Position numbers and translations under genes: made by a program. DNA of 64,000 bases from a virus: IMG/VR virus record IMGVR_UViG_3300033149_002674, positions 3,971 to 67,970 of that record. The stretch is one strand, 5' to 3'. Positions 1 through 64,000 of this stretch are shown piece by piece. Every line of letters begins with the position of its first letter. Position 1 is the stretch's first letter. The notes beneath the pieces were generated by a model. It was not told the DNA's origin. It worked only from the letters and a program-made list of their open reading frames with translations, and searched no databases.

Positions 1-345
1 AATATTTCTTGTAGGATAAGAAAGGCTATTAGGAAAAACGGCGAATCCATGGTTGATATATTGCCGTATACCATTAAGGAATTAAGAATGCATTTGGAAT
101 CACAATTTGAGTCACGGATGACTTGGGATAATTGGGGTAAGTATAGTCCAAAAACCTGGGATGACAATGATAAGTCAACTTGGACTTGGCAAGTTGATCA
201 TATTGTTTGTCAATCAGATTTGCCATATGATTCGATGAAGCATACTAATTTCAAGAAGTGTTGGTCGCTTGATAATTTGAGACCTTTAAGTGCTAAGCAG
301 AATGTAATGGATGGCGTTAATAGAGTAAGGCATGGTGGTGTATAA
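1..345 (+). CDS. HNH-type (homing) endonuclease, 5'-truncated at the window edge
   Basis: Frame 1 is open from base 1. Contains MTWDNWG...WQVDHI...CWSLDNLRPLSAKQN, a DHI...N beta-beta-alpha-metal motif. Paralogue of 17860..18591. Confidence 0.75.
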   Translation, partial: NISCRIRKAIRKNGESMVDILPYTIKELRMHLESQFESRMTWDNWGKYSPKTWDDNDKSTWTWQVDHIVCQSDLPYDSMKHTNFKKCWSLDNLRPLSAKQNVMDGVNRVRHGGV

Positions 346-2498
346 TGGTGTGCGATCCCAACTCGAATTCGCTTAACCCACCTAACCTTGGTCCACCACC
401 AGATGGTTATTTTGGGCCGATCTTTGCTCCGCCACAGATCCCATTCCCAGACATCTCTTTGCCTGAGGGAATACCTAATGATATACTAGATATATTAAAT
501 CAAATATTTCTACAGATACCAGGAGGAAGAATAATACCAAATGTTGACGGAGCATTTGATTCTGTCTATGACGCTGTAGGCAAGCTAATGAATGCTTTTG
601 CTCCATACATGGCTTTCTACTCCTTCATTCAAGCCCTATTAAACATAATAATATGTATAATAGAAGTATTATGTGCATTGATAAACCCATTTAAGGTTAT
701 CAAGGCTATAAGAAGATTGTTTAAGCAATGTATTCCAGACTTTTTATCTATGTTTCCATGGATTGCTCTGATTGCAATGATATTAGCATTCATACTAATG
801 CTATTAGCTCTTATTGAGTATTTAATAAATACAATTATTGCTCTTATTAATGACATTATCGCAAACATAACTACTCTTGCTGAAGCTGTTCAGATTGGTC
901 ATGAAGAGGGAATTATAGCTGTTACTACTAAGCTATCTTCTTTGCTTTGCTTTATTGAGCAGCTTTTTGCTATGCTTATAGCATTTCAGGTTATCTTTGT
1001 TATTATCAAAGCTCTTGCTGAATTAGGAGGCTCTAAACCCTGTAAGAGAAAGGGCGGTGACTGTTGCGATGACGAGGTTTGTCCTCCGTTTATTGGAGAT
1101 TTTCCAGATGGTACTACTGGTGTATTTGGTCGTTTAATATATCACAACAGGATAAACTTGAATGTTTCCACTCTGGGAATACCCGCACTAGAAGATTTAG
1201 TTGCCCCACTAAGATCAGAGAGGTGGCAGTTCGTTGATGATCTTGACTCTCCTCAGTATCCTTTCAACGATATAATTACACCAATCAATGATAATATTTT
1301 TTGGCCTCAAGGTTTAGTGTTGCAAAAGGGAGATAATCTTAAAAATACAGTGCCTTATACTGTTAATCTTAGATTAGCTTTAGATCCATCCGTATTTGTT
1401 GACTCAAATGGAGATCCTATAAATAGTAATAATGGATCTTTTACAGGCTATAGGTATTTTAGAGTTGATGATGTTATACTAGTAAGGCAGCCTTACAATG
1501 GTATATTGAACTATGAAAATAATTTAGATTTTGGAGATGATGCCCCCTCTCCATTAACTGGAACATCTTTCGGTGATAATGATGGAACAATTAAATTAGT
1601 GGGAGGCCTTGTATATGAAGATGATGGAGTAACACCATTTAATGTGGATGGAGAACAAGCTACAATAGATACCTTCATTCACAGAGGTACACAAACTTCT
1701 AGTAGCCTTCCTTCATCTGAAGATGGCTATCAAATCTCTAACATAGAATGGAATCTAAAACCAAACCATCCTGTTCTTATGAAATATCAGCTTATTACTG
1801 CTGGTTGCCAGCCTGATATTCAGGCTGAAACTAATGTTGTTGATTTGACAATACCAGACCCCACACCTGTTATAGATATATTAGGAGAGGAGGGATTGCC
1901 AGATCTTGATACGGCTCTTGAATGTTTGAATACAGCGATAAATGATTTTAGACAAGATGTTTCTCTAGAAAAAGCTGCTATTTTTCAAAATTCAGTAGTT
2001 GGATGTTTAGAGGATCTGAGAGACCAATCCATAAGGGTTTTTGAAAGAGGCCTGGCTGCTGGAGTTTCCACTTACAAGTCTGAGTTTACACTAGATCCAG
2101 AAATTCAATTTATTGATAGACCAATACAGGTTGCAGTTACCCTAAAAGATGCCGGTGGTAATGAGCTTGCTAATAATATACCTTCACCTGTTGATGAAAA
2201 TATTGCTTCTCTACTTAAAGGAAAGGTAACTTTTGGTTCTATATCTGATTTTTCATATGATGGATATAGCCTTTTTCTAGCAGATATAACATCTTCTTTG
2301 CCCGGTTCTGGAACAGCTCAAGTATCATTTGACGGAGACTTTTTATCGGAAGTTTTGAATCAGGATGATATTGATGCTCAGTCTGAGATATCAATAATTA
2401 CGCTTCCTTATCAGTTTGTTGGTGGAGACGGTGCTGGCGGTGTTAGGCCAGATCCTCTTGCACGTCGCGATGAGACAGATGTCTCCAAGAATGAATAA
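345..2498 (+). CDS. Putative virion/baseplate-associated protein with hydrophobic helical N-terminal region, Cys cluster and beta-rich C-terminal part
   Basis: 717-aa ORF at the head of the baseplate gene run. Long Ile/Leu/Ala-rich helices at about aa 85-225, then KPCKRKGGDCCDDEVCPP. Three DGY motifs. Confidence 0.5.
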   Translation: MVCDPNSNSLNPPNLGPPPDGYFGPIFAPPQIPFPDISLPEGIPNDILDILNQIFLQIPGGRIIPNVDGAFDSVYDAVGKLMNAFAPYMAFYSFIQALLNIIICIIEVLCALINPFKVIKAIRRLFKQCIPDFLSMFPWIALIAMILAFILMLLALIEYLINTIIALINDIIANITTLAEAVQIGHEEGIIAVTTKLSSLLCFIEQLFAMLIAFQVIFVIIKALAELGGSKPCKRKGGDCCDDEVCPPFIGDFPDGTTGVFGRLIYHNRINLNVSTLGIPALEDLVAPLRSERWQFVDDLDSPQYPFNDIITPINDNIFWPQGLVLQKGDNLKNTVPYTVNLRLALDPSVFVDSNGDPINSNNGSFTGYRYFRVDDVILVRQPYNGILNYENNLDFGDDAPSPLTGTSFGDNDGTIKLVGGLVYEDDGVTPFNVDGEQATIDTFIHRGTQTSSSLPSSEDGYQISNIEWNLKPNHPVLMKYQLITAGCQPDIQAETNVVDLTIPDPTPVIDILGEEGLPDLDTALECLNTAINDFRQDVSLEKAAIFQNSVVGCLEDLRDQSIRVFERGLAAGVSTYKSEFTLDPEIQFIDRPIQVAVTLKDAGGNELANNIPSPVDENIASLLKGKVTFGSISDFSYDGYSLFLADITSSLPGSGTAQVSFDGDFLSEVLNQDDIDAQSEISIITLPYQFVGGDGAGGVRPDPLARRDETDVSKNE

Positions 2499-2507
2499 GG
2501 TTGATGT

Positions 2508-4199
2508 ATGGCTGATTTTCCAGATAGAAAAATTGATTCAGAACTTGATGATACCCAGGGCGTTGAGCTTAACATATTCAAACTGTATGATAAGTTCATC
2601 TCACCTATTGAGGGTATGCGTTCTTTTTCTGCTGCGCCATCGATAGATAGGCCAGTTATAGCTGATGGTGATTTTGTATCTAACGATGCAGCTAACGCTG
2701 CTGAGTCAGACCCAACCCAGCCTCAGGAGTCAAGGACTCATGCATTCTATCGAATGATTGGCTTCCCAGTGGTGAATGATGCTGGCGCTTTCTACAATCC
2801 AGGTTACGACCCTCTGGTCAAAGCAGATGAGAGAGTGAAGACATACAATATCTCTTCATCTATTTCAGACCCAGTAAAGCTTGCACACTCACTTAGAGAG
2901 ACAGATGTTAGAACAAGGCTATCAATATTTTCAAGGAGAGCAGTAGATGCATCTGTATATGCTGTTGCTATGGGTGTACCACAGGGTGTGAAGCCATTTC
3001 TTCAAATGGATGATACAGAAGGTTTCGACGCTATTACATCTCTTGATGAGCAGAAGTTCTCAGTGCCAGATAGAAAGAAGTACATCGAGTCAAGGTACGA
3101 AAGAAGAGATGGTCAGCCTATCACTAACTTCTTTCAGGGTGGTACTCATATTCTTAGGCCATTCAATGTTGATCCAAACATTGTTGACTCAGTTACTGGG
3201 CTTCCAAATGAGACCAGACATGTTGCCGTTCCATTCTTGCCGTTAAAAAGAGATACAGCAATCGATAGAGATATTTTCACCAAGCGTCCAGCGATTGAGT
3301 TCATCTTGAGACTCAGGCTTACATCACAGCCTGACAACGGATTGATTGGTTTGATTCTTGGTGGAACAGAGGAAACACTACGGGGTGAATTCACAAACTC
3401 TGAAGTATCAGAGGTTGTATCGGCGCTGCTTGATCAAGATGGCGCAGATATCTCAAATGCTGATATCATAAATAGATTAAAGAATGCCTCTGAAATTGAG
3501 CTTATAAATCTTAATAAGCTAGTTAAGACAATCAAGGGTGTTGTAGGATTGCTTGCAGATTCTATCGATGAGATATCTGAGGTATCAAAGAAGATCAACT
3601 GGAAACCACTTCCTTTGGCCACTGGACCCGAGAGGGGCTCAGATATCACTCCTCTTTTGAAAACACTTCAGCAAACAGAGCTTGAGAAAAGGATTTTGAA
3701 CCTATCTATCAGGGCTGATGAGGGTAAGAGGCAGGGTACACTATCTAATACCAATGCTTTTGCGTCAGAGGAATTTCATCTTTCTGGGTATGAGAACGTT
3801 GAGAAGACTTGGGACCGTGAGCTACAGGAAGAGAAAGAGCAGAGAGATAACCAGCAAAGAATAGGTTCTAACGCTCTATCATCTGTTGAAATAATCACTG
3901 GGGAGATTTCCGGCCTTGGTCTGATAGATATACTGGCGATCTACACTGCATTATGGGCCATAGATATAGAGGTATTAATATCTATGCTTGACGAGCGTGC
4001 GTTCAATAGGATGCGCAATTTCAATCCAGACTTAAAAACTGCTGCAGAAAATTCCACAAGAATAAGCATAAATGAGGCAATGCAGACATTCGAGAGACAG
4101 GTTATTAACATTCTATCTTATGCTGATAGGATTTTGCAGCAGAAATTGGGATCACCAGTTAATTCGGAAGGCGGTAACGTACCAAGAGTGGAGCTATAA
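2508..4199 (+). CDS. Hypothetical protein, probably structural (baseplate region)
   Basis: 563-aa ORF with an AAGG RBS, coupled to the gp25-like gene by TAATG. No recognisable motif. Confidence 0.55.
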   Translation: MADFPDRKIDSELDDTQGVELNIFKLYDKFISPIEGMRSFSAAPSIDRPVIADGDFVSNDAANAAESDPTQPQESRTHAFYRMIGFPVVNDAGAFYNPGYDPLVKADERVKTYNISSSISDPVKLAHSLRETDVRTRLSIFSRRAVDASVYAVAMGVPQGVKPFLQMDDTEGFDAITSLDEQKFSVPDRKKYIESRYERRDGQPITNFFQGGTHILRPFNVDPNIVDSVTGLPNETRHVAVPFLPLKRDTAIDRDIFTKRPAIEFILRLRLTSQPDNGLIGLILGGTEETLRGEFTNSEVSEVVSALLDQDGADISNADIINRLKNASEIELINLNKLVKTIKGVVGLLADSIDEISEVSKKINWKPLPLATGPERGSDITPLLKTLQQTELEKRILNLSIRADEGKRQGTLSNTNAFASEEFHLSGYENVEKTWDRELQEEKEQRDNQQRIGSNALSSVEIITGEISGLGLIDILAIYTALWAIDIEVLISMLDERAFNRMRNFNPDLKTAAENSTRISINEAMQTFERQVINILSYADRILQQKLGSPVNSEGGNVPRVEL

Positions 4200-4630
4200 T
4201 GTCTTTTGATTTGAAACTAGAACAAGGTGATATTCAGATTTCTGCAGAATCTGACCTCGCTATTGTTGAAAACGGTGAGAAATTAACTCAGGATGTGCTT
4301 AAAGTTGTTACAACACAGCTTGGAGCTAACAAAAGATTCCCTTGGTATGGCTGTCCGCTTACCCAGTCCATGATTGGAAGGGCTTTTGATTCTGTTTTCA
4401 TCAGCTCAGTTGCTAGCAATCAGCTCAGATTTAGTATCACAAACCTCCAGCGCCTCCAGCAAGAGCAGATTACGAACGATCAGGTGGTTACTAATCAGGA
4501 ACAAATTGCTGCAGTTCAAAATCTTTCTGTAAACCAGAACCCTATTGACCCCAGGTTCTTCAATATAGATTTAACAGTATTATCAAAGGCTTTCCGCCGA
4601 GTCAATGCATCCTTTTCAGTAACCCTTTAG
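4199..4630 (+). CDS. Baseplate wedge protein, gp25/GPW-like
   Basis: 143 aa. DL...GDI...L.QD.LK...T.LG...FPWYG pattern and C-terminal DPR...IDLTV strands; lies immediately upstream of the baseplate-J-like gene. Confidence 0.75.
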   Translation: MSFDLKLEQGDIQISAESDLAIVENGEKLTQDVLKVVTTQLGANKRFPWYGCPLTQSMIGRAFDSVFISSVASNQLRFSITNLQRLQQEQITNDQVVTNQEQIAAVQNLSVNQNPIDPRFFNIDLTVLSKAFRRVNASFSVTL

Positions 4631-4634
4631 TACG

Positions 4635-4670
4635 CATTAAAGAACATATTAGGGAGTCCTCTGATATATA
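4635..4670 (+). promoter_or_regulatory. Candidate promoter motifs: CAT-N7-CATATT and TGATATATA
   Basis: Intergenic. The AT-N7-CAT arrangement recurs at 45255, 56829 and 62469 upstream of structural genes. TGATATATA recurs at 17844. Confidence 0.35.
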
Positions 4671-4696
4671 AAGTACTGAATTTTAAAGGGATGTGA

Positions 4697-7600
4697 ATGG
4701 TAAGGGTACGTACTGTAGATGAATTAATCCTAAATGCCATAGATTTTTACAAAACAGCAAGACCGCAACTGGATACAAAGCCAGGAACGGTTTCACGAGA
4801 TTTGTTAATCGATGGTCCTAATACTCAGCTTGCTAGAGTATATGATGAGCTTGCGCGTATACGTACAGCTCAGTCTTTGCGTTTGTCACTAGGTTCCGAC
4901 CTAGATAATCTAGCTAATAACTTTGGAGCAGTCCGTAAGCAGGGAACAGCTGCTTCTGGAACTGCACTCTACACGTTCAATGCTGTAGAGGCTGATATTG
5001 CAATTAATGTAGGCGAGACTGTTGTTGCATCGAACGGTGCATCATTCAGAGTTACTGCAACTGTGGTGGTGTCTCCTGTTAATGCTAATCAGTATAGAGC
5101 AACCGCATCTAAGTTTAGAGGAGACTTGGACTTTGCCGGTATTTCTGATGAATTTGCTGTTCAGGTTCCTGTGGAGGCTACAGGCCCAGGTCTCATTGGC
5201 AACATCTCTAAATACGCTCTTGTTACTGCTACAACACCTGGCGTATCTAATGTAACGAATGCATCCCCATTCTCTGGAGGCTCAGCAGCAGAGTCGGATC
5301 AGGCTTTCAGAAACAGAGTCCTTTCAATATTCTCAGGAGCTAACACGGGTACTGCGCTCGGCTACAGGAATGCAGTTCTTGCTGACCCACAGGTTCTTGA
5401 CGCTTTGGTTGTTGAACCTGGCGACCCTTTAATGACTAGAGATGGTACTCAGGTCATTATTGCAGAGGATGGAACAAGAACAATTGTCTCAGAGGGAACT
5501 GGCGGCAAGGTTGATATCTATGTTCAAGGTATCAGACTCACTCAGATTCTTGACTCGTTCATATACAGGGACCAGTCAAACAGAAATGACCCAACGGATC
5601 CATCTAACGATTTTGTCCTTGGACAGATTGAAGGTGATGAGGGTAAGACTGTATCAAGAAAGAGAATAGAAAACCTTGAGAATGAAGTTCTTCCAGACCA
5701 GCCTGTCAACAATGTGACAGAGGTTTCGGGTTCTACTTCTGGCGCTAACTTTACAGAGAGAGTTACAGACTCCCTTGGTAGAGTTACTGGCAACTATGAA
5801 CTTGTCAGGGATAGTGGTGCTTTTGGCGGTTCTCCTTGGGGCTTCGACAGACTCCGTTGGATTGATGATAGAATCAGGAACTTCTCTGAGGATCAAAACA
5901 AGGGTCGTTTCAATGGTCAGGATCCAACAACATTCCCTGACGTAACCAGAATTGGTACAACGACTCAGAACGTTCAGGTAACGAATGAGAATTCAACAGT
6001 CTCACAATCTGATAGGTCTTCCATTCAGCTTAGCCACAATCCAGTAACTGCTGTCACTAAGGTATTCAACCTTACGACAGGCGAGCTTTATGAGGTCACT
6101 GGTCAGAACCCTGACGGCACAGGCTCAATCAATGAGACCGGAAGGATTACAATTAGAGGTAACACCCTTCCTGCAACATCTGATATTCTTCAGGTGGATT
6201 ACACATGGATCTTCGACTACAACCCAGACGTTGATTTCGATAATAGACTTACAAATCAGAACCCACGTTCTGTTACTGACTCCGTTGACTGGGGTTTCTC
6301 AAACGCAGTATCAAGAGAGGAATCAATTGTAACTGCTACGGGATCTCTTCTTACGGTTGAAGTAACCCACCCAATTACATCAGTGATATCTGTAAACACA
6401 TTCGTGTCCGATACATCAACTGTACAGCTTATCTCTGGACGTTTGGGCGTTGTCGTATCTCAGGAAGTTGCAAACGTTGTGTCCGTTGTTAGAACACTGG
6501 ACTCAGCAGAGCTTTTTGATACCAATAGAGATGACGGCTCCTTCTCAGGGTTCACGATTTTCTTGCCAACCGATACGGTTGCGCAGGTAGGAGATGCAGT
6601 GTCTGTGGTGTATAATGCAGTAGATACATTCACAGTCAATTCAGTGACGGGCTCATTCAGTGATAACATAATCACCTTACCATCAAACACAGATGTTACC
6701 GCTGGAACTATTGTAGAGGTTAACTACATTGCAAATGTTAGAACGCTTCTACCGCAGACATTGCTACCTTCACTGCCAGCAATTAGGAACGGAAACTCAT
6801 TCCAGACTAATACTCTAGCGCTAACTGGAACCCAGCCTACTACTCATATATTCTCTGGAACAGAGGTTGTGCAGAACTTGAGAAAGGCTCCTTCTAGATT
6901 GCAGCTATCAATAGCTGGTTCAATTTCACCAGGTACTATCACTGTATCAGGAACCTCATTTACACGAGTTGCTGATGCGGTATTCACAGTATCGAATGCT
7001 GGTCTTACACATGACCTCTCATCTGTTATTAGAGATGCTTTACAGCTTTCATCTACAGACCCAATCCCAGCGTCAGTATCTGTAACTAGAGTTACTTTCG
7101 TTGAAAAGGTTCAGGCAACAGATTCTTTCGAGGTTCTATCGGTAGATAATACCTTTGACTTAAAGGGTTACGGAATAAGAGATAACACTTATGATAAGTC
7201 AGAGTCTATTCAGGTTCCATCTCTTACTTCTACAGAGTTTAGAATACCATCTACACCAGATAATAATGAGAACGCTCCAAATATCGGAGATAAGCTAAGA
7301 GTTACATTCTTTATTGGAATTACATCTGACTCAGAAAACGTTTCTTTCTCTCAGTCAGGAACTCTTTCTACTCAGAAGAGATTCGCAATTGTTGATTCAA
7401 TCTCAATCTCATCTGGTTTCACATCGGCTACTTCAAGTTCAGCAACCCTTACTGTGAACAACTTGAACCAGCCAACTGCGGGTAGGAGATATTCTGTTGC
7501 TTATGACTACATAGCTCCTAAGTCTAATGAGAGAATTACTGTTAGGTATAACAAGAATGCAGTAATCTCAGACTCTACTTTCTCAGTTGAGGATGTAAGA

Positions 7601-7936
7601 CCAATTTCTGCAGATGTTTTGGTCAAGGCAGCTACACCACTGGTTATAGATACAGAGGTAAGCATCATTGTTACTACAGCGTTCAACAACTCCACAGTTA
7701 TTGTTCAGCAGAACGTGGCAGATGCAATCACTTCATTCTTGAACTCCACTTCACTAGGAAACAAAATCGACAGGTCCGACATTATTAACGTTGCATACAC
7801 AGTATCCGGCGTTGATGCTGTAGAGGTAATATCGTTCAACCTAGAGAATGAAGCTGGAAGTGTAAGATCTATATGCGCTGAAAAGAATCAGTATACGCAA
7901 GCAGGTTTGATAACGGTAAATGTTGGAACTAGATAA
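4697..7936 (+). CDS. Baseplate J-like (T4 gp6 / Mu gp47-like) protein with a large central insertion
   Basis: N-terminal DTKPGTVSRDL, LDNLANNFGAVRKQGTAASG, GLIGN, FSGGSAAESDQAFRNRV. C-terminal AITSFLNSTSLGNKIDRSDII...VSGVDAV. All typical of baseplate J. Confidence 0.85.
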   Translation: MVRVRTVDELILNAIDFYKTARPQLDTKPGTVSRDLLIDGPNTQLARVYDELARIRTAQSLRLSLGSDLDNLANNFGAVRKQGTAASGTALYTFNAVEADIAINVGETVVASNGASFRVTATVVVSPVNANQYRATASKFRGDLDFAGISDEFAVQVPVEATGPGLIGNISKYALVTATTPGVSNVTNASPFSGGSAAESDQAFRNRVLSIFSGANTGTALGYRNAVLADPQVLDALVVEPGDPLMTRDGTQVIIAEDGTRTIVSEGTGGKVDIYVQGIRLTQILDSFIYRDQSNRNDPTDPSNDFVLGQIEGDEGKTVSRKRIENLENEVLPDQPVNNVTEVSGSTSGANFTERVTDSLGRVTGNYELVRDSGAFGGSPWGFDRLRWIDDRIRNFSEDQNKGRFNGQDPTTFPDVTRIGTTTQNVQVTNENSTVSQSDRSSIQLSHNPVTAVTKVFNLTTGELYEVTGQNPDGTGSINETGRITIRGNTLPATSDILQVDYTWIFDYNPDVDFDNRLTNQNPRSVTDSVDWGFSNAVSREESIVTATGSLLTVEVTHPITSVISVNTFVSDTSTVQLISGRLGVVVSQEVANVVSVVRTLDSAELFDTNRDDGSFSGFTIFLPTDTVAQVGDAVSVVYNAVDTFTVNSVTGSFSDNIITLPSNTDVTAGTIVEVNYIANVRTLLPQTLLPSLPAIRNGNSFQTNTLALTGTQPTTHIFSGTEVVQNLRKAPSRLQLSIAGSISPGTITVSGTSFTRVADAVFTVSNAGLTHDLSSVIRDALQLSSTDPIPASVSVTRVTFVEKVQATDSFEVLSVDNTFDLKGYGIRDNTYDKSESIQVPSLTSTEFRIPSTPDNNENAPNIGDKLRVTFFIGITSDSENVSFSQSGTLSTQKRFAIVDSISISSGFTSATSSSATLTVNNLNQPTAGRRYSVAYDYIAPKSNERITVRYNKNAVISDSTFSVEDVRPISADVLVKAATPLVIDTEVSIIVTTAFNNSTVIVQQNVADAITSFLNSTSLGNKIDRSDIINVAYTVSGVDAVEVISFNLENEAGSVRSICAEKNQYTQAGLITVNVGTR

Positions 7937-10900
7937 TGCCAAACTTAAGGATCATTGGAATAAATGCGGCGGATTCACGCACAATAAAGGTTAAGTTTTC
8001 AAATACGCTTAACCCAGCTATATCTGCGCAAAACGTTAGGGTTGTTGGTAAGCAGGAGTCTACTCCTGATGCTCAGGTTAGGGCAGCAATCGTTGCGGGT
8101 GATATCCTCAATATCACAGTGCTGCCAATGACTCCATTCGTTAAGTATGATGTTATCTTTACATCTGCTCCATCATCCCCATTCAATTCGGAAGACGGTA
8201 GAGACTTCTTGGTCGAAGACGGAGTGGAGAATGTTAGAGAGGTTCTTGGAGCAGAGGACCCTTACAACATCTTCAGAGATAATCTTGTTGAGCTTCTTCA
8301 GGGTCAGCCATACGTACCAGAAAAGGGAACGTTCATTAGAACCATGTTCAATGAAATCTCTAACGGTATGCTTAGGGCTCAGAGAGATATCAGGCAGTCA
8401 AAGAATGACAACTACTTATCCCTATACGTAACAGACGAAAGAAAGAGAAGAGCTTATGGTCCATACGATAGGCTTGCTCAAGAGGGCGCTATCAGGGTTG
8501 ATAGAGTAGGCCTCACTGAGTCAAATCAGACTCTCAAAGGCTCTATTCCATTCGAGTCCTTTCCTTCAGACATCATTACCCTACAGCGTCAGTTTGTAGA
8601 AGATGAGAGACTGATAGCTGGCTCTGGTCCAGGTACGTTTGATAGGTTCGTTCTATCCCTGAACAACTTTCCTGTAACAAAGCTTACATCCGTTCAAATA
8701 CTTTACCAGAACGGGGATGTGTTCAATTACGATATCAGATCTTATGGGTATCAGATTCAGGACCCAAAGTACGATACAGCTTTTGCATCTACACTTCTCA
8801 CTCTTGAGGAGAATCAGGTAAAGCTAAATGAAGCTATTCTTGAAGATGACACATTCAGAGTTCCAGAGAATGGTGACTTTGTTGCTGTTAACTATGAGTA
8901 TAAGTCAACTGGTAGAATTATTGATGATGCATCAGTTGCAGTAACTCAGGTTCTCTCTGCGGTAAGGCAGGCAACACCTGCACTTGTAAACGAGTTCTCA
9001 CTTGGTCATGCGCCAGTTGTGGATGCGTCCGATGTTATCCCAACTATAAATGGAGTACAGTTCTTGGACCCAAACTCTGACGAGCCGTTCAAGACAATAC
9101 ACCCAGCGTTTATATCTGAAATTCCCTTTAGAGCAGAGTCCCTACCAAGGAACCCAGGAGAGTTTTCTGTAGATTATCCTAATGGTCGTGTGTATGTTTA
9201 CGGTGCAGAGACTAATGATGGCACCGGAGTATTCCCACCAGCAGCATCATTCTTCTATAGAAACTCTTTCAGAAGAGATTTGGATTACACTTATAGAGAT
9301 GAGACTCGTGAGCTTGTTGCCTCTCCTCTAAGAAACCTTGCAGGTCAGAAAGCAAAGATCACATTCTTGTTTGAGCAGACTCTTGTAGAAGGAGTTGACT
9401 ACAAGACCGGAGTTCATCACGAAGAGCTTTCGGAGAGAATCGAGAATCGTCTCATTTCAGGAAACTCACTCAGAGTAAAGAATGCTCCTGTAACAAACGT
9501 TTTCAGAATCTTTAATGAGACTACTGGAGAAATCTATCGTCTTAACAGATTCGTTAATGACAAGATTGTGTTCTCGGCAAACAGACCTCCAAATGTCGGA
9601 AACGATACTTTCGAACGTTCAACGTTTGCATTGGCAACCAATGAGCAATTGATTGTGGATTCGGAGCTTACGAATGTTCTTGGAACCAGAATTTACAGAA
9701 TCAACCTTCTCAACCAGAATATTATATCTGGAACAGAAGATGTTATTGGCTCATCTTACAATACTTCTGTAGTGTTCTCTAGAGCAGACATCTTTGATAA
9801 CGAGAGGTACTACGAAGGTCAGTTCCTTGGTGAAGCTGGAAACTACGACAAGCTTACTGTTGGCGAGTACATGGTGGACTACAGAAACGGTGTTGTTTTT
9901 GTAGGCGTAACAAATGCTCAGGACCTAGCTATCGGAACAGTTAACTACAGAAAACCTGAGATATCGCCACAGAACCCACACGTAATCTCTGTGTCTGAGG
10001 TTTACTACTCAATCAATCCAGCGATTGGTATCTCAAAGAGACTAGACTACTCAGGGTTCGAGGACGGGGCGATCTTCCCATCTGTCTTCGACATATCAGA
10101 TGAGCGATTCCTCAACGGTGATCAGACGATGCCGTACCTTGTAATCAATGGCACCATCACTGTACAGGATGATGTAAGAGCTGTTCGTAACATCTTCGAT
10201 AACGAAGACCTGCTCAACAACATAAGCTCAGTTAACTTTGGACCAGGCTCCATGGCGCAGGGCAATGTGATAATGATGAACCCTGCTGGTGTAGAGGTTG
10301 TTCAAAACACCACCGTTGGCCCAGGGCTAACAATAGATATAGATACTGGGTCTCCAGGAATATCGCTCAACACAGCTCTGTCCGTGGTAAGAACCACAGA
10401 CAACCAAGAGCTTCTTGACGGGTATCAGACAATAACCGACAACATAATTACTCTATCCGGAATTTCTGGTGCGGTTGTTGGGGATCCTGTTTCAGTTCTC
10501 CACACCGTTGTTCTTAACAATGCTGCAACACCTATCGTTGACTATGATAGAGGGGAGCACTACATAGACTACTCATACTTGGCTGATGAGATTATTGTGA
10601 GCTATGAGTACGGCGATAATGTTCTTGATTTTAGAGAGTCAACAGCCCTTGATGTAGGTCAAGAGTATTATGTTAGCTATAGAGTCGGCGCTCTTAGAGA
10701 CGCTCTGCTTGAGAACTTTGGTTCTCTTATGGAGATACCAGAGTTAAATTCTTTCGATGTTAATCTTGAAAGAGAAAGGTACAGAGATGCCATGATCGGT
10801 TCACTTCAGTCTTTCACAAGAGGGCCAACCAATCCCTCCATGAAGGATATGATTGCAGAGGTTACCAAGATCCAGCCAGATATTATCGAGGCTGCATTCC

Positions 10901-13900
10901 AGTTCTGGGCTCTTGGTATAACGCCTCTTTATCAGAATCCATTCAAGCTCAACTGCCCACCAGGTGAGATATCAAGAAGAAGCCCAGATGAGCTACCAGG
11001 AACAGTGACTGTAGAGCGCACGATTGTACCTGCGAAGTTTGATAACGGATATCTACCAACTCGTTCCGGAGACTTTATCTCCTTCCCTGTTTCTTCCAAT
11101 TTAAGACTGGAAGAGGGAACGATAGAGATGACTGTATTCCCAGAGTGGGATGGAGTAGATAATGATGCAACTCTTACTTTTAAGAACCTAACTAAAGACG
11201 GGTATGCTCTTCCATCAGACCAAATCTTCATTGGCTCAAGTTCATACAATCCAACAATTGGACTGGATGGAACCTTCGAAGTTTCTAGGTTTGACGACCC
11301 ATCACCAGTAGGCCTTCCACCAGCAGCGTTCACTCAGACTGGTATCTTCATCTTTTACGATGACCAGATTAAGCAGTGGAGAGTTCTAGCTAAGGAAAGG
11401 GCTGTAACCACTACTGATGGTTATGTGTTTGCTGGAGAGATTATCTCTTCTGGTGAGGTTTACGATGTAAAGAAGATTCCTGGCGTTTCTGATATCGATG
11501 ACATTATCAGGTCTGATCAGGAAAGGATTGAGTTTATATTCAACATCAACTCTACTGATGGGTATTCCCCAGACGGGTACACTACTGGTGATGGCTATGT
11601 TCCAGGGTATTCGTTTGACGGCCTTACCTTCATGGCAGACTCTCTTCACTACTTCTTTGATTTTGCAGAGGATGAGTCCAAGAACAGATTCTCACTTTAC
11701 AAGGATGGTAGAGGTTATCTTAACTTCACAGTTTGGGATAGAGGTGGTGGATACGCACTCGATCCTAACAGGAGAACTAAGTATACAGTTTCTGCTGATA
11801 TCTCTGACTGGGAGACCGGCGAGGAGCACGCTATAGGTGCATCTTGGAGACTGAACTCCAAGGACAGAAGAGATGAGATGCATATCTATGTTGATGGACA
11901 AGAGGTTCCAAACATCATTAGGTATGGTGGCATTCCAGCAGCATCTTCTACAGACCGCTTTAGAACAGTTCAGCCAGAGGTTGTTGCAGGCATCGTTCCC
12001 AAGACAGCAGTTGCAGGAACCTGTGTAACTCAGCAGGGCTCTCAGAATATTATCGGAAATGGTGTTGACTTTGGAATGCTTGGAATACTCCCTGGAGATA
12101 CTATTCAGATTCAAGAACAGGGATTCGTATCGTACAATATTATTGCAGTCAATGGCCCCACTCTAACCCTTGACGATCCAATGCCTGCGACACTTGCAGA
12201 TGCTAGGTTTACTGTTAACCCATTCAATGCTATTGTTTCTTCCGAAATAGATATCTATAAGAACATTGCAGTGTATCAACTTCTTGGTGGAGTTGAGATA
12301 GAGATTCCTGGTAGGAGAGCAGCTGTTCCAGGTTATGAGTTCACAAAGAATGCGTTCAACCAGAACGTGCTTAGAATACTTGGTGGCGCTCAAGCTGGTT
12401 CTCAGATCATCATCAGAACTCTTGGTCTCAACCATAGAAGGTGCAGAGAGAAGGTGTTCCTATGGGGTGAGCAGGCTGTTCTTAAGACACAGCTACCACC
12501 ACCAATCAATCTCGATGAGGTAATAATTCGCTCTGTGAATCTCCCTTATGCGGTTCTTGGCCCTGATACATCTACTATCAATGCTGGTAACTTCGAAGAG
12601 TCATTCGTTCCTACCGGAGTGTCTAACTCCACAGAGGGTAGAACTCTTGAGGTTAGAGTAGCTGGTGGAAATGTTGACTTTACAACACCAACAACTGTTA
12701 CAATTAACGGTACATCTACTGGCGGTCCAGTTGAGGTTCTGAACTTCACTGCACCAGGAAAGCTTACTACAGCAAACAAGTGGCAGACAATCACTTCAGT
12801 CGATGTTGTGACCACACCGTTTACTACGGCTAGAACATCTGCAGGTGTTGAGATCAAGGAAGCTTACTCTGTTACCGCTCCTGATGGAAACAATGTGTAT
12901 CCAGTTATCAGGTTCGGTTACCAGACTCAGGCAGGCCTTACTCTTCAGGGTGATGGCTCTAACATTGTATCTGACCCTAATGGATTTTTTGCCGCATCCA
13001 CTGTAGGACAGCCAATCGTGATTGAGTCTCCACCAGCTGTGGCTGGCACTTATGTTATTGAGCAGAAAGTTGATAATCAAACTGTAAGGCTAGATACAGT
13101 GCTGGGTTCGGCATTCGCTGACGGACAGTACAAGACCTTTAATATTTCCATTGGAAGGTCAGGATTTCAAAATGGATTCTTCTTCCTTGAGCAGGCTGGC
13201 ACTGTAAACGTTCCATACGAGCTTCCACAGGGCTTCTATGAATTTGACTTCTCTGCATACCTTGAGGTTCCATTCGATCCTGTAGGCCAGCTTGAGGCGC
13301 ACATAGGCTCTGACTTTAGAGGTGAGCAGCAGGCTAATGCTAAGATTGATGAGTTCAGGATTCTGAATCGTCAGCTTACTGATACCAGAGTTGGTGAGAC
13401 TCTTGGATTGAATGATGAGTCTATCACTACAGGTGCATCAAAGATATCTCCATTCAGGAAGAACAACCAGACTCTTGTCCTGCTTCACTTCGACACATTC
13501 CCAATTGAAAACGATGCAGATTACTTCACGTTTGCGAACAGGAAGTTCTTGCAGTCCGGGACATCTGTGAATGATAACTTTGGGCAGTCAATATGCTTTA
13601 CAAATTCTGGACTAGGATTTGATAACAATAACAGATTGACTACAGATACCGAAGGTACGATTGAGTTCTTTGTATCCCCAAGGTTTGACAGCTACAATGA
13701 TCCGGTTAAGAGAGTGTACTTTGACGCTACATCATCTATAGTTGAGGAGCAGACATCGCTAACCAGAGGAACCGTTGTGGCTTCCGGAAGGATTGGAGAG
13801 GTTCTCTCTGTGAGATTGGTGACAGATGTTGACCAGACAGGAACAGACTTCTTTATCGGAGGATCTGTTGAAGATGATGGTCAGACAATATCTCTTGGAA

Positions 13901-14661
13901 CTGCCCTACCATTCCAGCAGACACCAGTTGTGATTACGTACATCCCATCTGGCGTTCAGGGAGATAGGATAACAATAGCCAAGGATGAGTTTGGATTCAT
14001 AGCATTCAGCGTACAGGCTTCTGGTCAGTTGTATCAGGTTCGTCAGCCAGTATTCTGGGAGCGTGATTCTTGGCATAGAATCAAGGCATCCTTCAAGTTC
14101 AACTCTCCAAACAACCTAGATGAGATCAGGCTGTTTGTAGATGGTGAGGAGCGTGGCTCTATCCGATTCGGGCAAGGAATATTGTTTGGTGATGGATTCT
14201 TGTACGGTGCCACGGTTGCAGGTGTTACCGACCAGATTTTCCAGGCTAATATGGACTTCACGGATACAATTACCAGATTCCACCTCGGTCAGGACTTCAC
14301 AGGTTCATTTACAGCTCAGGCAAGAATTGATAACTTCAGGCTTTCTAATAAGTCTCTGGAGTCTCCAACGATTTCTGGGCAGGCAATGGACGTAAACTTC
14401 AACACAATCGTTGATTGCATGTTTCCAGTAATTGAGAATGCATACACAACAATGCTGCTAGATTTCGACAGAGTAGTCGAAGAAGTAGAAGATTTCGCCC
14501 TTTTGCGTGATTCTGAGTTCGGTATATTCAACTTTACCATCAATATCATTGATTCTTTTTGCATAGTTGAAGAGTCTGCAAGAGTCCAGGCAATGCTAGA
14601 AGCAATGATTTACGCCCTCAAACCAGCCAATGCAAAGGTTGATATAAACTATGTAAAGTGA
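7936..14661 (+). CDS. Giant baseplate wedge/tail protein with N-terminal Ig-like domain and LamG/concanavalin-like domains
   Basis: 2241 aa, following baseplate J. ERYRDAMIGSLQSFTRGPT and terminal LKPANAKV resemble the P2 gpI/T4 gp7-type wedge. LamG-like motifs EGTIE...WH.I...LFVDG...IDNFRLS. Six DGY motifs. Confidence 0.65.
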   Translation: MPNLRIIGINAADSRTIKVKFSNTLNPAISAQNVRVVGKQESTPDAQVRAAIVAGDILNITVLPMTPFVKYDVIFTSAPSSPFNSEDGRDFLVEDGVENVREVLGAEDPYNIFRDNLVELLQGQPYVPEKGTFIRTMFNEISNGMLRAQRDIRQSKNDNYLSLYVTDERKRRAYGPYDRLAQEGAIRVDRVGLTESNQTLKGSIPFESFPSDIITLQRQFVEDERLIAGSGPGTFDRFVLSLNNFPVTKLTSVQILYQNGDVFNYDIRSYGYQIQDPKYDTAFASTLLTLEENQVKLNEAILEDDTFRVPENGDFVAVNYEYKSTGRIIDDASVAVTQVLSAVRQATPALVNEFSLGHAPVVDASDVIPTINGVQFLDPNSDEPFKTIHPAFISEIPFRAESLPRNPGEFSVDYPNGRVYVYGAETNDGTGVFPPAASFFYRNSFRRDLDYTYRDETRELVASPLRNLAGQKAKITFLFEQTLVEGVDYKTGVHHEELSERIENRLISGNSLRVKNAPVTNVFRIFNETTGEIYRLNRFVNDKIVFSANRPPNVGNDTFERSTFALATNEQLIVDSELTNVLGTRIYRINLLNQNIISGTEDVIGSSYNTSVVFSRADIFDNERYYEGQFLGEAGNYDKLTVGEYMVDYRNGVVFVGVTNAQDLAIGTVNYRKPEISPQNPHVISVSEVYYSINPAIGISKRLDYSGFEDGAIFPSVFDISDERFLNGDQTMPYLVINGTITVQDDVRAVRNIFDNEDLLNNISSVNFGPGSMAQGNVIMMNPAGVEVVQNTTVGPGLTIDIDTGSPGISLNTALSVVRTTDNQELLDGYQTITDNIITLSGISGAVVGDPVSVLHTVVLNNAATPIVDYDRGEHYIDYSYLADEIIVSYEYGDNVLDFRESTALDVGQEYYVSYRVGALRDALLENFGSLMEIPELNSFDVNLERERYRDAMIGSLQSFTRGPTNPSMKDMIAEVTKIQPDIIEAAFQFWALGITPLYQNPFKLNCPPGEISRRSPDELPGTVTVERTIVPAKFDNGYLPTRSGDFISFPVSSNLRLEEGTIEMTVFPEWDGVDNDATLTFKNLTKDGYALPSDQIFIGSSSYNPTIGLDGTFEVSRFDDPSPVGLPPAAFTQTGIFIFYDDQIKQWRVLAKERAVTTTDGYVFAGEIISSGEVYDVKKIPGVSDIDDIIRSDQERIEFIFNINSTDGYSPDGYTTGDGYVPGYSFDGLTFMADSLHYFFDFAEDESKNRFSLYKDGRGYLNFTVWDRGGGYALDPNRRTKYTVSADISDWETGEEHAIGASWRLNSKDRRDEMHIYVDGQEVPNIIRYGGIPAASSTDRFRTVQPEVVAGIVPKTAVAGTCVTQQGSQNIIGNGVDFGMLGILPGDTIQIQEQGFVSYNIIAVNGPTLTLDDPMPATLADARFTVNPFNAIVSSEIDIYKNIAVYQLLGGVEIEIPGRRAAVPGYEFTKNAFNQNVLRILGGAQAGSQIIIRTLGLNHRRCREKVFLWGEQAVLKTQLPPPINLDEVIIRSVNLPYAVLGPDTSTINAGNFEESFVPTGVSNSTEGRTLEVRVAGGNVDFTTPTTVTINGTSTGGPVEVLNFTAPGKLTTANKWQTITSVDVVTTPFTTARTSAGVEIKEAYSVTAPDGNNVYPVIRFGYQTQAGLTLQGDGSNIVSDPNGFFAASTVGQPIVIESPPAVAGTYVIEQKVDNQTVRLDTVLGSAFADGQYKTFNISIGRSGFQNGFFFLEQAGTVNVPYELPQGFYEFDFSAYLEVPFDPVGQLEAHIGSDFRGEQQANAKIDEFRILNRQLTDTRVGETLGLNDESITTGASKISPFRKNNQTLVLLHFDTFPIENDADYFTFANRKFLQSGTSVNDNFGQSICFTNSGLGFDNNNRLTTDTEGTIEFFVSPRFDSYNDPVKRVYFDATSSIVEEQTSLTRGTVVASGRIGEVLSVRLVTDVDQTGTDFFIGGSVEDDGQTISLGTALPFQQTPVVITYIPSGVQGDRITIAKDEFGFIAFSVQASGQLYQVRQPVFWERDSWHRIKASFKFNSPNNLDEIRLFVDGEERGSIRFGQGILFGDGFLYGATVAGVTDQIFQANMDFTDTITRFHLGQDFTGSFTAQARIDNFRLSNKSLESPTISGQAMDVNFNTIVDCMFPVIENAYTTMLLDFDRVVEEVEDFALLRDSEFGIFNFTINIIDSFCIVEESARVQAMLEAMIYALKPANAKVDINYVK

Positions 14662-14667
14662 TAAGTT

Positions 14668-17640
14668 ATGGTTAATAGAAGCAAAGTATCAGTACCTTAC
14701 AATCAATGGAATGATGCCCAGAGGGTAGATCGTGATGACATGAACACTGAACAGGACAGAAATGTCCAGATTGACAGTGCAATCATCAACAATCACTTCG
14801 GCTCTGGTGTGTTACCGGACTCTATTGAGCAGAAGGTGCTATTCGACTCTGATAACCTCACTCAGGAGCAGCAGGCTCTTGTGGTGTCAAATGACTTCGA
14901 CGGCACTGGTGTAGACGTACATGCTCAGCCAACTGACATAAATCTTGGAGAGCAGATTGAGGTTGAGCTTACTGGCGGAGAGGTTTCAGGACGTTTCAGC
15001 ACAAAGGTTCTTATTGTGGGCCTGGACTTCCAAGGTGTTCCACAGTACGACCGTTTTGAGTTCTACAAGAATGAGATTCAGGTAACTAAAAAGCATTACT
15101 CAAGAATTCTTACTGTATTATTCAATGACTTCAAGGGCAACAACAATTGCTCAAGAGACCGTGGCGGAAGAATCGTCATGCGTGAGGTTCAGTCCTATCA
15201 GCTTTCCCGTGATGGCATCATGGCATCTCAGGACTTTGAGCCAAACCTATTCTTCAGAGACTTCAAGATCTCTGGTCTCATTCAGGGAGCGAACCTTACA
15301 GTATCTCTATTCCTCACCATTCAGGATGGTATGGGTCCAGAGTATTCTGTTGACGCTCTTCAGATTCAGACAACAGTAAGGCAGAACAGATACCTTAATG
15401 CTGGCGACGTTGTAACAAAGATTGGACAGAAGTTCCAGGCTACAACCAACAACATTCAGAAGATATCACTTCTACTTGGTATTGATAAGGATAACACACA
15501 ACCAGTTGAAGATCAATTCAATTGGACAGGTGATTTGGTTATTTCTATCTATGCCCTTCAGAATACTGTAACATGTCCAACTCAGATTGTTCCTGAGCTT
15601 TCTATTGACTTTGATCCTGCAGCTGAACCTATCGTTCAGCTCTCCATGGATTATGATGACTTCAGAAGACAGGGCTATGTTCTTACCGACGTACTTCAGC
15701 CTGTTGACTTCGTTTTCGCCGATACAAAGATTGGCTCTACAAACAATACTGAAATTGTTCCTGATAGATATTATGCAGTAACCATCTCCAGGTCTGGAGC
15801 TGCAAACACAGGAAACATCTTCACTGGTGTTGGTAACTCATATGAGGACAATTCAAGGCTTACACTTTTCAACACCTCATGGGTTGATGTTGTTGAAGAA
15901 GAGCTTTGGCATAGAGTTTACCATGCGGCAGCTAAGGTTGCTGATGGTCAGGCTTACGATTCTGGTAACGGTATCGAGATTGAGAAGACCGAGATAAACG
16001 AAGAGGGAGCTACTGTAGACTACGCTCTTGATGCTCAATCATTCTCTGATGCTGGTGAAGGCACATTGAATACAGCGGTTGTTCAGGCTATCACAGAGTC
16101 ATTCCAAGAAGAGCAGGATGAGAGAACTGGTAACCCAGTAAACTCAAGGCAGCAGTTCGAGCCATCATTCTCTTTCGTAACTAATGCTACTCTTGAAGAC
16201 CTTCAGAGCACAGCAGAGCCTCTGATCATCGGTTGCGCTCAGGATGTTAACCCTAAGCAGAATGAGACTATAGACAAGATTCAGGAGTTTCCTGGTCTTG
16301 TTCGTGGTGACATTTTTAGAGTTGTCAACCCTGATCCTGACTTGCTTTCCAACAACCTTGTTGGCTCAAAGCTTGTTCCTAACAACAATTGCGTTACAAA
16401 GGATTACCTTATCACCAAGGTTTCTCTTTGCACTGACGGTTACGGAGATGTAAACGGTGACGGCTCTATTGATGCAGATGATATTGCAAGAGCTGCAGCG
16501 CTTGTGGGCGAGTCACTTCTCTTGGAGTCTACTCAGGAAAAGATTGTTGATGGATATATTGATACTCTTGAGATTCTCAGAGCTGACGTTGATGGTGACG
16601 GATACATTTCTGCTAATGACGTTACACTTATCACAGAGTTCGTAACAAGAGACATCAACTCATTCCCAGTTGGTACATCATTCGACCACCTTGAGATTCA
16701 GGTTCAGCAGACAATCGGACGCTTTGACGGCTACCACGATTGTGCAGATGGATATGATGCTAACACTGGTACGTACTTTGAGCAGGTTAGAATTGGCGGT
16801 GATACCGGCAACATTGTTCCTGTATCAAGCCTCTCACAGGCAGAGCAGGAATACTACGGAGCGACAATTACTCCAGATATGAACGGAATGGATCCTGATT
16901 TTAATGCTGTTCCTTTTATGGATATAGCTTATCAGATTCAGCCTCTACCTTGGTGGCAGGACTACAACCTTGTATTCTCTTCTGATGCTAGGTTTGTACC
17001 GGCAGCGTTTACATCTGAGTCTTCAGATACCATTGTTGATTGCGAGGTTCAGTCTACAGCTACTTGCGTTGATAGGTCTGATATCATTCCGGTATGTGAC
17101 CCTGGTAAGAATGACATTCTGATTCCAAACAACCTGATCATGAAGGGAGGTCAGGTACTCAACCCTGATGGTTCTCATTACAAGGTTGATTTGGAAATCA
17201 ATCACGTCATTTTGCAGCTTCCGGAGATTCCGTTTGAGGAGTCCATCATTGATGTATTTAGAAAGTTGGTCGCAGATGCTGGTGACGGATTCACTTCTGC
17301 TGGCTATCCTGCAATGAGATTCTCTGACTGTACTCCAGTTGGGGTAGACGCTCTAGCTAGAAACCAGGTTAAGTTTGGTGTCGCAGTTCAGGCATTCAAC
17401 CCGAACCTAGATGGGTACTCAGACATGGATGGTTACGTCGTAATTGTGGATGACCATATTGGTGTTCATATTGATGACTCCACCGGTCTATTGACGCTTA
17501 CAGTTCAAGATTTAGAAGTAGATCCATTGTTCATGACATTGGTTACAAAGATTGAAATCACAGTATATCTAAAGAAAGCTGGCTGGAATCAGAATACGCT
17601 GGTCATTCCACCTGAACAGATACAAGGATTATTGAGTTAA
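14668..17640 (+). CDS. Putative virion structural protein with a dockerin-like double Ca2+-binding repeat
   Basis: 990 aa. GDVNGDGSIDADD...ADVDGDGYISAND pair. Seven DGY motifs. Located in the baseplate operon. Confidence 0.6.
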   Translation: MVNRSKVSVPYNQWNDAQRVDRDDMNTEQDRNVQIDSAIINNHFGSGVLPDSIEQKVLFDSDNLTQEQQALVVSNDFDGTGVDVHAQPTDINLGEQIEVELTGGEVSGRFSTKVLIVGLDFQGVPQYDRFEFYKNEIQVTKKHYSRILTVLFNDFKGNNNCSRDRGGRIVMREVQSYQLSRDGIMASQDFEPNLFFRDFKISGLIQGANLTVSLFLTIQDGMGPEYSVDALQIQTTVRQNRYLNAGDVVTKIGQKFQATTNNIQKISLLLGIDKDNTQPVEDQFNWTGDLVISIYALQNTVTCPTQIVPELSIDFDPAAEPIVQLSMDYDDFRRQGYVLTDVLQPVDFVFADTKIGSTNNTEIVPDRYYAVTISRSGAANTGNIFTGVGNSYEDNSRLTLFNTSWVDVVEEELWHRVYHAAAKVADGQAYDSGNGIEIEKTEINEEGATVDYALDAQSFSDAGEGTLNTAVVQAITESFQEEQDERTGNPVNSRQQFEPSFSFVTNATLEDLQSTAEPLIIGCAQDVNPKQNETIDKIQEFPGLVRGDIFRVVNPDPDLLSNNLVGSKLVPNNNCVTKDYLITKVSLCTDGYGDVNGDGSIDADDIARAAALVGESLLLESTQEKIVDGYIDTLEILRADVDGDGYISANDVTLITEFVTRDINSFPVGTSFDHLEIQVQQTIGRFDGYHDCADGYDANTGTYFEQVRIGGDTGNIVPVSSLSQAEQEYYGATITPDMNGMDPDFNAVPFMDIAYQIQPLPWWQDYNLVFSSDARFVPAAFTSESSDTIVDCEVQSTATCVDRSDIIPVCDPGKNDILIPNNLIMKGGQVLNPDGSHYKVDLEINHVILQLPEIPFEESIIDVFRKLVADAGDGFTSAGYPAMRFSDCTPVGVDALARNQVKFGVAVQAFNPNLDGYSDMDGYVVIVDDHIGVHIDDSTGLLTLTVQDLEVDPLFMTLVTKIEITVYLKKAGWNQNTLVIPPEQIQGLLS

Positions 17641-17643
17641 GTA

Positions 17644-17826
17644 TTGAAGAGGATTGTAGTTTTTTTGGTTGTAAGTTTGTTTCTTGCTTCGGCTTGCAGG
17701 CCAGGTACACCCAAAAGACCTTCTCCTTCGAAAGACGCTCATGCTGAGAAGCGGAAAAAAGAGGAGCAAGAACCCACTATTATTGCACCTCCACCAGCAT
17801 ACGGTAATAAAGTTGTAAGGAAATAA
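17644..17826 (+). CDS. Small putative lipoprotein
   Basis: TTG start. MKR followed by a hydrophobic stretch and a lipobox-like LASA-C. Pro/Lys-rich mature part. Confidence 0.45.
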   Translation: MKRIVVFLVVSLFLASACRPGTPKRPSPSKDAHAEKRKKEEQEPTIIAPPPAYGNKVVRK

Positions 17827-17859
17827 TCATTATTGGTATCGCTTGATATATAGATATTC

Positions 17860-18591
17860 ATGAAAGAATGTCGCATATGCAATGAATTAAAGGACCCCTC
17901 TTGTTTTTACAAGAGGGGTTCTGGCGGTTATAGGACTGAATGCAAAGAGTGCATAAAGTCTAAGGCGAAAAAAGAATATAGAAAAGACCCCTATAAAATA
18001 AAGTCTCGTGTTGCCCTTTATAGGAAAAACAATAGAGATAAAATAATAGAAAACATGCGTGAGTATAACTCAAGAGAAGAGGTTAAAAAACGTATGGTTA
18101 AGTATAGACAAGATAATAAGAAAGAGCTTCGAAAGAAGGAGCGAGAGTGGCACAAAAACAACCCTGAAAAATCTCGTGCTATATCCAGAAAGAGGGCGGC
18201 GAAAAGAAGGGAGAATCCAGTTATTAGGGTTAGGTATAATGTTAGCAGAGCTGTTGGGCTGGCTTTGAACAGACAGGGCTCATCTAAGGCTGGCGAGTCT
18301 ACATTTAAGTATTTGGATTATACTTTAGATGATTTAAAGAAACACTTGGAGTCTATGTTTGAAGATTGGATGACCTGGGATAACTATGGGCCATATAAGG
18401 TAAGTGAGTGGGATGATAATAATTTATCGACATGGACGTGGCAGATAGACCACATCATATGTCAGGCAAGTTTACCATATGATTCTATGGATCACCCTAA
18501 CTTTAAAAAGTGTTGGGCGCTTAGTAATTTGAGACCGTATTCTTCTAAGCAAAACTGCCTTGATGGCGCTAATAAAGTAAGGAACAGATGA
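17860..18591 (+). CDS. HNH-type homing endonuclease with N-terminal CxxC...CxxC zinc finger
   Basis: CRIC...CKEC, a basic helical linker, then MTWDNYG...WQIDHI...CWALSNLRPYSSKQN. AT-richer than the flanking genes. Confidence 0.75.
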   Translation: MKECRICNELKDPSCFYKRGSGGYRTECKECIKSKAKKEYRKDPYKIKSRVALYRKNNRDKIIENMREYNSREEVKKRMVKYRQDNKKELRKKEREWHKNNPEKSRAISRKRAAKRRENPVIRVRYNVSRAVGLALNRQGSSKAGESTFKYLDYTLDDLKKHLESMFEDWMTWDNYGPYKVSEWDDNNLSTWTWQIDHIICQASLPYDSMDHPNFKKCWALSNLRPYSSKQNCLDGANKVRNR

Positions 18592-19700
18592 GAATCAAAA
18601 TTCAGCAATTTTTGTTCGGAGCCAATCATAGTTGGGCAGTAGTGGGACAGAACCTTGGTCGTGCTATGATTAAGCTTGGTCATGATGTTGAATTCGTGTC
18701 AACTGACGGGTTTGATGACAAATACTGCCCAGACGACCTGAAGCCATTTGTAAGACCTCAACCAACCGGTTCTTATGATTGTCAGGTTTCGTACACAGCC
18801 CCTCACAATTGGGGTCCATACCTGGCTTATGGCAATAAAAATAAGTTCGGTATCTGGAATTATGAGTACAACTCAAAAGCAGACGCTTCAAAGCTTTTAC
18901 TTCAAGGATTTGGTAAGAACTATAAGCATACCACTAAGGTCCTACCTTCCTCTCATTTTACAAAGCAGGTGTTTATCAACATGGGTATTCCAGCTGATGA
19001 GCAGGTAGTTGTGCCACATGGAATTAACCTGGAAGATTTTGAGTCCACAAATAAGGCTGAGCTTAAAACATCTGCATCTAAAAAGATTCTTCTTAATATA
19101 GCCCAGCCACATAGAAGAAAGAACTTAGCTGCTGCCCTAGAGTCTTACGGTAAGGCATTTAAGAAGGGTGATGATGTTTGTCTTATAGCTAAGGTATTTA
19201 CTGCTAATAAGCAGAAGATGGGATTTGATGTTGACTTTTTAAAGATGCTTAAAACATTCAAGTCAAAGTATAAGAGCCATGCGGAGATTGAGGTGATGAC
19301 ATCATATGTCCCAAACATCGCTGATCTTTACAATTCATGTGATATTAATTTCTCAGCAACTCATGCAGAGTGCTGGCACTTGCCTTCTTTGGAGGCTCTT
19401 GCAGCAGGACTAGTGAACGTGGTTCCAAACTATGGTGGCCAGTTAGAGTTCTGTAATTCGGAGAACGGTCTACTCATTGAAGGTAGAGAGGTACGTGCTC
19501 CTAGAGATCATCAATATTGGAAATTCAATCCTCAGGCTGTTCACTTCAAGGTTGATACAGATCATGCGGCACAGCTTCTTCAGCAAGCTGTAAGTAATAC
19601 TGATGAGTTGAAGGCTAAGTTTGGCCCTGAAATGAAGAAGACAGTACAGCATTTCACATGGGAAAATGCTGCGAAGCAGATATTGGATCTGTGCGAATAA
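18588..19700 (+). CDS. Glycosyltransferase, GT4 family (GT-B fold)
   Basis: VVPHGIN, RRKNL and ECWHLPSLEALAAG (E-x7-E motif), FTWENAA. Confidence 0.88.
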   Translation: MRIKIQQFLFGANHSWAVVGQNLGRAMIKLGHDVEFVSTDGFDDKYCPDDLKPFVRPQPTGSYDCQVSYTAPHNWGPYLAYGNKNKFGIWNYEYNSKADASKLLLQGFGKNYKHTTKVLPSSHFTKQVFINMGIPADEQVVVPHGINLEDFESTNKAELKTSASKKILLNIAQPHRRKNLAAALESYGKAFKKGDDVCLIAKVFTANKQKMGFDVDFLKMLKTFKSKYKSHAEIEVMTSYVPNIADLYNSCDINFSATHAECWHLPSLEALAAGLVNVVPNYGGQLEFCNSENGLLIEGREVRAPRDHQYWKFNPQAVHFKVDTDHAAQLLQQAVSNTDELKAKFGPEMKKTVQHFTWENAAKQILDLCE

Positions 19701-19793
19701 AGTTTGTGGTAAAGATGTATGATGCATTTTACTAATTAAGAAGTAGCTATAGTAACTGACGGTAGTTGGCGTATTATAGCTAATAGGAGAAAA

Positions 19794-20501
19794 ATGAGTA
19801 AGACAAAGTTATCAATAGTAATTCCAGTATGGAACAACTACAATTTTACGAAGAAATGTCTTGAAGATCTTAATGAGCTTCCTGATGATCATGAAGTAGT
19901 TGTTGTAGATAATGGATCAACGGACGCAACTAGAAAGTTGGAATCTACTAAGAAGATTAAGATAGTTCGTAATTCGGAAAATCTTGGATTCGCAAAAGCT
20001 TGTAACATCGGTTATACAATGTCAGATGGCGATAATGTTATGTTTTTGAATAATGACATTCGTGTAAGATCTGATAAATCAACATGGACAAAGCCAATTA
20101 TCGAGGCCTGTGAGTCTGGTAAGTGTCTAGTTGGTCCAACCGTTGGTATCCTTGATGCTAGGTTCAACTTCGTTACAGAGGCTGAGAAGATGCCATCCAA
20201 GGGGCATGTTTACATGTCTGGTTGGAATCTCAGTGCTTCTGTTGAGACATGGAAAGACCTTACCCTTGACGAATACCCTGGACCATTCTCTGAGGAGTTT
20301 GGTATTGCTTATTTCGAGGACACTGACCTCGGATTCAGAGCAATTGAAGAGGGATATGAGTATAAGATTGTGCCTTGCCCAGTTCATCACTTTGGCAAGA
20401 TGACATCAAAGAAACTTGGAACATCTAAGTTTTACCTTCCAGCAAAGGCTAAGTTCATTGAGAAGTGGACTGGCAGAGCGGACGCGATACTGAGAAAGTA
20501 A
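19794..20501 (+). CDS. Glycosyltransferase, GT2 family
   Basis: LSIVIPVWN, VVVVDNGSTD, NLGFAKACNIG, FLNND, YFEDTDL. Confidence 0.92.
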   Translation: MSKTKLSIVIPVWNNYNFTKKCLEDLNELPDDHEVVVVDNGSTDATRKLESTKKIKIVRNSENLGFAKACNIGYTMSDGDNVMFLNNDIRVRSDKSTWTKPIIEACESGKCLVGPTVGILDARFNFVTEAEKMPSKGHVYMSGWNLSASVETWKDLTLDEYPGPFSEEFGIAYFEDTDLGFRAIEEGYEYKIVPCPVHHFGKMTSKKLGTSKFYLPAKAKFIEKWTGRADAILRK

Positions 20502-20863
20502 TGGGAACTACGCAACAAGATATCATTAACCTAATTACGAAGCATTCTTATGCTGCTGGGATAGTGGTAAGCATAAATACTTTTAATGATTTCTTTAATT
20601 GGGGCAAGGGTTCTCTTTTTGATCCGGAAACTAATCGAACGCGCTTGCAAAAAGGGATTTATGCTTATGTATTAGGAAGGTGTATTGTTGTTTCGAAAGC
20701 CATTCCAGACGGAGAGGTCGTACCAGTGAGTAATAGCTTTTTAGAAGACATAATAATGTCTAAAGAGTCTAAGTTCACTAGAGTAGATCTGATAAAGCAT
20801 CTTAGAGATTATGGAATGACAGAACTTGCAAATATTTTACAAATGGATGAGGCACTATTATGA
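20501..20863 (+). CDS. Small hypothetical protein with a segment resembling a phage major capsid protein A-domain
   Basis: Likely start is the ATG at 20501, overlapping the upstream TAA. Contains GIYAYVLGRCIVVSKAIPDGEV. Confidence 0.45.
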   Translation: MGTTQQDIINLITKHSYAAGIVVSINTFNDFFNWGKGSLFDPETNRTRLQKGIYAYVLGRCIVVSKAIPDGEVVPVSNSFLEDIIMSKESKFTRVDLIKHLRDYGMTELANILQMDEALL

Positions 20864-21669
20864 AATTACATTTACTAACACTCACCTGGAACGGTGAAGA
20901 CAAGATTAAGGCACTACAGCCTGGGCTAATGAGGAACATGGAAAACGCAGGTATTGAATGCGTTTGGCATGTTAAGGATAACGGCTCAAAGGATAATACC
21001 GTTGAATGGCTAAAGGATTCTCCAAACACCGTTGTGTACCCAGTTGGTCACAACAGAGACTCCTTTGCAGGTGGAATGAACTATCTCTTCGACAAGGCGC
21101 AGCCTGCAGATGATGACCTAGTTCTTCTTCTCAACAATGACGTTGTTTTTGGTGACGACGTATCACTCAAGAAGATGATAGACCTTCAGAAGACTTCTGG
21201 TTCTGATATGGTTGGTTGTAGGCTTCTATTCACTGGAACTAATAAACTACAGCACGCTGGCGTTATCTTTAGCCCACGTTACGGCAATATGCCATTCCAC
21301 TTCAGACCAGGTGATGAGTCTGATGCTGCAGCGGAAAAGAATAGGTACTTCCAAGCTGTAACTGCAGCTGTCGTTCTTGTGACTGCTAAGTCATGGAAAG
21401 AAGTTGACGGTATGGATAATAAGTATCAGTGGGCGTTTGAGGATATCGATCTTTGTATGAAGGTTGGCAAGCTCAAGAAGAACAATGTTATATACTGTGG
21501 TGGCACGAAGATCTTCCATGAAGAGTCTGCTTCACTGAAGAAGAATCCAGTCAATAAGATGTTCATGTCTCCAAACGTCAAGCACTTCAAGTCCAAGTGG
21601 ACTGGAAAGTATGAGCTTGACCATGATAAGTACTTAAACGATTCTAGTTACAATGAGGCCAAAGTTTAG
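20860..21669 (+). CDS. Glycosyltransferase, GT2 family
   Basis: KDNGSKD, LLLNND, LQHAGV, AVTAAVVLV, FEDIDLC, HEESAS. Confidence 0.9.
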   Translation: MKLHLLTLTWNGEDKIKALQPGLMRNMENAGIECVWHVKDNGSKDNTVEWLKDSPNTVVYPVGHNRDSFAGGMNYLFDKAQPADDDLVLLLNNDVVFGDDVSLKKMIDLQKTSGSDMVGCRLLFTGTNKLQHAGVIFSPRYGNMPFHFRPGDESDAAAEKNRYFQAVTAAVVLVTAKSWKEVDGMDNKYQWAFEDIDLCMKVGKLKKNNVIYCGGTKIFHEESASLKKNPVNKMFMSPNVKHFKSKWTGKYELDHDKYLNDSSYNEAKV

Positions 21670-22627
21670 TAAAAAGCTGTTTCCCTTTTCCCCTGGGATA
21701 CCTTGGACTGTAAAGAACAATAAGTACATATTACCTAATGTTGATGCTAAGATTTGGCAGAGAGCATTAGGAGGGAAGGACTTCATAATCTCCTGCTACG
21801 GTGGATTTTTGGAGTCCTTTTTTTCTTTGTCTTACTGTGAGGCGATTGCCGCAACAGATCCATTCAGGGAAATCATGTGGATGGGCAATCCCACGTTCGA
21901 GCCGCTCGTCTCTATGCAGGGTATAGCTAAAGTTGCGCCTTTTGACTTGGGCTCTGATATTGTTGACAAGTATCCAGTTCCAATATTTATGGATGCAGAA
22001 AATCACGCCTACTTTAATGTAATGAATGATTATCTAAAAACAAAGTCATTCAAATCAAAAGACTTCATTATTAACAATCAACACTGTCTAGAACAGGTGT
22101 ATAAGAACTGTCCCATTACTTGGGATTCATATGTACCAAAGATTCGTTCAGATGAAAGGATAAAGTACAAACTGTGGAAGAGAGATAACAAGTTCTACGA
22201 TAACGCTAAGTATATAGTTATCTTTCCAAAGCCATGGCAATCCATGCATGAAGAAGACTGCCTTGGTTGGAATGACCGGCAAGTCAAAGAGTTTGCCTCA
22301 ATGGTTCGTCACAAAGGGATCTCGGTTGTGGCATGTGGTTTTGGTAATCGAGACTATTATGACTCATCAGGCGTAATTTCTGCGCCTTTGGACATAGAGA
22401 TCATGATGGGTTTGATACAGAATTCTTGGGGTGTTTTGTCGGCAGATATAGATAATCTACTTGTTACTATGGCGGTTTCAGATTCATCTATAATTATGTC
22501 GAGAGAGCCATCAGAAATATATGAACTTTATAGCGCAGCAGAGTTTTTAGATGCACAGAATGTTATATTCACAGATAGGGATATGCTACCTAGAGATGTG
22601 TATCAGTTTTTAGAGGGAATCGTATGA
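21653..22627 (+). CDS. Divergent glycosyltransferase-like protein (GT9/heptosyltransferase-like)
   Basis: Inside the glycan cluster. YGGFLESFFSL resembles the GT9 GGxGD region; YIVIFP...GW...LSAD fits a degenerate GT-B fold. Confidence 0.4.
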   Translation: MRPKFSKKLFPFSPGIPWTVKNNKYILPNVDAKIWQRALGGKDFIISCYGGFLESFFSLSYCEAIAATDPFREIMWMGNPTFEPLVSMQGIAKVAPFDLGSDIVDKYPVPIFMDAENHAYFNVMNDYLKTKSFKSKDFIINNQHCLEQVYKNCPITWDSYVPKIRSDERIKYKLWKRDNKFYDNAKYIVIFPKPWQSMHEEDCLGWNDRQVKEFASMVRHKGISVVACGFGNRDYYDSSGVISAPLDIEIMMGLIQNSWGVLSADIDNLLVTMAVSDSSIIMSREPSEIYELYSAAEFLDAQNVIFTDRDMLPRDVYQFLEGIV

Positions 22628-23370
22628 GTGAGAAGAAAGATGTAATCACCTTAATGATGGTGACGTATAATAGGCTTGATTTAACTAAGAGAACAATTAA
22701 GTCACTACATGATAATACAAAGGTTCACTACAATCTAGTAATCGTAGATAATGGCTCAGAGGATGGTACTGTTGAGTATCTGAATGAGCTAGCTGCAGAG
22801 CACGATAGCGTTCACCTCAATCTACTTCCGGAGAACAAGGGCATCGCTATTGGTCGTAACATAGCACTTAAGAAAGCTGTTGAGCTTGAGACGAACTGGT
22901 TCTGTACGATTGATAATGACGTAGAGGTCCCAGATGGTTGGCTTACAGAAGCTATTGACATCATGAAGGCCAACCCAAAGTACGCCATGATTGGTGTGAA
23001 TATGGAGGGTGTCAAGTATCCCGTTGTGGAGCAGAATGGATTTAAGTTTCAGTCCAAGCCTAGGGGAAATCTAGGAACTGCTTGTATTGTATTCCAGTCT
23101 AAGCTTCAAAAGATGCTTGGATACTTCAGCACAGAGTATGGACTTTATGGCGAAGAAGATGCTGATTATGGCATGAGAGCTAGGGTTTGCGGATTTGGAC
23201 TCGGGTACATTGAAAGGATGGGAAATCACTTTGGTGTTGGTGAATTAGACCAAGGTGAGTATAGAGAATTCAAAGATGAGATGCATAAGAACAATTTAGC
23301 TAAGTTTAATGCTAATTGTGGCGCATATGCAAGGAGAGAGAAAAATCTATATTTCCCATACAAGGACTGA
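22624..23370 (+). CDS. Glycosyltransferase, GT2 family
   Basis: VTYNR, IVDNGSEDGT, NKGIAIGRN, IDND, YGEEDADY. Confidence 0.9.
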   Translation: MSEKKDVITLMMVTYNRLDLTKRTIKSLHDNTKVHYNLVIVDNGSEDGTVEYLNELAAEHDSVHLNLLPENKGIAIGRNIALKKAVELETNWFCTIDNDVEVPDGWLTEAIDIMKANPKYAMIGVNMEGVKYPVVEQNGFKFQSKPRGNLGTACIVFQSKLQKMLGYFSTEYGLYGEEDADYGMRARVCGFGLGYIERMGNHFGVGELDQGEYREFKDEMHKNNLAKFNANCGAYARREKNLYFPYKD

Positions 23371-25365
23371 ATGCCAAACATTATAAGAAAGATTGTTGGT
23401 GAACAAATACAGACTTACGTAAAGTCATCCAAGTTTTGCAAGATAAATGCAAGGTCATGTGTTATTGGTGGTAAGTTTGGAATGTTATCAGTTGATTTAT
23501 CAGGCTTTTTTAGCGCCAGCTCTTGTCAATTGAAGCTAAGAAGAAATTCTGGTAATGGTTTAATTGCAGTAGTTAAAAATAACAAATCTGAAAATTACAA
23601 TATATCTTCAAAAGTTTCAGAAGTAATAAATGTTGATATTTCAGATTCTAAGCAATTAAGTATCATCAGGCCTGCTTCTGGTATTGGTGATGTAGAGCTT
23701 TTAGGTATCTTTTTGCTTTCTGATGAAGTTGCCGTCCCTCTAGATATTAGAGCTGAAGTTGTTAAGTGTGGAACTAAAGGAATTCGTTCTGTTGGAGATA
23801 GGTTCTTTGCAAATGAAGGGTCTATGATTAAATCTAACGAGATTGCGGAAATAGAAACAGAGCCGCCTGGAATGTTTAAAAAAGCAACTGGTGGAATGAT
23901 TTTTACTGGAATGTGTGAAATTGTTAATCTTAAAATTGGCACGCCTGTCATTGAGCAACCACCAGATTTTGTGCAGGCTGTTCAAAAGGCTTCAGAGCTT
24001 ATTCCAGAGCAGTCTAAAGCTAGATCCTTAGGACATGAGACTGCACTTGAAAGAGCACTTTCATTTGATCATAAACCATCTCAGGATGTTTTTGATTCAG
24101 ATAACAACATATCTGTTTGTGCTGTTGGTACAAAACTTACCATACAAGACCGCATCTTAATGAAAGATGTACCTCTTAAGCCTAATTCTAAGTATGTTCT
24201 TCTTGTACAAGGCAAGAGGATAGATGGTAATGGACGTATAACAATAAACATTTATGGTTCCAATCTTAGAAACCACTCAATCTTTGTTGGGCCCAATGAA
24301 ACTACTAAGATTCCATTTACAACTCTAGAAGCTGATTCATTCAAGATTGACATTGATAGAGGAGGTCCATCACTTGGAGATGTTTGGATATCCAGAGTTT
24401 CCATTGCTCCTTATTCTGTATTGTATGGTTATGAAAATGATTTTACAGGAATTAGAGCTGAGAAGTCATCAGATGTTGAGTTGACATCTAAGAGATTTGC
24501 TCTTCTTAAGAGAGAGCGTTTCAATCCTCCAGAGACATTCAGCGACATTGATGGAATCATTGAAGCGAAGGGTCCGGGTCCAAATTCTTGGCTTAATAAA
24601 ATACAGCCACTTTTCCCAAATGTTAAAGTGCGTTCAGATATGATTCTTACACCTGAGCCAAAGGGTGCAGCAAACATGCTAATAACACAGCTTGGCGATG
24701 TAAAGAAAGCCAATAAAATATGGCTTAATGAGTTTCAGGGTATAGTTCCAAACAAGGATGAGTTAAAGATACTGAAAGAAACTAAGGTTATATCCTCGTC
24801 ATTGCCAAATGTTCAATACCTCAGGAACACACATGGCATAGATGCACTTTACCTACCAAAGGTTTGGCCTTATGTAGATCCTATTGCGCCAAGTGTTAAG
24901 AAGTATATCCTAATGTTCAATAGGGATACTAGAATAACAAAAGCATTTATAGAGGAGTATAAAGGTAGAGACCTTCCTACACTTGTCGTTCCTGGTCTTA
25001 GAGGAAACATCCCGCAGTTTGTAAAGGCTACATCTGAGTATCTTGATTACAGAACACTGCTTGGATTGGTTCTCAACGCATCAGCAATAGTAGATTTTCC
25101 ACAGTGTACACACTTTATGTCTGCTGTTCTTGATATGGCGTTCATAGCAGGAGTTCCTATTGTTACTACAAATCAGTGGATGTCTGTTTCCAAGCCTTCT
25201 ACTTACCAGGTTCCATCACTTCTCAATAGAGGAATGACATGCCCTAAGATGGATGTGGCAATCAGATCTGTACAGGCAGCTCTGAACGACACTGATAGAA
25301 ACAAGTTTGATGAATCATATAATCACAATGTTTATGCTTCAATTAAAACGGCTTTGGATTATTAA
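23371..25365 (+). CDS. Multidomain protein: two carbohydrate-binding-like beta domains plus a degenerate GT-B-like C-terminus
   Basis: Internal repeat LRRNSGNGLI / KRIDGNGRI in beta-rich regions. C-terminal LDMAFIAGVPIVTT resembles the GT4 EAMAxGxPVI motif. Confidence 0.4.
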   Translation: MPNIIRKIVGEQIQTYVKSSKFCKINARSCVIGGKFGMLSVDLSGFFSASSCQLKLRRNSGNGLIAVVKNNKSENYNISSKVSEVINVDISDSKQLSIIRPASGIGDVELLGIFLLSDEVAVPLDIRAEVVKCGTKGIRSVGDRFFANEGSMIKSNEIAEIETEPPGMFKKATGGMIFTGMCEIVNLKIGTPVIEQPPDFVQAVQKASELIPEQSKARSLGHETALERALSFDHKPSQDVFDSDNNISVCAVGTKLTIQDRILMKDVPLKPNSKYVLLVQGKRIDGNGRITINIYGSNLRNHSIFVGPNETTKIPFTTLEADSFKIDIDRGGPSLGDVWISRVSIAPYSVLYGYENDFTGIRAEKSSDVELTSKRFALLKRERFNPPETFSDIDGIIEAKGPGPNSWLNKIQPLFPNVKVRSDMILTPEPKGAANMLITQLGDVKKANKIWLNEFQGIVPNKDELKILKETKVISSSLPNVQYLRNTHGIDALYLPKVWPYVDPIAPSVKKYILMFNRDTRITKAFIEEYKGRDLPTLVVPGLRGNIPQFVKATSEYLDYRTLLGLVLNASAIVDFPQCTHFMSAVLDMAFIAGVPIVTTNQWMSVSKPSTYQVPSLLNRGMTCPKMDVAIRSVQAALNDTDRNKFDESYNHNVYASIKTALDY

Positions 25366-25373
25366 GGAAATAA

Positions 25374-26336
25374 ATGATAAGAGTACTATATTTGCCACTC
25401 AACTCTCATGAGATAGTTCAAACAGGAATGTATGATGCGTTCAAAGCAGCAGGGTGTGAGCTTAAGGTTTTTGACTTTAATAGATCCAATATAAGACCCG
25501 GAGATATTCAGGGTGAGTTACTTAAGGTTGCCAAAGAATTCAAGCCTCACCTGGTACATATGCAACTTCAGTTTACTACGAACATTGTTCCAGATACTAT
25601 TCTAAAGATTAAAAAGGCTTTGCCTAATACGATTATCACTAACTGGACTGGAGATGTTAGAGCAAAGCCTCAGTCTGTATTTTGCAATATGGCTAAGGCT
25701 GTTGACATATCTCTAGTCTCTTCATCTGGCCAGGTTGATATGTACAAGAGAGCGTCAGGCAATCAGGACATTCGATACTGGCAGATCGGATTTGATCCAG
25801 CGAAGTATTTCGAAAAGAATAAGAACTCTGGATGGAAATATGATGTTTCGTTTGCTGCATCAAATCATACCAAAGCAGGCTTCCCAGGACATGCTGCAAG
25901 AAAGAAGACTGTAGACTTGCTTCATAGACAGTTTAAAAATAGGTTTGGACTATTTGGAATAGGATGGAAAAAGTACCGAGCTAAGTACATGCCTCAAGCA
26001 AAGATGAATGATGTGTATAATGATTCTCTCTGCTGCATCTCAGTCTCTAACTTTAATGACTTGGGTCATTACTTTTCCGATAGACTTCTGATGTGTATGG
26101 CTTCTGGAAGGCCTGTAATCTCTTTCAGATTCCCAGGATGGGAAGATTACTTTGTGAATAATCATGACATTGTTATTGCTGATTCTATTGAGGACATTCC
26201 TAAAAAAGTCCACTGGCTAAAGAGCAATCCTGATATAGCTAACGCTATTGGTGCAGCTGGTGCGGCAAAAGTACAGGCTGAGCACTCATATCACTATAAG
26301 GTCGAGGAGCTTCTTCACATGGTGGGGTTGAAATGA
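25374..26336 (+). CDS. CgeB-like glycosyltransferase (GT-B)
   Basis: WTGD, GFDP, YDVSF, FGIGW, SDRLLMCMASG, IGAAG...EHSY, matching the CgeB/Glyco_trans_1_2 pattern. Confidence 0.8.
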   Translation: MIRVLYLPLNSHEIVQTGMYDAFKAAGCELKVFDFNRSNIRPGDIQGELLKVAKEFKPHLVHMQLQFTTNIVPDTILKIKKALPNTIITNWTGDVRAKPQSVFCNMAKAVDISLVSSSGQVDMYKRASGNQDIRYWQIGFDPAKYFEKNKNSGWKYDVSFAASNHTKAGFPGHAARKKTVDLLHRQFKNRFGLFGIGWKKYRAKYMPQAKMNDVYNDSLCCISVSNFNDLGHYFSDRLLMCMASGRPVISFRFPGWEDYFVNNHDIVIADSIEDIPKKVHWLKSNPDIANAIGAAGAAKVQAEHSYHYKVEELLHMVGLK

Positions 26337-27166
26337 TTTCTATTGTTTTTGGAACACATAACAGGCTTGGGAAGCTTAAGCAGGCTATGGAGTCAATCCA
26401 CAAAGCAGCACAGAATATCAAAGGGTATGAGATCATCATCATTGATGGCGGCTCTACGGATGGGACTCTTGAGTATCTCAATACACAAAAGCATACCAAG
26501 GTTATCAATGAAGGCGGACTTCATGGAGTTACTAGAGCTTATAATAGAGGATTTAGATTAGCCACTCAACCTTATCTTACTTGGTTCTCTGATGATTTTA
26601 TTTATGATGAGAAGGCTCTGGAGGTTCTGGCAATAAGACTAGCCGAAGTTGATTCTAAAACGCTTCTATCTTTATCTATTGATGTAAAGGATGGCAAAGG
26701 GTTTAAGAATTATGCGCCAAATACTCCAATAGGAGCTGGTCATACAAAGTTGTTCCAGTCGGTTGATTATTGGTCAGAGGATTTCATTACTTATGCCTCA
26801 GACAATGACTTCTCGCAGAAGATTCATATGTCTGGTGGTAAGGTTATAGCAGAGCCAAGTGCTAAGCTAACACATAATATAGATCTAAAAGACGATCTTC
26901 ATAATGAGAATTTATCTCATAATCCTTGCTCTGCTAGATATAGAGAGCTTTACAAGGGTGGAATTAAAGGGTTTAATAAAACATATCCCGATGTTTGGAT
27001 TAACGCAAGAAATGCAGACGATCTATATGCTAAGATTCAAAATGTAAGGTCTAATATAGGGTGGTGTAATTTCTATACTGCTAATCTATTTAATCACGAG
27101 GCCCTGTTTTCAAGTATGAATATACGTGTTGGCTCCAGAGACAAAAATTACGCTAAGGAAGTATGA
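26333..27166 (+). CDS. Glycosyltransferase, GT2 family
   Basis: ISIVFGTHNR, IIIIDGGSTDGT, AYNRG, WFSDD. Confidence 0.88.
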   Translation: MISIVFGTHNRLGKLKQAMESIHKAAQNIKGYEIIIIDGGSTDGTLEYLNTQKHTKVINEGGLHGVTRAYNRGFRLATQPYLTWFSDDFIYDEKALEVLAIRLAEVDSKTLLSLSIDVKDGKGFKNYAPNTPIGAGHTKLFQSVDYWSEDFITYASDNDFSQKIHMSGGKVIAEPSAKLTHNIDLKDDLHNENLSHNPCSARYRELYKGGIKGFNKTYPDVWINARNADDLYAKIQNVRSNIGWCNFYTANLFNHEALFSSMNIRVGSRDKNYAKEV

Positions 27167-27975
27167 GTTTAGAAGATATTAAAGCACCATCTAATGACAA
27201 GCTAATTAGCTTTTTCCATATACCTAAGACAGCTGGCACAAACTTTACCTATGTAATTAAGAATAATTATAAGGGCCATATCATTGATGATAAAAAGTTT
27301 GAGGCTCTCGATAGGCAGACCAGGAAAAAGCTTTGCACATGGGGTCATGGTGGTCACTACAATGCTATCAATCATGATGCTGTTATGTTTGTGTTTCTAA
27401 GAGACCCTGTTGAGCGAGTGGTATCCCATTTTGTAGAGCATAAGGGAAATAGATACACAAACCCTAGCTTTACACTTGAAGAGATGTTTCTCAAGAGACC
27501 AGATATTTATCTTGGTGAAAAGCCTCCTACACCTAATGATCTAAAGAGAGCTGGTATCAATTCAGCACACTGGGGAAGAGATTTTTATTGTAGAGCACTT
27601 TCAGGACAAGGATACCTTAAGTTTGATCCATGGAAGGTTACCGAAGAAGATAAGGATAATATTATATCTAACATGAAGGATAATAAGGTTGTTCTTCTAA
27701 ACTCTGCAGGTAAAGAAATTGAAGTTCCTACAGTCTTTGGAATCACTGAGAGGTTTGATGATTCACTTAAGCTTTTCCAAAAGGTAGCTGGCTGGCATAC
27801 TATCAAGTATCAAGAGCTATCTAAGCGTAGAGCTTATAACCATGGCAAGAGAAGGTATAATGCTTCTGAAAATCTTCTTGCCGCAATTAAGAAGCATAAC
27901 GCTTTTGATATAGAAATTTACGAAGAAGCTAAGAAGCTATTCGATAAGGAACTAGAACATTTTGGGATTAAGTAA
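27163..27975 (+). CDS. Sulfotransferase (Sulfotransfer_2 / Gal-3-O-sulfotransferase-like)
   Basis: 5'-PSB motif FFHIPKTAGT, 3'-PB motif FLRDPVERVVS, GITERFDDSL, N.FDIEIYEEA. Confidence 0.85.
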   Translation: MSLEDIKAPSNDKLISFFHIPKTAGTNFTYVIKNNYKGHIIDDKKFEALDRQTRKKLCTWGHGGHYNAINHDAVMFVFLRDPVERVVSHFVEHKGNRYTNPSFTLEEMFLKRPDIYLGEKPPTPNDLKRAGINSAHWGRDFYCRALSGQGYLKFDPWKVTEEDKDNIISNMKDNKVVLLNSAGKEIEVPTVFGITERFDDSLKLFQKVAGWHTIKYQELSKRRAYNHGKRRYNASENLLAAIKKHNAFDIEIYEEAKKLFDKELEHFGIK

Positions 27976-27982
27976 GGAACAA

Positions 27983-28879
27983 ATGTCAGAGGAAGATAAG
28001 AAAGAAATTAAGCTACATATTGGGTGTGGTACCGTTTACCTTGAGGGATATGTAAACATTCATCCAGCACCAGATGGTCTTGCACCGCTATGTCCAGAAG
28101 ATGTAGAGATTAATAAGACCACTGTTGATGAATATTATAAGACTGGGTTCTCTGAGCGCCCCAAGAAGCACATTGCAGACCTTGTAAGTACACTTGACGC
28201 TCTTCCAAGTAAGCTTGGGTATAGGCCTGGATACCCAGGCTCTCAGAGTGGATATGTTTGGAATGATGGAGTATCTGAAAGTGTTGATAATCCAGTAGAT
28301 GAAATCTGTATGTTCCATGTTCTTGAGCATATCCCAAAGTACGATCTTGATGATGCAGTTCGTAAGATTGCACTTATGCTTAAGCCAGGTGGACGCTTCC
28401 GTGTAGCTGTTCCTGACTTTGACGCAATCGTTCTTGAGTACGCTCAAAAGCTTCAGGAAGGTATATCTGAGGAAGATAAGGAGTGGTACTACCGCTTTGT
28501 TCATGGAACTCAAAAGGATATCTATTCACATCACTACTGTGGATACAATAGACACAGGCTTGAAGAGCTTCTAAGACGTTTCGGCTTTGATAAGTTTGAA
28601 GATCTTCCTAATCAGAACTTTTATCCATCAGTTCATTTGATGGCGTACAAGGCTGAAGAAGTAAAGGTTGAGTATAATAATGATTTAGGTATAGCTGGAG
28701 ATATCACAATAACTTCTGGCTCAGGTGGCGGCAATTATCTTGCATCAGATATTACATTTGGGTCGTCTTCAACCCCAACAGCAATTACAAGCACTTCCGG
28801 AAAAGGAATTGTTATAGATGAGGACGGCAATACAGTTATTGAGGGCGATCTTCATGTTACAGGAAAACTAATAGTTTAA
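27983..28879 (+). CDS. SAM-dependent methyltransferase with an unrelated Ser/Thr/Gly-rich C-terminal extension
   Basis: AAGGA RBS before the ATG at 27983. KLHIGCG, HVLEHI, LKPGGRFRVAVPD. Confidence 0.8.
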   Translation: MSEEDKKEIKLHIGCGTVYLEGYVNIHPAPDGLAPLCPEDVEINKTTVDEYYKTGFSERPKKHIADLVSTLDALPSKLGYRPGYPGSQSGYVWNDGVSESVDNPVDEICMFHVLEHIPKYDLDDAVRKIALMLKPGGRFRVAVPDFDAIVLEYAQKLQEGISEEDKEWYYRFVHGTQKDIYSHHYCGYNRHRLEELLRRFGFDKFEDLPNQNFYPSVHLMAYKAEEVKVEYNNDLGIAGDITITSGSGGGNYLASDITFGSSSTPTAITSTSGKGIVIDEDGNTVIEGDLHVTGKLIV

Positions 28880-28887
28880 GGAAAGAT

Positions 28888-29577
28888 ATGACAGAACTAG
28901 GATTAAACTTTCAGAATTGGGATGAGTTCTTTGATAAGATACCATTCACATTCTTTATGACATCACAAATTCAGAAGAAGTACATTGAAACAATCAAGGC
29001 TAACACACCTGACGGTGGTAAACTACTCGAAATTGCAGGTGGCTCTGGGTACACATCTGCCGTTGTTGCAGACGTTGTTAGAACCAAAAACGGTACTGTT
29101 ACTTTCTCTGATCTTGAACAGACTTTGACTGATAAGGTTAAGGATAACTTCGATTCAATTGTGAATCTTGACTTCAAGGCAGCGGACGCTTTCAAGCTAC
29201 CATTCGAGGATGATTCTTATGACGTTATCTTCCATCAGGGATTCCTTGAGCACTTCAGCGATGAAGACATCATCAAGTTCCTCCAGGAGCAAGCTCGTGT
29301 TGCTGAGAAGATTGTATTCGATGTACCAAATGGTCGTCGTTGGAATAAGTATCAGGAGTTTGGTAACGAGCGCTTCCTGAGCCACAAGCAGTGGGTTCAG
29401 ATTGCGAAGGATGCTGGGCTTCATGTTCATTATCACACAGCACGCCGCTTCACTAATGGCTGGAAGAAATGGGTTCCAGTTGCTATTCAGAATTCAGAAT
29501 GGTTTCACAGAAACTTCGGTGAGTCATCAATTGTTGTATGCTCATCAATGCCTCTTAATGAGAGCATAGGTAAGTAA
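28888..29577 (+). CDS. Class I SAM-dependent methyltransferase
   Basis: LLEIAGGSG, ADAFKLPFEDDSYDVIF, LEHF, EQARV. Confidence 0.88.
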   Translation: MTELGLNFQNWDEFFDKIPFTFFMTSQIQKKYIETIKANTPDGGKLLEIAGGSGYTSAVVADVVRTKNGTVTFSDLEQTLTDKVKDNFDSIVNLDFKAADAFKLPFEDDSYDVIFHQGFLEHFSDEDIIKFLQEQARVAEKIVFDVPNGRRWNKYQEFGNERFLSHKQWVQIAKDAGLHVHYHTARRFTNGWKKWVPVAIQNSEWFHRNFGESSIVVCSSMPLNESIGK

Positions 29578-29599
29578 CTGTCGAGTTCATACTTCTCCG

Positions 29600-29628
29600 A
29601 GCCCTGCTATTTATAGCGGGGCTTTTTT
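29600..29628 (+). terminator. Rho-independent terminator
   Basis: Hairpin AGCCCTGCTA-TTTA-TAGCGGGGCT followed by a T run. Confidence 0.75.
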
Positions 29629-30489
29629 ATGAAGATATCTCTAGTTATCTCTATTAAGAACAGGACCAAGTTATTCTCTAGGTCTATTAAAATGTACAAT
29701 AAACAAACCATCCCCAAAGAAGATTGGGAGATGGTTGTTGTCGATGATATGTCTGATGAAGATGTGTTGGGTACATTAAAGAAACATGCCAAGTTTAACT
29801 GGCAGTATATTAAGATGGATTCTAAGAAGAATGACTTCCCTATTTATTGGGGGCCATCACTTTCAAACAACATAGGCTTCAAGTCTGCGAAGGGTGAGGT
29901 CTTGGTCATCACAGGGCCTGAAATGCTTATGCAGGAAGACGCTCTGGAGATTTCTTATGAGACAGCGATGAAGGGTGTTGCGGCATACGGTCACGTTCTT
30001 CATTCTCATAATAAGTTTGTGAGGTTGATGGATTCAAACCCTGCAATGGAAGAGTATCCATTCAAGCGTTTGTTCGCTCTTCCAACGGCCAAGAATGGTT
30101 ATCCGGATATCACTAAGGATAACTTCTACTGGTTTTGGACTGCGGTTAAGAAAGAAACCATCATCAACATGGGTGGGTGCGATGAAAATCTCATGAAGGG
30201 TATATGCGCTGACGATGATCTATTTGCAGACAAAGCAAGAATGATTGGTTGCGAGCCAGTTCACGAGATGAGAGTTAAGGGTATTCATCAGGAGCACTTG
30301 ACTGCAGATAAGGCTGACCCAAAAAGGATTCGTTGGAATCCAACCTGGGAAAAAGCAAGACATATAAACACTAAGTATTTAGAGGATTGGAGGGCAGACC
30401 CCAATCGCTCAGCTATTTCTAATGAGGGCAGGGACTGGGGTTCCGAAAAGCTTGTTATAGAGAGGGTTGAATCTAAGGAGACAAATTGA
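29629..30489 (+). CDS. Glycosyltransferase, GT2/GT7-like
   Basis: ISLVISIKNR, VVVDDMSD, SNNIGF, GGCDE...GICADDD, HQEH. Confidence 0.8.
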   Translation: MKISLVISIKNRTKLFSRSIKMYNKQTIPKEDWEMVVVDDMSDEDVLGTLKKHAKFNWQYIKMDSKKNDFPIYWGPSLSNNIGFKSAKGEVLVITGPEMLMQEDALEISYETAMKGVAAYGHVLHSHNKFVRLMDSNPAMEEYPFKRLFALPTAKNGYPDITKDNFYWFWTAVKKETIINMGGCDENLMKGICADDDLFADKARMIGCEPVHEMRVKGIHQEHLTADKADPKRIRWNPTWEKARHINTKYLEDWRADPNRSAISNEGRDWGSEKLVIERVESKETN

Positions 30490-31484
30490 AGACAGCAGTA
30501 ATTACAGGCATAACAGGGCAGACAGGTTCATATCTCGCAGAGATCCTTTTAGATAAAGGATACAAGGTTTACGGTCTTCGTAGGCGTGCGTCTACTTTTA
30601 ACACTGAGCGCATTGACCACGTACTAGAAGACCCTCATGTTGATGATAGAGTAGAGCTAGTGTACGGAGATCTTGCGGACTCTTCGTCTATCATTTCGTT
30701 GGTGAACGATACCAAGCCGGAATTGTTCTTCAACATGGCAGCGCAGTCGCATGTTAGAGTCTCATTTGAGATTCCAGAGTACACATTCGACATTGATGCC
30801 ACTGGTGTTGTTAGATGTCTTGATGCATTGCGCAGGTTCTCACCTGAAACTCGATTCGTACAGTCTTCTACATCAGAGCTGTACGGCTCAACGCCAGCTC
30901 CACAGGATGAGAGTACTCCATTCCATCCAAGATCTCCGTATGCAGCTGCAAAGATAGGCGGATACTGGGCTACGGTTAATTATAGAGAAGCATATGGCAT
31001 GCACGCATCCAATTCCATCTCATTTAACCATGAAGGACCACGCAGAGGCGGCACATTTGTGACTAAGAAGATCACTCAGGCAGCTGCACGCATCAAATTC
31101 GGTCTCCAGGATAAGCTGTATCTTGGAAATCTTGATGCAAAGCGTGACTGGTCACATGCAAAGGACGTTGCAAGGGCTCAATACATGATTGCTACAGCTG
31201 ATAAGCCCTGTGATTACGCAATTGGCTCTGGAGAATCGCATTCTGTGAAGGATTTCTTGCACTTGGTGTTTGATAAGATGGGTTTGGATGTTGAAAAGCA
31301 CGTAGAATTCGACCCAAGGTACCTTAGGCCATCAGAAGTTGACCATCTTGAGTGCAATCCAGCCAAGATCAAGTCTGCTTTGGGTTGGGAACCTGAATAT
31401 TCCTTCGATAAACTTGTCGAGGAGATGGTTGAATACGACTTGGAATTAGCAAGGAAAGAAAAGCTACTTAAGGATAACTCATGA
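30486..31484 (+). CDS. gmd: GDP-mannose 4,6-dehydratase
   Basis: GITGQTGSYL, AAQSHVRVSF, SSTSELYG, PRSPYAAAK, FNHE, LGNLDAKRDW, RPSEVD. TTG start after AAGGAG. Confidence 0.96.
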   Translation: MKTAVITGITGQTGSYLAEILLDKGYKVYGLRRRASTFNTERIDHVLEDPHVDDRVELVYGDLADSSSIISLVNDTKPELFFNMAAQSHVRVSFEIPEYTFDIDATGVVRCLDALRRFSPETRFVQSSTSELYGSTPAPQDESTPFHPRSPYAAAKIGGYWATVNYREAYGMHASNSISFNHEGPRRGGTFVTKKITQAAARIKFGLQDKLYLGNLDAKRDWSHAKDVARAQYMIATADKPCDYAIGSGESHSVKDFLHLVFDKMGLDVEKHVEFDPRYLRPSEVDHLECNPAKIKSALGWEPEYSFDKLVEEMVEYDLELARKEKLLKDNS

Positions 31485-32410
31485 AGACAATTTTAGTAAC
31501 AGGTGGTAATGGTTTCTTAGGTAAGCACCTAAAAGAGAAGTTTAGGAAGGCTAAGGCTCTTAATATTATCTATCCATCATCAAAAGAGGTTAATTTACTA
31601 CGTCAAGATGCTGTCATGGACCTATTTGAGCGTGAAAGACCCGATTCAGTGCTCCATATGGCAGCAATTTGCGGCGGAATAGGTGCTAACAAGGAATCTC
31701 CAGCGGATTTCGTCCATCTGAACTCAAAAATGACCTGTAACATCTTCGATGCGGTCCTTAAGTACGGAACTGAATCACTTTACACGCTTGGTTCCGTTTG
31801 TTCGTACCCAAAACACTGTCCAGTGCCTTTTCAGGAGGACGATTTGTGGAATGGGTACCCTGAAGAGACAAATGCTCCCTATGGAACCGCAAAACGACTT
31901 CAATTAGTCATGCAGCAGTCATTCATGCAGCAGTACGGCCTAAAAGGCGCTCATCTCATCCCTGTTAATATGTATGGCGAGCATGATCACTTCGATTTGG
32001 AGAAATCACACGTCATTCCAGCTCTCATTCGTAAATTTGTAGAAGCTAAGGAGAATGGCGACCCAAATGTGACTTGCTGGGGCACTGGCTCTGCAACAAG
32101 AGAGTTTTTGTATGCAGGTGATGCTGCAGAAGCAATATCATATGCTGTACTATCAAACTTCTCAAATCCTGAGCCAATTAACTTAGGTGTTGGTTATGAT
32201 ATCTCTATTAAAGATCTGGCTACTAAAATATCTGATATAATAGGTTATGAAGGAGATATTATCTGGGACACAACTAAACCAGACGGTCAGCCTAAGCGAA
32301 TGTTGGATGTATCACGGGCTGAGGAGCTACTAGGATTTAAAGCTTCGACCTCTTTTGATGATGGATTGCGCAAGACCATTGAATGGTACATGTATAACCA
32401 AGTAGGATAA
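31481..32410 (+). CDS. fcl: GDP-L-fucose synthase (GDP-4-keto-6-deoxymannose epimerase/reductase)
   Basis: GGNGFLG, CGGIGAN, GSVCSYPK, PEETNAPYGTAK, SHVIPALIRK, WGTGSATREFLY, KPDGQPKR; directly follows gmd. Confidence 0.93.
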   Translation: MKTILVTGGNGFLGKHLKEKFRKAKALNIIYPSSKEVNLLRQDAVMDLFERERPDSVLHMAAICGGIGANKESPADFVHLNSKMTCNIFDAVLKYGTESLYTLGSVCSYPKHCPVPFQEDDLWNGYPEETNAPYGTAKRLQLVMQQSFMQQYGLKGAHLIPVNMYGEHDHFDLEKSHVIPALIRKFVEAKENGDPNVTCWGTGSATREFLYAGDAAEAISYAVLSNFSNPEPINLGVGYDISIKDLATKISDIIGYEGDIIWDTTKPDGQPKRMLDVSRAEELLGFKASTSFDDGLRKTIEWYMYNQVG

Positions 32411-32412
32411 TT

Positions 32413-33726
32413 ATGGGATTGATCTCAGTTAAAGAATTTGATTTTGCGGCTAAAACTAACAAGGCACAAGTAGAAGTGCAAGAGCCTGTTAAGGAGCCAG
32501 AATCGCAAGAAGACTCCGAAGAAGAGCTAATAGACTATGTTCTTAAGAACAAAATCTCTGATTTCGTCATGGACGATGCGGAGGAAAAGTACGAAGAGGT
32601 TCCTATTGACTATGGCGCATTCAAGCCAAGGGGCAGGAAGTCAAACATGCTGCACAAGATTAAGAATACATATAAGTCAAAGCCTAGACTTCATAAGTAT
32701 GAGGAAAATCTTCTGATTAAGCTAATGAAGGATTCACTTAAGTCTGGAGACCCTGAGTTTGTAGATAAGGTGAACGAGGCTGGACTTCATGCTATTAAGA
32801 ACTCCAGAACATCAATTACTCATAATGATAGAACTCTTAAAAACATATGTCGAGAGCTTGTTGTAGATGAGTTCAATCAAAAGGTTGAGCCATCTATGTT
32901 GGTTGAGCTATCTAATAGGCTAAGGTCTAATTCTGGGTCTCCTAATGATAGGGGAGCTTTAGAGTCATTATACTTATGGGATAAGTATAATCCAATATCT
33001 GATGAAGATAAGAAGCATATTGAAGAGTATACTGGACCAATGGGGTTGTCTACATCTGGAGTTAAGATGTCTGAGCCTGTTGATATAAAGGACGAAGAGT
33101 TGAAGATAGCGGTTATCAAGAATGCTAGTGCAACAGACCGTGGCGAAAAGACAGAGTTCATCGATAGAGATCCTGATATTGTTAAGGTTATGAATCATCT
33201 GACTGGCAGGGACGTTCCAAAGGAAACGGGATTGCCTCCTGCTCAAATACCTGAGATCAAAAAGCCAGTAGTTAATAAGTCTACACTAAAAGATTCTCTT
33301 TCAGTTAGTGAAGCTGTTGACCTTTTGAATAAAGCTAAGGAAAAAGAAATGCCTGAAGTTAAGATAGATGCAGATACGTTCGCTATGGGCGAGTGGAAAG
33401 AAGATATCAAAGAGATTAAGGATGACTTAAAGAAGAACATTAAGTCACAGGTTCGCTCTAGAACTTGGTCTTCAGATGAAGAGTGGTTTAACTCGCCTGA
33501 GGCTAAGGGTCAGCTAAGAGCTATGCCTTCTGAGCCTCCACCAAAGCCATCAGAACTTGTCCGTGAAGCGGTTGAGTCTAAGAAGGAAAACATCATGGAG
33601 ATCCAGGAGAAAAATCTGGCAGAAGCACATGCGAAGATGCTTGCGGCTCAAAGAGAGTATGCACAGCAGAAAAAGGTACTTAATGATTTGTACGAGTCAT
33701 TTAATGTACCAACTATAGAAGAATAA
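32413..33726 (+). CDS. Hypothetical Glu/Lys-rich protein
   Basis: 437-aa ORF with an AGGA RBS between fcl and rmlB. Highly charged, with a coiled-coil-like C-terminus and no recognisable motif. Confidence 0.55.
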   Translation: MGLISVKEFDFAAKTNKAQVEVQEPVKEPESQEDSEEELIDYVLKNKISDFVMDDAEEKYEEVPIDYGAFKPRGRKSNMLHKIKNTYKSKPRLHKYEENLLIKLMKDSLKSGDPEFVDKVNEAGLHAIKNSRTSITHNDRTLKNICRELVVDEFNQKVEPSMLVELSNRLRSNSGSPNDRGALESLYLWDKYNPISDEDKKHIEEYTGPMGLSTSGVKMSEPVDIKDEELKIAVIKNASATDRGEKTEFIDRDPDIVKVMNHLTGRDVPKETGLPPAQIPEIKKPVVNKSTLKDSLSVSEAVDLLNKAKEKEMPEVKIDADTFAMGEWKEDIKEIKDDLKKNIKSQVRSRTWSSDEEWFNSPEAKGQLRAMPSEPPPKPSELVREAVESKKENIMEIQEKNLAEAHAKMLAAQREYAQQKKVLNDLYESFNVPTIEE

Positions 33727-33733
33727 GGATAAT

Positions 33734-34696
33734 ATGAGTAAGAAAAAGATTCTTGTTACAGGGACCGGTGGGTTCATATTTTCAAACTTTATTAGGAGAG
33801 CTTTCCATAATAAGGAGAACTTTAACTTTGTCTCGCTAGATAAAATTAGGAAGTCTCATACGCTTCACAATATCTACATTAACAAGTCTCACCAATTTTA
33901 TCCGGTAGACGTTTCAGACCCACACTTCGTAAACGTAGTGTTTGAAACTGAGCGTCCTGATATCGTAATTCATGGTGCTGCCGAGTCTTTCGTTGATTCA
34001 TCGATTGATAATGCAGCACCATTTATTACATCAAATGTAATGGGAACTCAGGTCATCATTGATGCCTGTGTAAAGTGGGGAGTTGAAAAGCTTGTTTACA
34101 TATCCACTGACGAGGTGTACGGCCATCTTACAGATGAGTCAGCTCCTGCTTGGACTGAGGATTCACCTCTCAATCCAAGAAACCCATACGCAGCTTCTAA
34201 GGCTTCAGGAGAGCTTTTGGTTAAGGCTGCTCATGAGACACACGGGCTAACTTACAACATCACCAGATCTTGTAACAACTACGGCCCATGGCAGGACCCA
34301 GAGAAGTTCTTACCAAAGATGATTATGAAGATTGTTTCTGGCGAGAAGGTTCCAGTTTATGGACAGGGCCTTCAGATTAGAGACTGGATGCACGTCTTTG
34401 ATAACTGCGAAGCTATAATGAAGGTAGTTAAAGAAGGTAAGGATAATGAAACTTATAATATCGCAGCTAATCAAGAACTTCCAAATATAGAAGTATTTCA
34501 AAGAGTTTGCAATACTTTAGGTAAAGGTCATGATTTAATTGAATTTGTTAAGGATAGGCCAGGACATGACTTTAGATATTCTATAGATGCAACAAAGTTA
34601 AAAAACTTAGGTTGGGAACCAGAATTTAAGTTTAATGATGGTATAGTACAAACTGCACAATGGTATCTTAATAATCAGTGGTTCTTTAGACTTTAA
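33734..34696 (+). CDS. rmlB: dTDP-glucose 4,6-dehydratase
   Basis: VTGTGGFI, AAESFVD, STDEVYG, PYAASK, NNYGPWQ, RDWMHV, DRPGHDFRY. Confidence 0.92.
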   Translation: MSKKKILVTGTGGFIFSNFIRRAFHNKENFNFVSLDKIRKSHTLHNIYINKSHQFYPVDVSDPHFVNVVFETERPDIVIHGAAESFVDSSIDNAAPFITSNVMGTQVIIDACVKWGVEKLVYISTDEVYGHLTDESAPAWTEDSPLNPRNPYAASKASGELLVKAAHETHGLTYNITRSCNNYGPWQDPEKFLPKMIMKIVSGEKVPVYGQGLQIRDWMHVFDNCEAIMKVVKEGKDNETYNIAANQELPNIEVFQRVCNTLGKGHDLIEFVKDRPGHDFRYSIDATKLKNLGWEPEFKFNDGIVQTAQWYLNNQWFFRL

Positions 34697-34760
34697 TGGT
34701 CGAGAGCCATGAACCGATAAACATTAAAATGTAGTTTGATAATATCAGACAGGAGAATTT

Positions 34761-36146
34761 ATGAGTGTTACTAGTACTAAAGAAGATGTTGATAGAGAGA
34801 ATCTCGCAGACGATGTTTCTGATGAAAAAGTAGAGAAATCTCAAGAAGAAATTGATAATGAGGTTCTTGCCCGCCTGCAGGCTCGCAAGGCTAAGGCTGA
34901 GGCTAAAAACGAACCACAAGGAGAAGAAGTGCCACCAAAGATAGTAGATGAGAAGACCCGTTCCATTTCCATGGGTGTTATTGGTTCCGGTCAGGCTGGC
35001 TCACGTATTGCTGAGTGTTTTTACAAGCAGGGCTATGACACTGTTGTTGTGAACACTGCACAGCAGGATCTTCAGTTCATTGATGTTCCAGAGTCTAATA
35101 AGCTCTTGCTTGAGCATGGACTTGGCGGTGCTGCTAAGGACTTGGACATGGGAGCTGATGCTGCCGAAGCTTATAGGGATTCAATTAATGAAATTGTCAA
35201 TGCAAAACTTGGACACAATCAGATGCTTCTCTTCTGTACCTCCTTGGGCGGCGGCTCTGGTGCTGGATCAGCTGAGACTATTGTTAACATTCTTTCTAGC
35301 CTTGAATGCCCAGTAGCGGTCATCACAGTCCTTCCACAGACTTCTGACGACGCTCAGACAAAGCACAACGCAATTGTAACTCTTTCCAAGTTCACCAAGA
35401 TGGCTCAGGATAGAGTTATTGATAACCTTATCGTTGTTGACAATGCTAAGATCGAGTCCATCTATTCAGATGTTGGTCAGATGCAGTTCTTCGGTGTATC
35501 CAATAAGGCAATCACTGATCCTATCGATGCGTTCAACACACTTTCATCCAAGCCATCTTCTGTGAAGAGCCTTGACCCAACTGAGTTTGGTAAGCTTTTC
35601 ACTGACGGCCAGGGTCTCACAACCTACGGTTACATGGACGTTCCTAACTATGATGACGTTGATGCGCTCGCAGGAGCAATCATCGACAACCTTGACGGAA
35701 CACTTCTAGCTGGCGGCTTCGACCTTAAGCAGACTCGTTATGCTGGCGTTATCTTCGCTGCATCTCAGAAGGTTTGGGAGCGTATTCCACAGGCTGCAAC
35801 CAACTACGCAATGGCAATGGTTAATGAGGCATGCGGAACTCCACTCGGCGTTTTTAAAGGTATCTACACCATTGATACCGATGAGGATGTTGTAAAGGTT
35901 TACTCTATGTTCTCAGGTCTTGGTCTTCCAGAAGATCGTGTTAAGCAGCTCAAGTCTGAGGCTAAGGAGCGCATGAAGCAGTCCGACGCCAAGGATGAGA
36001 GCAGAAACCTCTCACTTAAGCTTGATGCTGAAGATGCTGGAATGTCAGAGACAGACCGTATCAAGAAGAGAGTCAATGCGAAGAAGTCCAAGACTGGCGG
36101 TCTTGGAAAGCTCAATCGACTAGCAATCGATAGACGCCGTAAGTAA
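34761..36146 (+). CDS. Tubulin/FtsZ-family GTPase (PhuZ/TubZ-like)
   Basis: VIGSGQAGSRIA, GGAAKD, tubulin signature LGGGSGAG, VVDN, LDPTE. Acidic N-terminal extension and basic C-terminal tail. AGGAG RBS. Confidence 0.88.
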   Translation: MSVTSTKEDVDRENLADDVSDEKVEKSQEEIDNEVLARLQARKAKAEAKNEPQGEEVPPKIVDEKTRSISMGVIGSGQAGSRIAECFYKQGYDTVVVNTAQQDLQFIDVPESNKLLLEHGLGGAAKDLDMGADAAEAYRDSINEIVNAKLGHNQMLLFCTSLGGGSGAGSAETIVNILSSLECPVAVITVLPQTSDDAQTKHNAIVTLSKFTKMAQDRVIDNLIVVDNAKIESIYSDVGQMQFFGVSNKAITDPIDAFNTLSSKPSSVKSLDPTEFGKLFTDGQGLTTYGYMDVPNYDDVDALAGAIIDNLDGTLLAGGFDLKQTRYAGVIFAASQKVWERIPQAATNYAMAMVNEACGTPLGVFKGIYTIDTDEDVVKVYSMFSGLGLPEDRVKQLKSEAKERMKQSDAKDESRNLSLKLDAEDAGMSETDRIKKRVNAKKSKTGGLGKLNRLAIDRRRK

Positions 36147-36170
36147 TAAGGCCTAATCGCAGAGGGTAGA

Positions 36171-36200
36171 GGGGCTGGGCATTGCCTGGCCCTTTTTATT
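36171..36200 (+). terminator. Rho-independent terminator after the tubulin gene
   Basis: Hairpin GGGCTGGGC-ATT-GCCTGGCCC followed by TTTTTATT. Confidence 0.7.
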
Positions 36201-36218
36201 TGCACCAATTGCAGGAGA

Positions 36219-37706
36219 ATGATGATCAAGATAATAAAATACGACAATGTATGCCAGATATTAAACGAAGACGATGACACGAGACGCAAAGCACTAGACC
36301 TCCATCTTTCATATAAGATCCAAGGTGCAGAACATTCAAAGGCCTTCAAAGGTTACATCAACCAGAGAGGCGAAGAGGTAACCTGGGATGGGCGCAAACA
36401 TCTACTTAAGTCTAATCTTAAGTTTCCTATTGGGCTCATTCAACGTGTCTGTGAGTTCTATGACGCCAGAGACGTGGAGTACGAACTGGATGACCAAAGA
36501 AGATTGGTTACAGAAAAGAACCCAATAGATCTTCTCCCTATTCTAAAAGAGGGAGGAAAGATTCCTCGTGACTACCAGATGAAAGCTGTCGAGAACGCTG
36601 CATCTGTGAACAGAGGAATTATCCGCATCGCTACAGGCGGCGGTAAAACGATAGTCGCAGCTCTACTTACAGCTGCCTTAGGTAAGCCTACCATGATTTA
36701 CGTCATCGGTAAAGACCTTTTGTACCAAATCCACGGCTTATTTTCGTCCCTCTTCGATGAGCCAATCGGACTTATCGGAGACGGAAAGTGCGAAATCCAT
36801 AGGATAAACGTCGCTACGATATGGTCCGTAGGAAAGTCTTTAGGAATCAAAGACTCTACAACAGACGAAGATTCTACGAAGGAAAAGGATATCTCCAAGG
36901 ATAAATTCAGGGAGATAAAGACAATGCTTCTAGATTCTAGAGTCCATATTCTAGACGAGTGTCATTTGGCTGCGTGTGAAACTGTGCAAGCTATTTCCCA
37001 TCACGTCAAAGCAGAGCACTTTTACGGTATGTCTGCTTCTCCTTGGCGAGACGATGGTTCGGATATGCTTATCGAATCAGTTTTAGGCAGGAAGGTCGTA
37101 GATATCTCTGCGAAATATCTTGTTGAAAAAGGCTTCCTCGTAAAGCCAGCAATCAGATTCTTGGCTGTTCCACCTTACACTGGAGCCAAAAAAGCAGCGT
37201 ACAAAACTGTCTACAAGAATTACATCACTGTTAACGCAGCTCGAAATAACATGATCTGCACCGCAGCTGAGAAACTTGTCGAGCAGGGCTTCAAGACTCT
37301 CGTACTTTTCAAGACGAAAGCTCACGGGCAGAGATTACACGAAATGATTTCTGAGAAAGTATCCTGTGAGATTCTAAACGGTGACGACAAGTTCGAAGTC
37401 AGGAAAGAAGTTTGCGACAAGCTAAACAATGGAGAGATAGACTGCATTGTGGCTTCTACCATCTTTGACATCGGAGTAGACCTTCCATCTTTATCTGCGC
37501 TTGTAATTGGCGGAGGTGGAAAATCTTCTGTTCGAGCCCTCCAGCGCGTGGGCCGTGTAATTAGGAAGCATCCTGGAAAGACAATCGCTCCAGTTATCGA
37601 CTTCGCAGATCAAGCACCGTATCTGTTAAATCACTCACTAATGAGAAAAGAAATTCTAGAAGAGGAATTCGAGGTAGAATGGCCGCAAGAAAAGCAAGAA
37701 CAATAA
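36219..37706 (+). CDS. Superfamily 2 DExH helicase (UvsW-like)
   Basis: RDYQ, ATGGGKT, DECH, SASP, GVDLP, QRVGRVIR. Confidence 0.9.
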   Translation: MMIKIIKYDNVCQILNEDDDTRRKALDLHLSYKIQGAEHSKAFKGYINQRGEEVTWDGRKHLLKSNLKFPIGLIQRVCEFYDARDVEYELDDQRRLVTEKNPIDLLPILKEGGKIPRDYQMKAVENAASVNRGIIRIATGGGKTIVAALLTAALGKPTMIYVIGKDLLYQIHGLFSSLFDEPIGLIGDGKCEIHRINVATIWSVGKSLGIKDSTTDEDSTKEKDISKDKFREIKTMLLDSRVHILDECHLAACETVQAISHHVKAEHFYGMSASPWRDDGSDMLIESVLGRKVVDISAKYLVEKGFLVKPAIRFLAVPPYTGAKKAAYKTVYKNYITVNAARNNMICTAAEKLVEQGFKTLVLFKTKAHGQRLHEMISEKVSCEILNGDDKFEVRKEVCDKLNNGEIDCIVASTIFDIGVDLPSLSALVIGGGGKSSVRALQRVGRVIRKHPGKTIAPVIDFADQAPYLLNHSLMRKEILEEEFEVEWPQEKQEQ

Positions 37707-38338
37707 GCTTGGTTCCGGATAAGGTGAAGAAGCCTTCAGGTTTGAAGAAGGATGGAACACCTAACGCTTCTTGGAGGAAGTTTAAGGAACGCTTAGATTC
37801 GTACACCGATACTCCAGTTGCAAACTGGGGACCGGACCAAGCTTTAGGTCATCTTTTTAAGAGATACACAGATCATTTCGATATTGATTTCTCGCTCTCA
37901 TACTCTGGCCCTCCATCCAAGTGCTCAGAGATTTACTGCACGAAGCGTATGATGTCTATGCTTGGTGGAGAGAATCCAGATATGAAGATGGTTAAGGAGT
38001 TTATTGATTGGTCTTTTGACTCAGTAATCATTCCTAAGAAGCTTCAGATAGAGTCACTTGCATTCTTCTTCGCTGCAAAGCTCGTAAGAGAATTCAAGGC
38101 CAAGTACAAGAAGGCTAAGACTATTACAAGAGCTACTAAGCTGCCTGTTCTTATCGAGCAGATTGCAGAAGACCACGGCTTGGATGATTCCATCACTACT
38201 TATGGTGAACTAGCGTTCGCTAAGAAGGCAGTAGATGCAGATCCAGAGAATGGCTCTTACAAGATTTATCATGAGTTTTTCACATCCCTCACTCAGGAAG
38301 GGTTTGATTACTCAGTCCTACAATCATTAGAAGGATAA
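37679..38338 (+). CDS. Hypothetical protein in the replication module
   Basis: 219-aa helical ORF between the SF2 helicase and the DnaC/DnaB genes. Confidence 0.55.
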   Translation: MAARKARTISLVPDKVKKPSGLKKDGTPNASWRKFKERLDSYTDTPVANWGPDQALGHLFKRYTDHFDIDFSLSYSGPPSKCSEIYCTKRMMSMLGGENPDMKMVKEFIDWSFDSVIIPKKLQIESLAFFFAAKLVREFKAKYKKAKTITRATKLPVLIEQIAEDHGLDDSITTYGELAFAKKAVDADPENGSYKIYHEFFTSLTQEGFDYSVLQSLEG

Positions 38339-38339
38339 T

Positions 38340-38768
38340 ATGCAGCCCCAGCAGGGTTCTTACGTAAAGGTTTGTTTTAATAATGGGTTAGTTGAATGCG
38401 GAACTGTAGCATCTTGGAATGATACCGAGATAGTTCTGGAAACAATTGACTCTATGATAGTTATTAAGAATCCACAGGATATCTTTATCTATAAGATATT
38501 CAAGGACAAGCCTGACCATAAGCCGCCAGTATCTGATGTCTATGTAGATAAGGAGCTGACGCCAACAGAATATGTTCGAGACCCTGCCCTGCGAGCCCTC
38601 AATATCTACGAACTAAGAAAAGAAGTTCAAGCAGAGGAAGAACAGAGAGCTAGAGAAAAGCTCACGGAATTTAGACCGTCAGGCAACGGAGTACCAGTAC
38701 AATATGGAAACATTGAATTACTCAGAGACAAATCCATTCTTCGGGATACCGCAGAAGAAGATAAATAA
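38340..38768 (+). CDS. Hypothetical protein with an Sm/Hfq-like N-terminal motif
   Basis: VKVCFNNGLVECGTVASWNDTEIVL matches the spacing of the Sm1 motif. Confidence 0.45.
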   Translation: MQPQQGSYVKVCFNNGLVECGTVASWNDTEIVLETIDSMIVIKNPQDIFIYKIFKDKPDHKPPVSDVYVDKELTPTEYVRDPALRALNIYELRKEVQAEEEQRAREKLTEFRPSGNGVPVQYGNIELLRDKSILRDTAEEDK

Positions 38769-39426
38769 TGCAATAGAAGATATTTACAATGTTCATCTAA
38801 ACCCAAAGACGGGTAAGATAACAACAGACGGAGCCAAACTCCTAGAAGTGATCCACAGGTATGCAAGCGCAAATATACCTGTGGATTATTGGTTTCGTGA
38901 GATGGATAAGTTCGAGGGTGATGACTCTCTTGTAAGGTCGTACAAAGAGATGACCGCTTCTGTAAAGAAGTCTTACGACGATGGTAAGAACTACTGCTTT
39001 GCTGGAGCCCACGGTAGAGGCAAGACAATGACCGCTTGCTGCATGCTGAAGCGTGTAGTTGAAACTGGTAAGTATAACGCTCTGTACGTTAACCTTACAG
39101 ATATCGTTAACCTCATGGCCTCTTACTCATCAGAAGACAGAGAGGTCAAGTCAGCGGCCAGAAAGCTTCTGCTATCTGTAGACTTCCTGGTTATTGATGA
39201 GTTCGATTCAAGGTTCATGGGAACTGATAACGCTACTGACCTTTTCGGTCGTATGCTTGAGCCTGTTCTACGTTCTAGAATTCAGAATAAGCTCCCCACA
39301 ATTTTTTGCACCAATAACACCGAGCCAGACTCTCTATTCAATGGCGCTCTTAAGCAGAGCTTCAAGTCACTCATGCAGAGAGTTAAGACTGTAAACATCC
39401 TCGGTACAGATTTCAGGAAGAAATAA
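38704..39426 (+). CDS. DnaC/IstB-like AAA+ ATPase (helicase loader)
   Basis: Walker A GAHGRGKT, Walker B LVIDE, RIQNKLPTIFCTN; adjacent to the DnaB-like gene. Confidence 0.85.
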   Translation: METLNYSETNPFFGIPQKKINNAIEDIYNVHLNPKTGKITTDGAKLLEVIHRYASANIPVDYWFREMDKFEGDDSLVRSYKEMTASVKKSYDDGKNYCFAGAHGRGKTMTACCMLKRVVETGKYNALYVNLTDIVNLMASYSSEDREVKSAARKLLLSVDFLVIDEFDSRFMGTDNATDLFGRMLEPVLRSRIQNKLPTIFCTNNTEPDSLFNGALKQSFKSLMQRVKTVNILGTDFRKK

Positions 39427-40865
39427 TGGCAGACATCGATTACAATATCCTTAAGGTCCTTGTTACGGACCAAACTGCAGGCATGGATTTCGTCTGCAAC
39501 AATGACGTATCTCTCTTCGACTTCGCTATTCGTGACGAAGCGAAGATGATTTTCGACTTCGTTAAGACATACAAGACGGTTCCTACCAAGAGAACTCTTA
39601 TCGGTAGGTATGCTGAATCTCCTCAAGACCTGGAGCGTATTGATAAGCTCTGGAAAGATATCGAGGAGCACCAGTACGATACGAAGGACTACAAGTTTGA
39701 CCTAGATAACATGAAGGAGCGCTTTAAGAAGCGTTCTGTTAAGTCTATCTCTTCAGCTATGACTGAGAAGATGGAGCAAGGACTAGAGCCTGATGTTATC
39801 CTCAAGGATGTAGCTCTAAGACTTCAGCAAGCCTCTGTTGTTAATGAGGGACGCTCTCATATCCAGATGTCAGCTGGTGACTACATCGAAGAGTTCAAGG
39901 ATAGGTATGAGTCCAAGAAGAACTCTGATGGTGAGATATCAGAGATCAAGACTGGCTATTCCATGCTTGATTCTGTTACTGGCGGGCTATCACCAGCAGA
40001 GCTTGTTGTTATCGGTGGTGAAACTAACGCTGGTAAGTCCATGCTTCTCAATAACATGGCTGTCCAGATGTGGATGCAGGAAAATACTCTTGACACTGAT
40101 CCAGAGGAGTTTAAGAAGGGGTATTCAATTCTATACTTCTCTCTTGAGATGCCTTATGCAGACTGCTTCGATAGGTTCCTAGCTAGAGTTGCAGAGATAC
40201 CTCAGCGTTCAATTAGAGATGCTGTGCTTGATGAAGACCAGCTTGAGCGCAAGGCTAAGGCTCTTAAGTTCATTGATGAGTATCAGAAGGCTGGCAATCA
40301 CTTCAATATCGTAGACGTTCCAAGAAACGTGACGATTGAAGAAGTTGAGCTTAGATATCAGGATGCTCTGCTTCAGTTCCGTCCAGATGTGGTTGTAGTT
40401 GACTACATGGGTCTTATGCATGACCCAGCTAAGGCTAAGGAGCAGGACTGGTTGAAGATGGGTGCTATTGCCGCATCTCTTCACGAGTTCTCCAGAGCTT
40501 ATGACTGCGTAATGCTAACAGCTGTACAGCTTACTGATATCAAGCGTGGCTCTAAGACTAAGGGTGAGCAGGATGAGTCTCAGAAGGTTGGCGTTCACAG
40601 AATTGGACGTTCATCTCACATCATGCACCACGTTAATATCGGCATTCAGATTGAGACCAGATTGAATGAAAGGTCTCTTCCTGATATGAGATATCATGTT
40701 ATCAAGAACCGTAAGGGTCCGCTTGGTCAGGGTAATATGATCAAGAACTTTGAGTGCGCTTCTCTTTATGATGTTCCTTATGTGGATGATACTCCATCTG
40801 GAGATGATGTATCTGAGAATATTGAGGATCTGATCAAAAAGGTCAGAGATGCCAACGAAGGATAA
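39426..40865 (+). CDS. DnaB-like replicative helicase
   Basis: TGYSMLDSVTGG, GGETNAGKS, YFSLEM, VVVDYM, TAVQL, KNRKG. Confidence 0.92.
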   Translation: MADIDYNILKVLVTDQTAGMDFVCNNDVSLFDFAIRDEAKMIFDFVKTYKTVPTKRTLIGRYAESPQDLERIDKLWKDIEEHQYDTKDYKFDLDNMKERFKKRSVKSISSAMTEKMEQGLEPDVILKDVALRLQQASVVNEGRSHIQMSAGDYIEEFKDRYESKKNSDGEISEIKTGYSMLDSVTGGLSPAELVVIGGETNAGKSMLLNNMAVQMWMQENTLDTDPEEFKKGYSILYFSLEMPYADCFDRFLARVAEIPQRSIRDAVLDEDQLERKAKALKFIDEYQKAGNHFNIVDVPRNVTIEEVELRYQDALLQFRPDVVVVDYMGLMHDPAKAKEQDWLKMGAIAASLHEFSRAYDCVMLTAVQLTDIKRGSKTKGEQDESQKVGVHRIGRSSHIMHHVNIGIQIETRLNERSLPDMRYHVIKNRKGPLGQGNMIKNFECASLYDVPYVDDTPSGDDVSENIEDLIKKVRDANEG

Positions 40866-41076
40866 GTACTCTAAGAAGCATAAGTGGAACGCTTATGATA
40901 TGACTATTTCTGAGCTAGAGAGGCTAGATAGGGGCTGGCTAAGGAATCACAAGTTTAGAATATGCAGAAAGTGCGGCTTAATAATGTACCATTCTTACGG
41001 TAATAATTGGCTTCCATTAAACGAAGATGAAAAGACAACATGTGATAAGAGAAGGATGTTTAACGCTTTGGAGTAA
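40849..41076 (+). CDS. Small Cys/His zinc-binding-like hypothetical protein
   Basis: 75 aa with HKW...CRKCG...C; overlaps the end of the DnaB-like gene. Confidence 0.5.
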   Translation: MPTKDKYSKKHKWNAYDMTISELERLDRGWLRNHKFRICRKCGLIMYHSYGNNWLPLNEDEKTTCDKRRMFNALE

Positions 41077-41079
41077 AAT

Positions 41080-41268
41080 ATGTCTAAATACGAAACAGTA
41101 GCAAAAGCTATAAGATTAGAGGTTGACGAATCTAAGGATGATGTTTATATTATCTTCAAGATAGTTGACGAACGCTTTAAACAAAAGGTTCGAGCGGACT
41201 GGAAGGAGGATATCGAAGTTAAACTGGTTAATAAAGAACTCGTTAAGGAAATTGATGCCACTATATGA
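41080..41268 (+). CDS. Small hypothetical protein
   Basis: 62 aa, GGAG RBS, in line with the operon. Confidence 0.6.
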   Translation: MSKYETVAKAIRLEVDESKDDVYIIFKIVDERFKQKVRADWKEDIEVKLVNKELVKEIDATI

Positions 41269-41566
41269 TTACAGATGCAAAAACTGCGGGCACACATTTG
41301 AAGCCCTACATAAGATAGCTGACCCAGGACCGTCAGAATGTCCAGAATGCGGACATAAAGAGGTAGGGAAGCTTATTTCAGCTGTACATGGCAAAGTTGA
41401 GCTAACGGGACACGAGCTTACAGCTAAGATTAAGGAAGACGCTAAGAAGCTTAAGGCTGAGTCCGCTACTAACGAAAAAGTTAGAGCTAACCTCGTAGGA
41501 GAGGATAAGTACCAAGCGAATGTGGTAATGGACGATAAAATTCGCAAAGAAATCGGAAAGGAATGA
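41255..41566 (+). CDS. FmdB-family zinc-ribbon protein
   Basis: The true start is MPLYDYRCKNCGHTFE...CPECG...KLIS, preceded by an AAGGA RBS. The ORF-track start at 41165 is an upstream extension. Confidence 0.85.
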   Translation: MPLYDYRCKNCGHTFEALHKIADPGPSECPECGHKEVGKLISAVHGKVELTGHELTAKIKEDAKKLKAESATNEKVRANLVGEDKYQANVVMDDKIRKEIGKE

Positions 41567-41573
41567 GGATCCG

Positions 41574-41720
41574 ATGGTTACTTTATCACAAGATAGATTG
41601 CAAAATATCATCGATAGAATAAAAGCCATAGTAGATCTTGAAGACCAAGAGATCAAAAACTACACGCTATTAGCTCTGATTGAAGAGTTAGAAGAGCTAC
41701 AGCGTTCTGATAAGGAATAA
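41574..41720 (+). CDS. Small 48-aa hypothetical protein (below the ORF-track cutoff)
   Basis: GAGGA RBS, MVTLSQDRLQNIIDRIKAIVDLEDQEIKNYTLLALIEELEELQRSDKE*. Its stop abuts the sigma factor ATG. Confidence 0.6.
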   Translation: MVTLSQDRLQNIIDRIKAIVDLEDQEIKNYTLLALIEELEELQRSDKE

Positions 41721-42371
41721 ATGAGTAATGTTAGCGATGAAGAAGCAGAGAAACTATTGCAGGAATTTGTTACACTTAGAGACAGGTGTGTTAAGTCAAA
41801 GTCCAAGTCCCTACGTTTAAAGTACGATAGGTGCAAGCAGACCTGCGCAGAAAAATTCGATTACATAGTGAAGAATAAGGTTAGGAAGTACCGCAACTTC
41901 TCTAACTATGATGACCTTCTTCAAGACGGCAGACTAGCTCTGATGTTAGCTTTAGATTCATATAAGCTAAATCAGGGCTCTTGGTTTTGGTGGGCTAATC
42001 AATATGTCAAAACTAAGGTATCTAGAGAGGCGAATAGGCACTCCACCATAAAGATACCAATCAAGCAGACTAAGAACATTCTCCCATACAAGCTATCTCA
42101 GATGCCAGTAATTGCTGACACGTCAGCTTCTGCTCTTGAGAGTATTGAGGTTGTTGAGAATACAAGACTTGTTCATGGGGCTATCTCTAAACTTTCGCCA
42201 ATTCAGCGTAGAGTTATTGAGATGTATTTTGAGATAGGCTTTAAGGGAGTTGAGAAATCTTCCATATCTAAGATTTGTGAAGAGCTTGATATATCTCGTA
42301 AGGACTGTGTAAAAATACTATCTCAGGCTAAGAGGTCTCTAAAAGAGAATTTAGAGCATATTAGAGTATAA
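41721..42371 (+). CDS. Sigma-70 family RNA polymerase sigma factor
   Basis: Region-2-like YDDLLQDGRLALMLALDSY...FWWANQYV. Region-4-like LSPIQRRVIEMYF...SISKICEELDISRKDC. Confidence 0.8.
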   Translation: MSNVSDEEAEKLLQEFVTLRDRCVKSKSKSLRLKYDRCKQTCAEKFDYIVKNKVRKYRNFSNYDDLLQDGRLALMLALDSYKLNQGSWFWWANQYVKTKVSREANRHSTIKIPIKQTKNILPYKLSQMPVIADTSASALESIEVVENTRLVHGAISKLSPIQRRVIEMYFEIGFKGVEKSSISKICEELDISRKDCVKILSQAKRSLKENLEHIRV

Positions 42372-42376
42372 ATCGC

Positions 42377-42769
42377 ATGGAATACTCAATATACGTAAAT
42401 AGGGAAGATGTAGCTAAGGTCGAGGAAGAGGAGCTTAATAACTTTATCTACGCTATTATATCCGAAATAGGGATAGAAATTGACGAGATCTGGAAAGAAG
42501 GTGATCCTTTAGATATTGAGACCAAGGTTAAGCTAAGAAAATTGTTAGCGACTTACGATATTGATATAATACATGACGGGGATAGAGGATATAAAATCTA
42601 CTTCGAAGATACTATTGTTGGAGAGTGGTTTAAACCCCGAGTTGTTTTGAAAAAAGATTTGAAAGCACGTAGAGCCTCTCAGCGTGTTTTTTATGAAATA
42701 ATATTATGCTTCTCCTCTCCTTTTGAAGATGGAGAAGATGAAATAAATCAGGAGTATGAAGATGAGTGA
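42377..42769 (+). CDS. Hypothetical protein
   Basis: 130-aa ORF in line with the operon. Confidence 0.6.
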   Translation: MEYSIYVNREDVAKVEEEELNNFIYAIISEIGIEIDEIWKEGDPLDIETKVKLRKLLATYDIDIIHDGDRGYKIYFEDTIVGEWFKPRVVLKKDLKARRASQRVFYEIILCFSSPFEDGEDEINQEYEDE

Positions 42770-43043
42770 AGAAAAAATTACACCAGAAGAGTTGAGTGCA
42801 ATTACTGAAGCGGCTGTTAAGCGCAATACTGCTACTCAGGTAGCTGAGCGTGCTGTTCTTGAAGCTCGTAATGCAGAGCTACAGCATCAAGTTACTGTAC
42901 AGCATGTATTTATGAAGTATGGTCTTACGTTTAATGATAAGATTGATGATAACACTGGTGTTATCACTAGGAACACTGGTGTTATCACTGGTGGTGAGAA
43001 TAATGCTCCAGCTGAAACACCCGAAGAAGAAAGCGCCGAATAA
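42762..43043 (+). CDS. Hypothetical protein
   Basis: GGAG lies 7 nt upstream of the ATG at 42762. Helical N-terminus and acidic tail. Confidence 0.6.
   Translation: MSEEKITPEELSAITEAAVKRNTATQVAERAVLEARNAELQHQVTVQHVFMKYGLTFNDKIDDNTGVITRNTGVITGGENNAPAETPEEESAE
42951..42989 (+). repeat. 18-bp direct repeat with a 21-bp period (in-frame duplication NTGVIT)
   Basis: AACACTGGTGTTATCACT at 42951-42968 and 42972-42989. Confidence 0.85.
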
Positions 43044-43489
43044 TGAATATTCAAGATATTGCAGCATTAGTTCAGATTAGGAACTATGCTTTCTCTGTTA
43101 GAGAGGATAGGAATATATTTAGGGGAGCGACTTACGCAAAGGTAACTGAGCAAATTAATCGGATTGATAAGTTTCTATCCACTGTTCTTACTGAAGAAGA
43201 TCTTGTCAATATGGCTCTTGTTGCTGACCCTCCAAAGAAGGCTGTATCAAAGAAAAAGGCTCCTTCTAAAAAGAAAGAGCCTGTTAGGAAAACTATGGAG
43301 GTTCAAAAGAAAGAGGATGATATTAAGTCCGAAACTTCTGAGGTTTCAGACTCACAGATACCGCTTAAATTTGACGAGCCAAAGTCTGAGGGAAAGTCAG
43401 AAAAAGATCTTTCTGCCGATGAGGATGCGGATTTGATTGCTGCAGCCATCGCCAAACAGAAAGCAAAGATAGCTGATAAGAAGAAGTAA
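43043..43489 (+). CDS. Hypothetical protein with a Lys/Glu-rich low-complexity C-terminus
   Basis: 148 aa, coupled to the upstream gene by TAATG. Confidence 0.6.
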   Translation: MNIQDIAALVQIRNYAFSVREDRNIFRGATYAKVTEQINRIDKFLSTVLTEEDLVNMALVADPPKKAVSKKKAPSKKKEPVRKTMEVQKKEDDIKSETSEVSDSQIPLKFDEPKSEGKSEKDLSADEDADLIAAAIAKQKAKIADKKK

Positions 43490-43491
43490 AT

Positions 43492-44304
43492 ATGTTTGAT
43501 GAGCATTCAGAGTTAATAGTTTTAAAAGATGACCTTTGGCTTGAGCGACAGAAGAAAGCTGGAAAAGCTGTCTCTGCATGCCTTCGAACATTTGCTGATC
43601 AATGTAAGAATCCTTATATGCTTGGGCAACTTAGCTTAAAGTACATAGAGGAGTTCTGCATTGAGATAATAGAAGAAGCAGGCTGCACTCCAACCTTTCA
43701 GGGATATGATGGGTTTCCGGGTGCAGTTTGTTTATCTGTCAATAAAAATGTTGTCCATGGAGTTCCTACGAAATACATCCTACAACCTGGGGATGTTGTT
43801 ACTCTAGATCTTGGAGCAACTTATAAGGGCGCAATTGCTGATGCGGCATTTACTGCTATCTACGGTGAAGCTAAAGATCCTAAGCATCAAGAAATGCTTA
43901 AGCTATGTCAGCAGGGTTTAAATGCTGGTATTGATGCATTTGAAGAAGGTAAAAGAATCGGAGCTATTGGTTCTGCAATTTATCGAACTTTAAGGGATCA
44001 TGGTTATGGTATAATAACTGATTACGGTGGACATGGTATTAACTATGACCAGCCTCATGCTCCACCTTTTGTTGCTAACAAGTCTCATGGAAACGAGGGT
44101 CCAAGAGTTCAAAAAGGAATGTCTATAGCTATTGAGCCTATGCTTATTATGGGCGGCTCACCTAGAACTAGAACTTTAAAGGACAAGTGGACCATTGCTG
44201 GTAAAGACATTGGGTGTCACTTTGAACACTCTGTAACAATAGATTCTAAAGGTAATAAGCATATTATTACTGAACATGGAATGGATGCTGCGGATTATGT
44301 ATGA
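43492..44304 (+). CDS. map: Methionine aminopeptidase, type I
   Basis: FPGAVCLSVN..VVHGVP, TLDLG, IADAAFT, GGHGI, AIEPM, HFEHSV; the metal ligands D, D, H, E, E are all present. Confidence 0.93.
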   Translation: MFDEHSELIVLKDDLWLERQKKAGKAVSACLRTFADQCKNPYMLGQLSLKYIEEFCIEIIEEAGCTPTFQGYDGFPGAVCLSVNKNVVHGVPTKYILQPGDVVTLDLGATYKGAIADAAFTAIYGEAKDPKHQEMLKLCQQGLNAGIDAFEEGKRIGAIGSAIYRTLRDHGYGIITDYGGHGINYDQPHAPPFVANKSHGNEGPRVQKGMSIAIEPMLIMGGSPRTRTLKDKWTIAGKDIGCHFEHSVTIDSKGNKHIITEHGMDAADYV

Positions 44305-44618
44305 GCAAGGGATTTATACTGAATAAGTACTCAGAAAAGGTTGGCGAGTTTGACAATGCTAATTTTGATTCAATAGGCGTATGGAACCTATCACACGTTA
44401 GAGTTAATCAAGATCATATAGATATTGTAAAGATGTCAACTAAAGAGCCTTATCTATTTCTATTAGTTGAAGAAAGAGGTGCAGACTCTTTTGATGTTGT
44501 AGATTCATTAGGTGTTGGTCTTATGTTCTCCGAGTCAGAGTCGTGGTGTTCAACTAATGATATGGTTTTTAAAGAAGCTTGCTTTATAGAAAATAAAGGC
44601 AATAATTATGAGAATTAA
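44301..44618 (+). CDS. Hypothetical protein
   Basis: 105 aa, ATGA overlap with map. Confidence 0.5.
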   Translation: MSKGFILNKYSEKVGEFDNANFDSIGVWNLSHVRVNQDHIDIVKMSTKEPYLFLLVEERGADSFDVVDSLGVGLMFSESESWCSTNDMVFKEACFIENKGNNYEN

Positions 44619-44841
44619 TATAGATGGCGGATTTGTTGCAGCAGAGAAACAGGAATCTGGCAAGATTGCTTTCTCGGTTGGCTGTGAGCAGTTTAACCCT
44701 GATGGCACGAGAGCGCAGACATTAGTTAATACGGCATCATTAACTCAAGATGAATTAGTTGAGTTATTTAGCGATGTGTTTCCAAAAGAAGATGTCGAGG
44801 CCGACTCTAGTGAAGACTCTGAAGATGCCAGTGAGGCATAA
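44608..44841 (+). CDS. Hypothetical protein with an acidic tail
   Basis: 77 aa, in line with the operon. Confidence 0.55.
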   Translation: MRINIDGGFVAAEKQESGKIAFSVGCEQFNPDGTRAQTLVNTASLTQDELVELFSDVFPKEDVEADSSEDSEDASEA

Positions 44842-44852
44842 TTGGAGATAAT

Positions 44853-45155
44853 ATGAACATAAAGACAGCTTTAAAGAACGTAAACCGCCGTAACTTCACC
44901 AACAACACTCAGAAGGTTGCATATCGTCTGTTGAATGCAGATGGCTCTTGGGTTTCTAGAAAGGACCTTGAGCGGTCAGTTACATCAGCAGCAGCTCGCA
45001 TTAGAGATCTTCGTAAAGATAAGTTTGGAGCGTTTTCTGTAGAATGTGCATCAGCATCTTCTCTAAACCGCAGAGGAGACAGAGGGACATTTTTCTATAG
45101 AATCAGACCAACCTCTGTTAAGAAAACGCAAATTCAAGCGATTTTTGGCAGCTAA
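44853..45155 (+). CDS. Small basic winged-helix DNA-binding-like protein
   Basis: GGAG RBS. VSRKDL...SAAARIRDLRK...YRI fits a winged-HTH pattern. Confidence 0.6.
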   Translation: MNIKTALKNVNRRNFTNNTQKVAYRLLNADGSWVSRKDLERSVTSAAARIRDLRKDKFGAFSVECASASSLNRRGDRGTFFYRIRPTSVKKTQIQAIFGS

Positions 45156-45180
45156 AAAAAATTAAACAAAATCATGAGCT

Positions 45181-45218
45181 AAGCCCTGGGGATTAATACT
45201 CCCTGGGGCTTTTTGTTT
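45181..45218 (+). terminator. Rho-independent terminator separating the replication/regulatory block from the fibre block
   Basis: Hairpin AAGCCCTGGGGA-TTAATAC-TCCCTGGGGCTT (two G-U pairs) followed by TTTGTTT. Confidence 0.8.
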
Positions 45219-45220
45219 GG

Positions 45221-45287
45221 TGCATATTTCGGAATATAATTGAAAAAGTACCGTTAATCATGCTTCATTGTAACTTCCGGAATATAA
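45221..45287 (+). promoter_or_regulatory. Candidate promoter region of the fibre operon
   Basis: Direct repeat CGGAATATAA at 45230 and 45278, a TATAAT hexamer at 45235, and TAAT-N7-CAT at 45255-45268. Confidence 0.4.
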
Positions 45288-46958
45288 ATGGCCATAGAAA
45301 TAAAATACTCAGTATATCCGTCTGCTATAGATAGCGGTAGCCAGTTACCACTTATTTGTGACAACATAACTGAAGTTAACGCTGAGGCAATGAATAGGCA
45401 CCGTTCCGCCATCATTGCCATAGAGGGCGAGCTGGGTATTGATCCGTCAGGTGTTTATACTACAGTTAGAGCAAGGCTGGATGCCTTAGAACAACTGATA
45501 GCAAACCTAGGTGGCGGCTCAGGCATCACAAGCGTCCTCGATGAGGGCGTTTTAATCGATAATGCGGCTTCTTCTCTTAATTTTGTTGGTGATATCATCA
45601 CTGCAACATCAGATGGGTCTGGAAATATTACAGTAGAGGTTGATGGCTATGCAGGAGCTGCTATTCAGAGACAGGAAACAATTCCTGTATTAGTACCTGC
45701 TCAGACAGCATTCACACTAACTGAAACCCCAGCTGATTCTTCAGCTGTTGAAATGTTCATCAATGGTATCAAGCAGCAATATGGTGTCGATTATGTAGGC
45801 GTAGGTACAGCTATTACATATTTATCAGACGCATCCTATTCACTAACTCCAGCTGATGTTGTTGAGTTTTGGTATTTAGTAAGCGGTGTCATCCTCGGAA
45901 GCGGTGGAACTGACCTTACAATTCAGGAAGCTGGTGTAACAGTTGATACACAAACAGCTCTCATTAACTTCACCTCTGGTGCATCTATCACATCAGGCGG
46001 TCCAGGCATTGTTAACGTTGAGATTTCAGGCGGTGACCCAATTGTGCAGGAGCAGGAGACAATACCTGTTACATTTAATGGTCAGGCCATGTTCACGCTC
46101 TCTCAACAGCCTTTGGATAATGATGCTGTTCAGATGATTGTAAATGGCATCAAGCAGCAATATGGAGCTGATTATTCAGTATCCTCTGGGATTGCTAACT
46201 ATACTGGCATTCCTGCATTAATTACTACTGATATTGTTGAGTTCTGGTACATTGTTGATGGGTATGCTGGTCCAGCACTGGGAAGCCAGACATGGGGTGA
46301 AACCCTTGGTCTTGGAAATACCTCAGATGGTTATAACGTTGTATTAACATCAAGCTCGATAATAACAACACCTGACACTAATGGTAATAATGTTTATGAC
46401 TTAACCATTCAGCCAGGTGATGTTCTTTCCGGTAACGGTGATGGTGGTAACTTAATACTTAATCCAACACCAGGATCTGGTACTGGTTCTGATGGTTATG
46501 TTGTTATCAACGGTCTGTCTTGGCCGTTTGCAGATGGTACTGCAGGGCAGGCAATTGTCACTGATGGCTTCGGTAATCTTTCTTTTGGAAATGTTGCTGG
46601 CACATCTGAAGAAATTGAAGTTGCAGGAGATATAACAACTAATGATGCGACACCTACTGTAATAATTACTGAGACTCCAGCAGACGGAACTGTCACCCAT
46701 ATCGAGGTTAAATTTGCTGCATACTCAGCAGCAACCCCAGAGGGCGCAACATTTAAGATTCAAGGCTCATTTAGAACAGATGCTGGAGTAACATCACAAA
46801 TTGGCACTACAGCGATAACTCACATTGAAAGAGAAGACCTGGCTTGGGAGGTAGATTTTAATCTTCCAGGTGGAGTAGATATTCAAGTTCAGGTTACAGG
46901 CGATGCAGCTAATCCAACCAACTGGAGAGCTGTGGCTAAAATGGTACAGGTAGTATAA
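45288..46958 (+). CDS. Putative virion fibre/decoration protein
   Basis: 556 aa. Two internal repeats QETIPV...MxxNGIKQQYGxDY...DxVEFWY, WPFADGTAGQAIVTDG, and a C-terminal module shared with the next gene. Four DGY motifs. Confidence 0.65.
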   Translation: MAIEIKYSVYPSAIDSGSQLPLICDNITEVNAEAMNRHRSAIIAIEGELGIDPSGVYTTVRARLDALEQLIANLGGGSGITSVLDEGVLIDNAASSLNFVGDIITATSDGSGNITVEVDGYAGAAIQRQETIPVLVPAQTAFTLTETPADSSAVEMFINGIKQQYGVDYVGVGTAITYLSDASYSLTPADVVEFWYLVSGVILGSGGTDLTIQEAGVTVDTQTALINFTSGASITSGGPGIVNVEISGGDPIVQEQETIPVTFNGQAMFTLSQQPLDNDAVQMIVNGIKQQYGADYSVSSGIANYTGIPALITTDIVEFWYIVDGYAGPALGSQTWGETLGLGNTSDGYNVVLTSSSIITTPDTNGNNVYDLTIQPGDVLSGNGDGGNLILNPTPGSGTGSDGYVVINGLSWPFADGTAGQAIVTDGFGNLSFGNVAGTSEEIEVAGDITTNDATPTVIITETPADGTVTHIEVKFAAYSAATPEGATFKIQGSFRTDAGVTSQIGTTAITHIEREDLAWEVDFNLPGGVDIQVQVTGDAANPTNWRAVAKMVQVV

Positions 46959-46959
46959 C

Positions 46960-49900
46960 ATGGCAAAAAAATCCTTATATATTAACGGTATTAACACCGA
47001 TGATCTGATCCCAGTCCCAACTGGAAATGGTGTTTTAAGGAGAAACGAGTCTGACACCGCTTACGAGTGGGCAGACTTATCACCATCCTCTGCAGAGGAT
47101 GGATACATTGCTATTGCCCAGGGTGGCGATATCACCTGGCTAAATGCTGACACTGATGGGTATGTGCTTACCTGGAACTCTACTCTTAACTCATGGCAGC
47201 CTCAGCCAACTCAGGGCGTAGGTGGAGAGGAAACTCTTGCCGAGACTCTTGCTTTTGGCAATACAGCTGATGGTATCAATATTGATTTGAACGGAGGTGC
47301 TCAGCTTACCTCTTCAGACGGCAATGTTACAGTTGGAGATAACCTTGATGTAACCGGTAATGCAGCCATAACAGGGAACACCAATGTTACCGGCGATGGA
47401 TATGTCCTTGGCAACTTTGAGGTTGCAGGAAAGTTAGTACTTGATGCAAATACAGACTTCAATAACGCCGGATACAGAGATGTACTAGCAGTTAATCAGG
47501 CAGGCACAGCTCTTGAGTACATCTCACCAGCAGAGTTCCTCGGTCTTGAGCAAGAGACCATACCTGTAACTATTAATGGACAGCAGGCATTTATTCTCTC
47601 AGAGATACCAGTAGGTGACGGATATGTAATGATGTTCGTTAACGGCATGAAGCAACAGTACGGTGTTGATTATGTTGGTGTTGGTACTTCCATCATGTAC
47701 TCCGATACAGATCTTATCACAGCTGATGTTGTTGAGTTCTTCTATCACACTTTTACAACTGCTACGGCACCTCCAGGTGGAATGCAGACGCTTGCTGACA
47801 CTCTCCTTCTTGGAAATGTTACTGGTGGAACAGATATTGTTTTAAGTTCCGGTGATGCAATAACCAATACACTTGGATCGACGCTTGACATCAATACATT
47901 AAGCAATGCTGTTGGTACATCAAATAACATAGATATTTTTACTGGAAATGCTCTTGGTGATTCTGGTAACATCAATCTTACAACTGGTATCGCTGGTGGC
48001 ACCAGAGGCATTGTAAATATTGATGGAGATGGTTACGTTCTTGGAGATTTTGGAATCTCTGGTAAGCTTACTGTTGATGGACTTATAGACCCAACAGGTC
48101 TCGTTTTAACAGAGCAGGCTGTTGCTCCATACTCTCCTCTTGTAGGAGGCTCTACTGAAGGTATGCTTTGGGTTAGGAACGATGGATATATGTTCCACAC
48201 TAACCAGGATGATACCACTATTGCTCTTGATACTATTCTTTCAAGCGCAGCTGGCTCTATCAATGCAGATACTATTACATCTAATTTAAATGGGGAGTTT
48301 ATAAATGTAGACCTTCCTAACATTGAACTAAGATATGATGATGGCGAGGGATTCTTTCTTCAAGGATTTGCATTTGTAGCTAGAGATGCTGGAAGCGTAG
48401 GAAATGCAAATGTAACAGCATTTACAACATCAGGAACCGGTGTTGGCCCTCTAACAGTATTCTTATCTCCAGTTTCCCCAGGTAATAGTGCGATCACTGG
48501 ACTTACTGGTGGTACAGGATTTATTGTTGGTGATACTGTAGAAATTACAGAAGTCGATCATGGTACCGGTCCAATAGCTGTAGGACCCCTGACAGCTGTC
48601 TATTCTAAGAGAGGGGGCACTTCTAGAATAGGAACAAACTCAAAGATTTTGAGTGGCGATGTTGGTCCTAATATGACACTGCTTGGTGGTGGTGCAGGTA
48701 ACAATCTTGCTCCGGGTTCAACTGGAAGTGTTATCCTGGGTAACGCTGGGGAGGGTCTGACAGGAGCATTCTCGTCCGTTCTTATAGGTAATGATACGGG
48801 ACCTCAGGGCGGATCTGTATTTGGTGCAGTCATGATAGGTGACAAAGCTGGTGGAGGGTCATTCCCTTCCATTGGCGAGATTTTTATTGGTCAGTTTGCT
48901 GGATATGGAGCATCTACAATTGGTGGCATTGCTCTCGGTACCCAGGCAATGGGATCAGGCGTAATCGGCAACAACCATATCGCTATCGGTCTTCAAGCGA
49001 TGGGTGGCCCAGAGATTTCTGGTATTAGCAATATTGCTATTGGTACTCAAGCAATGGGTGGTGGTAGAATTACCGGGAATGATAATATTGCTATTGGTTC
49101 CCAGTCAATGGGCTCACCTTTGGGTGATATTAATAATGCTATTACAATTGGCAGAGTATCAAATATAATAAGTGGCAACTCTTTTGTTAATATTGGCGAT
49201 GAGTTTGTTGTCAATAGGGATAGTACAAGTGTTAACTCAACTGGAAATACTTATATTGGCATTGGTGATGTGGGAAGCGTTGGAGTCAATAATCTAACAA
49301 ATCGCGCCTTAGTTAACTTTACAACCAAGCCAGATCAGTTCACTACGAACGATTCTACGCCATACTTTTTTGTAAATGGAGAAAATGCTTACAATATCTA
49401 CGCTGGATTTAGACCAAACCCAGGCGTGAATAATTCGATACAGAATATTTCATATTCTAATAATGGTATTTATGACTCAACGGTAAATGTTGGAGGTTCA
49501 TTTGCTCTTGCAGATGGCTCTTATACTGTTAATGCATATACATCATCAGGAACTGGTACAGGTATTCTTTATGTTAAGATAGCTTCTAATGCTGTAATAA
49601 AGGTTACTGGTGGCTCTAACTTCGCAGTATCAGAGACAGTTAATATCACATCTATTCTTGATGATAACGGATCTCCGATTGCTGGAGCACCTGCAGCAGA
49701 CCTCTCAGTATCTGTACTCACAATTGAAGGATATTATGGAGGGAGTGGGCTTAGAGTTGTAGAAGCCAAGTATTCTACTGATTCTACCTCTGGCTTCGGA
49801 AAGATTTACAGCAATGCTATTAATGGAAGATTTGTTGGTGGTGGAAACTTTGAACTCGGTGATACAATTGAGATTTTCTCTATTGGAGAAAATCAGGCAA

Positions 49901-52900
49901 CAACAAATGGTATCAACTCTGTTAGTATTACTAATGGTGGTATTCTAAATTGGTCATCTGTTCAAACTGGTGATTTTAATCTAATTCCAGGCAGGTATGA
50001 TGTAACAGCTTATTCAACAACCGGCTCTGGAACCGGAACGTTAACTGCAGAGATTGATGGTATAGGTAGAATATCCAAATTATATGGCGGTGATAACTTT
50101 GGCTCTGAAACGGTTACTGTTACAGAAATTGATGGAGTCCCGTCTGATGAAGATGGCGTATTTAATATCACCAGCACTGGTGTTGGAACATTTGATGTAA
50201 CTGATGGCTTGAAACAGGTTACTGCTTATACTACTTCTGGTTCTGGAACTGGCACTATATTTGTTAATATGTTTAATAGACATATAGCTGGATTACAAGT
50301 TGGTGGTCAAGGCTTTGCCGCACTTGATACTATTACAATTACAGAGATTGAAGGCGTCCCTGTTCAGAATGCATCTGGAACAATTACAGTTACATCAATA
50401 ACGGCCACGGGGGGAGCAACTAGAACAAGAGCTTATATTACAGAAATTCAAGATGATAATATAATATCAGCATCTGCTGGTGATATGTATTTCTCACCAT
50501 CTGGTATATCTATAAATACAGATGGCTCTACCGGTTGGGAAATTCAAGGTGATCAACCTCATCTAGTAATTGGAACTTCTCCTACAGATCTACAAGACGG
50601 CATAGCTGGTGGTGTTAATGCTTTTGGTACTGGTGTAAATGATCCGATCCCAGATGCACTAATCGGATCTGTTGTTTTTGGCAATGATGCGTGTTCAGGC
50701 TCTCAGTTCCCAGTAGGATTTAGTGTTCTTATAGGAGACCAGGCTGGGCCTCAAAATAATGGAAATGGTCCTGGCTTTATGTCTCTTGGACCTTGGTCAA
50801 CTGTAATTGGATACCAGTCAGGTCAGGGAATTTCCAATAGTGTAGGATTTGGTCAGACTTATCTTGGAGCAAATACAGGTCCGCAAACACTTGGAACAAA
50901 TGTTGGCTTTAACAATGTTGCTATTGGTAGAGATACATTTACAGAATCAAGTGGTTTATCACAGGAAATAATAGGAATTGGTTTTAACAACCTTAAAGAT
51001 CCTCGTATTGGTCCTAATACAATAGCAATTGGTTCTAATATTCTATCTGCACCAGAAATTATTGGTAATGGTGCAGTAACCGGAGTATCAGTTGGAACAG
51101 GTGGAGCAGTAGCAAATCCAGATGGTAACTATATTGTTAACCCTGGAGACTATACAGATACTATAGACGGTAGAGCTTTGGTATTAAATGTAACGGTCAC
51201 AGGTGGTACTGTAACAGGAGTTTCTGTTAACTTTCCTGATGTGGGATATGCTTATAATCCCGGAGATATAATAGCCATCAATCAAATTAATGGTCTTGCA
51301 GTTACAGTATCTCCTGTTATTAACATAAATAGTACACAGGCAGTTTCAAACGAAAAGAATATCATCATTGGCTCTGGAGCAATGTCTAATATTGGTCAGG
51401 CTGGTGATACTTATAGTGCTGTATCCAACAATATTGTAATAGGCAATGATGCTGCAGCTAATCTTCAAGATATTAGCCCTGCTCTTGCACTTCAAAATAT
51501 AATTATTGGTAATAGTGCTGCAGAAAATGCTACTCTTGGTGGTGGTCCATCAGTTATTATTGGAGACCTTGCTGGTCAGAATGCTTCTATATTTGGAACA
51601 ACAAATTTCAATGCTATTGTTGGTTACCAAGCTGCACAGAACGCTACATCTCTGGATTCATGTGTTGTATTTGGTTCAGGAGCCGTAAGGCTTTCTACAG
51701 GAATTTCCTATGGAACCTTCCTTGGACATGGAACTGGTACTAATGCAAGCGGTGAAAGAACAGTTGTCGTTGGTTGGCTTGCTGGTAGCCAAGCAGGATC
51801 AAGATCTGTTATCATGGGTGCCGAAGCAGCTGTTTCAGGCCCAAATAACGACTCTGTTATTATAGGTTACCAGGCTGGTAATGGCATTACAATAGGTTTT
51901 GAGAATGTTATTATAGGTGGTAATGCTGCAGATCTATTAACGGAAGGTTCTAATAATACATTAATAGGTAAAAGTATTGCGCCCTCTCTAACGACAGGCT
52001 CTGGAAACACTGCTGTTGGCGGTTCTAGCACTCTTGATGCAATTACAACACAGTCTGGAAATGTTGCTCTTGGTGATGGTGCTGGTACAGGATTTACTGG
52101 CAGTGGTACAATTCTTATTGGTGGTGGATCTGGTAGCGGTGGCTCAACGACATCTGGCTTATTTATAGGTGCAGGTGCAGGCTCTGGAGCGTCTGATTCA
52201 AATCAAGTAGCTATTGGTAACGGAACAATAGTAACTGGCAATGATTCGGTTGCTTTAGGTACTGCAGCAGCTGTTAGTGGCGGTGCGGGTGTAGCGGTTG
52301 GTACTGCATCATCAGCAGCAGATACATCAGTAGCAGTTGGTTTTACAGCCTCTGCAGCTGGTTCAAGTGGAATCGCAATAGGTCCAGCTGCTAATGCCGG
52401 AACAGGTGGAACAAATACAGTAATAGGCTTCTTAGCTGGCTCAGGAGCACTTAGCGGATCTAATAACTTACTTATTGGTAATGCCTCTAACACATTGACA
52501 GGGGCTTCTAATGATAATGTTATCATAGGCAACATCCCATTTGTATCAATTCCAACTGCTCCTATTAGTGATTATATAAATCTTGCTGGCGTTATCAAGG
52601 GATCTCTTGCTGCAGGACCTGGTAATGCAGTCGCTGCAATTGGTGGCCCAGCTGCTTATGATCCAACTAGCCAGGCAGAGACACTTTACGTATTCGGAGA
52701 TGGATATGTAGAAGGCGACTTCGGAATATCTGGCAAACTTTCTGTTGATGGACTAATCGATCCAACCGGAATGGTATTTGTTAACCAGTCTTCTGTACCG
52801 GGAGGTACTCCTGCAACTGGAGAAACAACTCTTTGGGTTAGAGACTCTGATGGTTATGCAATTCTTACAGATGAGTTTGGTAATGATAATGTTCTAGGTC

Positions 52901-54492
52901 AAGGTGGTGGCGGAGGAGGCGGTTCACAAGATCTTGAATCTGTTCTTATTAATGGAGACACAACCAGAGGCAATGATATTGTCATATCTACCGGTGATGC
53001 TATCACAACTGAAACTGATGGCAGTAGCTTAACTGTTCAAACAAGAGAAGCTGCTGGTGTTAATGGTGATTTTTATATCTCATCTGGTGATTTTGCAACG
53101 GCTGGAAATGCTAAGATGCAACTTACACCAACCTCTACACAAATAGAGGCTGCATTTGAGACTGATATTCAGATAAGATCTGGCGGAGCCAACGGGACTA
53201 GCTCTGGAAATGTTACCATTCAGTCATATGCAGCTGGCGGATCAGGTGTGGGTTCTGGTGGACAGATATCATTGGATGCAGGTGACGCATCTGGCGGTAA
53301 TTTCGCAGGCGGAACAATACAGATTACTTCAGGTAATGGTTCCGGAACTGGAGTTGCTGGTGCTATTAACCTAACAGCTGGAAATGGTGATGGCGTTTCT
53401 ACTGGTATAGGTGGCGCTGTTAATATAGCTGGTGGTACATCTCAGACAGTAGGTGGCTCTGTAACCTTAACCTCTGGCGAAGGCGAGACTTTCGGTGGAA
53501 ATCTTGTTCTCACAGCTGGAAACTCTGATAATGGCAATGCTGGAGACTTGATCTTCGCAGCAGGAGATACAGTCAATGGTTCAGGTGGTGCTGTTAGTAT
53601 TACCTCTGGCGCTGTTACTGGTGCTGGAACTGATTCTGATATTGATATCACAACTGGTGGAGCTGGACAGATTCACCTTGATGCATTAACCAATGGACTT
53701 GGCTCTGTTCAAGTTGATGGTAACATAATTAATATTGCATCACTTGCTACTGCTACAATAACTGGTGCAAATACAACAATGTCTGCGACAGGAACTGTTT
53801 TACTAAGTGGTTCTACTGCAAATATTACATCATCTGGTGTTGGAGGACTTGCTATAACGGCTGGTGGTGCTGGTGACCTCACCCTTGATAACGGAGTTCC
53901 GTTTGTCTGGCCAACAGCAGATGGCTCTAATGGGCAGGTTCTAACAACAGATGGATCTGGGAATCTTTCATTTGCCTCTAGTGGTGGCGGACTCACTGCT
54001 CCAGCTAACCCAGCTGAAGATGGTTATGTTCCAATCGCATCCGGAGGCGATCTCACTTATCTTAGAGGAGATGCAGATGGTGATGTTCTTGCTTGGAATG
54101 AAAGTGCAGAGACTTGGGAGTCTCAGACATTATCAGCTAATCTTGGAACAAATATTACAGGAAATGTTCAAACAACAGATGCGACCCAAACTACTCTTGC
54201 AACATTTAGTGCAAATACAAATGACACTATTTATTCATTCAGGGCTGAGGTAACGGGTATTCAGGCCGGTGCAAATGGTGCTGGCTATGAAATAAAAGGT
54301 ACCTTCAAGAGAATTGGAGGTACGGTAACGCAAATTGGATCTACTCTTGTCGTTTATGCTCACGAGGATGATTCGACATGGGGTGGAGTAACGTTCGACA
54401 TATCAGGTTCTGATATAAGAGTTAGAGTAACCGGATTGGCAGCTACAACAATCGACTGGCAATGCTTTGGAAATATTAAGGTTGGATCATAA
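46960..54492 (+). CDS. Giant Gly-rich tail fibre / adhesin-like protein
   Basis: 2510 aa. YadA-head-like xxAIG repeats, TAYTTSGxGTG-like repeats, GGxxxLxxG beta repeats, duplicated GKLxVDGLIDPTG. Nine DGY motifs. Confidence 0.75.
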   Translation: MAKKSLYINGINTDDLIPVPTGNGVLRRNESDTAYEWADLSPSSAEDGYIAIAQGGDITWLNADTDGYVLTWNSTLNSWQPQPTQGVGGEETLAETLAFGNTADGINIDLNGGAQLTSSDGNVTVGDNLDVTGNAAITGNTNVTGDGYVLGNFEVAGKLVLDANTDFNNAGYRDVLAVNQAGTALEYISPAEFLGLEQETIPVTINGQQAFILSEIPVGDGYVMMFVNGMKQQYGVDYVGVGTSIMYSDTDLITADVVEFFYHTFTTATAPPGGMQTLADTLLLGNVTGGTDIVLSSGDAITNTLGSTLDINTLSNAVGTSNNIDIFTGNALGDSGNINLTTGIAGGTRGIVNIDGDGYVLGDFGISGKLTVDGLIDPTGLVLTEQAVAPYSPLVGGSTEGMLWVRNDGYMFHTNQDDTTIALDTILSSAAGSINADTITSNLNGEFINVDLPNIELRYDDGEGFFLQGFAFVARDAGSVGNANVTAFTTSGTGVGPLTVFLSPVSPGNSAITGLTGGTGFIVGDTVEITEVDHGTGPIAVGPLTAVYSKRGGTSRIGTNSKILSGDVGPNMTLLGGGAGNNLAPGSTGSVILGNAGEGLTGAFSSVLIGNDTGPQGGSVFGAVMIGDKAGGGSFPSIGEIFIGQFAGYGASTIGGIALGTQAMGSGVIGNNHIAIGLQAMGGPEISGISNIAIGTQAMGGGRITGNDNIAIGSQSMGSPLGDINNAITIGRVSNIISGNSFVNIGDEFVVNRDSTSVNSTGNTYIGIGDVGSVGVNNLTNRALVNFTTKPDQFTTNDSTPYFFVNGENAYNIYAGFRPNPGVNNSIQNISYSNNGIYDSTVNVGGSFALADGSYTVNAYTSSGTGTGILYVKIASNAVIKVTGGSNFAVSETVNITSILDDNGSPIAGAPAADLSVSVLTIEGYYGGSGLRVVEAKYSTDSTSGFGKIYSNAINGRFVGGGNFELGDTIEIFSIGENQATTNGINSVSITNGGILNWSSVQTGDFNLIPGRYDVTAYSTTGSGTGTLTAEIDGIGRISKLYGGDNFGSETVTVTEIDGVPSDEDGVFNITSTGVGTFDVTDGLKQVTAYTTSGSGTGTIFVNMFNRHIAGLQVGGQGFAALDTITITEIEGVPVQNASGTITVTSITATGGATRTRAYITEIQDDNIISASAGDMYFSPSGISINTDGSTGWEIQGDQPHLVIGTSPTDLQDGIAGGVNAFGTGVNDPIPDALIGSVVFGNDACSGSQFPVGFSVLIGDQAGPQNNGNGPGFMSLGPWSTVIGYQSGQGISNSVGFGQTYLGANTGPQTLGTNVGFNNVAIGRDTFTESSGLSQEIIGIGFNNLKDPRIGPNTIAIGSNILSAPEIIGNGAVTGVSVGTGGAVANPDGNYIVNPGDYTDTIDGRALVLNVTVTGGTVTGVSVNFPDVGYAYNPGDIIAINQINGLAVTVSPVININSTQAVSNEKNIIIGSGAMSNIGQAGDTYSAVSNNIVIGNDAAANLQDISPALALQNIIIGNSAAENATLGGGPSVIIGDLAGQNASIFGTTNFNAIVGYQAAQNATSLDSCVVFGSGAVRLSTGISYGTFLGHGTGTNASGERTVVVGWLAGSQAGSRSVIMGAEAAVSGPNNDSVIIGYQAGNGITIGFENVIIGGNAADLLTEGSNNTLIGKSIAPSLTTGSGNTAVGGSSTLDAITTQSGNVALGDGAGTGFTGSGTILIGGGSGSGGSTTSGLFIGAGAGSGASDSNQVAIGNGTIVTGNDSVALGTAAAVSGGAGVAVGTASSAADTSVAVGFTASAAGSSGIAIGPAANAGTGGTNTVIGFLAGSGALSGSNNLLIGNASNTLTGASNDNVIIGNIPFVSIPTAPISDYINLAGVIKGSLAAGPGNAVAAIGGPAAYDPTSQAETLYVFGDGYVEGDFGISGKLSVDGLIDPTGMVFVNQSSVPGGTPATGETTLWVRDSDGYAILTDEFGNDNVLGQGGGGGGGSQDLESVLINGDTTRGNDIVISTGDAITTETDGSSLTVQTREAAGVNGDFYISSGDFATAGNAKMQLTPTSTQIEAAFETDIQIRSGGANGTSSGNVTIQSYAAGGSGVGSGGQISLDAGDASGGNFAGGTIQITSGNGSGTGVAGAINLTAGNGDGVSTGIGGAVNIAGGTSQTVGGSVTLTSGEGETFGGNLVLTAGNSDNGNAGDLIFAAGDTVNGSGGAVSITSGAVTGAGTDSDIDITTGGAGQIHLDALTNGLGSVQVDGNIINIASLATATITGANTTMSATGTVLLSGSTANITSSGVGGLAITAGGAGDLTLDNGVPFVWPTADGSNGQVLTTDGSGNLSFASSGGGLTAPANPAEDGYVPIASGGDLTYLRGDADGDVLAWNESAETWESQTLSANLGTNITGNVQTTDATQTTLATFSANTNDTIYSFRAEVTGIQAGANGAGYEIKGTFKRIGGTVTQIGSTLVVYAHEDDSTWGGVTFDISGSDIRVRVTGLAATTIDWQCFGNIKVGS

Positions 54493-54514
54493 GCAGAGCG
54501 GACTAGGGTAAAAT

Positions 54515-56692
54515 ATGTCTAATAAGTATATACAAACTACAGACCAAAAAAATCCAGAGAACCTTCCAGATACAACGGGGCAGGGAGGCAAGGTACTTGC
54601 TCGTAATGCAGGTAATACTGACTGGGAATTTGTCGAGCAGGGTGGTTCATCAGATCCTACTTATACCCCAGTTAACTTCACACCAACTGGTGGAGATATC
54701 GATGGGTATCTTGAAGGTATTGACAACGAGCTTGCTCCAGGAGCTACAGTAGTTGAAAATGTTGGAAGGCAACTTCTTGATACAACCTATAGCCCAATTG
54801 GTCTTTGGCATTTTGATGGAGACCTAACAGACTCTTCTGGTAATGAATACAATCTAACAGCTGGTTCTGGTGAAAACTATAACATATCACCATTACCCGG
54901 AGTACAAGGTATTGAATTAGCTGACTCTGATAGTTTTTCAATTAATGAGCCAGCACTTAGATTATCTGGGGAGATGACACTTCAATGTGTATACTTTGAT
55001 GAAGGAGGAGATAATCCAAGACAAATTGTTGGATGTTGGGGACCAACAGAGTCATCTGCTGATAACTTTTTATACTCTTTGAAGATTGATGGTGGTCATA
55101 TTACGTACTTCCATGAAACGGGTGCTGGAATTAATGTTGATTTAAATTCAAATGTTAATATGCCACAAAATGAATGGGTGCATCTTGCATTCACAAGAAC
55201 CGGCACTGGTGATGTAAAGATTTTCTTAAACGGAACAAAAATCGCTGATGGTTCTCCCGGGCTTCCTACTGATGGATCTGCAGCAATATTTGGAGTAAAT
55301 AACTTCGCAGCTCAAAAAGCCATAGGCAGTTTATCTTCTGTCAAGGTTAATGACTTTGTTTTAACAGAAGAGCAAATCTTACTTGAAGCTCGAAAGGCTT
55401 TGAATGTTGGGTCTATTACTGCTTCAACATCTTACCTAATAGCACAAGATTCCTTTGATGTCATCAGATGGTTCGGTCCAGGTTCTATAGTAACAACTAC
55501 AGTAACAAATCAAGGGTCTTCAGGGGTGACTGATGATCTTACAACAAATAATGGAACATCTCACAATGATGCATCTCCTCCTGATGCTGATACATTCAAG
55601 GTAAAGGGTAATGTTGATGGTGCAAGAACGCAAACCATGCATTACGAGACCGCAACGTCTCCAACAAATCCAGATGTCTCAAATGGTTTAACAATATCTG
55701 GCTGGCTGTACTATGAGGGTGGCATTGCTAATCTTGATAGAATCTGCCTAAAGCAAAATTCTACAGCATGGTCTGGATCTCCACTTTATACGTATGGATT
55801 CCTAGCAGAAAATGGCCCTGCATCAACATTGATATTTAATATCAATGCTGGCGGTACAGCTACTGCACTTTCTGCACCTAATACATTTGTATCAGACAAT
55901 GAAAGAACATGGATACATATAGGTGCAACAATAGACGCTGGTGGAAGCACTGTTAGGCTGTATGTAAATGGTGTTGAAGCAGATAATACTGCGCTAGTAG
56001 CTGCCCCAGTTTATGGAACAGGTCCATGGGTTCTTGGTAACCGAGTAGGAGCTTCTGCAAATAGATTCCCAGGCACATTTCTTGACTGGAGAGTTGCAGA
56101 AACTGAGCGTGATGCTAACTGGTTTGAAAGTGCATATACCAGGGGTATTGACTTCATCCAGGAATCATCCGCTGCGTTAAGGGCTCCTAATGATTCAGAA
56201 AATGGAGGAGTTGCGCTGGCTGTTAATGGTGATGTTTCTTATCTTCAGGGAACCGGAGATGGGTATGTTCTTGCTTGGAATGAAACCGATCAGGCTTGGG
56301 AGTCCCAGAATCAATCAAATGATTCTACTATTGATACCATTACTATAGTATCAACAACTCAAACAACTCAGCAAACTGGTTTTACAGTTCTGTCTGCATT
56401 TGAGTTTGATCCAGCAGACTTTAACAATCCAACCTCTGTAGACTTTAGGGCATTGATTGAAACAGATAATGCAGCTGATGGAGCTGAGATTAGACTATTA
56501 AATATTACTACTGCATCTGAAGTTACTGGCTCTGTACTGTCAACTACTAACACAACAACCACATTAGTAAATGCAGATTTGGTTGCAAATATGGCTTCTG
56601 GCTCAAACATCTATGAGGTTCAACTAAGGCTTCAAACAACCGGGGCACCAAATACAGCTTCTTGCAAGAGAGCAGAGTTAAGGGTTTCCTAG
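54515..56692 (+). CDS. Virion appendage protein with two LamG/concanavalin-A-like lectin domains
   Basis: GLWHFDGDLTDSSGN, WVHLAFT...IFLNG, LTISGW...WIHIGAT...RLYVNG. Confidence 0.75.
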   Translation: MSNKYIQTTDQKNPENLPDTTGQGGKVLARNAGNTDWEFVEQGGSSDPTYTPVNFTPTGGDIDGYLEGIDNELAPGATVVENVGRQLLDTTYSPIGLWHFDGDLTDSSGNEYNLTAGSGENYNISPLPGVQGIELADSDSFSINEPALRLSGEMTLQCVYFDEGGDNPRQIVGCWGPTESSADNFLYSLKIDGGHITYFHETGAGINVDLNSNVNMPQNEWVHLAFTRTGTGDVKIFLNGTKIADGSPGLPTDGSAAIFGVNNFAAQKAIGSLSSVKVNDFVLTEEQILLEARKALNVGSITASTSYLIAQDSFDVIRWFGPGSIVTTTVTNQGSSGVTDDLTTNNGTSHNDASPPDADTFKVKGNVDGARTQTMHYETATSPTNPDVSNGLTISGWLYYEGGIANLDRICLKQNSTAWSGSPLYTYGFLAENGPASTLIFNINAGGTATALSAPNTFVSDNERTWIHIGATIDAGGSTVRLYVNGVEADNTALVAAPVYGTGPWVLGNRVGASANRFPGTFLDWRVAETERDANWFESAYTRGIDFIQESSAALRAPNDSENGGVALAVNGDVSYLQGTGDGYVLAWNETDQAWESQNQSNDSTIDTITIVSTTQTTQQTGFTVLSAFEFDPADFNNPTSVDFRALIETDNAADGAEIRLLNITTASEVTGSVLSTTNTTTTLVNADLVANMASGSNIYEVQLRLQTTGAPNTASCKRAELRVS

Positions 56693-56828
56693 TGGTACAT
56701 ACAATAGGAACCTGGATATCACTTCTGGACCGTACAGGACGATCCAGATTTTGCAGGAACAAACGCTCCTGGCGCAATATAAAGTGGTTCAGCTGTTACT
56801 CTAACTAAGAATAATAAAGCCTCAAAAG

Positions 56829-56844
56829 TAATAAAATGCCATTT
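56829..56844 (+). promoter_or_regulatory. Candidate late-promoter motif TAAT-N7-CATTT
   Basis: Intergenic, about 48 nt upstream of the ATG at 56890. Same spacing as the motifs at 4635, 45255 and 62469. Confidence 0.3.
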
Positions 56845-56889
56845 ATCTAGAAGAGTAAAGAAGGTATTTCCTTATCTTTTGGAGAATAA

Positions 56890-59496
56890 ATGGTAAAAGC
56901 TAGAGAGAATCAACTAGGGCCGATTACAATCTTGGACGAGGATTCTGGGGGCACTGTAGATAATACTGGTGCTAACCTACAGAATACTGGCGGTGTGACT
57001 CATAACGAACTTGTAGGAACTCCTGGAAATAACTCTTTCTGGGTTGAGACCGGTGTGCCATCTCTTCCTAAGTTTACGGACTCTACTGGTGCTACCATTA
57101 CTCTTGGCGCTCTAGCTGTTACAGATACTCTAGCAGCAACTCTTGCTGCTGGTAATGTCACTGGTGGAACCAGCATTGCCTTATCCAGTACTGACTCTAT
57201 CACAGTAGAGAATCCATCTGGAAATATTGCTATTATGAATGGAGGTAATGGCTCTGATATCGGTGGAGATATAAATATTACATCTAGAGATATGGGATCT
57301 CTATATGTAAGAACTGAAGATTATCCTACTGGGTCTAATGTTGGAGATGGATATTTTGGATCATACTCAGTAACTGGCCCCTCTGGCAATGTTGAATTCG
57401 TAACAGAAGGTAATGGAACTCCATCTGGAGATGTTCGTATTGGTACATACTCAAATGCAGATTCTGGTGACCTAACAATAATGACGGAAGCTACTGGTGG
57501 AAGTGCTGGTGATTTATTTATTGGGAGGTCTCATTCTGGTCTTGGCGGAGATATTATAGTCAGAAATGAGTCAACTGGTGGAACGGTTGGCGATATACTA
57601 ATACAGAATGATGGCGCTGGCACTGCTGGCAATATAGAGATATCTAATACATCTATTGGCGGCGTTTGTGGTGAAATCAATATCTTCAATACATGCGGTG
57701 GACAACCAGGCGACATCAATATTTTCTCACAGGGATTAGGTGCTCCTCCGGGAGATATTAATATATATGCACATGCAGGTGGTGGTCCAGGTGGTGACAT
57801 CAGCTTTTCAACAGAAGGCGTTGGCGCTCCAGGTGGAAACTATGAGTTTAGAAGCTTTGGTGGTGGTGGTTCCGGTGGAGACTTTGACTTCTATTCATTT
57901 GGAACAGGTGGACCAGGCGGTGTATTTAGATTCAATTCAGGCGGACCTACCAGCTCTGGTATAGCCGGTGAACCAGTCTTTCAATTCTTCACAGATGGTT
58001 ACGGCGCTCCAGGTGGCGACTTTGACTTAAGAACAATTGGTCGTGGTGGTCCTGGTGGAAACTTTACATTCCACTCGCAAGCTTTATCTGGCGCTCCCGG
58101 TGGTAATGTACTTTTTAACCTTATCGGATCCGACGCTCCAGGCGGAGATTTTACTATAAGGTCTATTGTTGATGGTTCAGGTGCGCCATCTGGAAATTTC
58201 TTATATGAATCTATTACTCCAGCAGGTGCTCCTGGTGGTTCTATAACATTCAGAACTCAGGGTACAGGTGGTCCAAATGGTGAAGTGCTATTTGTTAGTT
58301 CCACTTCTTCTGCAGGTGGTGCTGCTGGTGGCGACATTAGAATGCAGACTGATAATGACTCCGGAGAAGGAGGAAATATAACATTAAGATCTTCTTCAAC
58401 AGGGTATGGCTCAAATGTTACCGGTATCCTTATAGAAGGAGTTCAGAATGATGGCGCTAATGATACTCCATCTGTTACATTAAGAACTTCAAATTCAAAT
58501 GGTTCAAACTCATCTATAAACATCAACCCAAGCAGTACATCTTCTGGAAATATTGATATTGAAACGTCAGGTGCGCCAAATGGTTCTGGTAGTATAAATA
58601 TTTCTACAGGTGATGGTTTTGGTGCAGGATCTGGTTCGTTAAACTTTGAGACAGGTGGTGGAGATAGTGCTGGCTCAGGTGCTATTACATTCCAAACGGG
58701 TTATGGTGGTAACGGGGCCTCTGGTCCTATCACTTTCAGAACTGGCAATGGAGATACTGGTGGTTCTGGTAATATGACTTTTATAACGTCATTTGGAGGC
58801 AATGATGAGTCGGGTGGTTTCTATTTTGCATCCGGTGAGGGTAATGATGGTGGTTCAGGCGAGTTTAGTATAATCACTGGTCCTGGTCAGGGAGGGGAAT
58901 CCGGAGGTTTTACATTTACATCTGGTGATGTAGTTACCGATGGTTACACATCAGGACCATTTATTATTACTACAGGTAATGCTAATGGTAGCTTAGTTGA
59001 CTCTGGAAATATTGAGTTTACTACTGGTGATGTTTCTGGTGGAACTGGAATGGCTGGTGACATTATCTTTACACCAGGTACTGGAAATGGAACTAACGGT
59101 TCTGTTAGAGCAATTGGTGCATCACACACAGCAATAAGAGAACAAATAGAGTTAAGCTCATCTCAAGTAGTATCTGGTGCTGTTACATCAGGTGGCGGAA
59201 CACTAGCTCTTACACTTCCAACGATTACAGATGGAAGAACTGAAACATACAGTGTTAAAGTCAAAACCAATACAGCTGGAGCAAGAGATTTTTACAGAGC
59301 TATTGTAATAGCCTACAGATCTACAACGTCTACAATAGATAGAGTTGAGGTAGTATCTCCATTTAATAATGGAAACTTCACATTGGGAGCATCCCTGTCA
59401 ACAAATGATGTTGTACTTACATTTACTAATAACTCTGGCACGAACACTACTAATACGGTTATAACTGCATCTATAGATACAGAAGTTAATGCTTAA
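56890..59496 (+). CDS. Gly-rich repeat fibre protein (shared N-terminal module, paralogue 1)
   Basis: N-terminal MVKARENQLGPITILDED...SFWVETGVPSLPKFTDS. About 14-residue GAPGGD/N repeats. Confidence 0.7.
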   Translation: MVKARENQLGPITILDEDSGGTVDNTGANLQNTGGVTHNELVGTPGNNSFWVETGVPSLPKFTDSTGATITLGALAVTDTLAATLAAGNVTGGTSIALSSTDSITVENPSGNIAIMNGGNGSDIGGDINITSRDMGSLYVRTEDYPTGSNVGDGYFGSYSVTGPSGNVEFVTEGNGTPSGDVRIGTYSNADSGDLTIMTEATGGSAGDLFIGRSHSGLGGDIIVRNESTGGTVGDILIQNDGAGTAGNIEISNTSIGGVCGEINIFNTCGGQPGDINIFSQGLGAPPGDINIYAHAGGGPGGDISFSTEGVGAPGGNYEFRSFGGGGSGGDFDFYSFGTGGPGGVFRFNSGGPTSSGIAGEPVFQFFTDGYGAPGGDFDLRTIGRGGPGGNFTFHSQALSGAPGGNVLFNLIGSDAPGGDFTIRSIVDGSGAPSGNFLYESITPAGAPGGSITFRTQGTGGPNGEVLFVSSTSSAGGAAGGDIRMQTDNDSGEGGNITLRSSSTGYGSNVTGILIEGVQNDGANDTPSVTLRTSNSNGSNSSININPSSTSSGNIDIETSGAPNGSGSINISTGDGFGAGSGSLNFETGGGDSAGSGAITFQTGYGGNGASGPITFRTGNGDTGGSGNMTFITSFGGNDESGGFYFASGEGNDGGSGEFSIITGPGQGGESGGFTFTSGDVVTDGYTSGPFIITTGNANGSLVDSGNIEFTTGDVSGGTGMAGDIIFTPGTGNGTNGSVRAIGASHTAIREQIELSSSQVVSGAVTSGGGTLALTLPTITDGRTETYSVKVKTNTAGARDFYRAIVIAYRSTTSTIDRVEVVSPFNNGNFTLGASLSTNDVVLTFTNNSGTNTTNTVITASIDTEVNA

Positions 59497-59508
59497 TATA
59501 GGACTTAT

Positions 59509-61734
59509 ATGGTACAGCCAAGAGAAGAACAATTAGGAAACATTACCGTTTTAGACGAGGATAATGCAGGAGTTGTAACCACATCTGGTTCCAACATCAC
59601 CGATGCTGGTGGTGTTATTCATGATGAGCTTGGAGGAACTCCTGGAAATAACTCTTTTTGGGTTGAAAATACATCCCCATCTCTACCAAAGTTTACCGAT
59701 TCTGCTGGCTCTACAATAACACTTGGTGGTGGAGGAGATGGCTATAGCTCAGATGGACCAGCAAATCGTATTCAGGTTTCTGATGGATCAGAAGGTTTTG
59801 TTGCTGGTGGTTTAAGTGATGATGGGTCTGGTTTTCTTTCCTATGAAGTTGATGCTTCAGTATCTATTACCACTCAACCATCACGAGGAATAGCTCTTCT
59901 ACCTGGAATAGGCGGGGACGCTTTCATATTTGGTCAAGACATAAGTCTTAATGCTAGTGCTGGTTCGGGTATCTCCACTATTCAGGGTGCTGATGTTGCA
60001 CTTAATGCACAAGTAAATGATGTTAGTATAACAGCTGCAACTGACTTAAATATAACAGTTCAAGGTGCTGCGGCAACATGGCCAACAGCTAATGGTTCAG
60101 GAGTTCTGACTAATAATGGCTCTGGTACATTATCATGGGCAGCTCCAGTAGTTGCAGATCCTCCACTTTCAGACGTTCTTGCGGCAGGTAACTCTACTGG
60201 AACAGGGCAGGATATAAGCATGTCTTCCGGATCAGAAATTGTAGGATTTGGAAATCCTGTGCCTGGCGGTAACGGTGGAAATGTTGCATTACGAGGAGGC
60301 CAGGGTCTTACATCCGGTAACGGTGGAAGTATTACACTCACAGGTGGTAATGGTGGTTCTTCAGGAGATTGTGGAAGTATCAGCATTCAGGGAGGTACAT
60401 CTGGCTGGACTGATGCTCCTGGTGGCTCTGTTACTATTCAGGCAAGTGGAGGTCGTGGTGCTGGTAATGGTGGATCAATGCTCATCACCGGAGGGTCTAA
60501 GATTACCGCTGGGCTTGGTAATGCTGGCTCTGCGCAGTTAAGCGGAGGAAATGGTGGCTCAGTAGGTGATGGTGGAAATGTTATTATTGCTGGAGGAATT
60601 TCAACTACAGGTACTTGCGGTGATGCTACGATTAGAGGAGGCTTTGGTTTTACTGGTGGTAATGTAACTATTCTAGGCGGAACGTCTACTGGAACCTCTG
60701 TTGGTGGTGGCATTGTTATGAGTGGTGGTAATTCTCCAAATGTTGGCAACTTTGCTGGTGGACAAGTTATTGTTGAGGGTGGATTGGGAACATCTACAGG
60801 AACATCTCCGGGTGGTGAATTGTTCTTACGTGGTGGCGAATCAGACACTGGAAACAATAATGGCGGTGATGCAAACCTTCAGGGTGGACTTGCATCTGGT
60901 ACTGGTAATGGCGGTGATGTTAGAATTCGTGGCGGCTCTTCTCCAAGCGGTTCTGTTGGCTCTGTTAATATAGATCAATCAAACGGATCTACTGCGGCAA
61001 TATTCGATGATTCCACAGATTGGGCTGGAGCATCTGTTGGAGATGTTCTAGTAAAGGGGGCGACTGGATTAGAATATTCGGCAATTACTGACTCTCCTGG
61101 TGACTTTACTGTTAACGGAAAGCTTACAGTTACTGGTCTTATTGATCCTACAGGTATGGTTTTCTCTGAGCAGGGAACATCTCCATATGATCCTTCGTCT
61201 ACTGGAACTGAAGGAATGATTTGGGTACGTGATGATGCTAAGCTTATTTATTCAGATAAACTTGGTAACGAATTTCCTATATCAAATGATGGATATGTTG
61301 ACAATCAAAGCTCATCTCCTAACGCTCTTATTGGAAAGGAAACAATTAACGTCATATTAGAGGGTATTAGTTCTGTCTCCTCCCAGTCTAACGACTATGA
61401 CCTTCCTCTTGTTGTGGGAGGGGTTACACCAAGTGGCACTTCTGAAAATGAGTCTAAGTTAATAGCAGAAATCAAGGTTGGGGTAACAAGAGGTGATGGG
61501 TCCGACTATTCTGTTGCTTCTTGGATTTCTTCATGGACATGGAACGACAATTCTTCAGGGTATGGAAATACGGATCTTGAGTTGACTTCAGCTTCTTCTG
61601 GCACCCTTACAATGGTAGCTACTACAGATGGTGGATCACCAGCACTCCCAAGAATCCAGGTTGGAACATCTGGAGCTGCTGATACTCCAAGATACTTTGT
61701 GGAAATAAATTTAACTCTTTTCAATGTTGACTAA
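59509..61734 (+). CDS. Gly-rich repeat fibre protein (shared N-terminal module, paralogue 2)
   Basis: MVQPREEQLGNITVLDED...SFWVENTSPSLPKFTDS, GGxVxIxGG repeats, GKLTVTGLIDPTG. Confidence 0.7.
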   Translation: MVQPREEQLGNITVLDEDNAGVVTTSGSNITDAGGVIHDELGGTPGNNSFWVENTSPSLPKFTDSAGSTITLGGGGDGYSSDGPANRIQVSDGSEGFVAGGLSDDGSGFLSYEVDASVSITTQPSRGIALLPGIGGDAFIFGQDISLNASAGSGISTIQGADVALNAQVNDVSITAATDLNITVQGAAATWPTANGSGVLTNNGSGTLSWAAPVVADPPLSDVLAAGNSTGTGQDISMSSGSEIVGFGNPVPGGNGGNVALRGGQGLTSGNGGSITLTGGNGGSSGDCGSISIQGGTSGWTDAPGGSVTIQASGGRGAGNGGSMLITGGSKITAGLGNAGSAQLSGGNGGSVGDGGNVIIAGGISTTGTCGDATIRGGFGFTGGNVTILGGTSTGTSVGGGIVMSGGNSPNVGNFAGGQVIVEGGLGTSTGTSPGGELFLRGGESDTGNNNGGDANLQGGLASGTGNGGDVRIRGGSSPSGSVGSVNIDQSNGSTAAIFDDSTDWAGASVGDVLVKGATGLEYSAITDSPGDFTVNGKLTVTGLIDPTGMVFSEQGTSPYDPSSTGTEGMIWVRDDAKLIYSDKLGNEFPISNDGYVDNQSSSPNALIGKETINVILEGISSVSSQSNDYDLPLVVGGVTPSGTSENESKLIAEIKVGVTRGDGSDYSVASWISSWTWNDNSSGYGNTDLELTSASSGTLTMVATTDGGSPALPRIQVGTSGAADTPRYFVEINLTLFNVD

Positions 61735-61741
61735 GTAACTG

Positions 61742-62473
61742 ATGAAGTACTGGTTAATCATAGGAGTTAAAGACCCCAGGTTTTATGATAATATAAATCA
61801 AAATATAAAAAGGATATCCAATTCCTTCAATACTGAATGTGTTATCGTAGAAACCGGTGAAGGAATTGGTTTATTTGATCATGCTATAACTCAAGAAAAA
61901 CCAGGCGTTGTTGCTTTTTTAAACACAGCACTTTCTCATGTAAAAGATAAACCTGATGATTGGTTTGTAAGGATTGATGCTGATGATTATTATGGCCCAA
62001 ACTACTTAAAGCTAATAGATGATGCCAGACTGTCTGGAGCGGATGCAACAGGAATTGCTTCTGTTTATACAAAGACAGAAAGCGGGGATATCTACTACTG
62101 TGAATCCAAAAGACAATTTAATGGAGCTTTTGGAGGAACTATTGCTGGAAGAATTGGGTCAGCCATAGAATTTGAAGAAACCGGTTATCCCTGGGGAGAG
62201 GATACAAAATGGATATCATCTATGATTACTCAAGGCAGGACTGTATTACCAAGAAAATCTCAAGACTATGCTTTTGTAAGGTGGGAGGGGCATAACCATA
62301 CATACCCAGTTTCTGGAGAAGCAATGCCACACTTTCTAAATTGCAATGCATATTATCAGGGAAAATGGGATCCTTATAAATTAAAATCATCTTTTAATAA
62401 AGAAAGCCCTGTGAAAAAAAATTCTAAGCTTGCTTTTGAGGGCGCGAAGTCTCTGCAAGCTGTATCGCCATAA
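61742..62473 (+). CDS. GT-A fold (GT2-like) glycosyltransferase embedded in the fibre cluster
   Basis: WFVRIDADDYYGPNYL (DxDD motif), GGTI, WGEDTKW, HNHT. Confidence 0.65.
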   Translation: MKYWLIIGVKDPRFYDNINQNIKRISNSFNTECVIVETGEGIGLFDHAITQEKPGVVAFLNTALSHVKDKPDDWFVRIDADDYYGPNYLKLIDDARLSGADATGIASVYTKTESGDIYYCESKRQFNGAFGGTIAGRIGSAIEFEETGYPWGEDTKWISSMITQGRTVLPRKSQDYAFVRWEGHNHTYPVSGEAMPHFLNCNAYYQGKWDPYKLKSSFNKESPVKKNSKLAFEGAKSLQAVSP

Positions 62474-62484
62474 TAGCGCATATT
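62469..62484 (+). promoter_or_regulatory. Candidate late-promoter motif CAT-N7-CATATT
   Basis: Same arrangement as 4635-4650; lies just upstream of AGGAG and the ATG at 62498. Confidence 0.35.
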
Positions 62485-62497
62485 TCTAGGAGATAAT

Positions 62498-64000
62498 ATG
62501 GTACAACCAAAAGAAGGACAACTAGGCCCAATTACAATCTTAGATGAGGATGCAGGTGGAACTGTAAATGCATCTGGTGCTAATATTCAAACGGTAGGCG
62601 GAGTTACTCATGTTTCTGAGGCTCTACCTGGTCCTGGTAATGATTCATTTTGGGTTGAAGCTGGTACACCTTCTCTCCCTAAATTTACGGACTCTACTGG
62701 AACCACTATAACAATTGGTTCTGGAAATGGAGATGTAACTGGACCTGGGTCTGGATCAGATAACAACATTGTTGTATTCGATGGAGTTACAGGAAAAATC
62801 CTTAAAGATTCTGGTTTTAATCTCACCACTATAGATGGAGCTAATGGTGAGGTTCTCACAACAGATGGTGCTGGCAATATCACATTTACATCTGCAGGTA
62901 CACCTAGTGGTCCAGATAGGTCTATACAGTTCAAGGATGGCATTGTGTTCGGAGGGCAAGCTCAGCTTCTTTACACTGATGACTCTACCAATAACTACAT
63001 GGACCTAACGAATGTTAGCGCCACTGGCACAACTGGATTGAGGGTGTTTGACAATACTGCCACTCAATCAATGGCTTTTACATTTAATGATAATACATCA
63101 GAAGCTTTGGCTGCAACATTTGCCGGTGCTAACTTTACAGTATCAGGTTCCGGTAACTTAAACCTATCAGCAAACTCAAATATTGTAATCGATTCTGGCT
63201 CTCCATTAATATGGCCATCTTCTGATGGAGCGAATGGCGATGTTTTGACAACTGACGGAGCTGGAAATCTTTCATTCTCAACAGCAGCTGGAGTCGCTCA
63301 GGGGCTTCAGCTTAATTATGATGTTGGCAACTTAATTGTAACTGATGCTGCAGGAGGTCCTATAGACTTTTCTGGAGATCAAGAAATAAATTTAACAGCT
63401 GGATACGGAACAACTGGCAATTCTAGTTTTTCAATTCAAGCAAATGACCCCAGCCCAGTTGTACTTTCTTTAGCGACAATTAATACTGGCGGTGTAGGAG
63501 TTTTAAATCTTTCAGGCCAGGACTCAGCGGTACTTCAAACAACGCAAGGAGACTTAACTGTTAATGCTATAAACGGTTTTGCTCAGCTTAGCTCTTCTCA
63601 TAATGACCCCAATAATGCTTTGGTCGCTATTGCATCCTCTAATACTGGCGCAGGTCGTGCTGATATTTCAATTACTGCACAAGATGATATCGCCATAACA
63701 GCTATAGATGGTTACGTAAATATTTCTTCAAGCGGAATTAGTAACTCATGGAACACTTCAGGCAATAGCCCTGATAATATTGTGTTAGCATTAGGGGGTA
63801 TTAACTCTGGTGCTGGCAGTACTGAGGTTAATATTGGAAGTGATACAGTACTATTATTTGCGCTTACAGGGGGTGAGCTAAATTTTGATGGAGGTTCTGG
63901 TTCTTCAGATACATGGCCTTCAGTTCAAGGGCCTGGATTCTTACAAAATGATGGACTGGGGGCTCTTTCATGGCAACCAGCAGTACAGCCACCAAATGTA
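62498..64000 (+). CDS. Fibre protein (shared N-terminal module, paralogue 3), truncated at the window end
   Basis: Missing from the ORF track because it has no stop in the window. AGGAG RBS; reads MVQPKEGQLGPITILDEDAGG...SFWVEAGTPSLPKFTDS, WPSSDGANGDVLTTDGAGNLSF, AIDGYVN. Confidence 0.8.
   Translation, partial: MVQPKEGQLGPITILDEDAGGTVNASGANIQTVGGVTHVSEALPGPGNDSFWVEAGTPSLPKFTDSTGTTITIGSGNGDVTGPGSGSDNNIVVFDGVTGKILKDSGFNLTTIDGANGEVLTTDGAGNITFTSAGTPSGPDRSIQFKDGIVFGGQAQLLYTDDSTNNYMDLTNVSATGTTGLRVFDNTATQSMAFTFNDNTSEALAATFAGANFTVSGSGNLNLSANSNIVIDSGSPLIWPSSDGANGDVLTTDGAGNLSFSTAAGVAQGLQLNYDVGNLIVTDAAGGPIDFSGDQEINLTAGYGTTGNSSFSIQANDPSPVVLSLATINTGGVGVLNLSGQDSAVLQTTQGDLTVNAINGFAQLSSSHNDPNNALVAIASSNTGAGRADISITAQDDIAITAIDGYVNISSSGISNSWNTSGNSPDNIVLALGGINSGAGSTEVNIGSDTVLLFALTGGELNFDGGSGSSDTWPSVQGPGFLQNDGLGALSWQPAVQPPNV

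What the first reader, a model, noticed from the sequence alone, without database searches (positions are those of the whole stretch)
345..64000. A DGY tripeptide marks the putative virion proteins: candidate sequon for a phage-encoded protein modification system
Seen: manual DGY counts are 3 (345..2498), 6 (7936..14661), 7 (14668..17640), 4 (45288..46958), 9 (46960..54492), 2 (54515..56692), 3 (56890..59496), 2 (59509..61734) and at least 1 (62498..end), about 37 in total. I found none in any enzyme, replication or regulatory protein from 17.8 to 45.2 kb, although those proteins contain many DG dipeptides. There are also none in baseplate J, the gp25-like protein or 2508..4199. Roughly a third of DG dipeptides in the structural proteins are followed by Y. 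The motif sits in otherwise non-homologous contexts (PPDGYF, TKDGYA, CADGYD, EVDGYA, RNDGYM, GGDGYS) and uses varied codons, so the enrichment is at protein level rather than a DNA repeat. Established: Tyr O-glycosylation occurs on some Firmicutes S-layer proteins, Bacteroidetes O-glycosylation uses an Asp-led sequon D-(S/T)-(A/I/L/V/M/T), and some phages glycosylate virion proteins with their own glycosyltransferases. Inference: DGY may be a recognition sequon for the adjacent glycan machinery (Tyr O-glycosylation, or possibly Tyr sulfation), or a docking motif for a decoration protein.
Basis: partly seen in the sequence, partly recalled or inferred. Interest (0 to 1): 0.92.

Follow-up and report, generated by a model that had tools for sequence, protein, structure and literature searches.

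The report
DGY tag on huge-phage outer virion proteins
The outer tail, baseplate and fibre proteins of this uncultured huge phage and its relatives carry the exact tripeptide Asp-Gly-Tyr far more often than chance, in exposed and variable loops, which looks like an undescribed surface tag, perhaps a sugar-attachment site, though no modification has been shown.

Summary
There are 37 DGY in nine virion ORFs against 2.3 expected (Poisson 2e-31), and none in the 32 other ORFs. The excess survives collapsing paralogous contexts (33 clusters) and is protein-level, in frame and on the coding strand.

It is strictly D-G-Y. NGY, EGY, DGF, DAY and YGD are at or below chance, and the flanks are free. Sites lie in loops, linkers and hypervariable insertions. 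They include tandem DGY arrays whose copy number varies between orthologues. The Tyr is rarely replaced by Phe.

The motif is a clade trait: 23 of 26 viral loci carrying an orthologue of the conserved GT2 19794-20501 are DGY-enriched, against 0 of 30 loci with distant GT2s. Two outgroup huge phages lack the conserved GT genes. One shows no DGY excess where sampled. Phage G shows none in its tail module but a repeat-driven one in its giant proteins.

The sulfotransferase is absent from a complete DGY-rich relative, so sulfation is not supported. The glycosylation reading stays circumstantial. This scan has noted the motif before on other DNA, and two literature searches found no paper describing a DGY motif or phage Tyr glycosylation.

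The parts
345..2498 (+). Virion (baseplate-module) protein, 717 aa, 3 DGY of 10 DG
   Evidence: Orthologues in G001, G002 and G003 at 30-38% identity. No Pfam or PHROG match.
2508..4199 (+). Baseplate-module protein, 563 aa, 0 DGY of 3 DG
4199..4630 (+). gp25-like sheath initiator (weak match), 0 DGY
   Evidence: PF10934 at E 0.005, below the cut-off.
4697..7936 (+). Baseplate J-like protein, 1079 aa, 0 DGY of 5 DG
   Evidence: PF04865 at 8.8e-23.
7936..14661 (+). Giant baseplate-associated protein with a Laminin_G_3 domain, 2241 aa, 6 DGY of 21 DG. Includes a tandem DGY array at residues 1208-1221.
   Evidence: In 120 homologues the mean is 6.2 DGY against 0.53 expected, and the array holds up to 6 units with variable spacers.
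14668..17640 (+). Peripheral baseplate protein with a dockerin type I module (residues 592-657), 990 aa, 7 DGY of 15 DG
   Evidence: AF2 model pLDDT 84.3. Foldseek match to phi812 baseplate chain 9eui_Q at E 2.5e-6, and to dockerin chains at TMt 0.72-0.77. In 120 homologues the mean is 8.4 DGY against 0.22 expected.
18588..19700 (+). Conserved GT4/GT1-family glycosyltransferase, first gene of the conserved GT block
   Evidence: PF00534 and PF13439. Orthologues at 46-49% identity in G001, G002 and G003. Absent from phage G and LR745208.
19794..20501 (+). Conserved GT2 glycosyltransferase. Its best curated family hit is MftF, far below the cut-off.
   Evidence: PF00535 at 3.8e-19. TIGR03965 scores 58.7 bits against a cut-off of 280. 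Orthologues found in 26 viral loci.
20860..21669 (+). Conserved GT2 glycosyltransferase
   Evidence: Orthologues at 44-53% identity in G001, G002 and G003. Absent from phage G and LR745208.
21653..26336 (+). Further genes of the block: a 324-aa unknown, a GT2, a 664-aa possible GT4-like protein, and a Glyco_trans_1_2 protein. The first three are shared with G001 and G002; 25374-26336 is shared with G001 only.
   Evidence: The Atlas lead for 23371-25365 scores 0.87, so it is a lead only.
26333..34696 (+). Variable part of the glycan cluster: two GT2s, Sulfotransfer_2 (27163-27975), two methyltransferases, GDP-mannose 4,6-dehydratase, and epimerases/reductases
   Evidence: ORFs 26333, 27163, 27962 and 29629 have no homologue in complete G001.
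45288..46958 (+). Mosaic fibre protein, 556 aa, 4 DGY of 9 DG
   Evidence: In the AF2 model all 4 DGY Tyr are in coil and 3 lie in segments with pLDDT below 50.
46960..54492 (+). Giant fibre protein, 2510 aa, 9 DGY of 31 DG
   Evidence: Its modules are shared with 267 representative proteins.
54515..56692 (+). Fibre protein with Laminin_G_3 lectin-like domains, 2 DGY of 8 DG
56890..59496 (+). Gly-rich fibre protein, 868 aa, 3 DGY of 9 DG
59509..61734 (+). Gly-rich fibre protein, 741 aa, 2 DGY of 8 DG
61742..62473 (+). Small GT2-like protein (weak match) set among the fibre genes, 0 DGY
   Evidence: PF00535 at E 0.005, below the cut-off. Weak homologue at G001 361623-362408.
62498..64000 (+). 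Fibre protein, open at the window's end, 1 DGY of 9 DG

Best explanation
DGY is a short linear surface motif that selection keeps and multiplies on the outward-facing virion proteins of one clade of huge (about 350-460 kb) phages. Something reads it through all three residues, including the tyrosine hydroxyl. The most plausible reader is the clade's own cytoplasmic glycosyltransferase block (GT4 18588-19700, GT2 19794-20501, GT2 20860-21669, and neighbours), which would attach a glycan to the Tyr before assembly. The strain-variable genes downstream (further GTs, sulfotransferase, methyltransferases, GDP-sugar enzymes) would then diversify that glycan.

Shown: the enrichment, its exactness, its loop and variable-insertion location, its clade-wide distribution, and its co-occurrence with the GT block.

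For: **1. Strength and exactness.**
- In the window there are 37 DGY against 2.3 expected.
- In window plus G001 virion regions there are 106 against 8.6. The neighbours are at or below chance: NGY 3/7.5, EGY 1/5.5, DGF 10/10.0, DGW 1/2.3, DAY 3/6.6, YGD 10/8.6. The other 565 ORFs carry 14 against 16.8.

**2. No flanking context.** In 152 non-redundant sites the only flank signal is V/A/I at +1, and there is no alternating strand pattern.

**3. Tyr identity matters.** In 120 homologues of 14668-17640, only 22 of 118 non-Tyr residues at the 9 DGY-Tyr columns are Phe. At 19 other Tyr-majority columns the figure is 353 of 578. The replacements at DGY columns are E, T, D and S.

**4. Exposed or variable location.**
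- 9 of 11 modelled DGY tyrosines are in coil, several in segments with pLDDT below 50.
- In a roughly 70-aa beta-sandwich module with 200 instances, the window's DGY sits in a hypervariable polar column. 16 of the 26 DGY in the module fall in its indel-rich loop.

**5. The unit itself is selected.** Orthologues of 7936-14661 carry a tandem array with up to 6 DGY within 60 residues. Spacers vary and units can directly abut, as in DGYDGY.

**6. Spread over unrelated and mosaic proteins.**
- 52 DGY of 201 DG in 28 mosaic fibre homologues.
- 525 of 1407 DG against 30.4 expected in 138 representative fibre proteins.

**7. Link to glycosyltransferases.**
- The three GTs directly after the baseplate genes are conserved in G001, G002 and G003.
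- 23 of 26 loci with an orthologue of 19794-20501 are DGY-enriched (241 vs 25.6 expected). None of 30 loci with distant GT2s is enriched (18 vs 21.0).
- Phage G and LR745208 lack homologues of 18588-19700 and 20860-21669 and have no GT2 above the cut-off. Their baseplate modules show no excess (2 vs 1.7 and 2 vs 1.9).

**8. The cluster looks cytoplasmic.** A Kyte-Doolittle scan of seven of its ORFs found no multi-pass membrane protein, only one hydrophobic window. That suits direct cytoplasmic glycosylation of soluble acceptors.

**9. Chemical precedent.** The best curated hit of 19794-20501 is MftF. MftF is a GT2 shown to put a glucan on the hydroxyl of a tyrosine-derived moiety (PMC7491314, passages read).
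Against: - No modification is shown, and no tool here can show one.
- The GT co-occurrence is phylogenetically confounded. The 26 orthologue loci are one clade, and the outgroups are two lineages.
- In the dockerin-like family the DGY sites behave as ordinary conserved columns. Sporadic extra DGY (27 occurrences in 120 sequences) match chance (about 26).
- G003 and G004 keep the GT block, yet their orthologue of 14668-17640 has 0 DGY of 7 DG. L069 has the GT orthologue but no DGY within 10 kb. That contig is a 14%-complete fragment, so the result is uninformative.
- Up to 4 of the 37 sites fit a loose D/N-x-D/N-x-DGY pattern; two lie in the Pfam-matched dockerin module, one of them (residue 644) inside an EF-hand-type loop, where they could be structural.
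- 2 of 11 modelled Tyr are in strands. No coordinates were available, so burial was not measured. Low pLDDT may reflect modelling limits for trimeric fibres.
- Phage G's giant proteins gp420-431 show 14 DGY against 2.2 expected without the GT block, although most of these lie in two repeated modules.
- The MftF hit scores 58.7 bits against a cut-off of 280. That is generic GT2 similarity, not membership.
- Phage GT clusters can instead modify DNA or host glycans (PMC12619734, passages).
Confidence: 0.4

Rival explanations
1. Intrinsic physicochemical role with no reader enzyme. In this view DGY loops act by themselves, for example as Asp plus Tyr ligands for a metal or mineral, as a minimal sticky patch for host polysaccharide, or as a stabilising Asx-turn with a Tyr cap. 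They were multiplied because they are useful on exposed surfaces.
For: - D and Y are at i and i+2, so they face the same side.
- Up to 4 of 37 sites fit a loose D/N-x-D/N-x-DGY pattern; two lie in the dockerin module and one of them (644) in an EF-hand-type loop.
- Many sites are conserved columns.
- Tandem arrays could be multivalent binders.
- Fibres also carry lectin-like Laminin_G_3 domains.
Against: - A turn or packing role should tolerate NGY and DGF. Both are at or below chance.
- Tyr-to-Phe exchange is rare at DGY columns.
- A sticky patch should not care about residue order, yet YGD, GDY and DYG are at chance.
- The sites lack strand context and sit in indel-rich loops.
- Outgroup huge phages manage without the motif in homologous modules.
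Confidence: 0.22
2. Docking motif for a protein partner. In this view a clade-specific decoration protein, assembly chaperone or module binds DGY loops non-covalently and so decorates or cross-braces the virion exterior.
For: - The same exactness, exposure and multivalency arguments apply as for the sequon reading.
- The motif is restricted to outer proteins, and portal, terminase and the tape-measure-sized protein of G001 carry none.
- A dockerin module sits on the baseplate protein.
- Small DGY-rich ORFs lie in G001's virion region.
Against: - No candidate reader was identified.
- Three residues give very little binding energy for a non-covalent interaction.
- Nothing links any gene other than the GT block to the motif's distribution.
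Confidence: 0.15
3. Another tyrosine modification, such as phosphorylation, nucleotidylation, oxidation or dityrosine cross-linking, or modification by a host enzyme, with the GT block serving an unrelated purpose.
For: - The Tyr hydroxyl seems to matter.
- G001 encodes a roughly 76-aa Gly/Tyr/Asp-rich peptide carrying several DGY. From recall, this resembles cross-linkable Gly-Tyr-rich structural proteins.
Against: - Pfam scans of 44 of the 45 window ORFs named no kinase, Fic protein or tyrosinase. G001 was not scanned for these families.
- The motif tracks the phage clade rather than any identified host.
Confidence: 0.1
4. Tyrosine sulfation by the window's sulfotransferase 27163-27975.
For: A sulfotransferase is present (PF03567, 4.3e-13). 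An acidic residue lies near the Tyr.
Against: - The enzyme belongs to the carbohydrate-type Sulfotransfer_2 family.
- It has no BLASTP homologue in complete G001, which is just as DGY-rich.
- PF03567 also found nothing in G001-G004, though that search's control genomes were silent too.
- It lies in the strain-variable part of the cluster.
Confidence: 0.03
5. Artefact of composition, paralogous repeats or a DNA-level motif.
For: Some sites are paralogous: three small clusters in the window. Phage G's milder excess is largely repeat-driven.
Against: - 33 independent contexts remain, P = 1e-26.
- Composition expects 2.3.
- Codons vary.
- There is strand and frame specificity.
- The excess is replicated in hundreds of proteins from other contigs.
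Confidence: 0.01

Closest known systems
Three-residue protein glycosylation sequons: N-X-S/T, and the Bacteroidota general O-glycosylation motif D-(S/T)-(A/I/L/V/M/T).
   Same: A minimal, context-free tripeptide in exposed positions that is gained, lost and clustered. An Asp leads the motif, as in the Bacteroidota case.
   Different: The acceptor would be Tyr, not Asn, Ser or Thr. The Bacteroidota motif itself is not enriched here (56 observed vs 55.9 expected). Those systems act outside the cytoplasm through membrane oligosaccharyltransferases, and a hydropathy scan of seven of the cluster's ORFs, the named GTs not scanned, found no multi-pass membrane protein. No modification is shown.
Virion glycosylation of mycobacteriophages by phage-encoded glycosyltransferases (Freeman et al. 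2023; seen only as cited in PMC12619734, passage read)
   Same: Phage GT genes lie next to structural genes, and cytoplasmic glycosylation of virion proteins serves as a surface shield.
   Different: According to that passage, the glycans there sit at the C-termini of capsid and tail-tube subunits. Here the candidate sites are internal DGY tripeptides on baseplate, fibre and sheath proteins. The likely tube protein of G001 carries none. The phages are unrelated.
Tyrosine O-glycosylation of Firmicutes S-layer proteins (search listing only; details from recall)
   Same: Tyr is the glycan acceptor on a surface-array protein.
   Different: From recall, that pathway builds the glycan on a lipid carrier and transfers it with a membrane O-oligosaccharyltransferase. 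No such components were found in this cluster. No DGY sequon is known for it.
MftF, the GT2 that glycosylates mycofactocin (PMC7491314, passages read)
   Same: It is a GT2 enzyme shown to attach a glucan to the hydroxyl of a tyrosine-derived moiety. It is also the best curated family hit of the conserved GT2 19794-20501.
   Different: The hit scores 58.7 bits against a cut-off of 280, so 19794-20501 is not a member. The MftF substrate is a small processed peptide product (core VY preceded by G), not a folded protein.
DxDxDG / EF-hand / dockerin calcium loops
   Same: Two of the 37 sites lie in a Pfam-matched dockerin module, one of them (644) in an EF-hand-type loop, and up to 4 fit a loose D/N-x-D/N-x-DGY pattern.
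   Different: 33 of 37 sites have no such context, and the residue after DG in these loops is not specifically Tyr (column 643: DGY 46, DGV 22, DGT 13 of 120).

Membership tests
Protein glycosylation sequon (generic) | Short motif over-represented in, and restricted to, the proteins that get modified | tested here: met
   37 vs 2.3 in the window; 106 vs 8.6 in virion regions against 14 vs 16.8 elsewhere.
Protein glycosylation sequon (generic) | Covalent glycan demonstrated on the motif's acceptor residue | not testable with these tools
   Needs mass spectrometry of virions or of co-expressed proteins.
Protein glycosylation sequon (generic) | A dedicated transferase that recognises the motif | tested here: inconclusive
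   The conserved GT block co-occurs with the motif (23 of 26 vs 0 of 30 loci; absent in two outgroups). This is phylogenetically confounded and specificity is unknown.
Bacteroidota general O-glycosylation motif D-(S/T)-(A/I/L/V/M/T) | That motif is enriched or used on the target proteins | tested here: not met
   56 observed vs 55.9 expected in the structural ORFs.
S-layer-type tyrosine O-glycosylation | Lipid-linked glycan assembly with a membrane flippase and O-oligosaccharyltransferase (feature from recall) | tested here: not met
   A Kyte-Doolittle scan of seven ORFs of the cluster found no multi-pass membrane protein; one hydrophobic window in 23371-25365. Pfam shows no Wzx, Wzy or PGT families.
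Mycobacteriophage-type virion glycosylation | Phage GT genes adjacent to structural genes | tested here: met
   GT genes start 948 bases after the last baseplate gene and are syntenic in four relatives.
Mycobacteriophage-type virion glycosylation | Glycans at the C-termini of capsid and tail-tube subunits (as stated in PMC12619734) | tested here: not met
   DGY sites are spread along the proteins (relative-position histogram 10/2/8/10/7). G001's likely tube protein has 0.
Protein tyrosine sulfation | A sulfotransferase that accompanies the motif | tested here: not met
   27163-27975 is PF03567. It has no homologue in complete DGY-rich G001.
MftF (TIGR03965) | Score above the curated cut-off | tested here: not met
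   58.7 bits against 280.
Dockerin type I (for 14668-17640 residues 592-657) | Pfam match above the cut-off, plus the fold | tested here: met
   PF00404 scores 27.2 bits against 22.9. Foldseek to dockerin chains gives probability 1.00, TMt 0.72-0.77.
DxDxDG calcium loop | DGY preceded by D/N at -2 and -4 | tested here: not met
   Only 4 of 37 sites.

The most novel reading that the evidence does not exclude
DGY is the acceptor code of a cytoplasmic, phage-encoded tyrosine O-glycosylation pathway. A conserved GT4 + GT2 + GT2 core primes Tyr in DGY loops on every outward-facing tail, baseplate, sheath and fibre protein. Strain-variable enzymes then build sulfated or methylated deoxyhexose glycans on top, giving 350-460-kb phages a programmable sugar coat. 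This would be the first Tyr-centred sequon and the first virion-wide glycosylation code.
Probability: 0.3. Interest if true: 0.9.

Novelty: new variant of a known kind. Interest (0 to 1): 0.8.

Why it matters
If something reads DGY, this is a three-residue code written across the whole exterior of a very widespread clade of huge phages. The clade is large: 817 homologues of one marker protein, and contigs up to 459 kb. The code would be a new kind of virion surface chemistry, and possibly the first tyrosine sequon.

It would bear on host recognition, on shielding from defences or grazers, and on virion stability. It could also supply a compact tag-plus-enzyme pair for protein engineering.

Even if the role is non-enzymatic, a context-free tripeptide enriched about 12-17-fold in hundreds of unrelated structural proteins is an unexplained selective signal. 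It can be tested directly with DGY against DGF or AGY variants.

Tried and rejected
**Explanations rejected**
- Composition, paralogy and DNA-motif explanations.
- A generic beta-turn. NGY and DGF are not enriched and there is no strand pattern in the flanks.
- Sulfation by 27163-27975.
- The Bacteroidota O-glycosylation motif.

**Searches that gave little**
- A megablast of 45288-54492 against the phage collection found nothing.
- Solved-structure sequence searches of three DGY-rich proteins gave only dockerin and one invasin-repeat hit. The same searches for the three conserved GTs gave only generic GT hits.
- PHROGs named almost none of the DGY-rich proteins.
- Pfam at E <= 5 and NCBIfam gave nothing for 21653-22627 or 23371-25365; Pfam at E <= 5 also gave nothing for 32413-33726. 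The Atlas hit for 23371-25365 scores 0.87 and is only a lead.
- The search for related loci with the single GT2 protein found no relative. I repeated it with a four-sequence alignment.
- The PF03567 search of the relatives is weak evidence, because its control genomes were also silent.

**Limits of what was done**
- The model tools return no coordinates, so solvent exposure of the Tyr could not be computed. Only DSSP state and pLDDT were used.
- Complex prediction, read laying and the look-up of sequencing runs were not used. An enzyme-substrate pair is a poor case for the first, and no question here needed reads.
- The G001 'virion regions' were delimited after seeing where DGY clusters, so that split is partly circular. 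The window's split follows gene content.
- ORFs in relatives were called with my own longest-ORF scripts. One search used all six-frame ORFs of 150 aa or more, without an overlap filter.
- Supplements of the papers were closed. Those of PMC12619734 might show whether 'moraphages' or the marine-sediment huge phages it mentions are this clade.

**Literature**
- 'DGY motif' + phage returned 0 papers.
- 'tyrosine O-glycosylation' + bacteriophage returned 7 papers, none on phage proteins judging by title and abstract.

Full report
**What the window is.** The window is bases 3971-67970 of a 67,970-base IMG/VR viral record. All genes lie on the + strand.

Pfam gives the following layout:
- a contractile-tail baseplate module: Baseplate_J at 4697-7936 and a weak gp25-like match at 4199-4630;
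- two giant proteins with Laminin_G_3 or dockerin modules;
- a glycan cluster from 18.6 to 34.7 kb with about nine GT1/GT2-family glycosyltransferases, a Sulfotransfer_2, two methyltransferases, a GDP-mannose 4,6-dehydratase and epimerases;
- replication and regulatory genes: TubZ-like tubulin, UvsW-like and DnaB-like helicases, and a sigma-70-like factor;
- a block of large Gly-rich fibre genes from 45.3 kb to the end.

The window is collinear with 300-362 kb of a complete 458,729-base relative, G001.

All nine DGY counts are reproduced, for a total of 37. The three DGY-free structural ORFs and the 32 DGY-free other ORFs are also reproduced.
- Composition predicts 2.30 DGY in the 13 structural ORFs, Poisson P = 2e-31. 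DGY is the top tripeptide by a very wide margin.
- 37 of 129 DG are followed by Y, against 0 of 33 elsewhere; Fisher p = 1e-4. Only 1.53 DGY were expected in the non-structural ORFs, so the zero there is unremarkable.
- Clustering flanks against a 99.9% null threshold merges only three small paralogous groups. That leaves 33 independent contexts, P = 1e-26.
- Codons vary.
- The coding pattern is on the coding strand only: 38 forward and 3 reverse, against 6/3 for the control.
- Only 4 DGY occur in the other frames or outside the listed genes.

**The motif is exact.** I pooled the window's structural ORFs with G001's virion regions: 66 ORFs and 36,976 aa. The G001 regions were delimited after seeing the clusters, which is a caveat.
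- DGY is 106 observed against 8.6 expected.
- Every one-residue neighbour or permutation is at or below chance: NGY 3/7.5, EGY 1/5.5, DGF 10/10.0, DGW 1/2.3, DGH 3/2.6, DAY 3/6.6, DSY 5/7.3, YGD 10/8.6, GDY 5/8.6.
- The remaining 565 ORFs carry 14 against 16.8 expected.

In 152 non-redundant sites the flanks show no preference except V/A/I at +1 (49% hydrophobic against a 33% background). There is no alternating pattern that would mark a fixed strand-turn-strand context. A purely conformational Asx-turn with an aromatic cap should accept Asn and Phe. It does not.

**Where the sites sit.**
- The AF2 model of 14668-17640 (119-sequence alignment, pLDDT 84.3) puts 5 of its 7 DGY tyrosines in coil, at strand or helix ends. 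One of these regions has pLDDT below 50.
- The model of 45288-46958 is weaker (pLDDT 66.7). It puts all 4 in coil, 3 of them in segments below pLDDT 50.
- No coordinates are returned, so burial was not measured.
- Independent support comes from a roughly 70-aa beta-sandwich module of the giant fibre, found in 200 instances among representative proteins. The window's DGY occupies a hypervariable, polar column (DGY in 12 of 200). 16 of the 26 DGY in the module lie in its indel-rich loop.
- In 120 homologues of 14668-17640, Phe makes up 22 of 118 non-Tyr residues at the DGY-Tyr columns. At other Tyr-majority columns it makes up 353 of 578. The DGY tyrosines are replaced by E, T, D and S instead. 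The sequences are related, so these are counts rather than independent events.

**The unit itself is selected.** Orthologues of 7936-14661 share a hot-spot loop that carries a tandem DGY array.
- The window has three units, L003 has two and L004 has seven.
- Across 120 homologues, the largest number of DGY in any 60 residues ranges from 1 to 6. Spacers vary and units can directly abut (DGYDGY). The surrounding sequence is conserved.
- That family averages 6.2 DGY and 0.88 DGF against 0.53 DGY expected.

**A clade trait, on outer proteins.**
- Relatives at about 50% identity share the enrichment.
- Whole G001 has 83 in-frame DGY against 21.6 expected. They are concentrated at 251-288, 300-318 and 358-368 kb.
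- The G001 sheath carries 3. Terminase, portal, the likely tube protein and a 1726-aa tape-measure-sized protein carry none.
- The dockerin-like family has 817 hits. The 120 listed average 8.4 DGY of 15.2 DG against 0.22 expected.
- 28 mosaic fibre homologues have 52 DGY of 201 DG, against about 4.2 expected (my sum's per-protein values). The positions differ between proteins.
- 138 representative fibre proteins have 525 DGY of 1407 DG against 30.4 expected. The distribution is bimodal: 18 of 90 proteins with at least 5 DG have none, and 65 of 90 have at least 20%.

**Results against a simple turnover picture.**
- In the dockerin-like family about ten columns are conserved, and sporadic DGY (27) match chance (about 26).
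- G003 keeps the motif on other virion proteins (8/18, 3/8 and 7/11 DG) but has none on its orthologue of 14668-17640.

**Link to the glycan genes.**
- The first three GT genes after the baseplate module are conserved at 38-53% identity in G001, G002 and G003. Four further genes are shared with G001, three of them also with G002.
- The sulfotransferase, one methyltransferase and two GT2s have no homologue in complete G001; the other methyltransferase has only a weak hit (24.8% identity) outside G001's glycan block.
- A hydropathy scan of seven ORFs of the cluster, the named GTs not among them, found no multi-pass membrane protein. From recall, lipid-linked surface-polysaccharide pathways require such proteins, so the cluster looks cytoplasmic.
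- An alignment of the GT2 19794-20501 with three orthologues retrieved 56 viral loci.
  - The 26 with 38-56% identity have 241 DGY of 842 DG against 25.6 expected, and 23 of the 26 are individually significant. The exceptions are G003 and G004, and one fragment without large ORFs.
  - The 30 with only distant GT2s have 18 of 595 DG against 21.0 expected, and none is significant.
- The nearest isolate, Bacillus phage G (Baseplate J 30.6% identity over 27% of the query), and the 485-kb record LR745208 lack homologues of 18588-19700 and 20860-21669. Neither has a GT2 above the cut-off. Neither shows an excess in its baseplate module: 2 vs 1.7 and 2 vs 1.9.
- Phage G's giant proteins gp420-431 do show 14 vs 2.2, but six copies lie in a 'DGYWYVRG' repeat and about five in a second repeat.
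- All of this is consistent with the GT block as writer. It amounts to one clade against a few outgroups, so it is correlation.
- The best curated hit of 19794-20501 is MftF, at 58.7 bits against a cut-off of 280, so it is not a member. MftF is a GT2 shown to attach its glucan to the hydroxyl of the tyrosine moiety of mycofactocin (PMC7491314, passages). This is a chemical precedent, not evidence of function.

**What is rejected.**
- Sulfation by 27163-27975 is rejected: it is a carbohydrate-type family member, sits in the variable region, and is absent from G001.
- The Bacteroidota motif D-(S/T)-(A/I/L/V/M/T) is at chance, 56 vs 55.9.
- Calcium-loop contexts explain at most 4 of the 37 sites.

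**Verdict.** The reading as a recognition tag is well supported. Its assignment to tyrosine O-glycosylation by the adjacent GT block is the best available mechanism, at confidence about 0.4, and remains unproven. Intrinsic, docking and other-modification roles remain open.

**Prior notes and literature.**
- This scan has noted the same motif before on other DNA: 126 notes in at least 62 genomes. Those notes include the outgroup-without-GT and Tyr-hydroxyl arguments. I re-derived both here on different data.
- Two literature searches found no description of the motif.
- A 2025 paper on 'moraphages' reports four core GT orthogroups in a lineage of large aquatic phages. It cites mycobacteriophage virion glycosylation as one possible role (PMC12619734, passages). 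Whether that lineage overlaps this clade was not determined.

Noticed in passing
window 1-345 and 17860-18591: Two paralogous HNH-like endonuclease ORFs bracket the baseplate module. They share C-terminal motifs, and their DNA is 73% identical over 174 bases (window 157-330 vs 18409-18582). A homologue lies elsewhere in G003 and none in G001, which suggests mobile homing genes.
   Followed up: partly
window 14668-17640, residues 592-657: A dockerin type I module sits inside a peripheral baseplate protein. Pfam scores above the cut-off, dockerin chains match by sequence and fold, and the module is conserved in hundreds of homologues. No cohesin partner was looked for.
   Followed up: partly
L034 about 1690-1930 (G001 about 55.69-55.93 kb): A small ORF of about 76 aa is made almost wholly of Gly, Tyr, Asp and Ser. 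It has several DGY and SGY units and a basic C-terminal tail. The window contains no equivalent.
   Followed up: partly
window 7936-14661, residues 1208-1221: This is a tandem DGY array hot-spot. Unit number and spacers differ between orthologues while the flanks are conserved.
   Followed up: yes
window 26333-34696: This is the strain-variable half of the glycan cluster: Sulfotransfer_2, two SAM methyltransferases, extra GT2s, GDP-mannose 4,6-dehydratase and reductase/epimerases. It suggests a sulfated or methylated deoxyhexose glycan. The dehydratase and epimerases are shared with G001, the rest is not.
   Followed up: partly
window 34761-36146: A Tubulin/TubZ-like protein (PF00091 at 3.3e-16, TubZ-like C-terminal domain at 1e-6). 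It is conserved at 51% identity in G001.
   Followed up: no
L044 (Bacillus phage G 316.8-347.7 kb, gp420-gp431): These giant Tyr-rich proteins carry repeated 'DGYWYVRG' and 'VDGYxVKxGG' modules, with 14 DGY against 2.2 expected. Phage G has no homologue of two of the three conserved clade GTs, 18588-19700 and 20860-21669, and no GT2 above the Pfam cut-off.
   Followed up: partly
window 61742-62473: A small weakly GT2-like ORF lies between fibre genes, away from the main glycan cluster. It has a weak counterpart at the same place in G001.
   Followed up: no
whole record G000: CheckV completeness is given as 6 for this 68-kb record, while its collinear relative G001 is complete at 459 kb. The window is therefore a small fragment of a huge phage genome.
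   Followed up: yes
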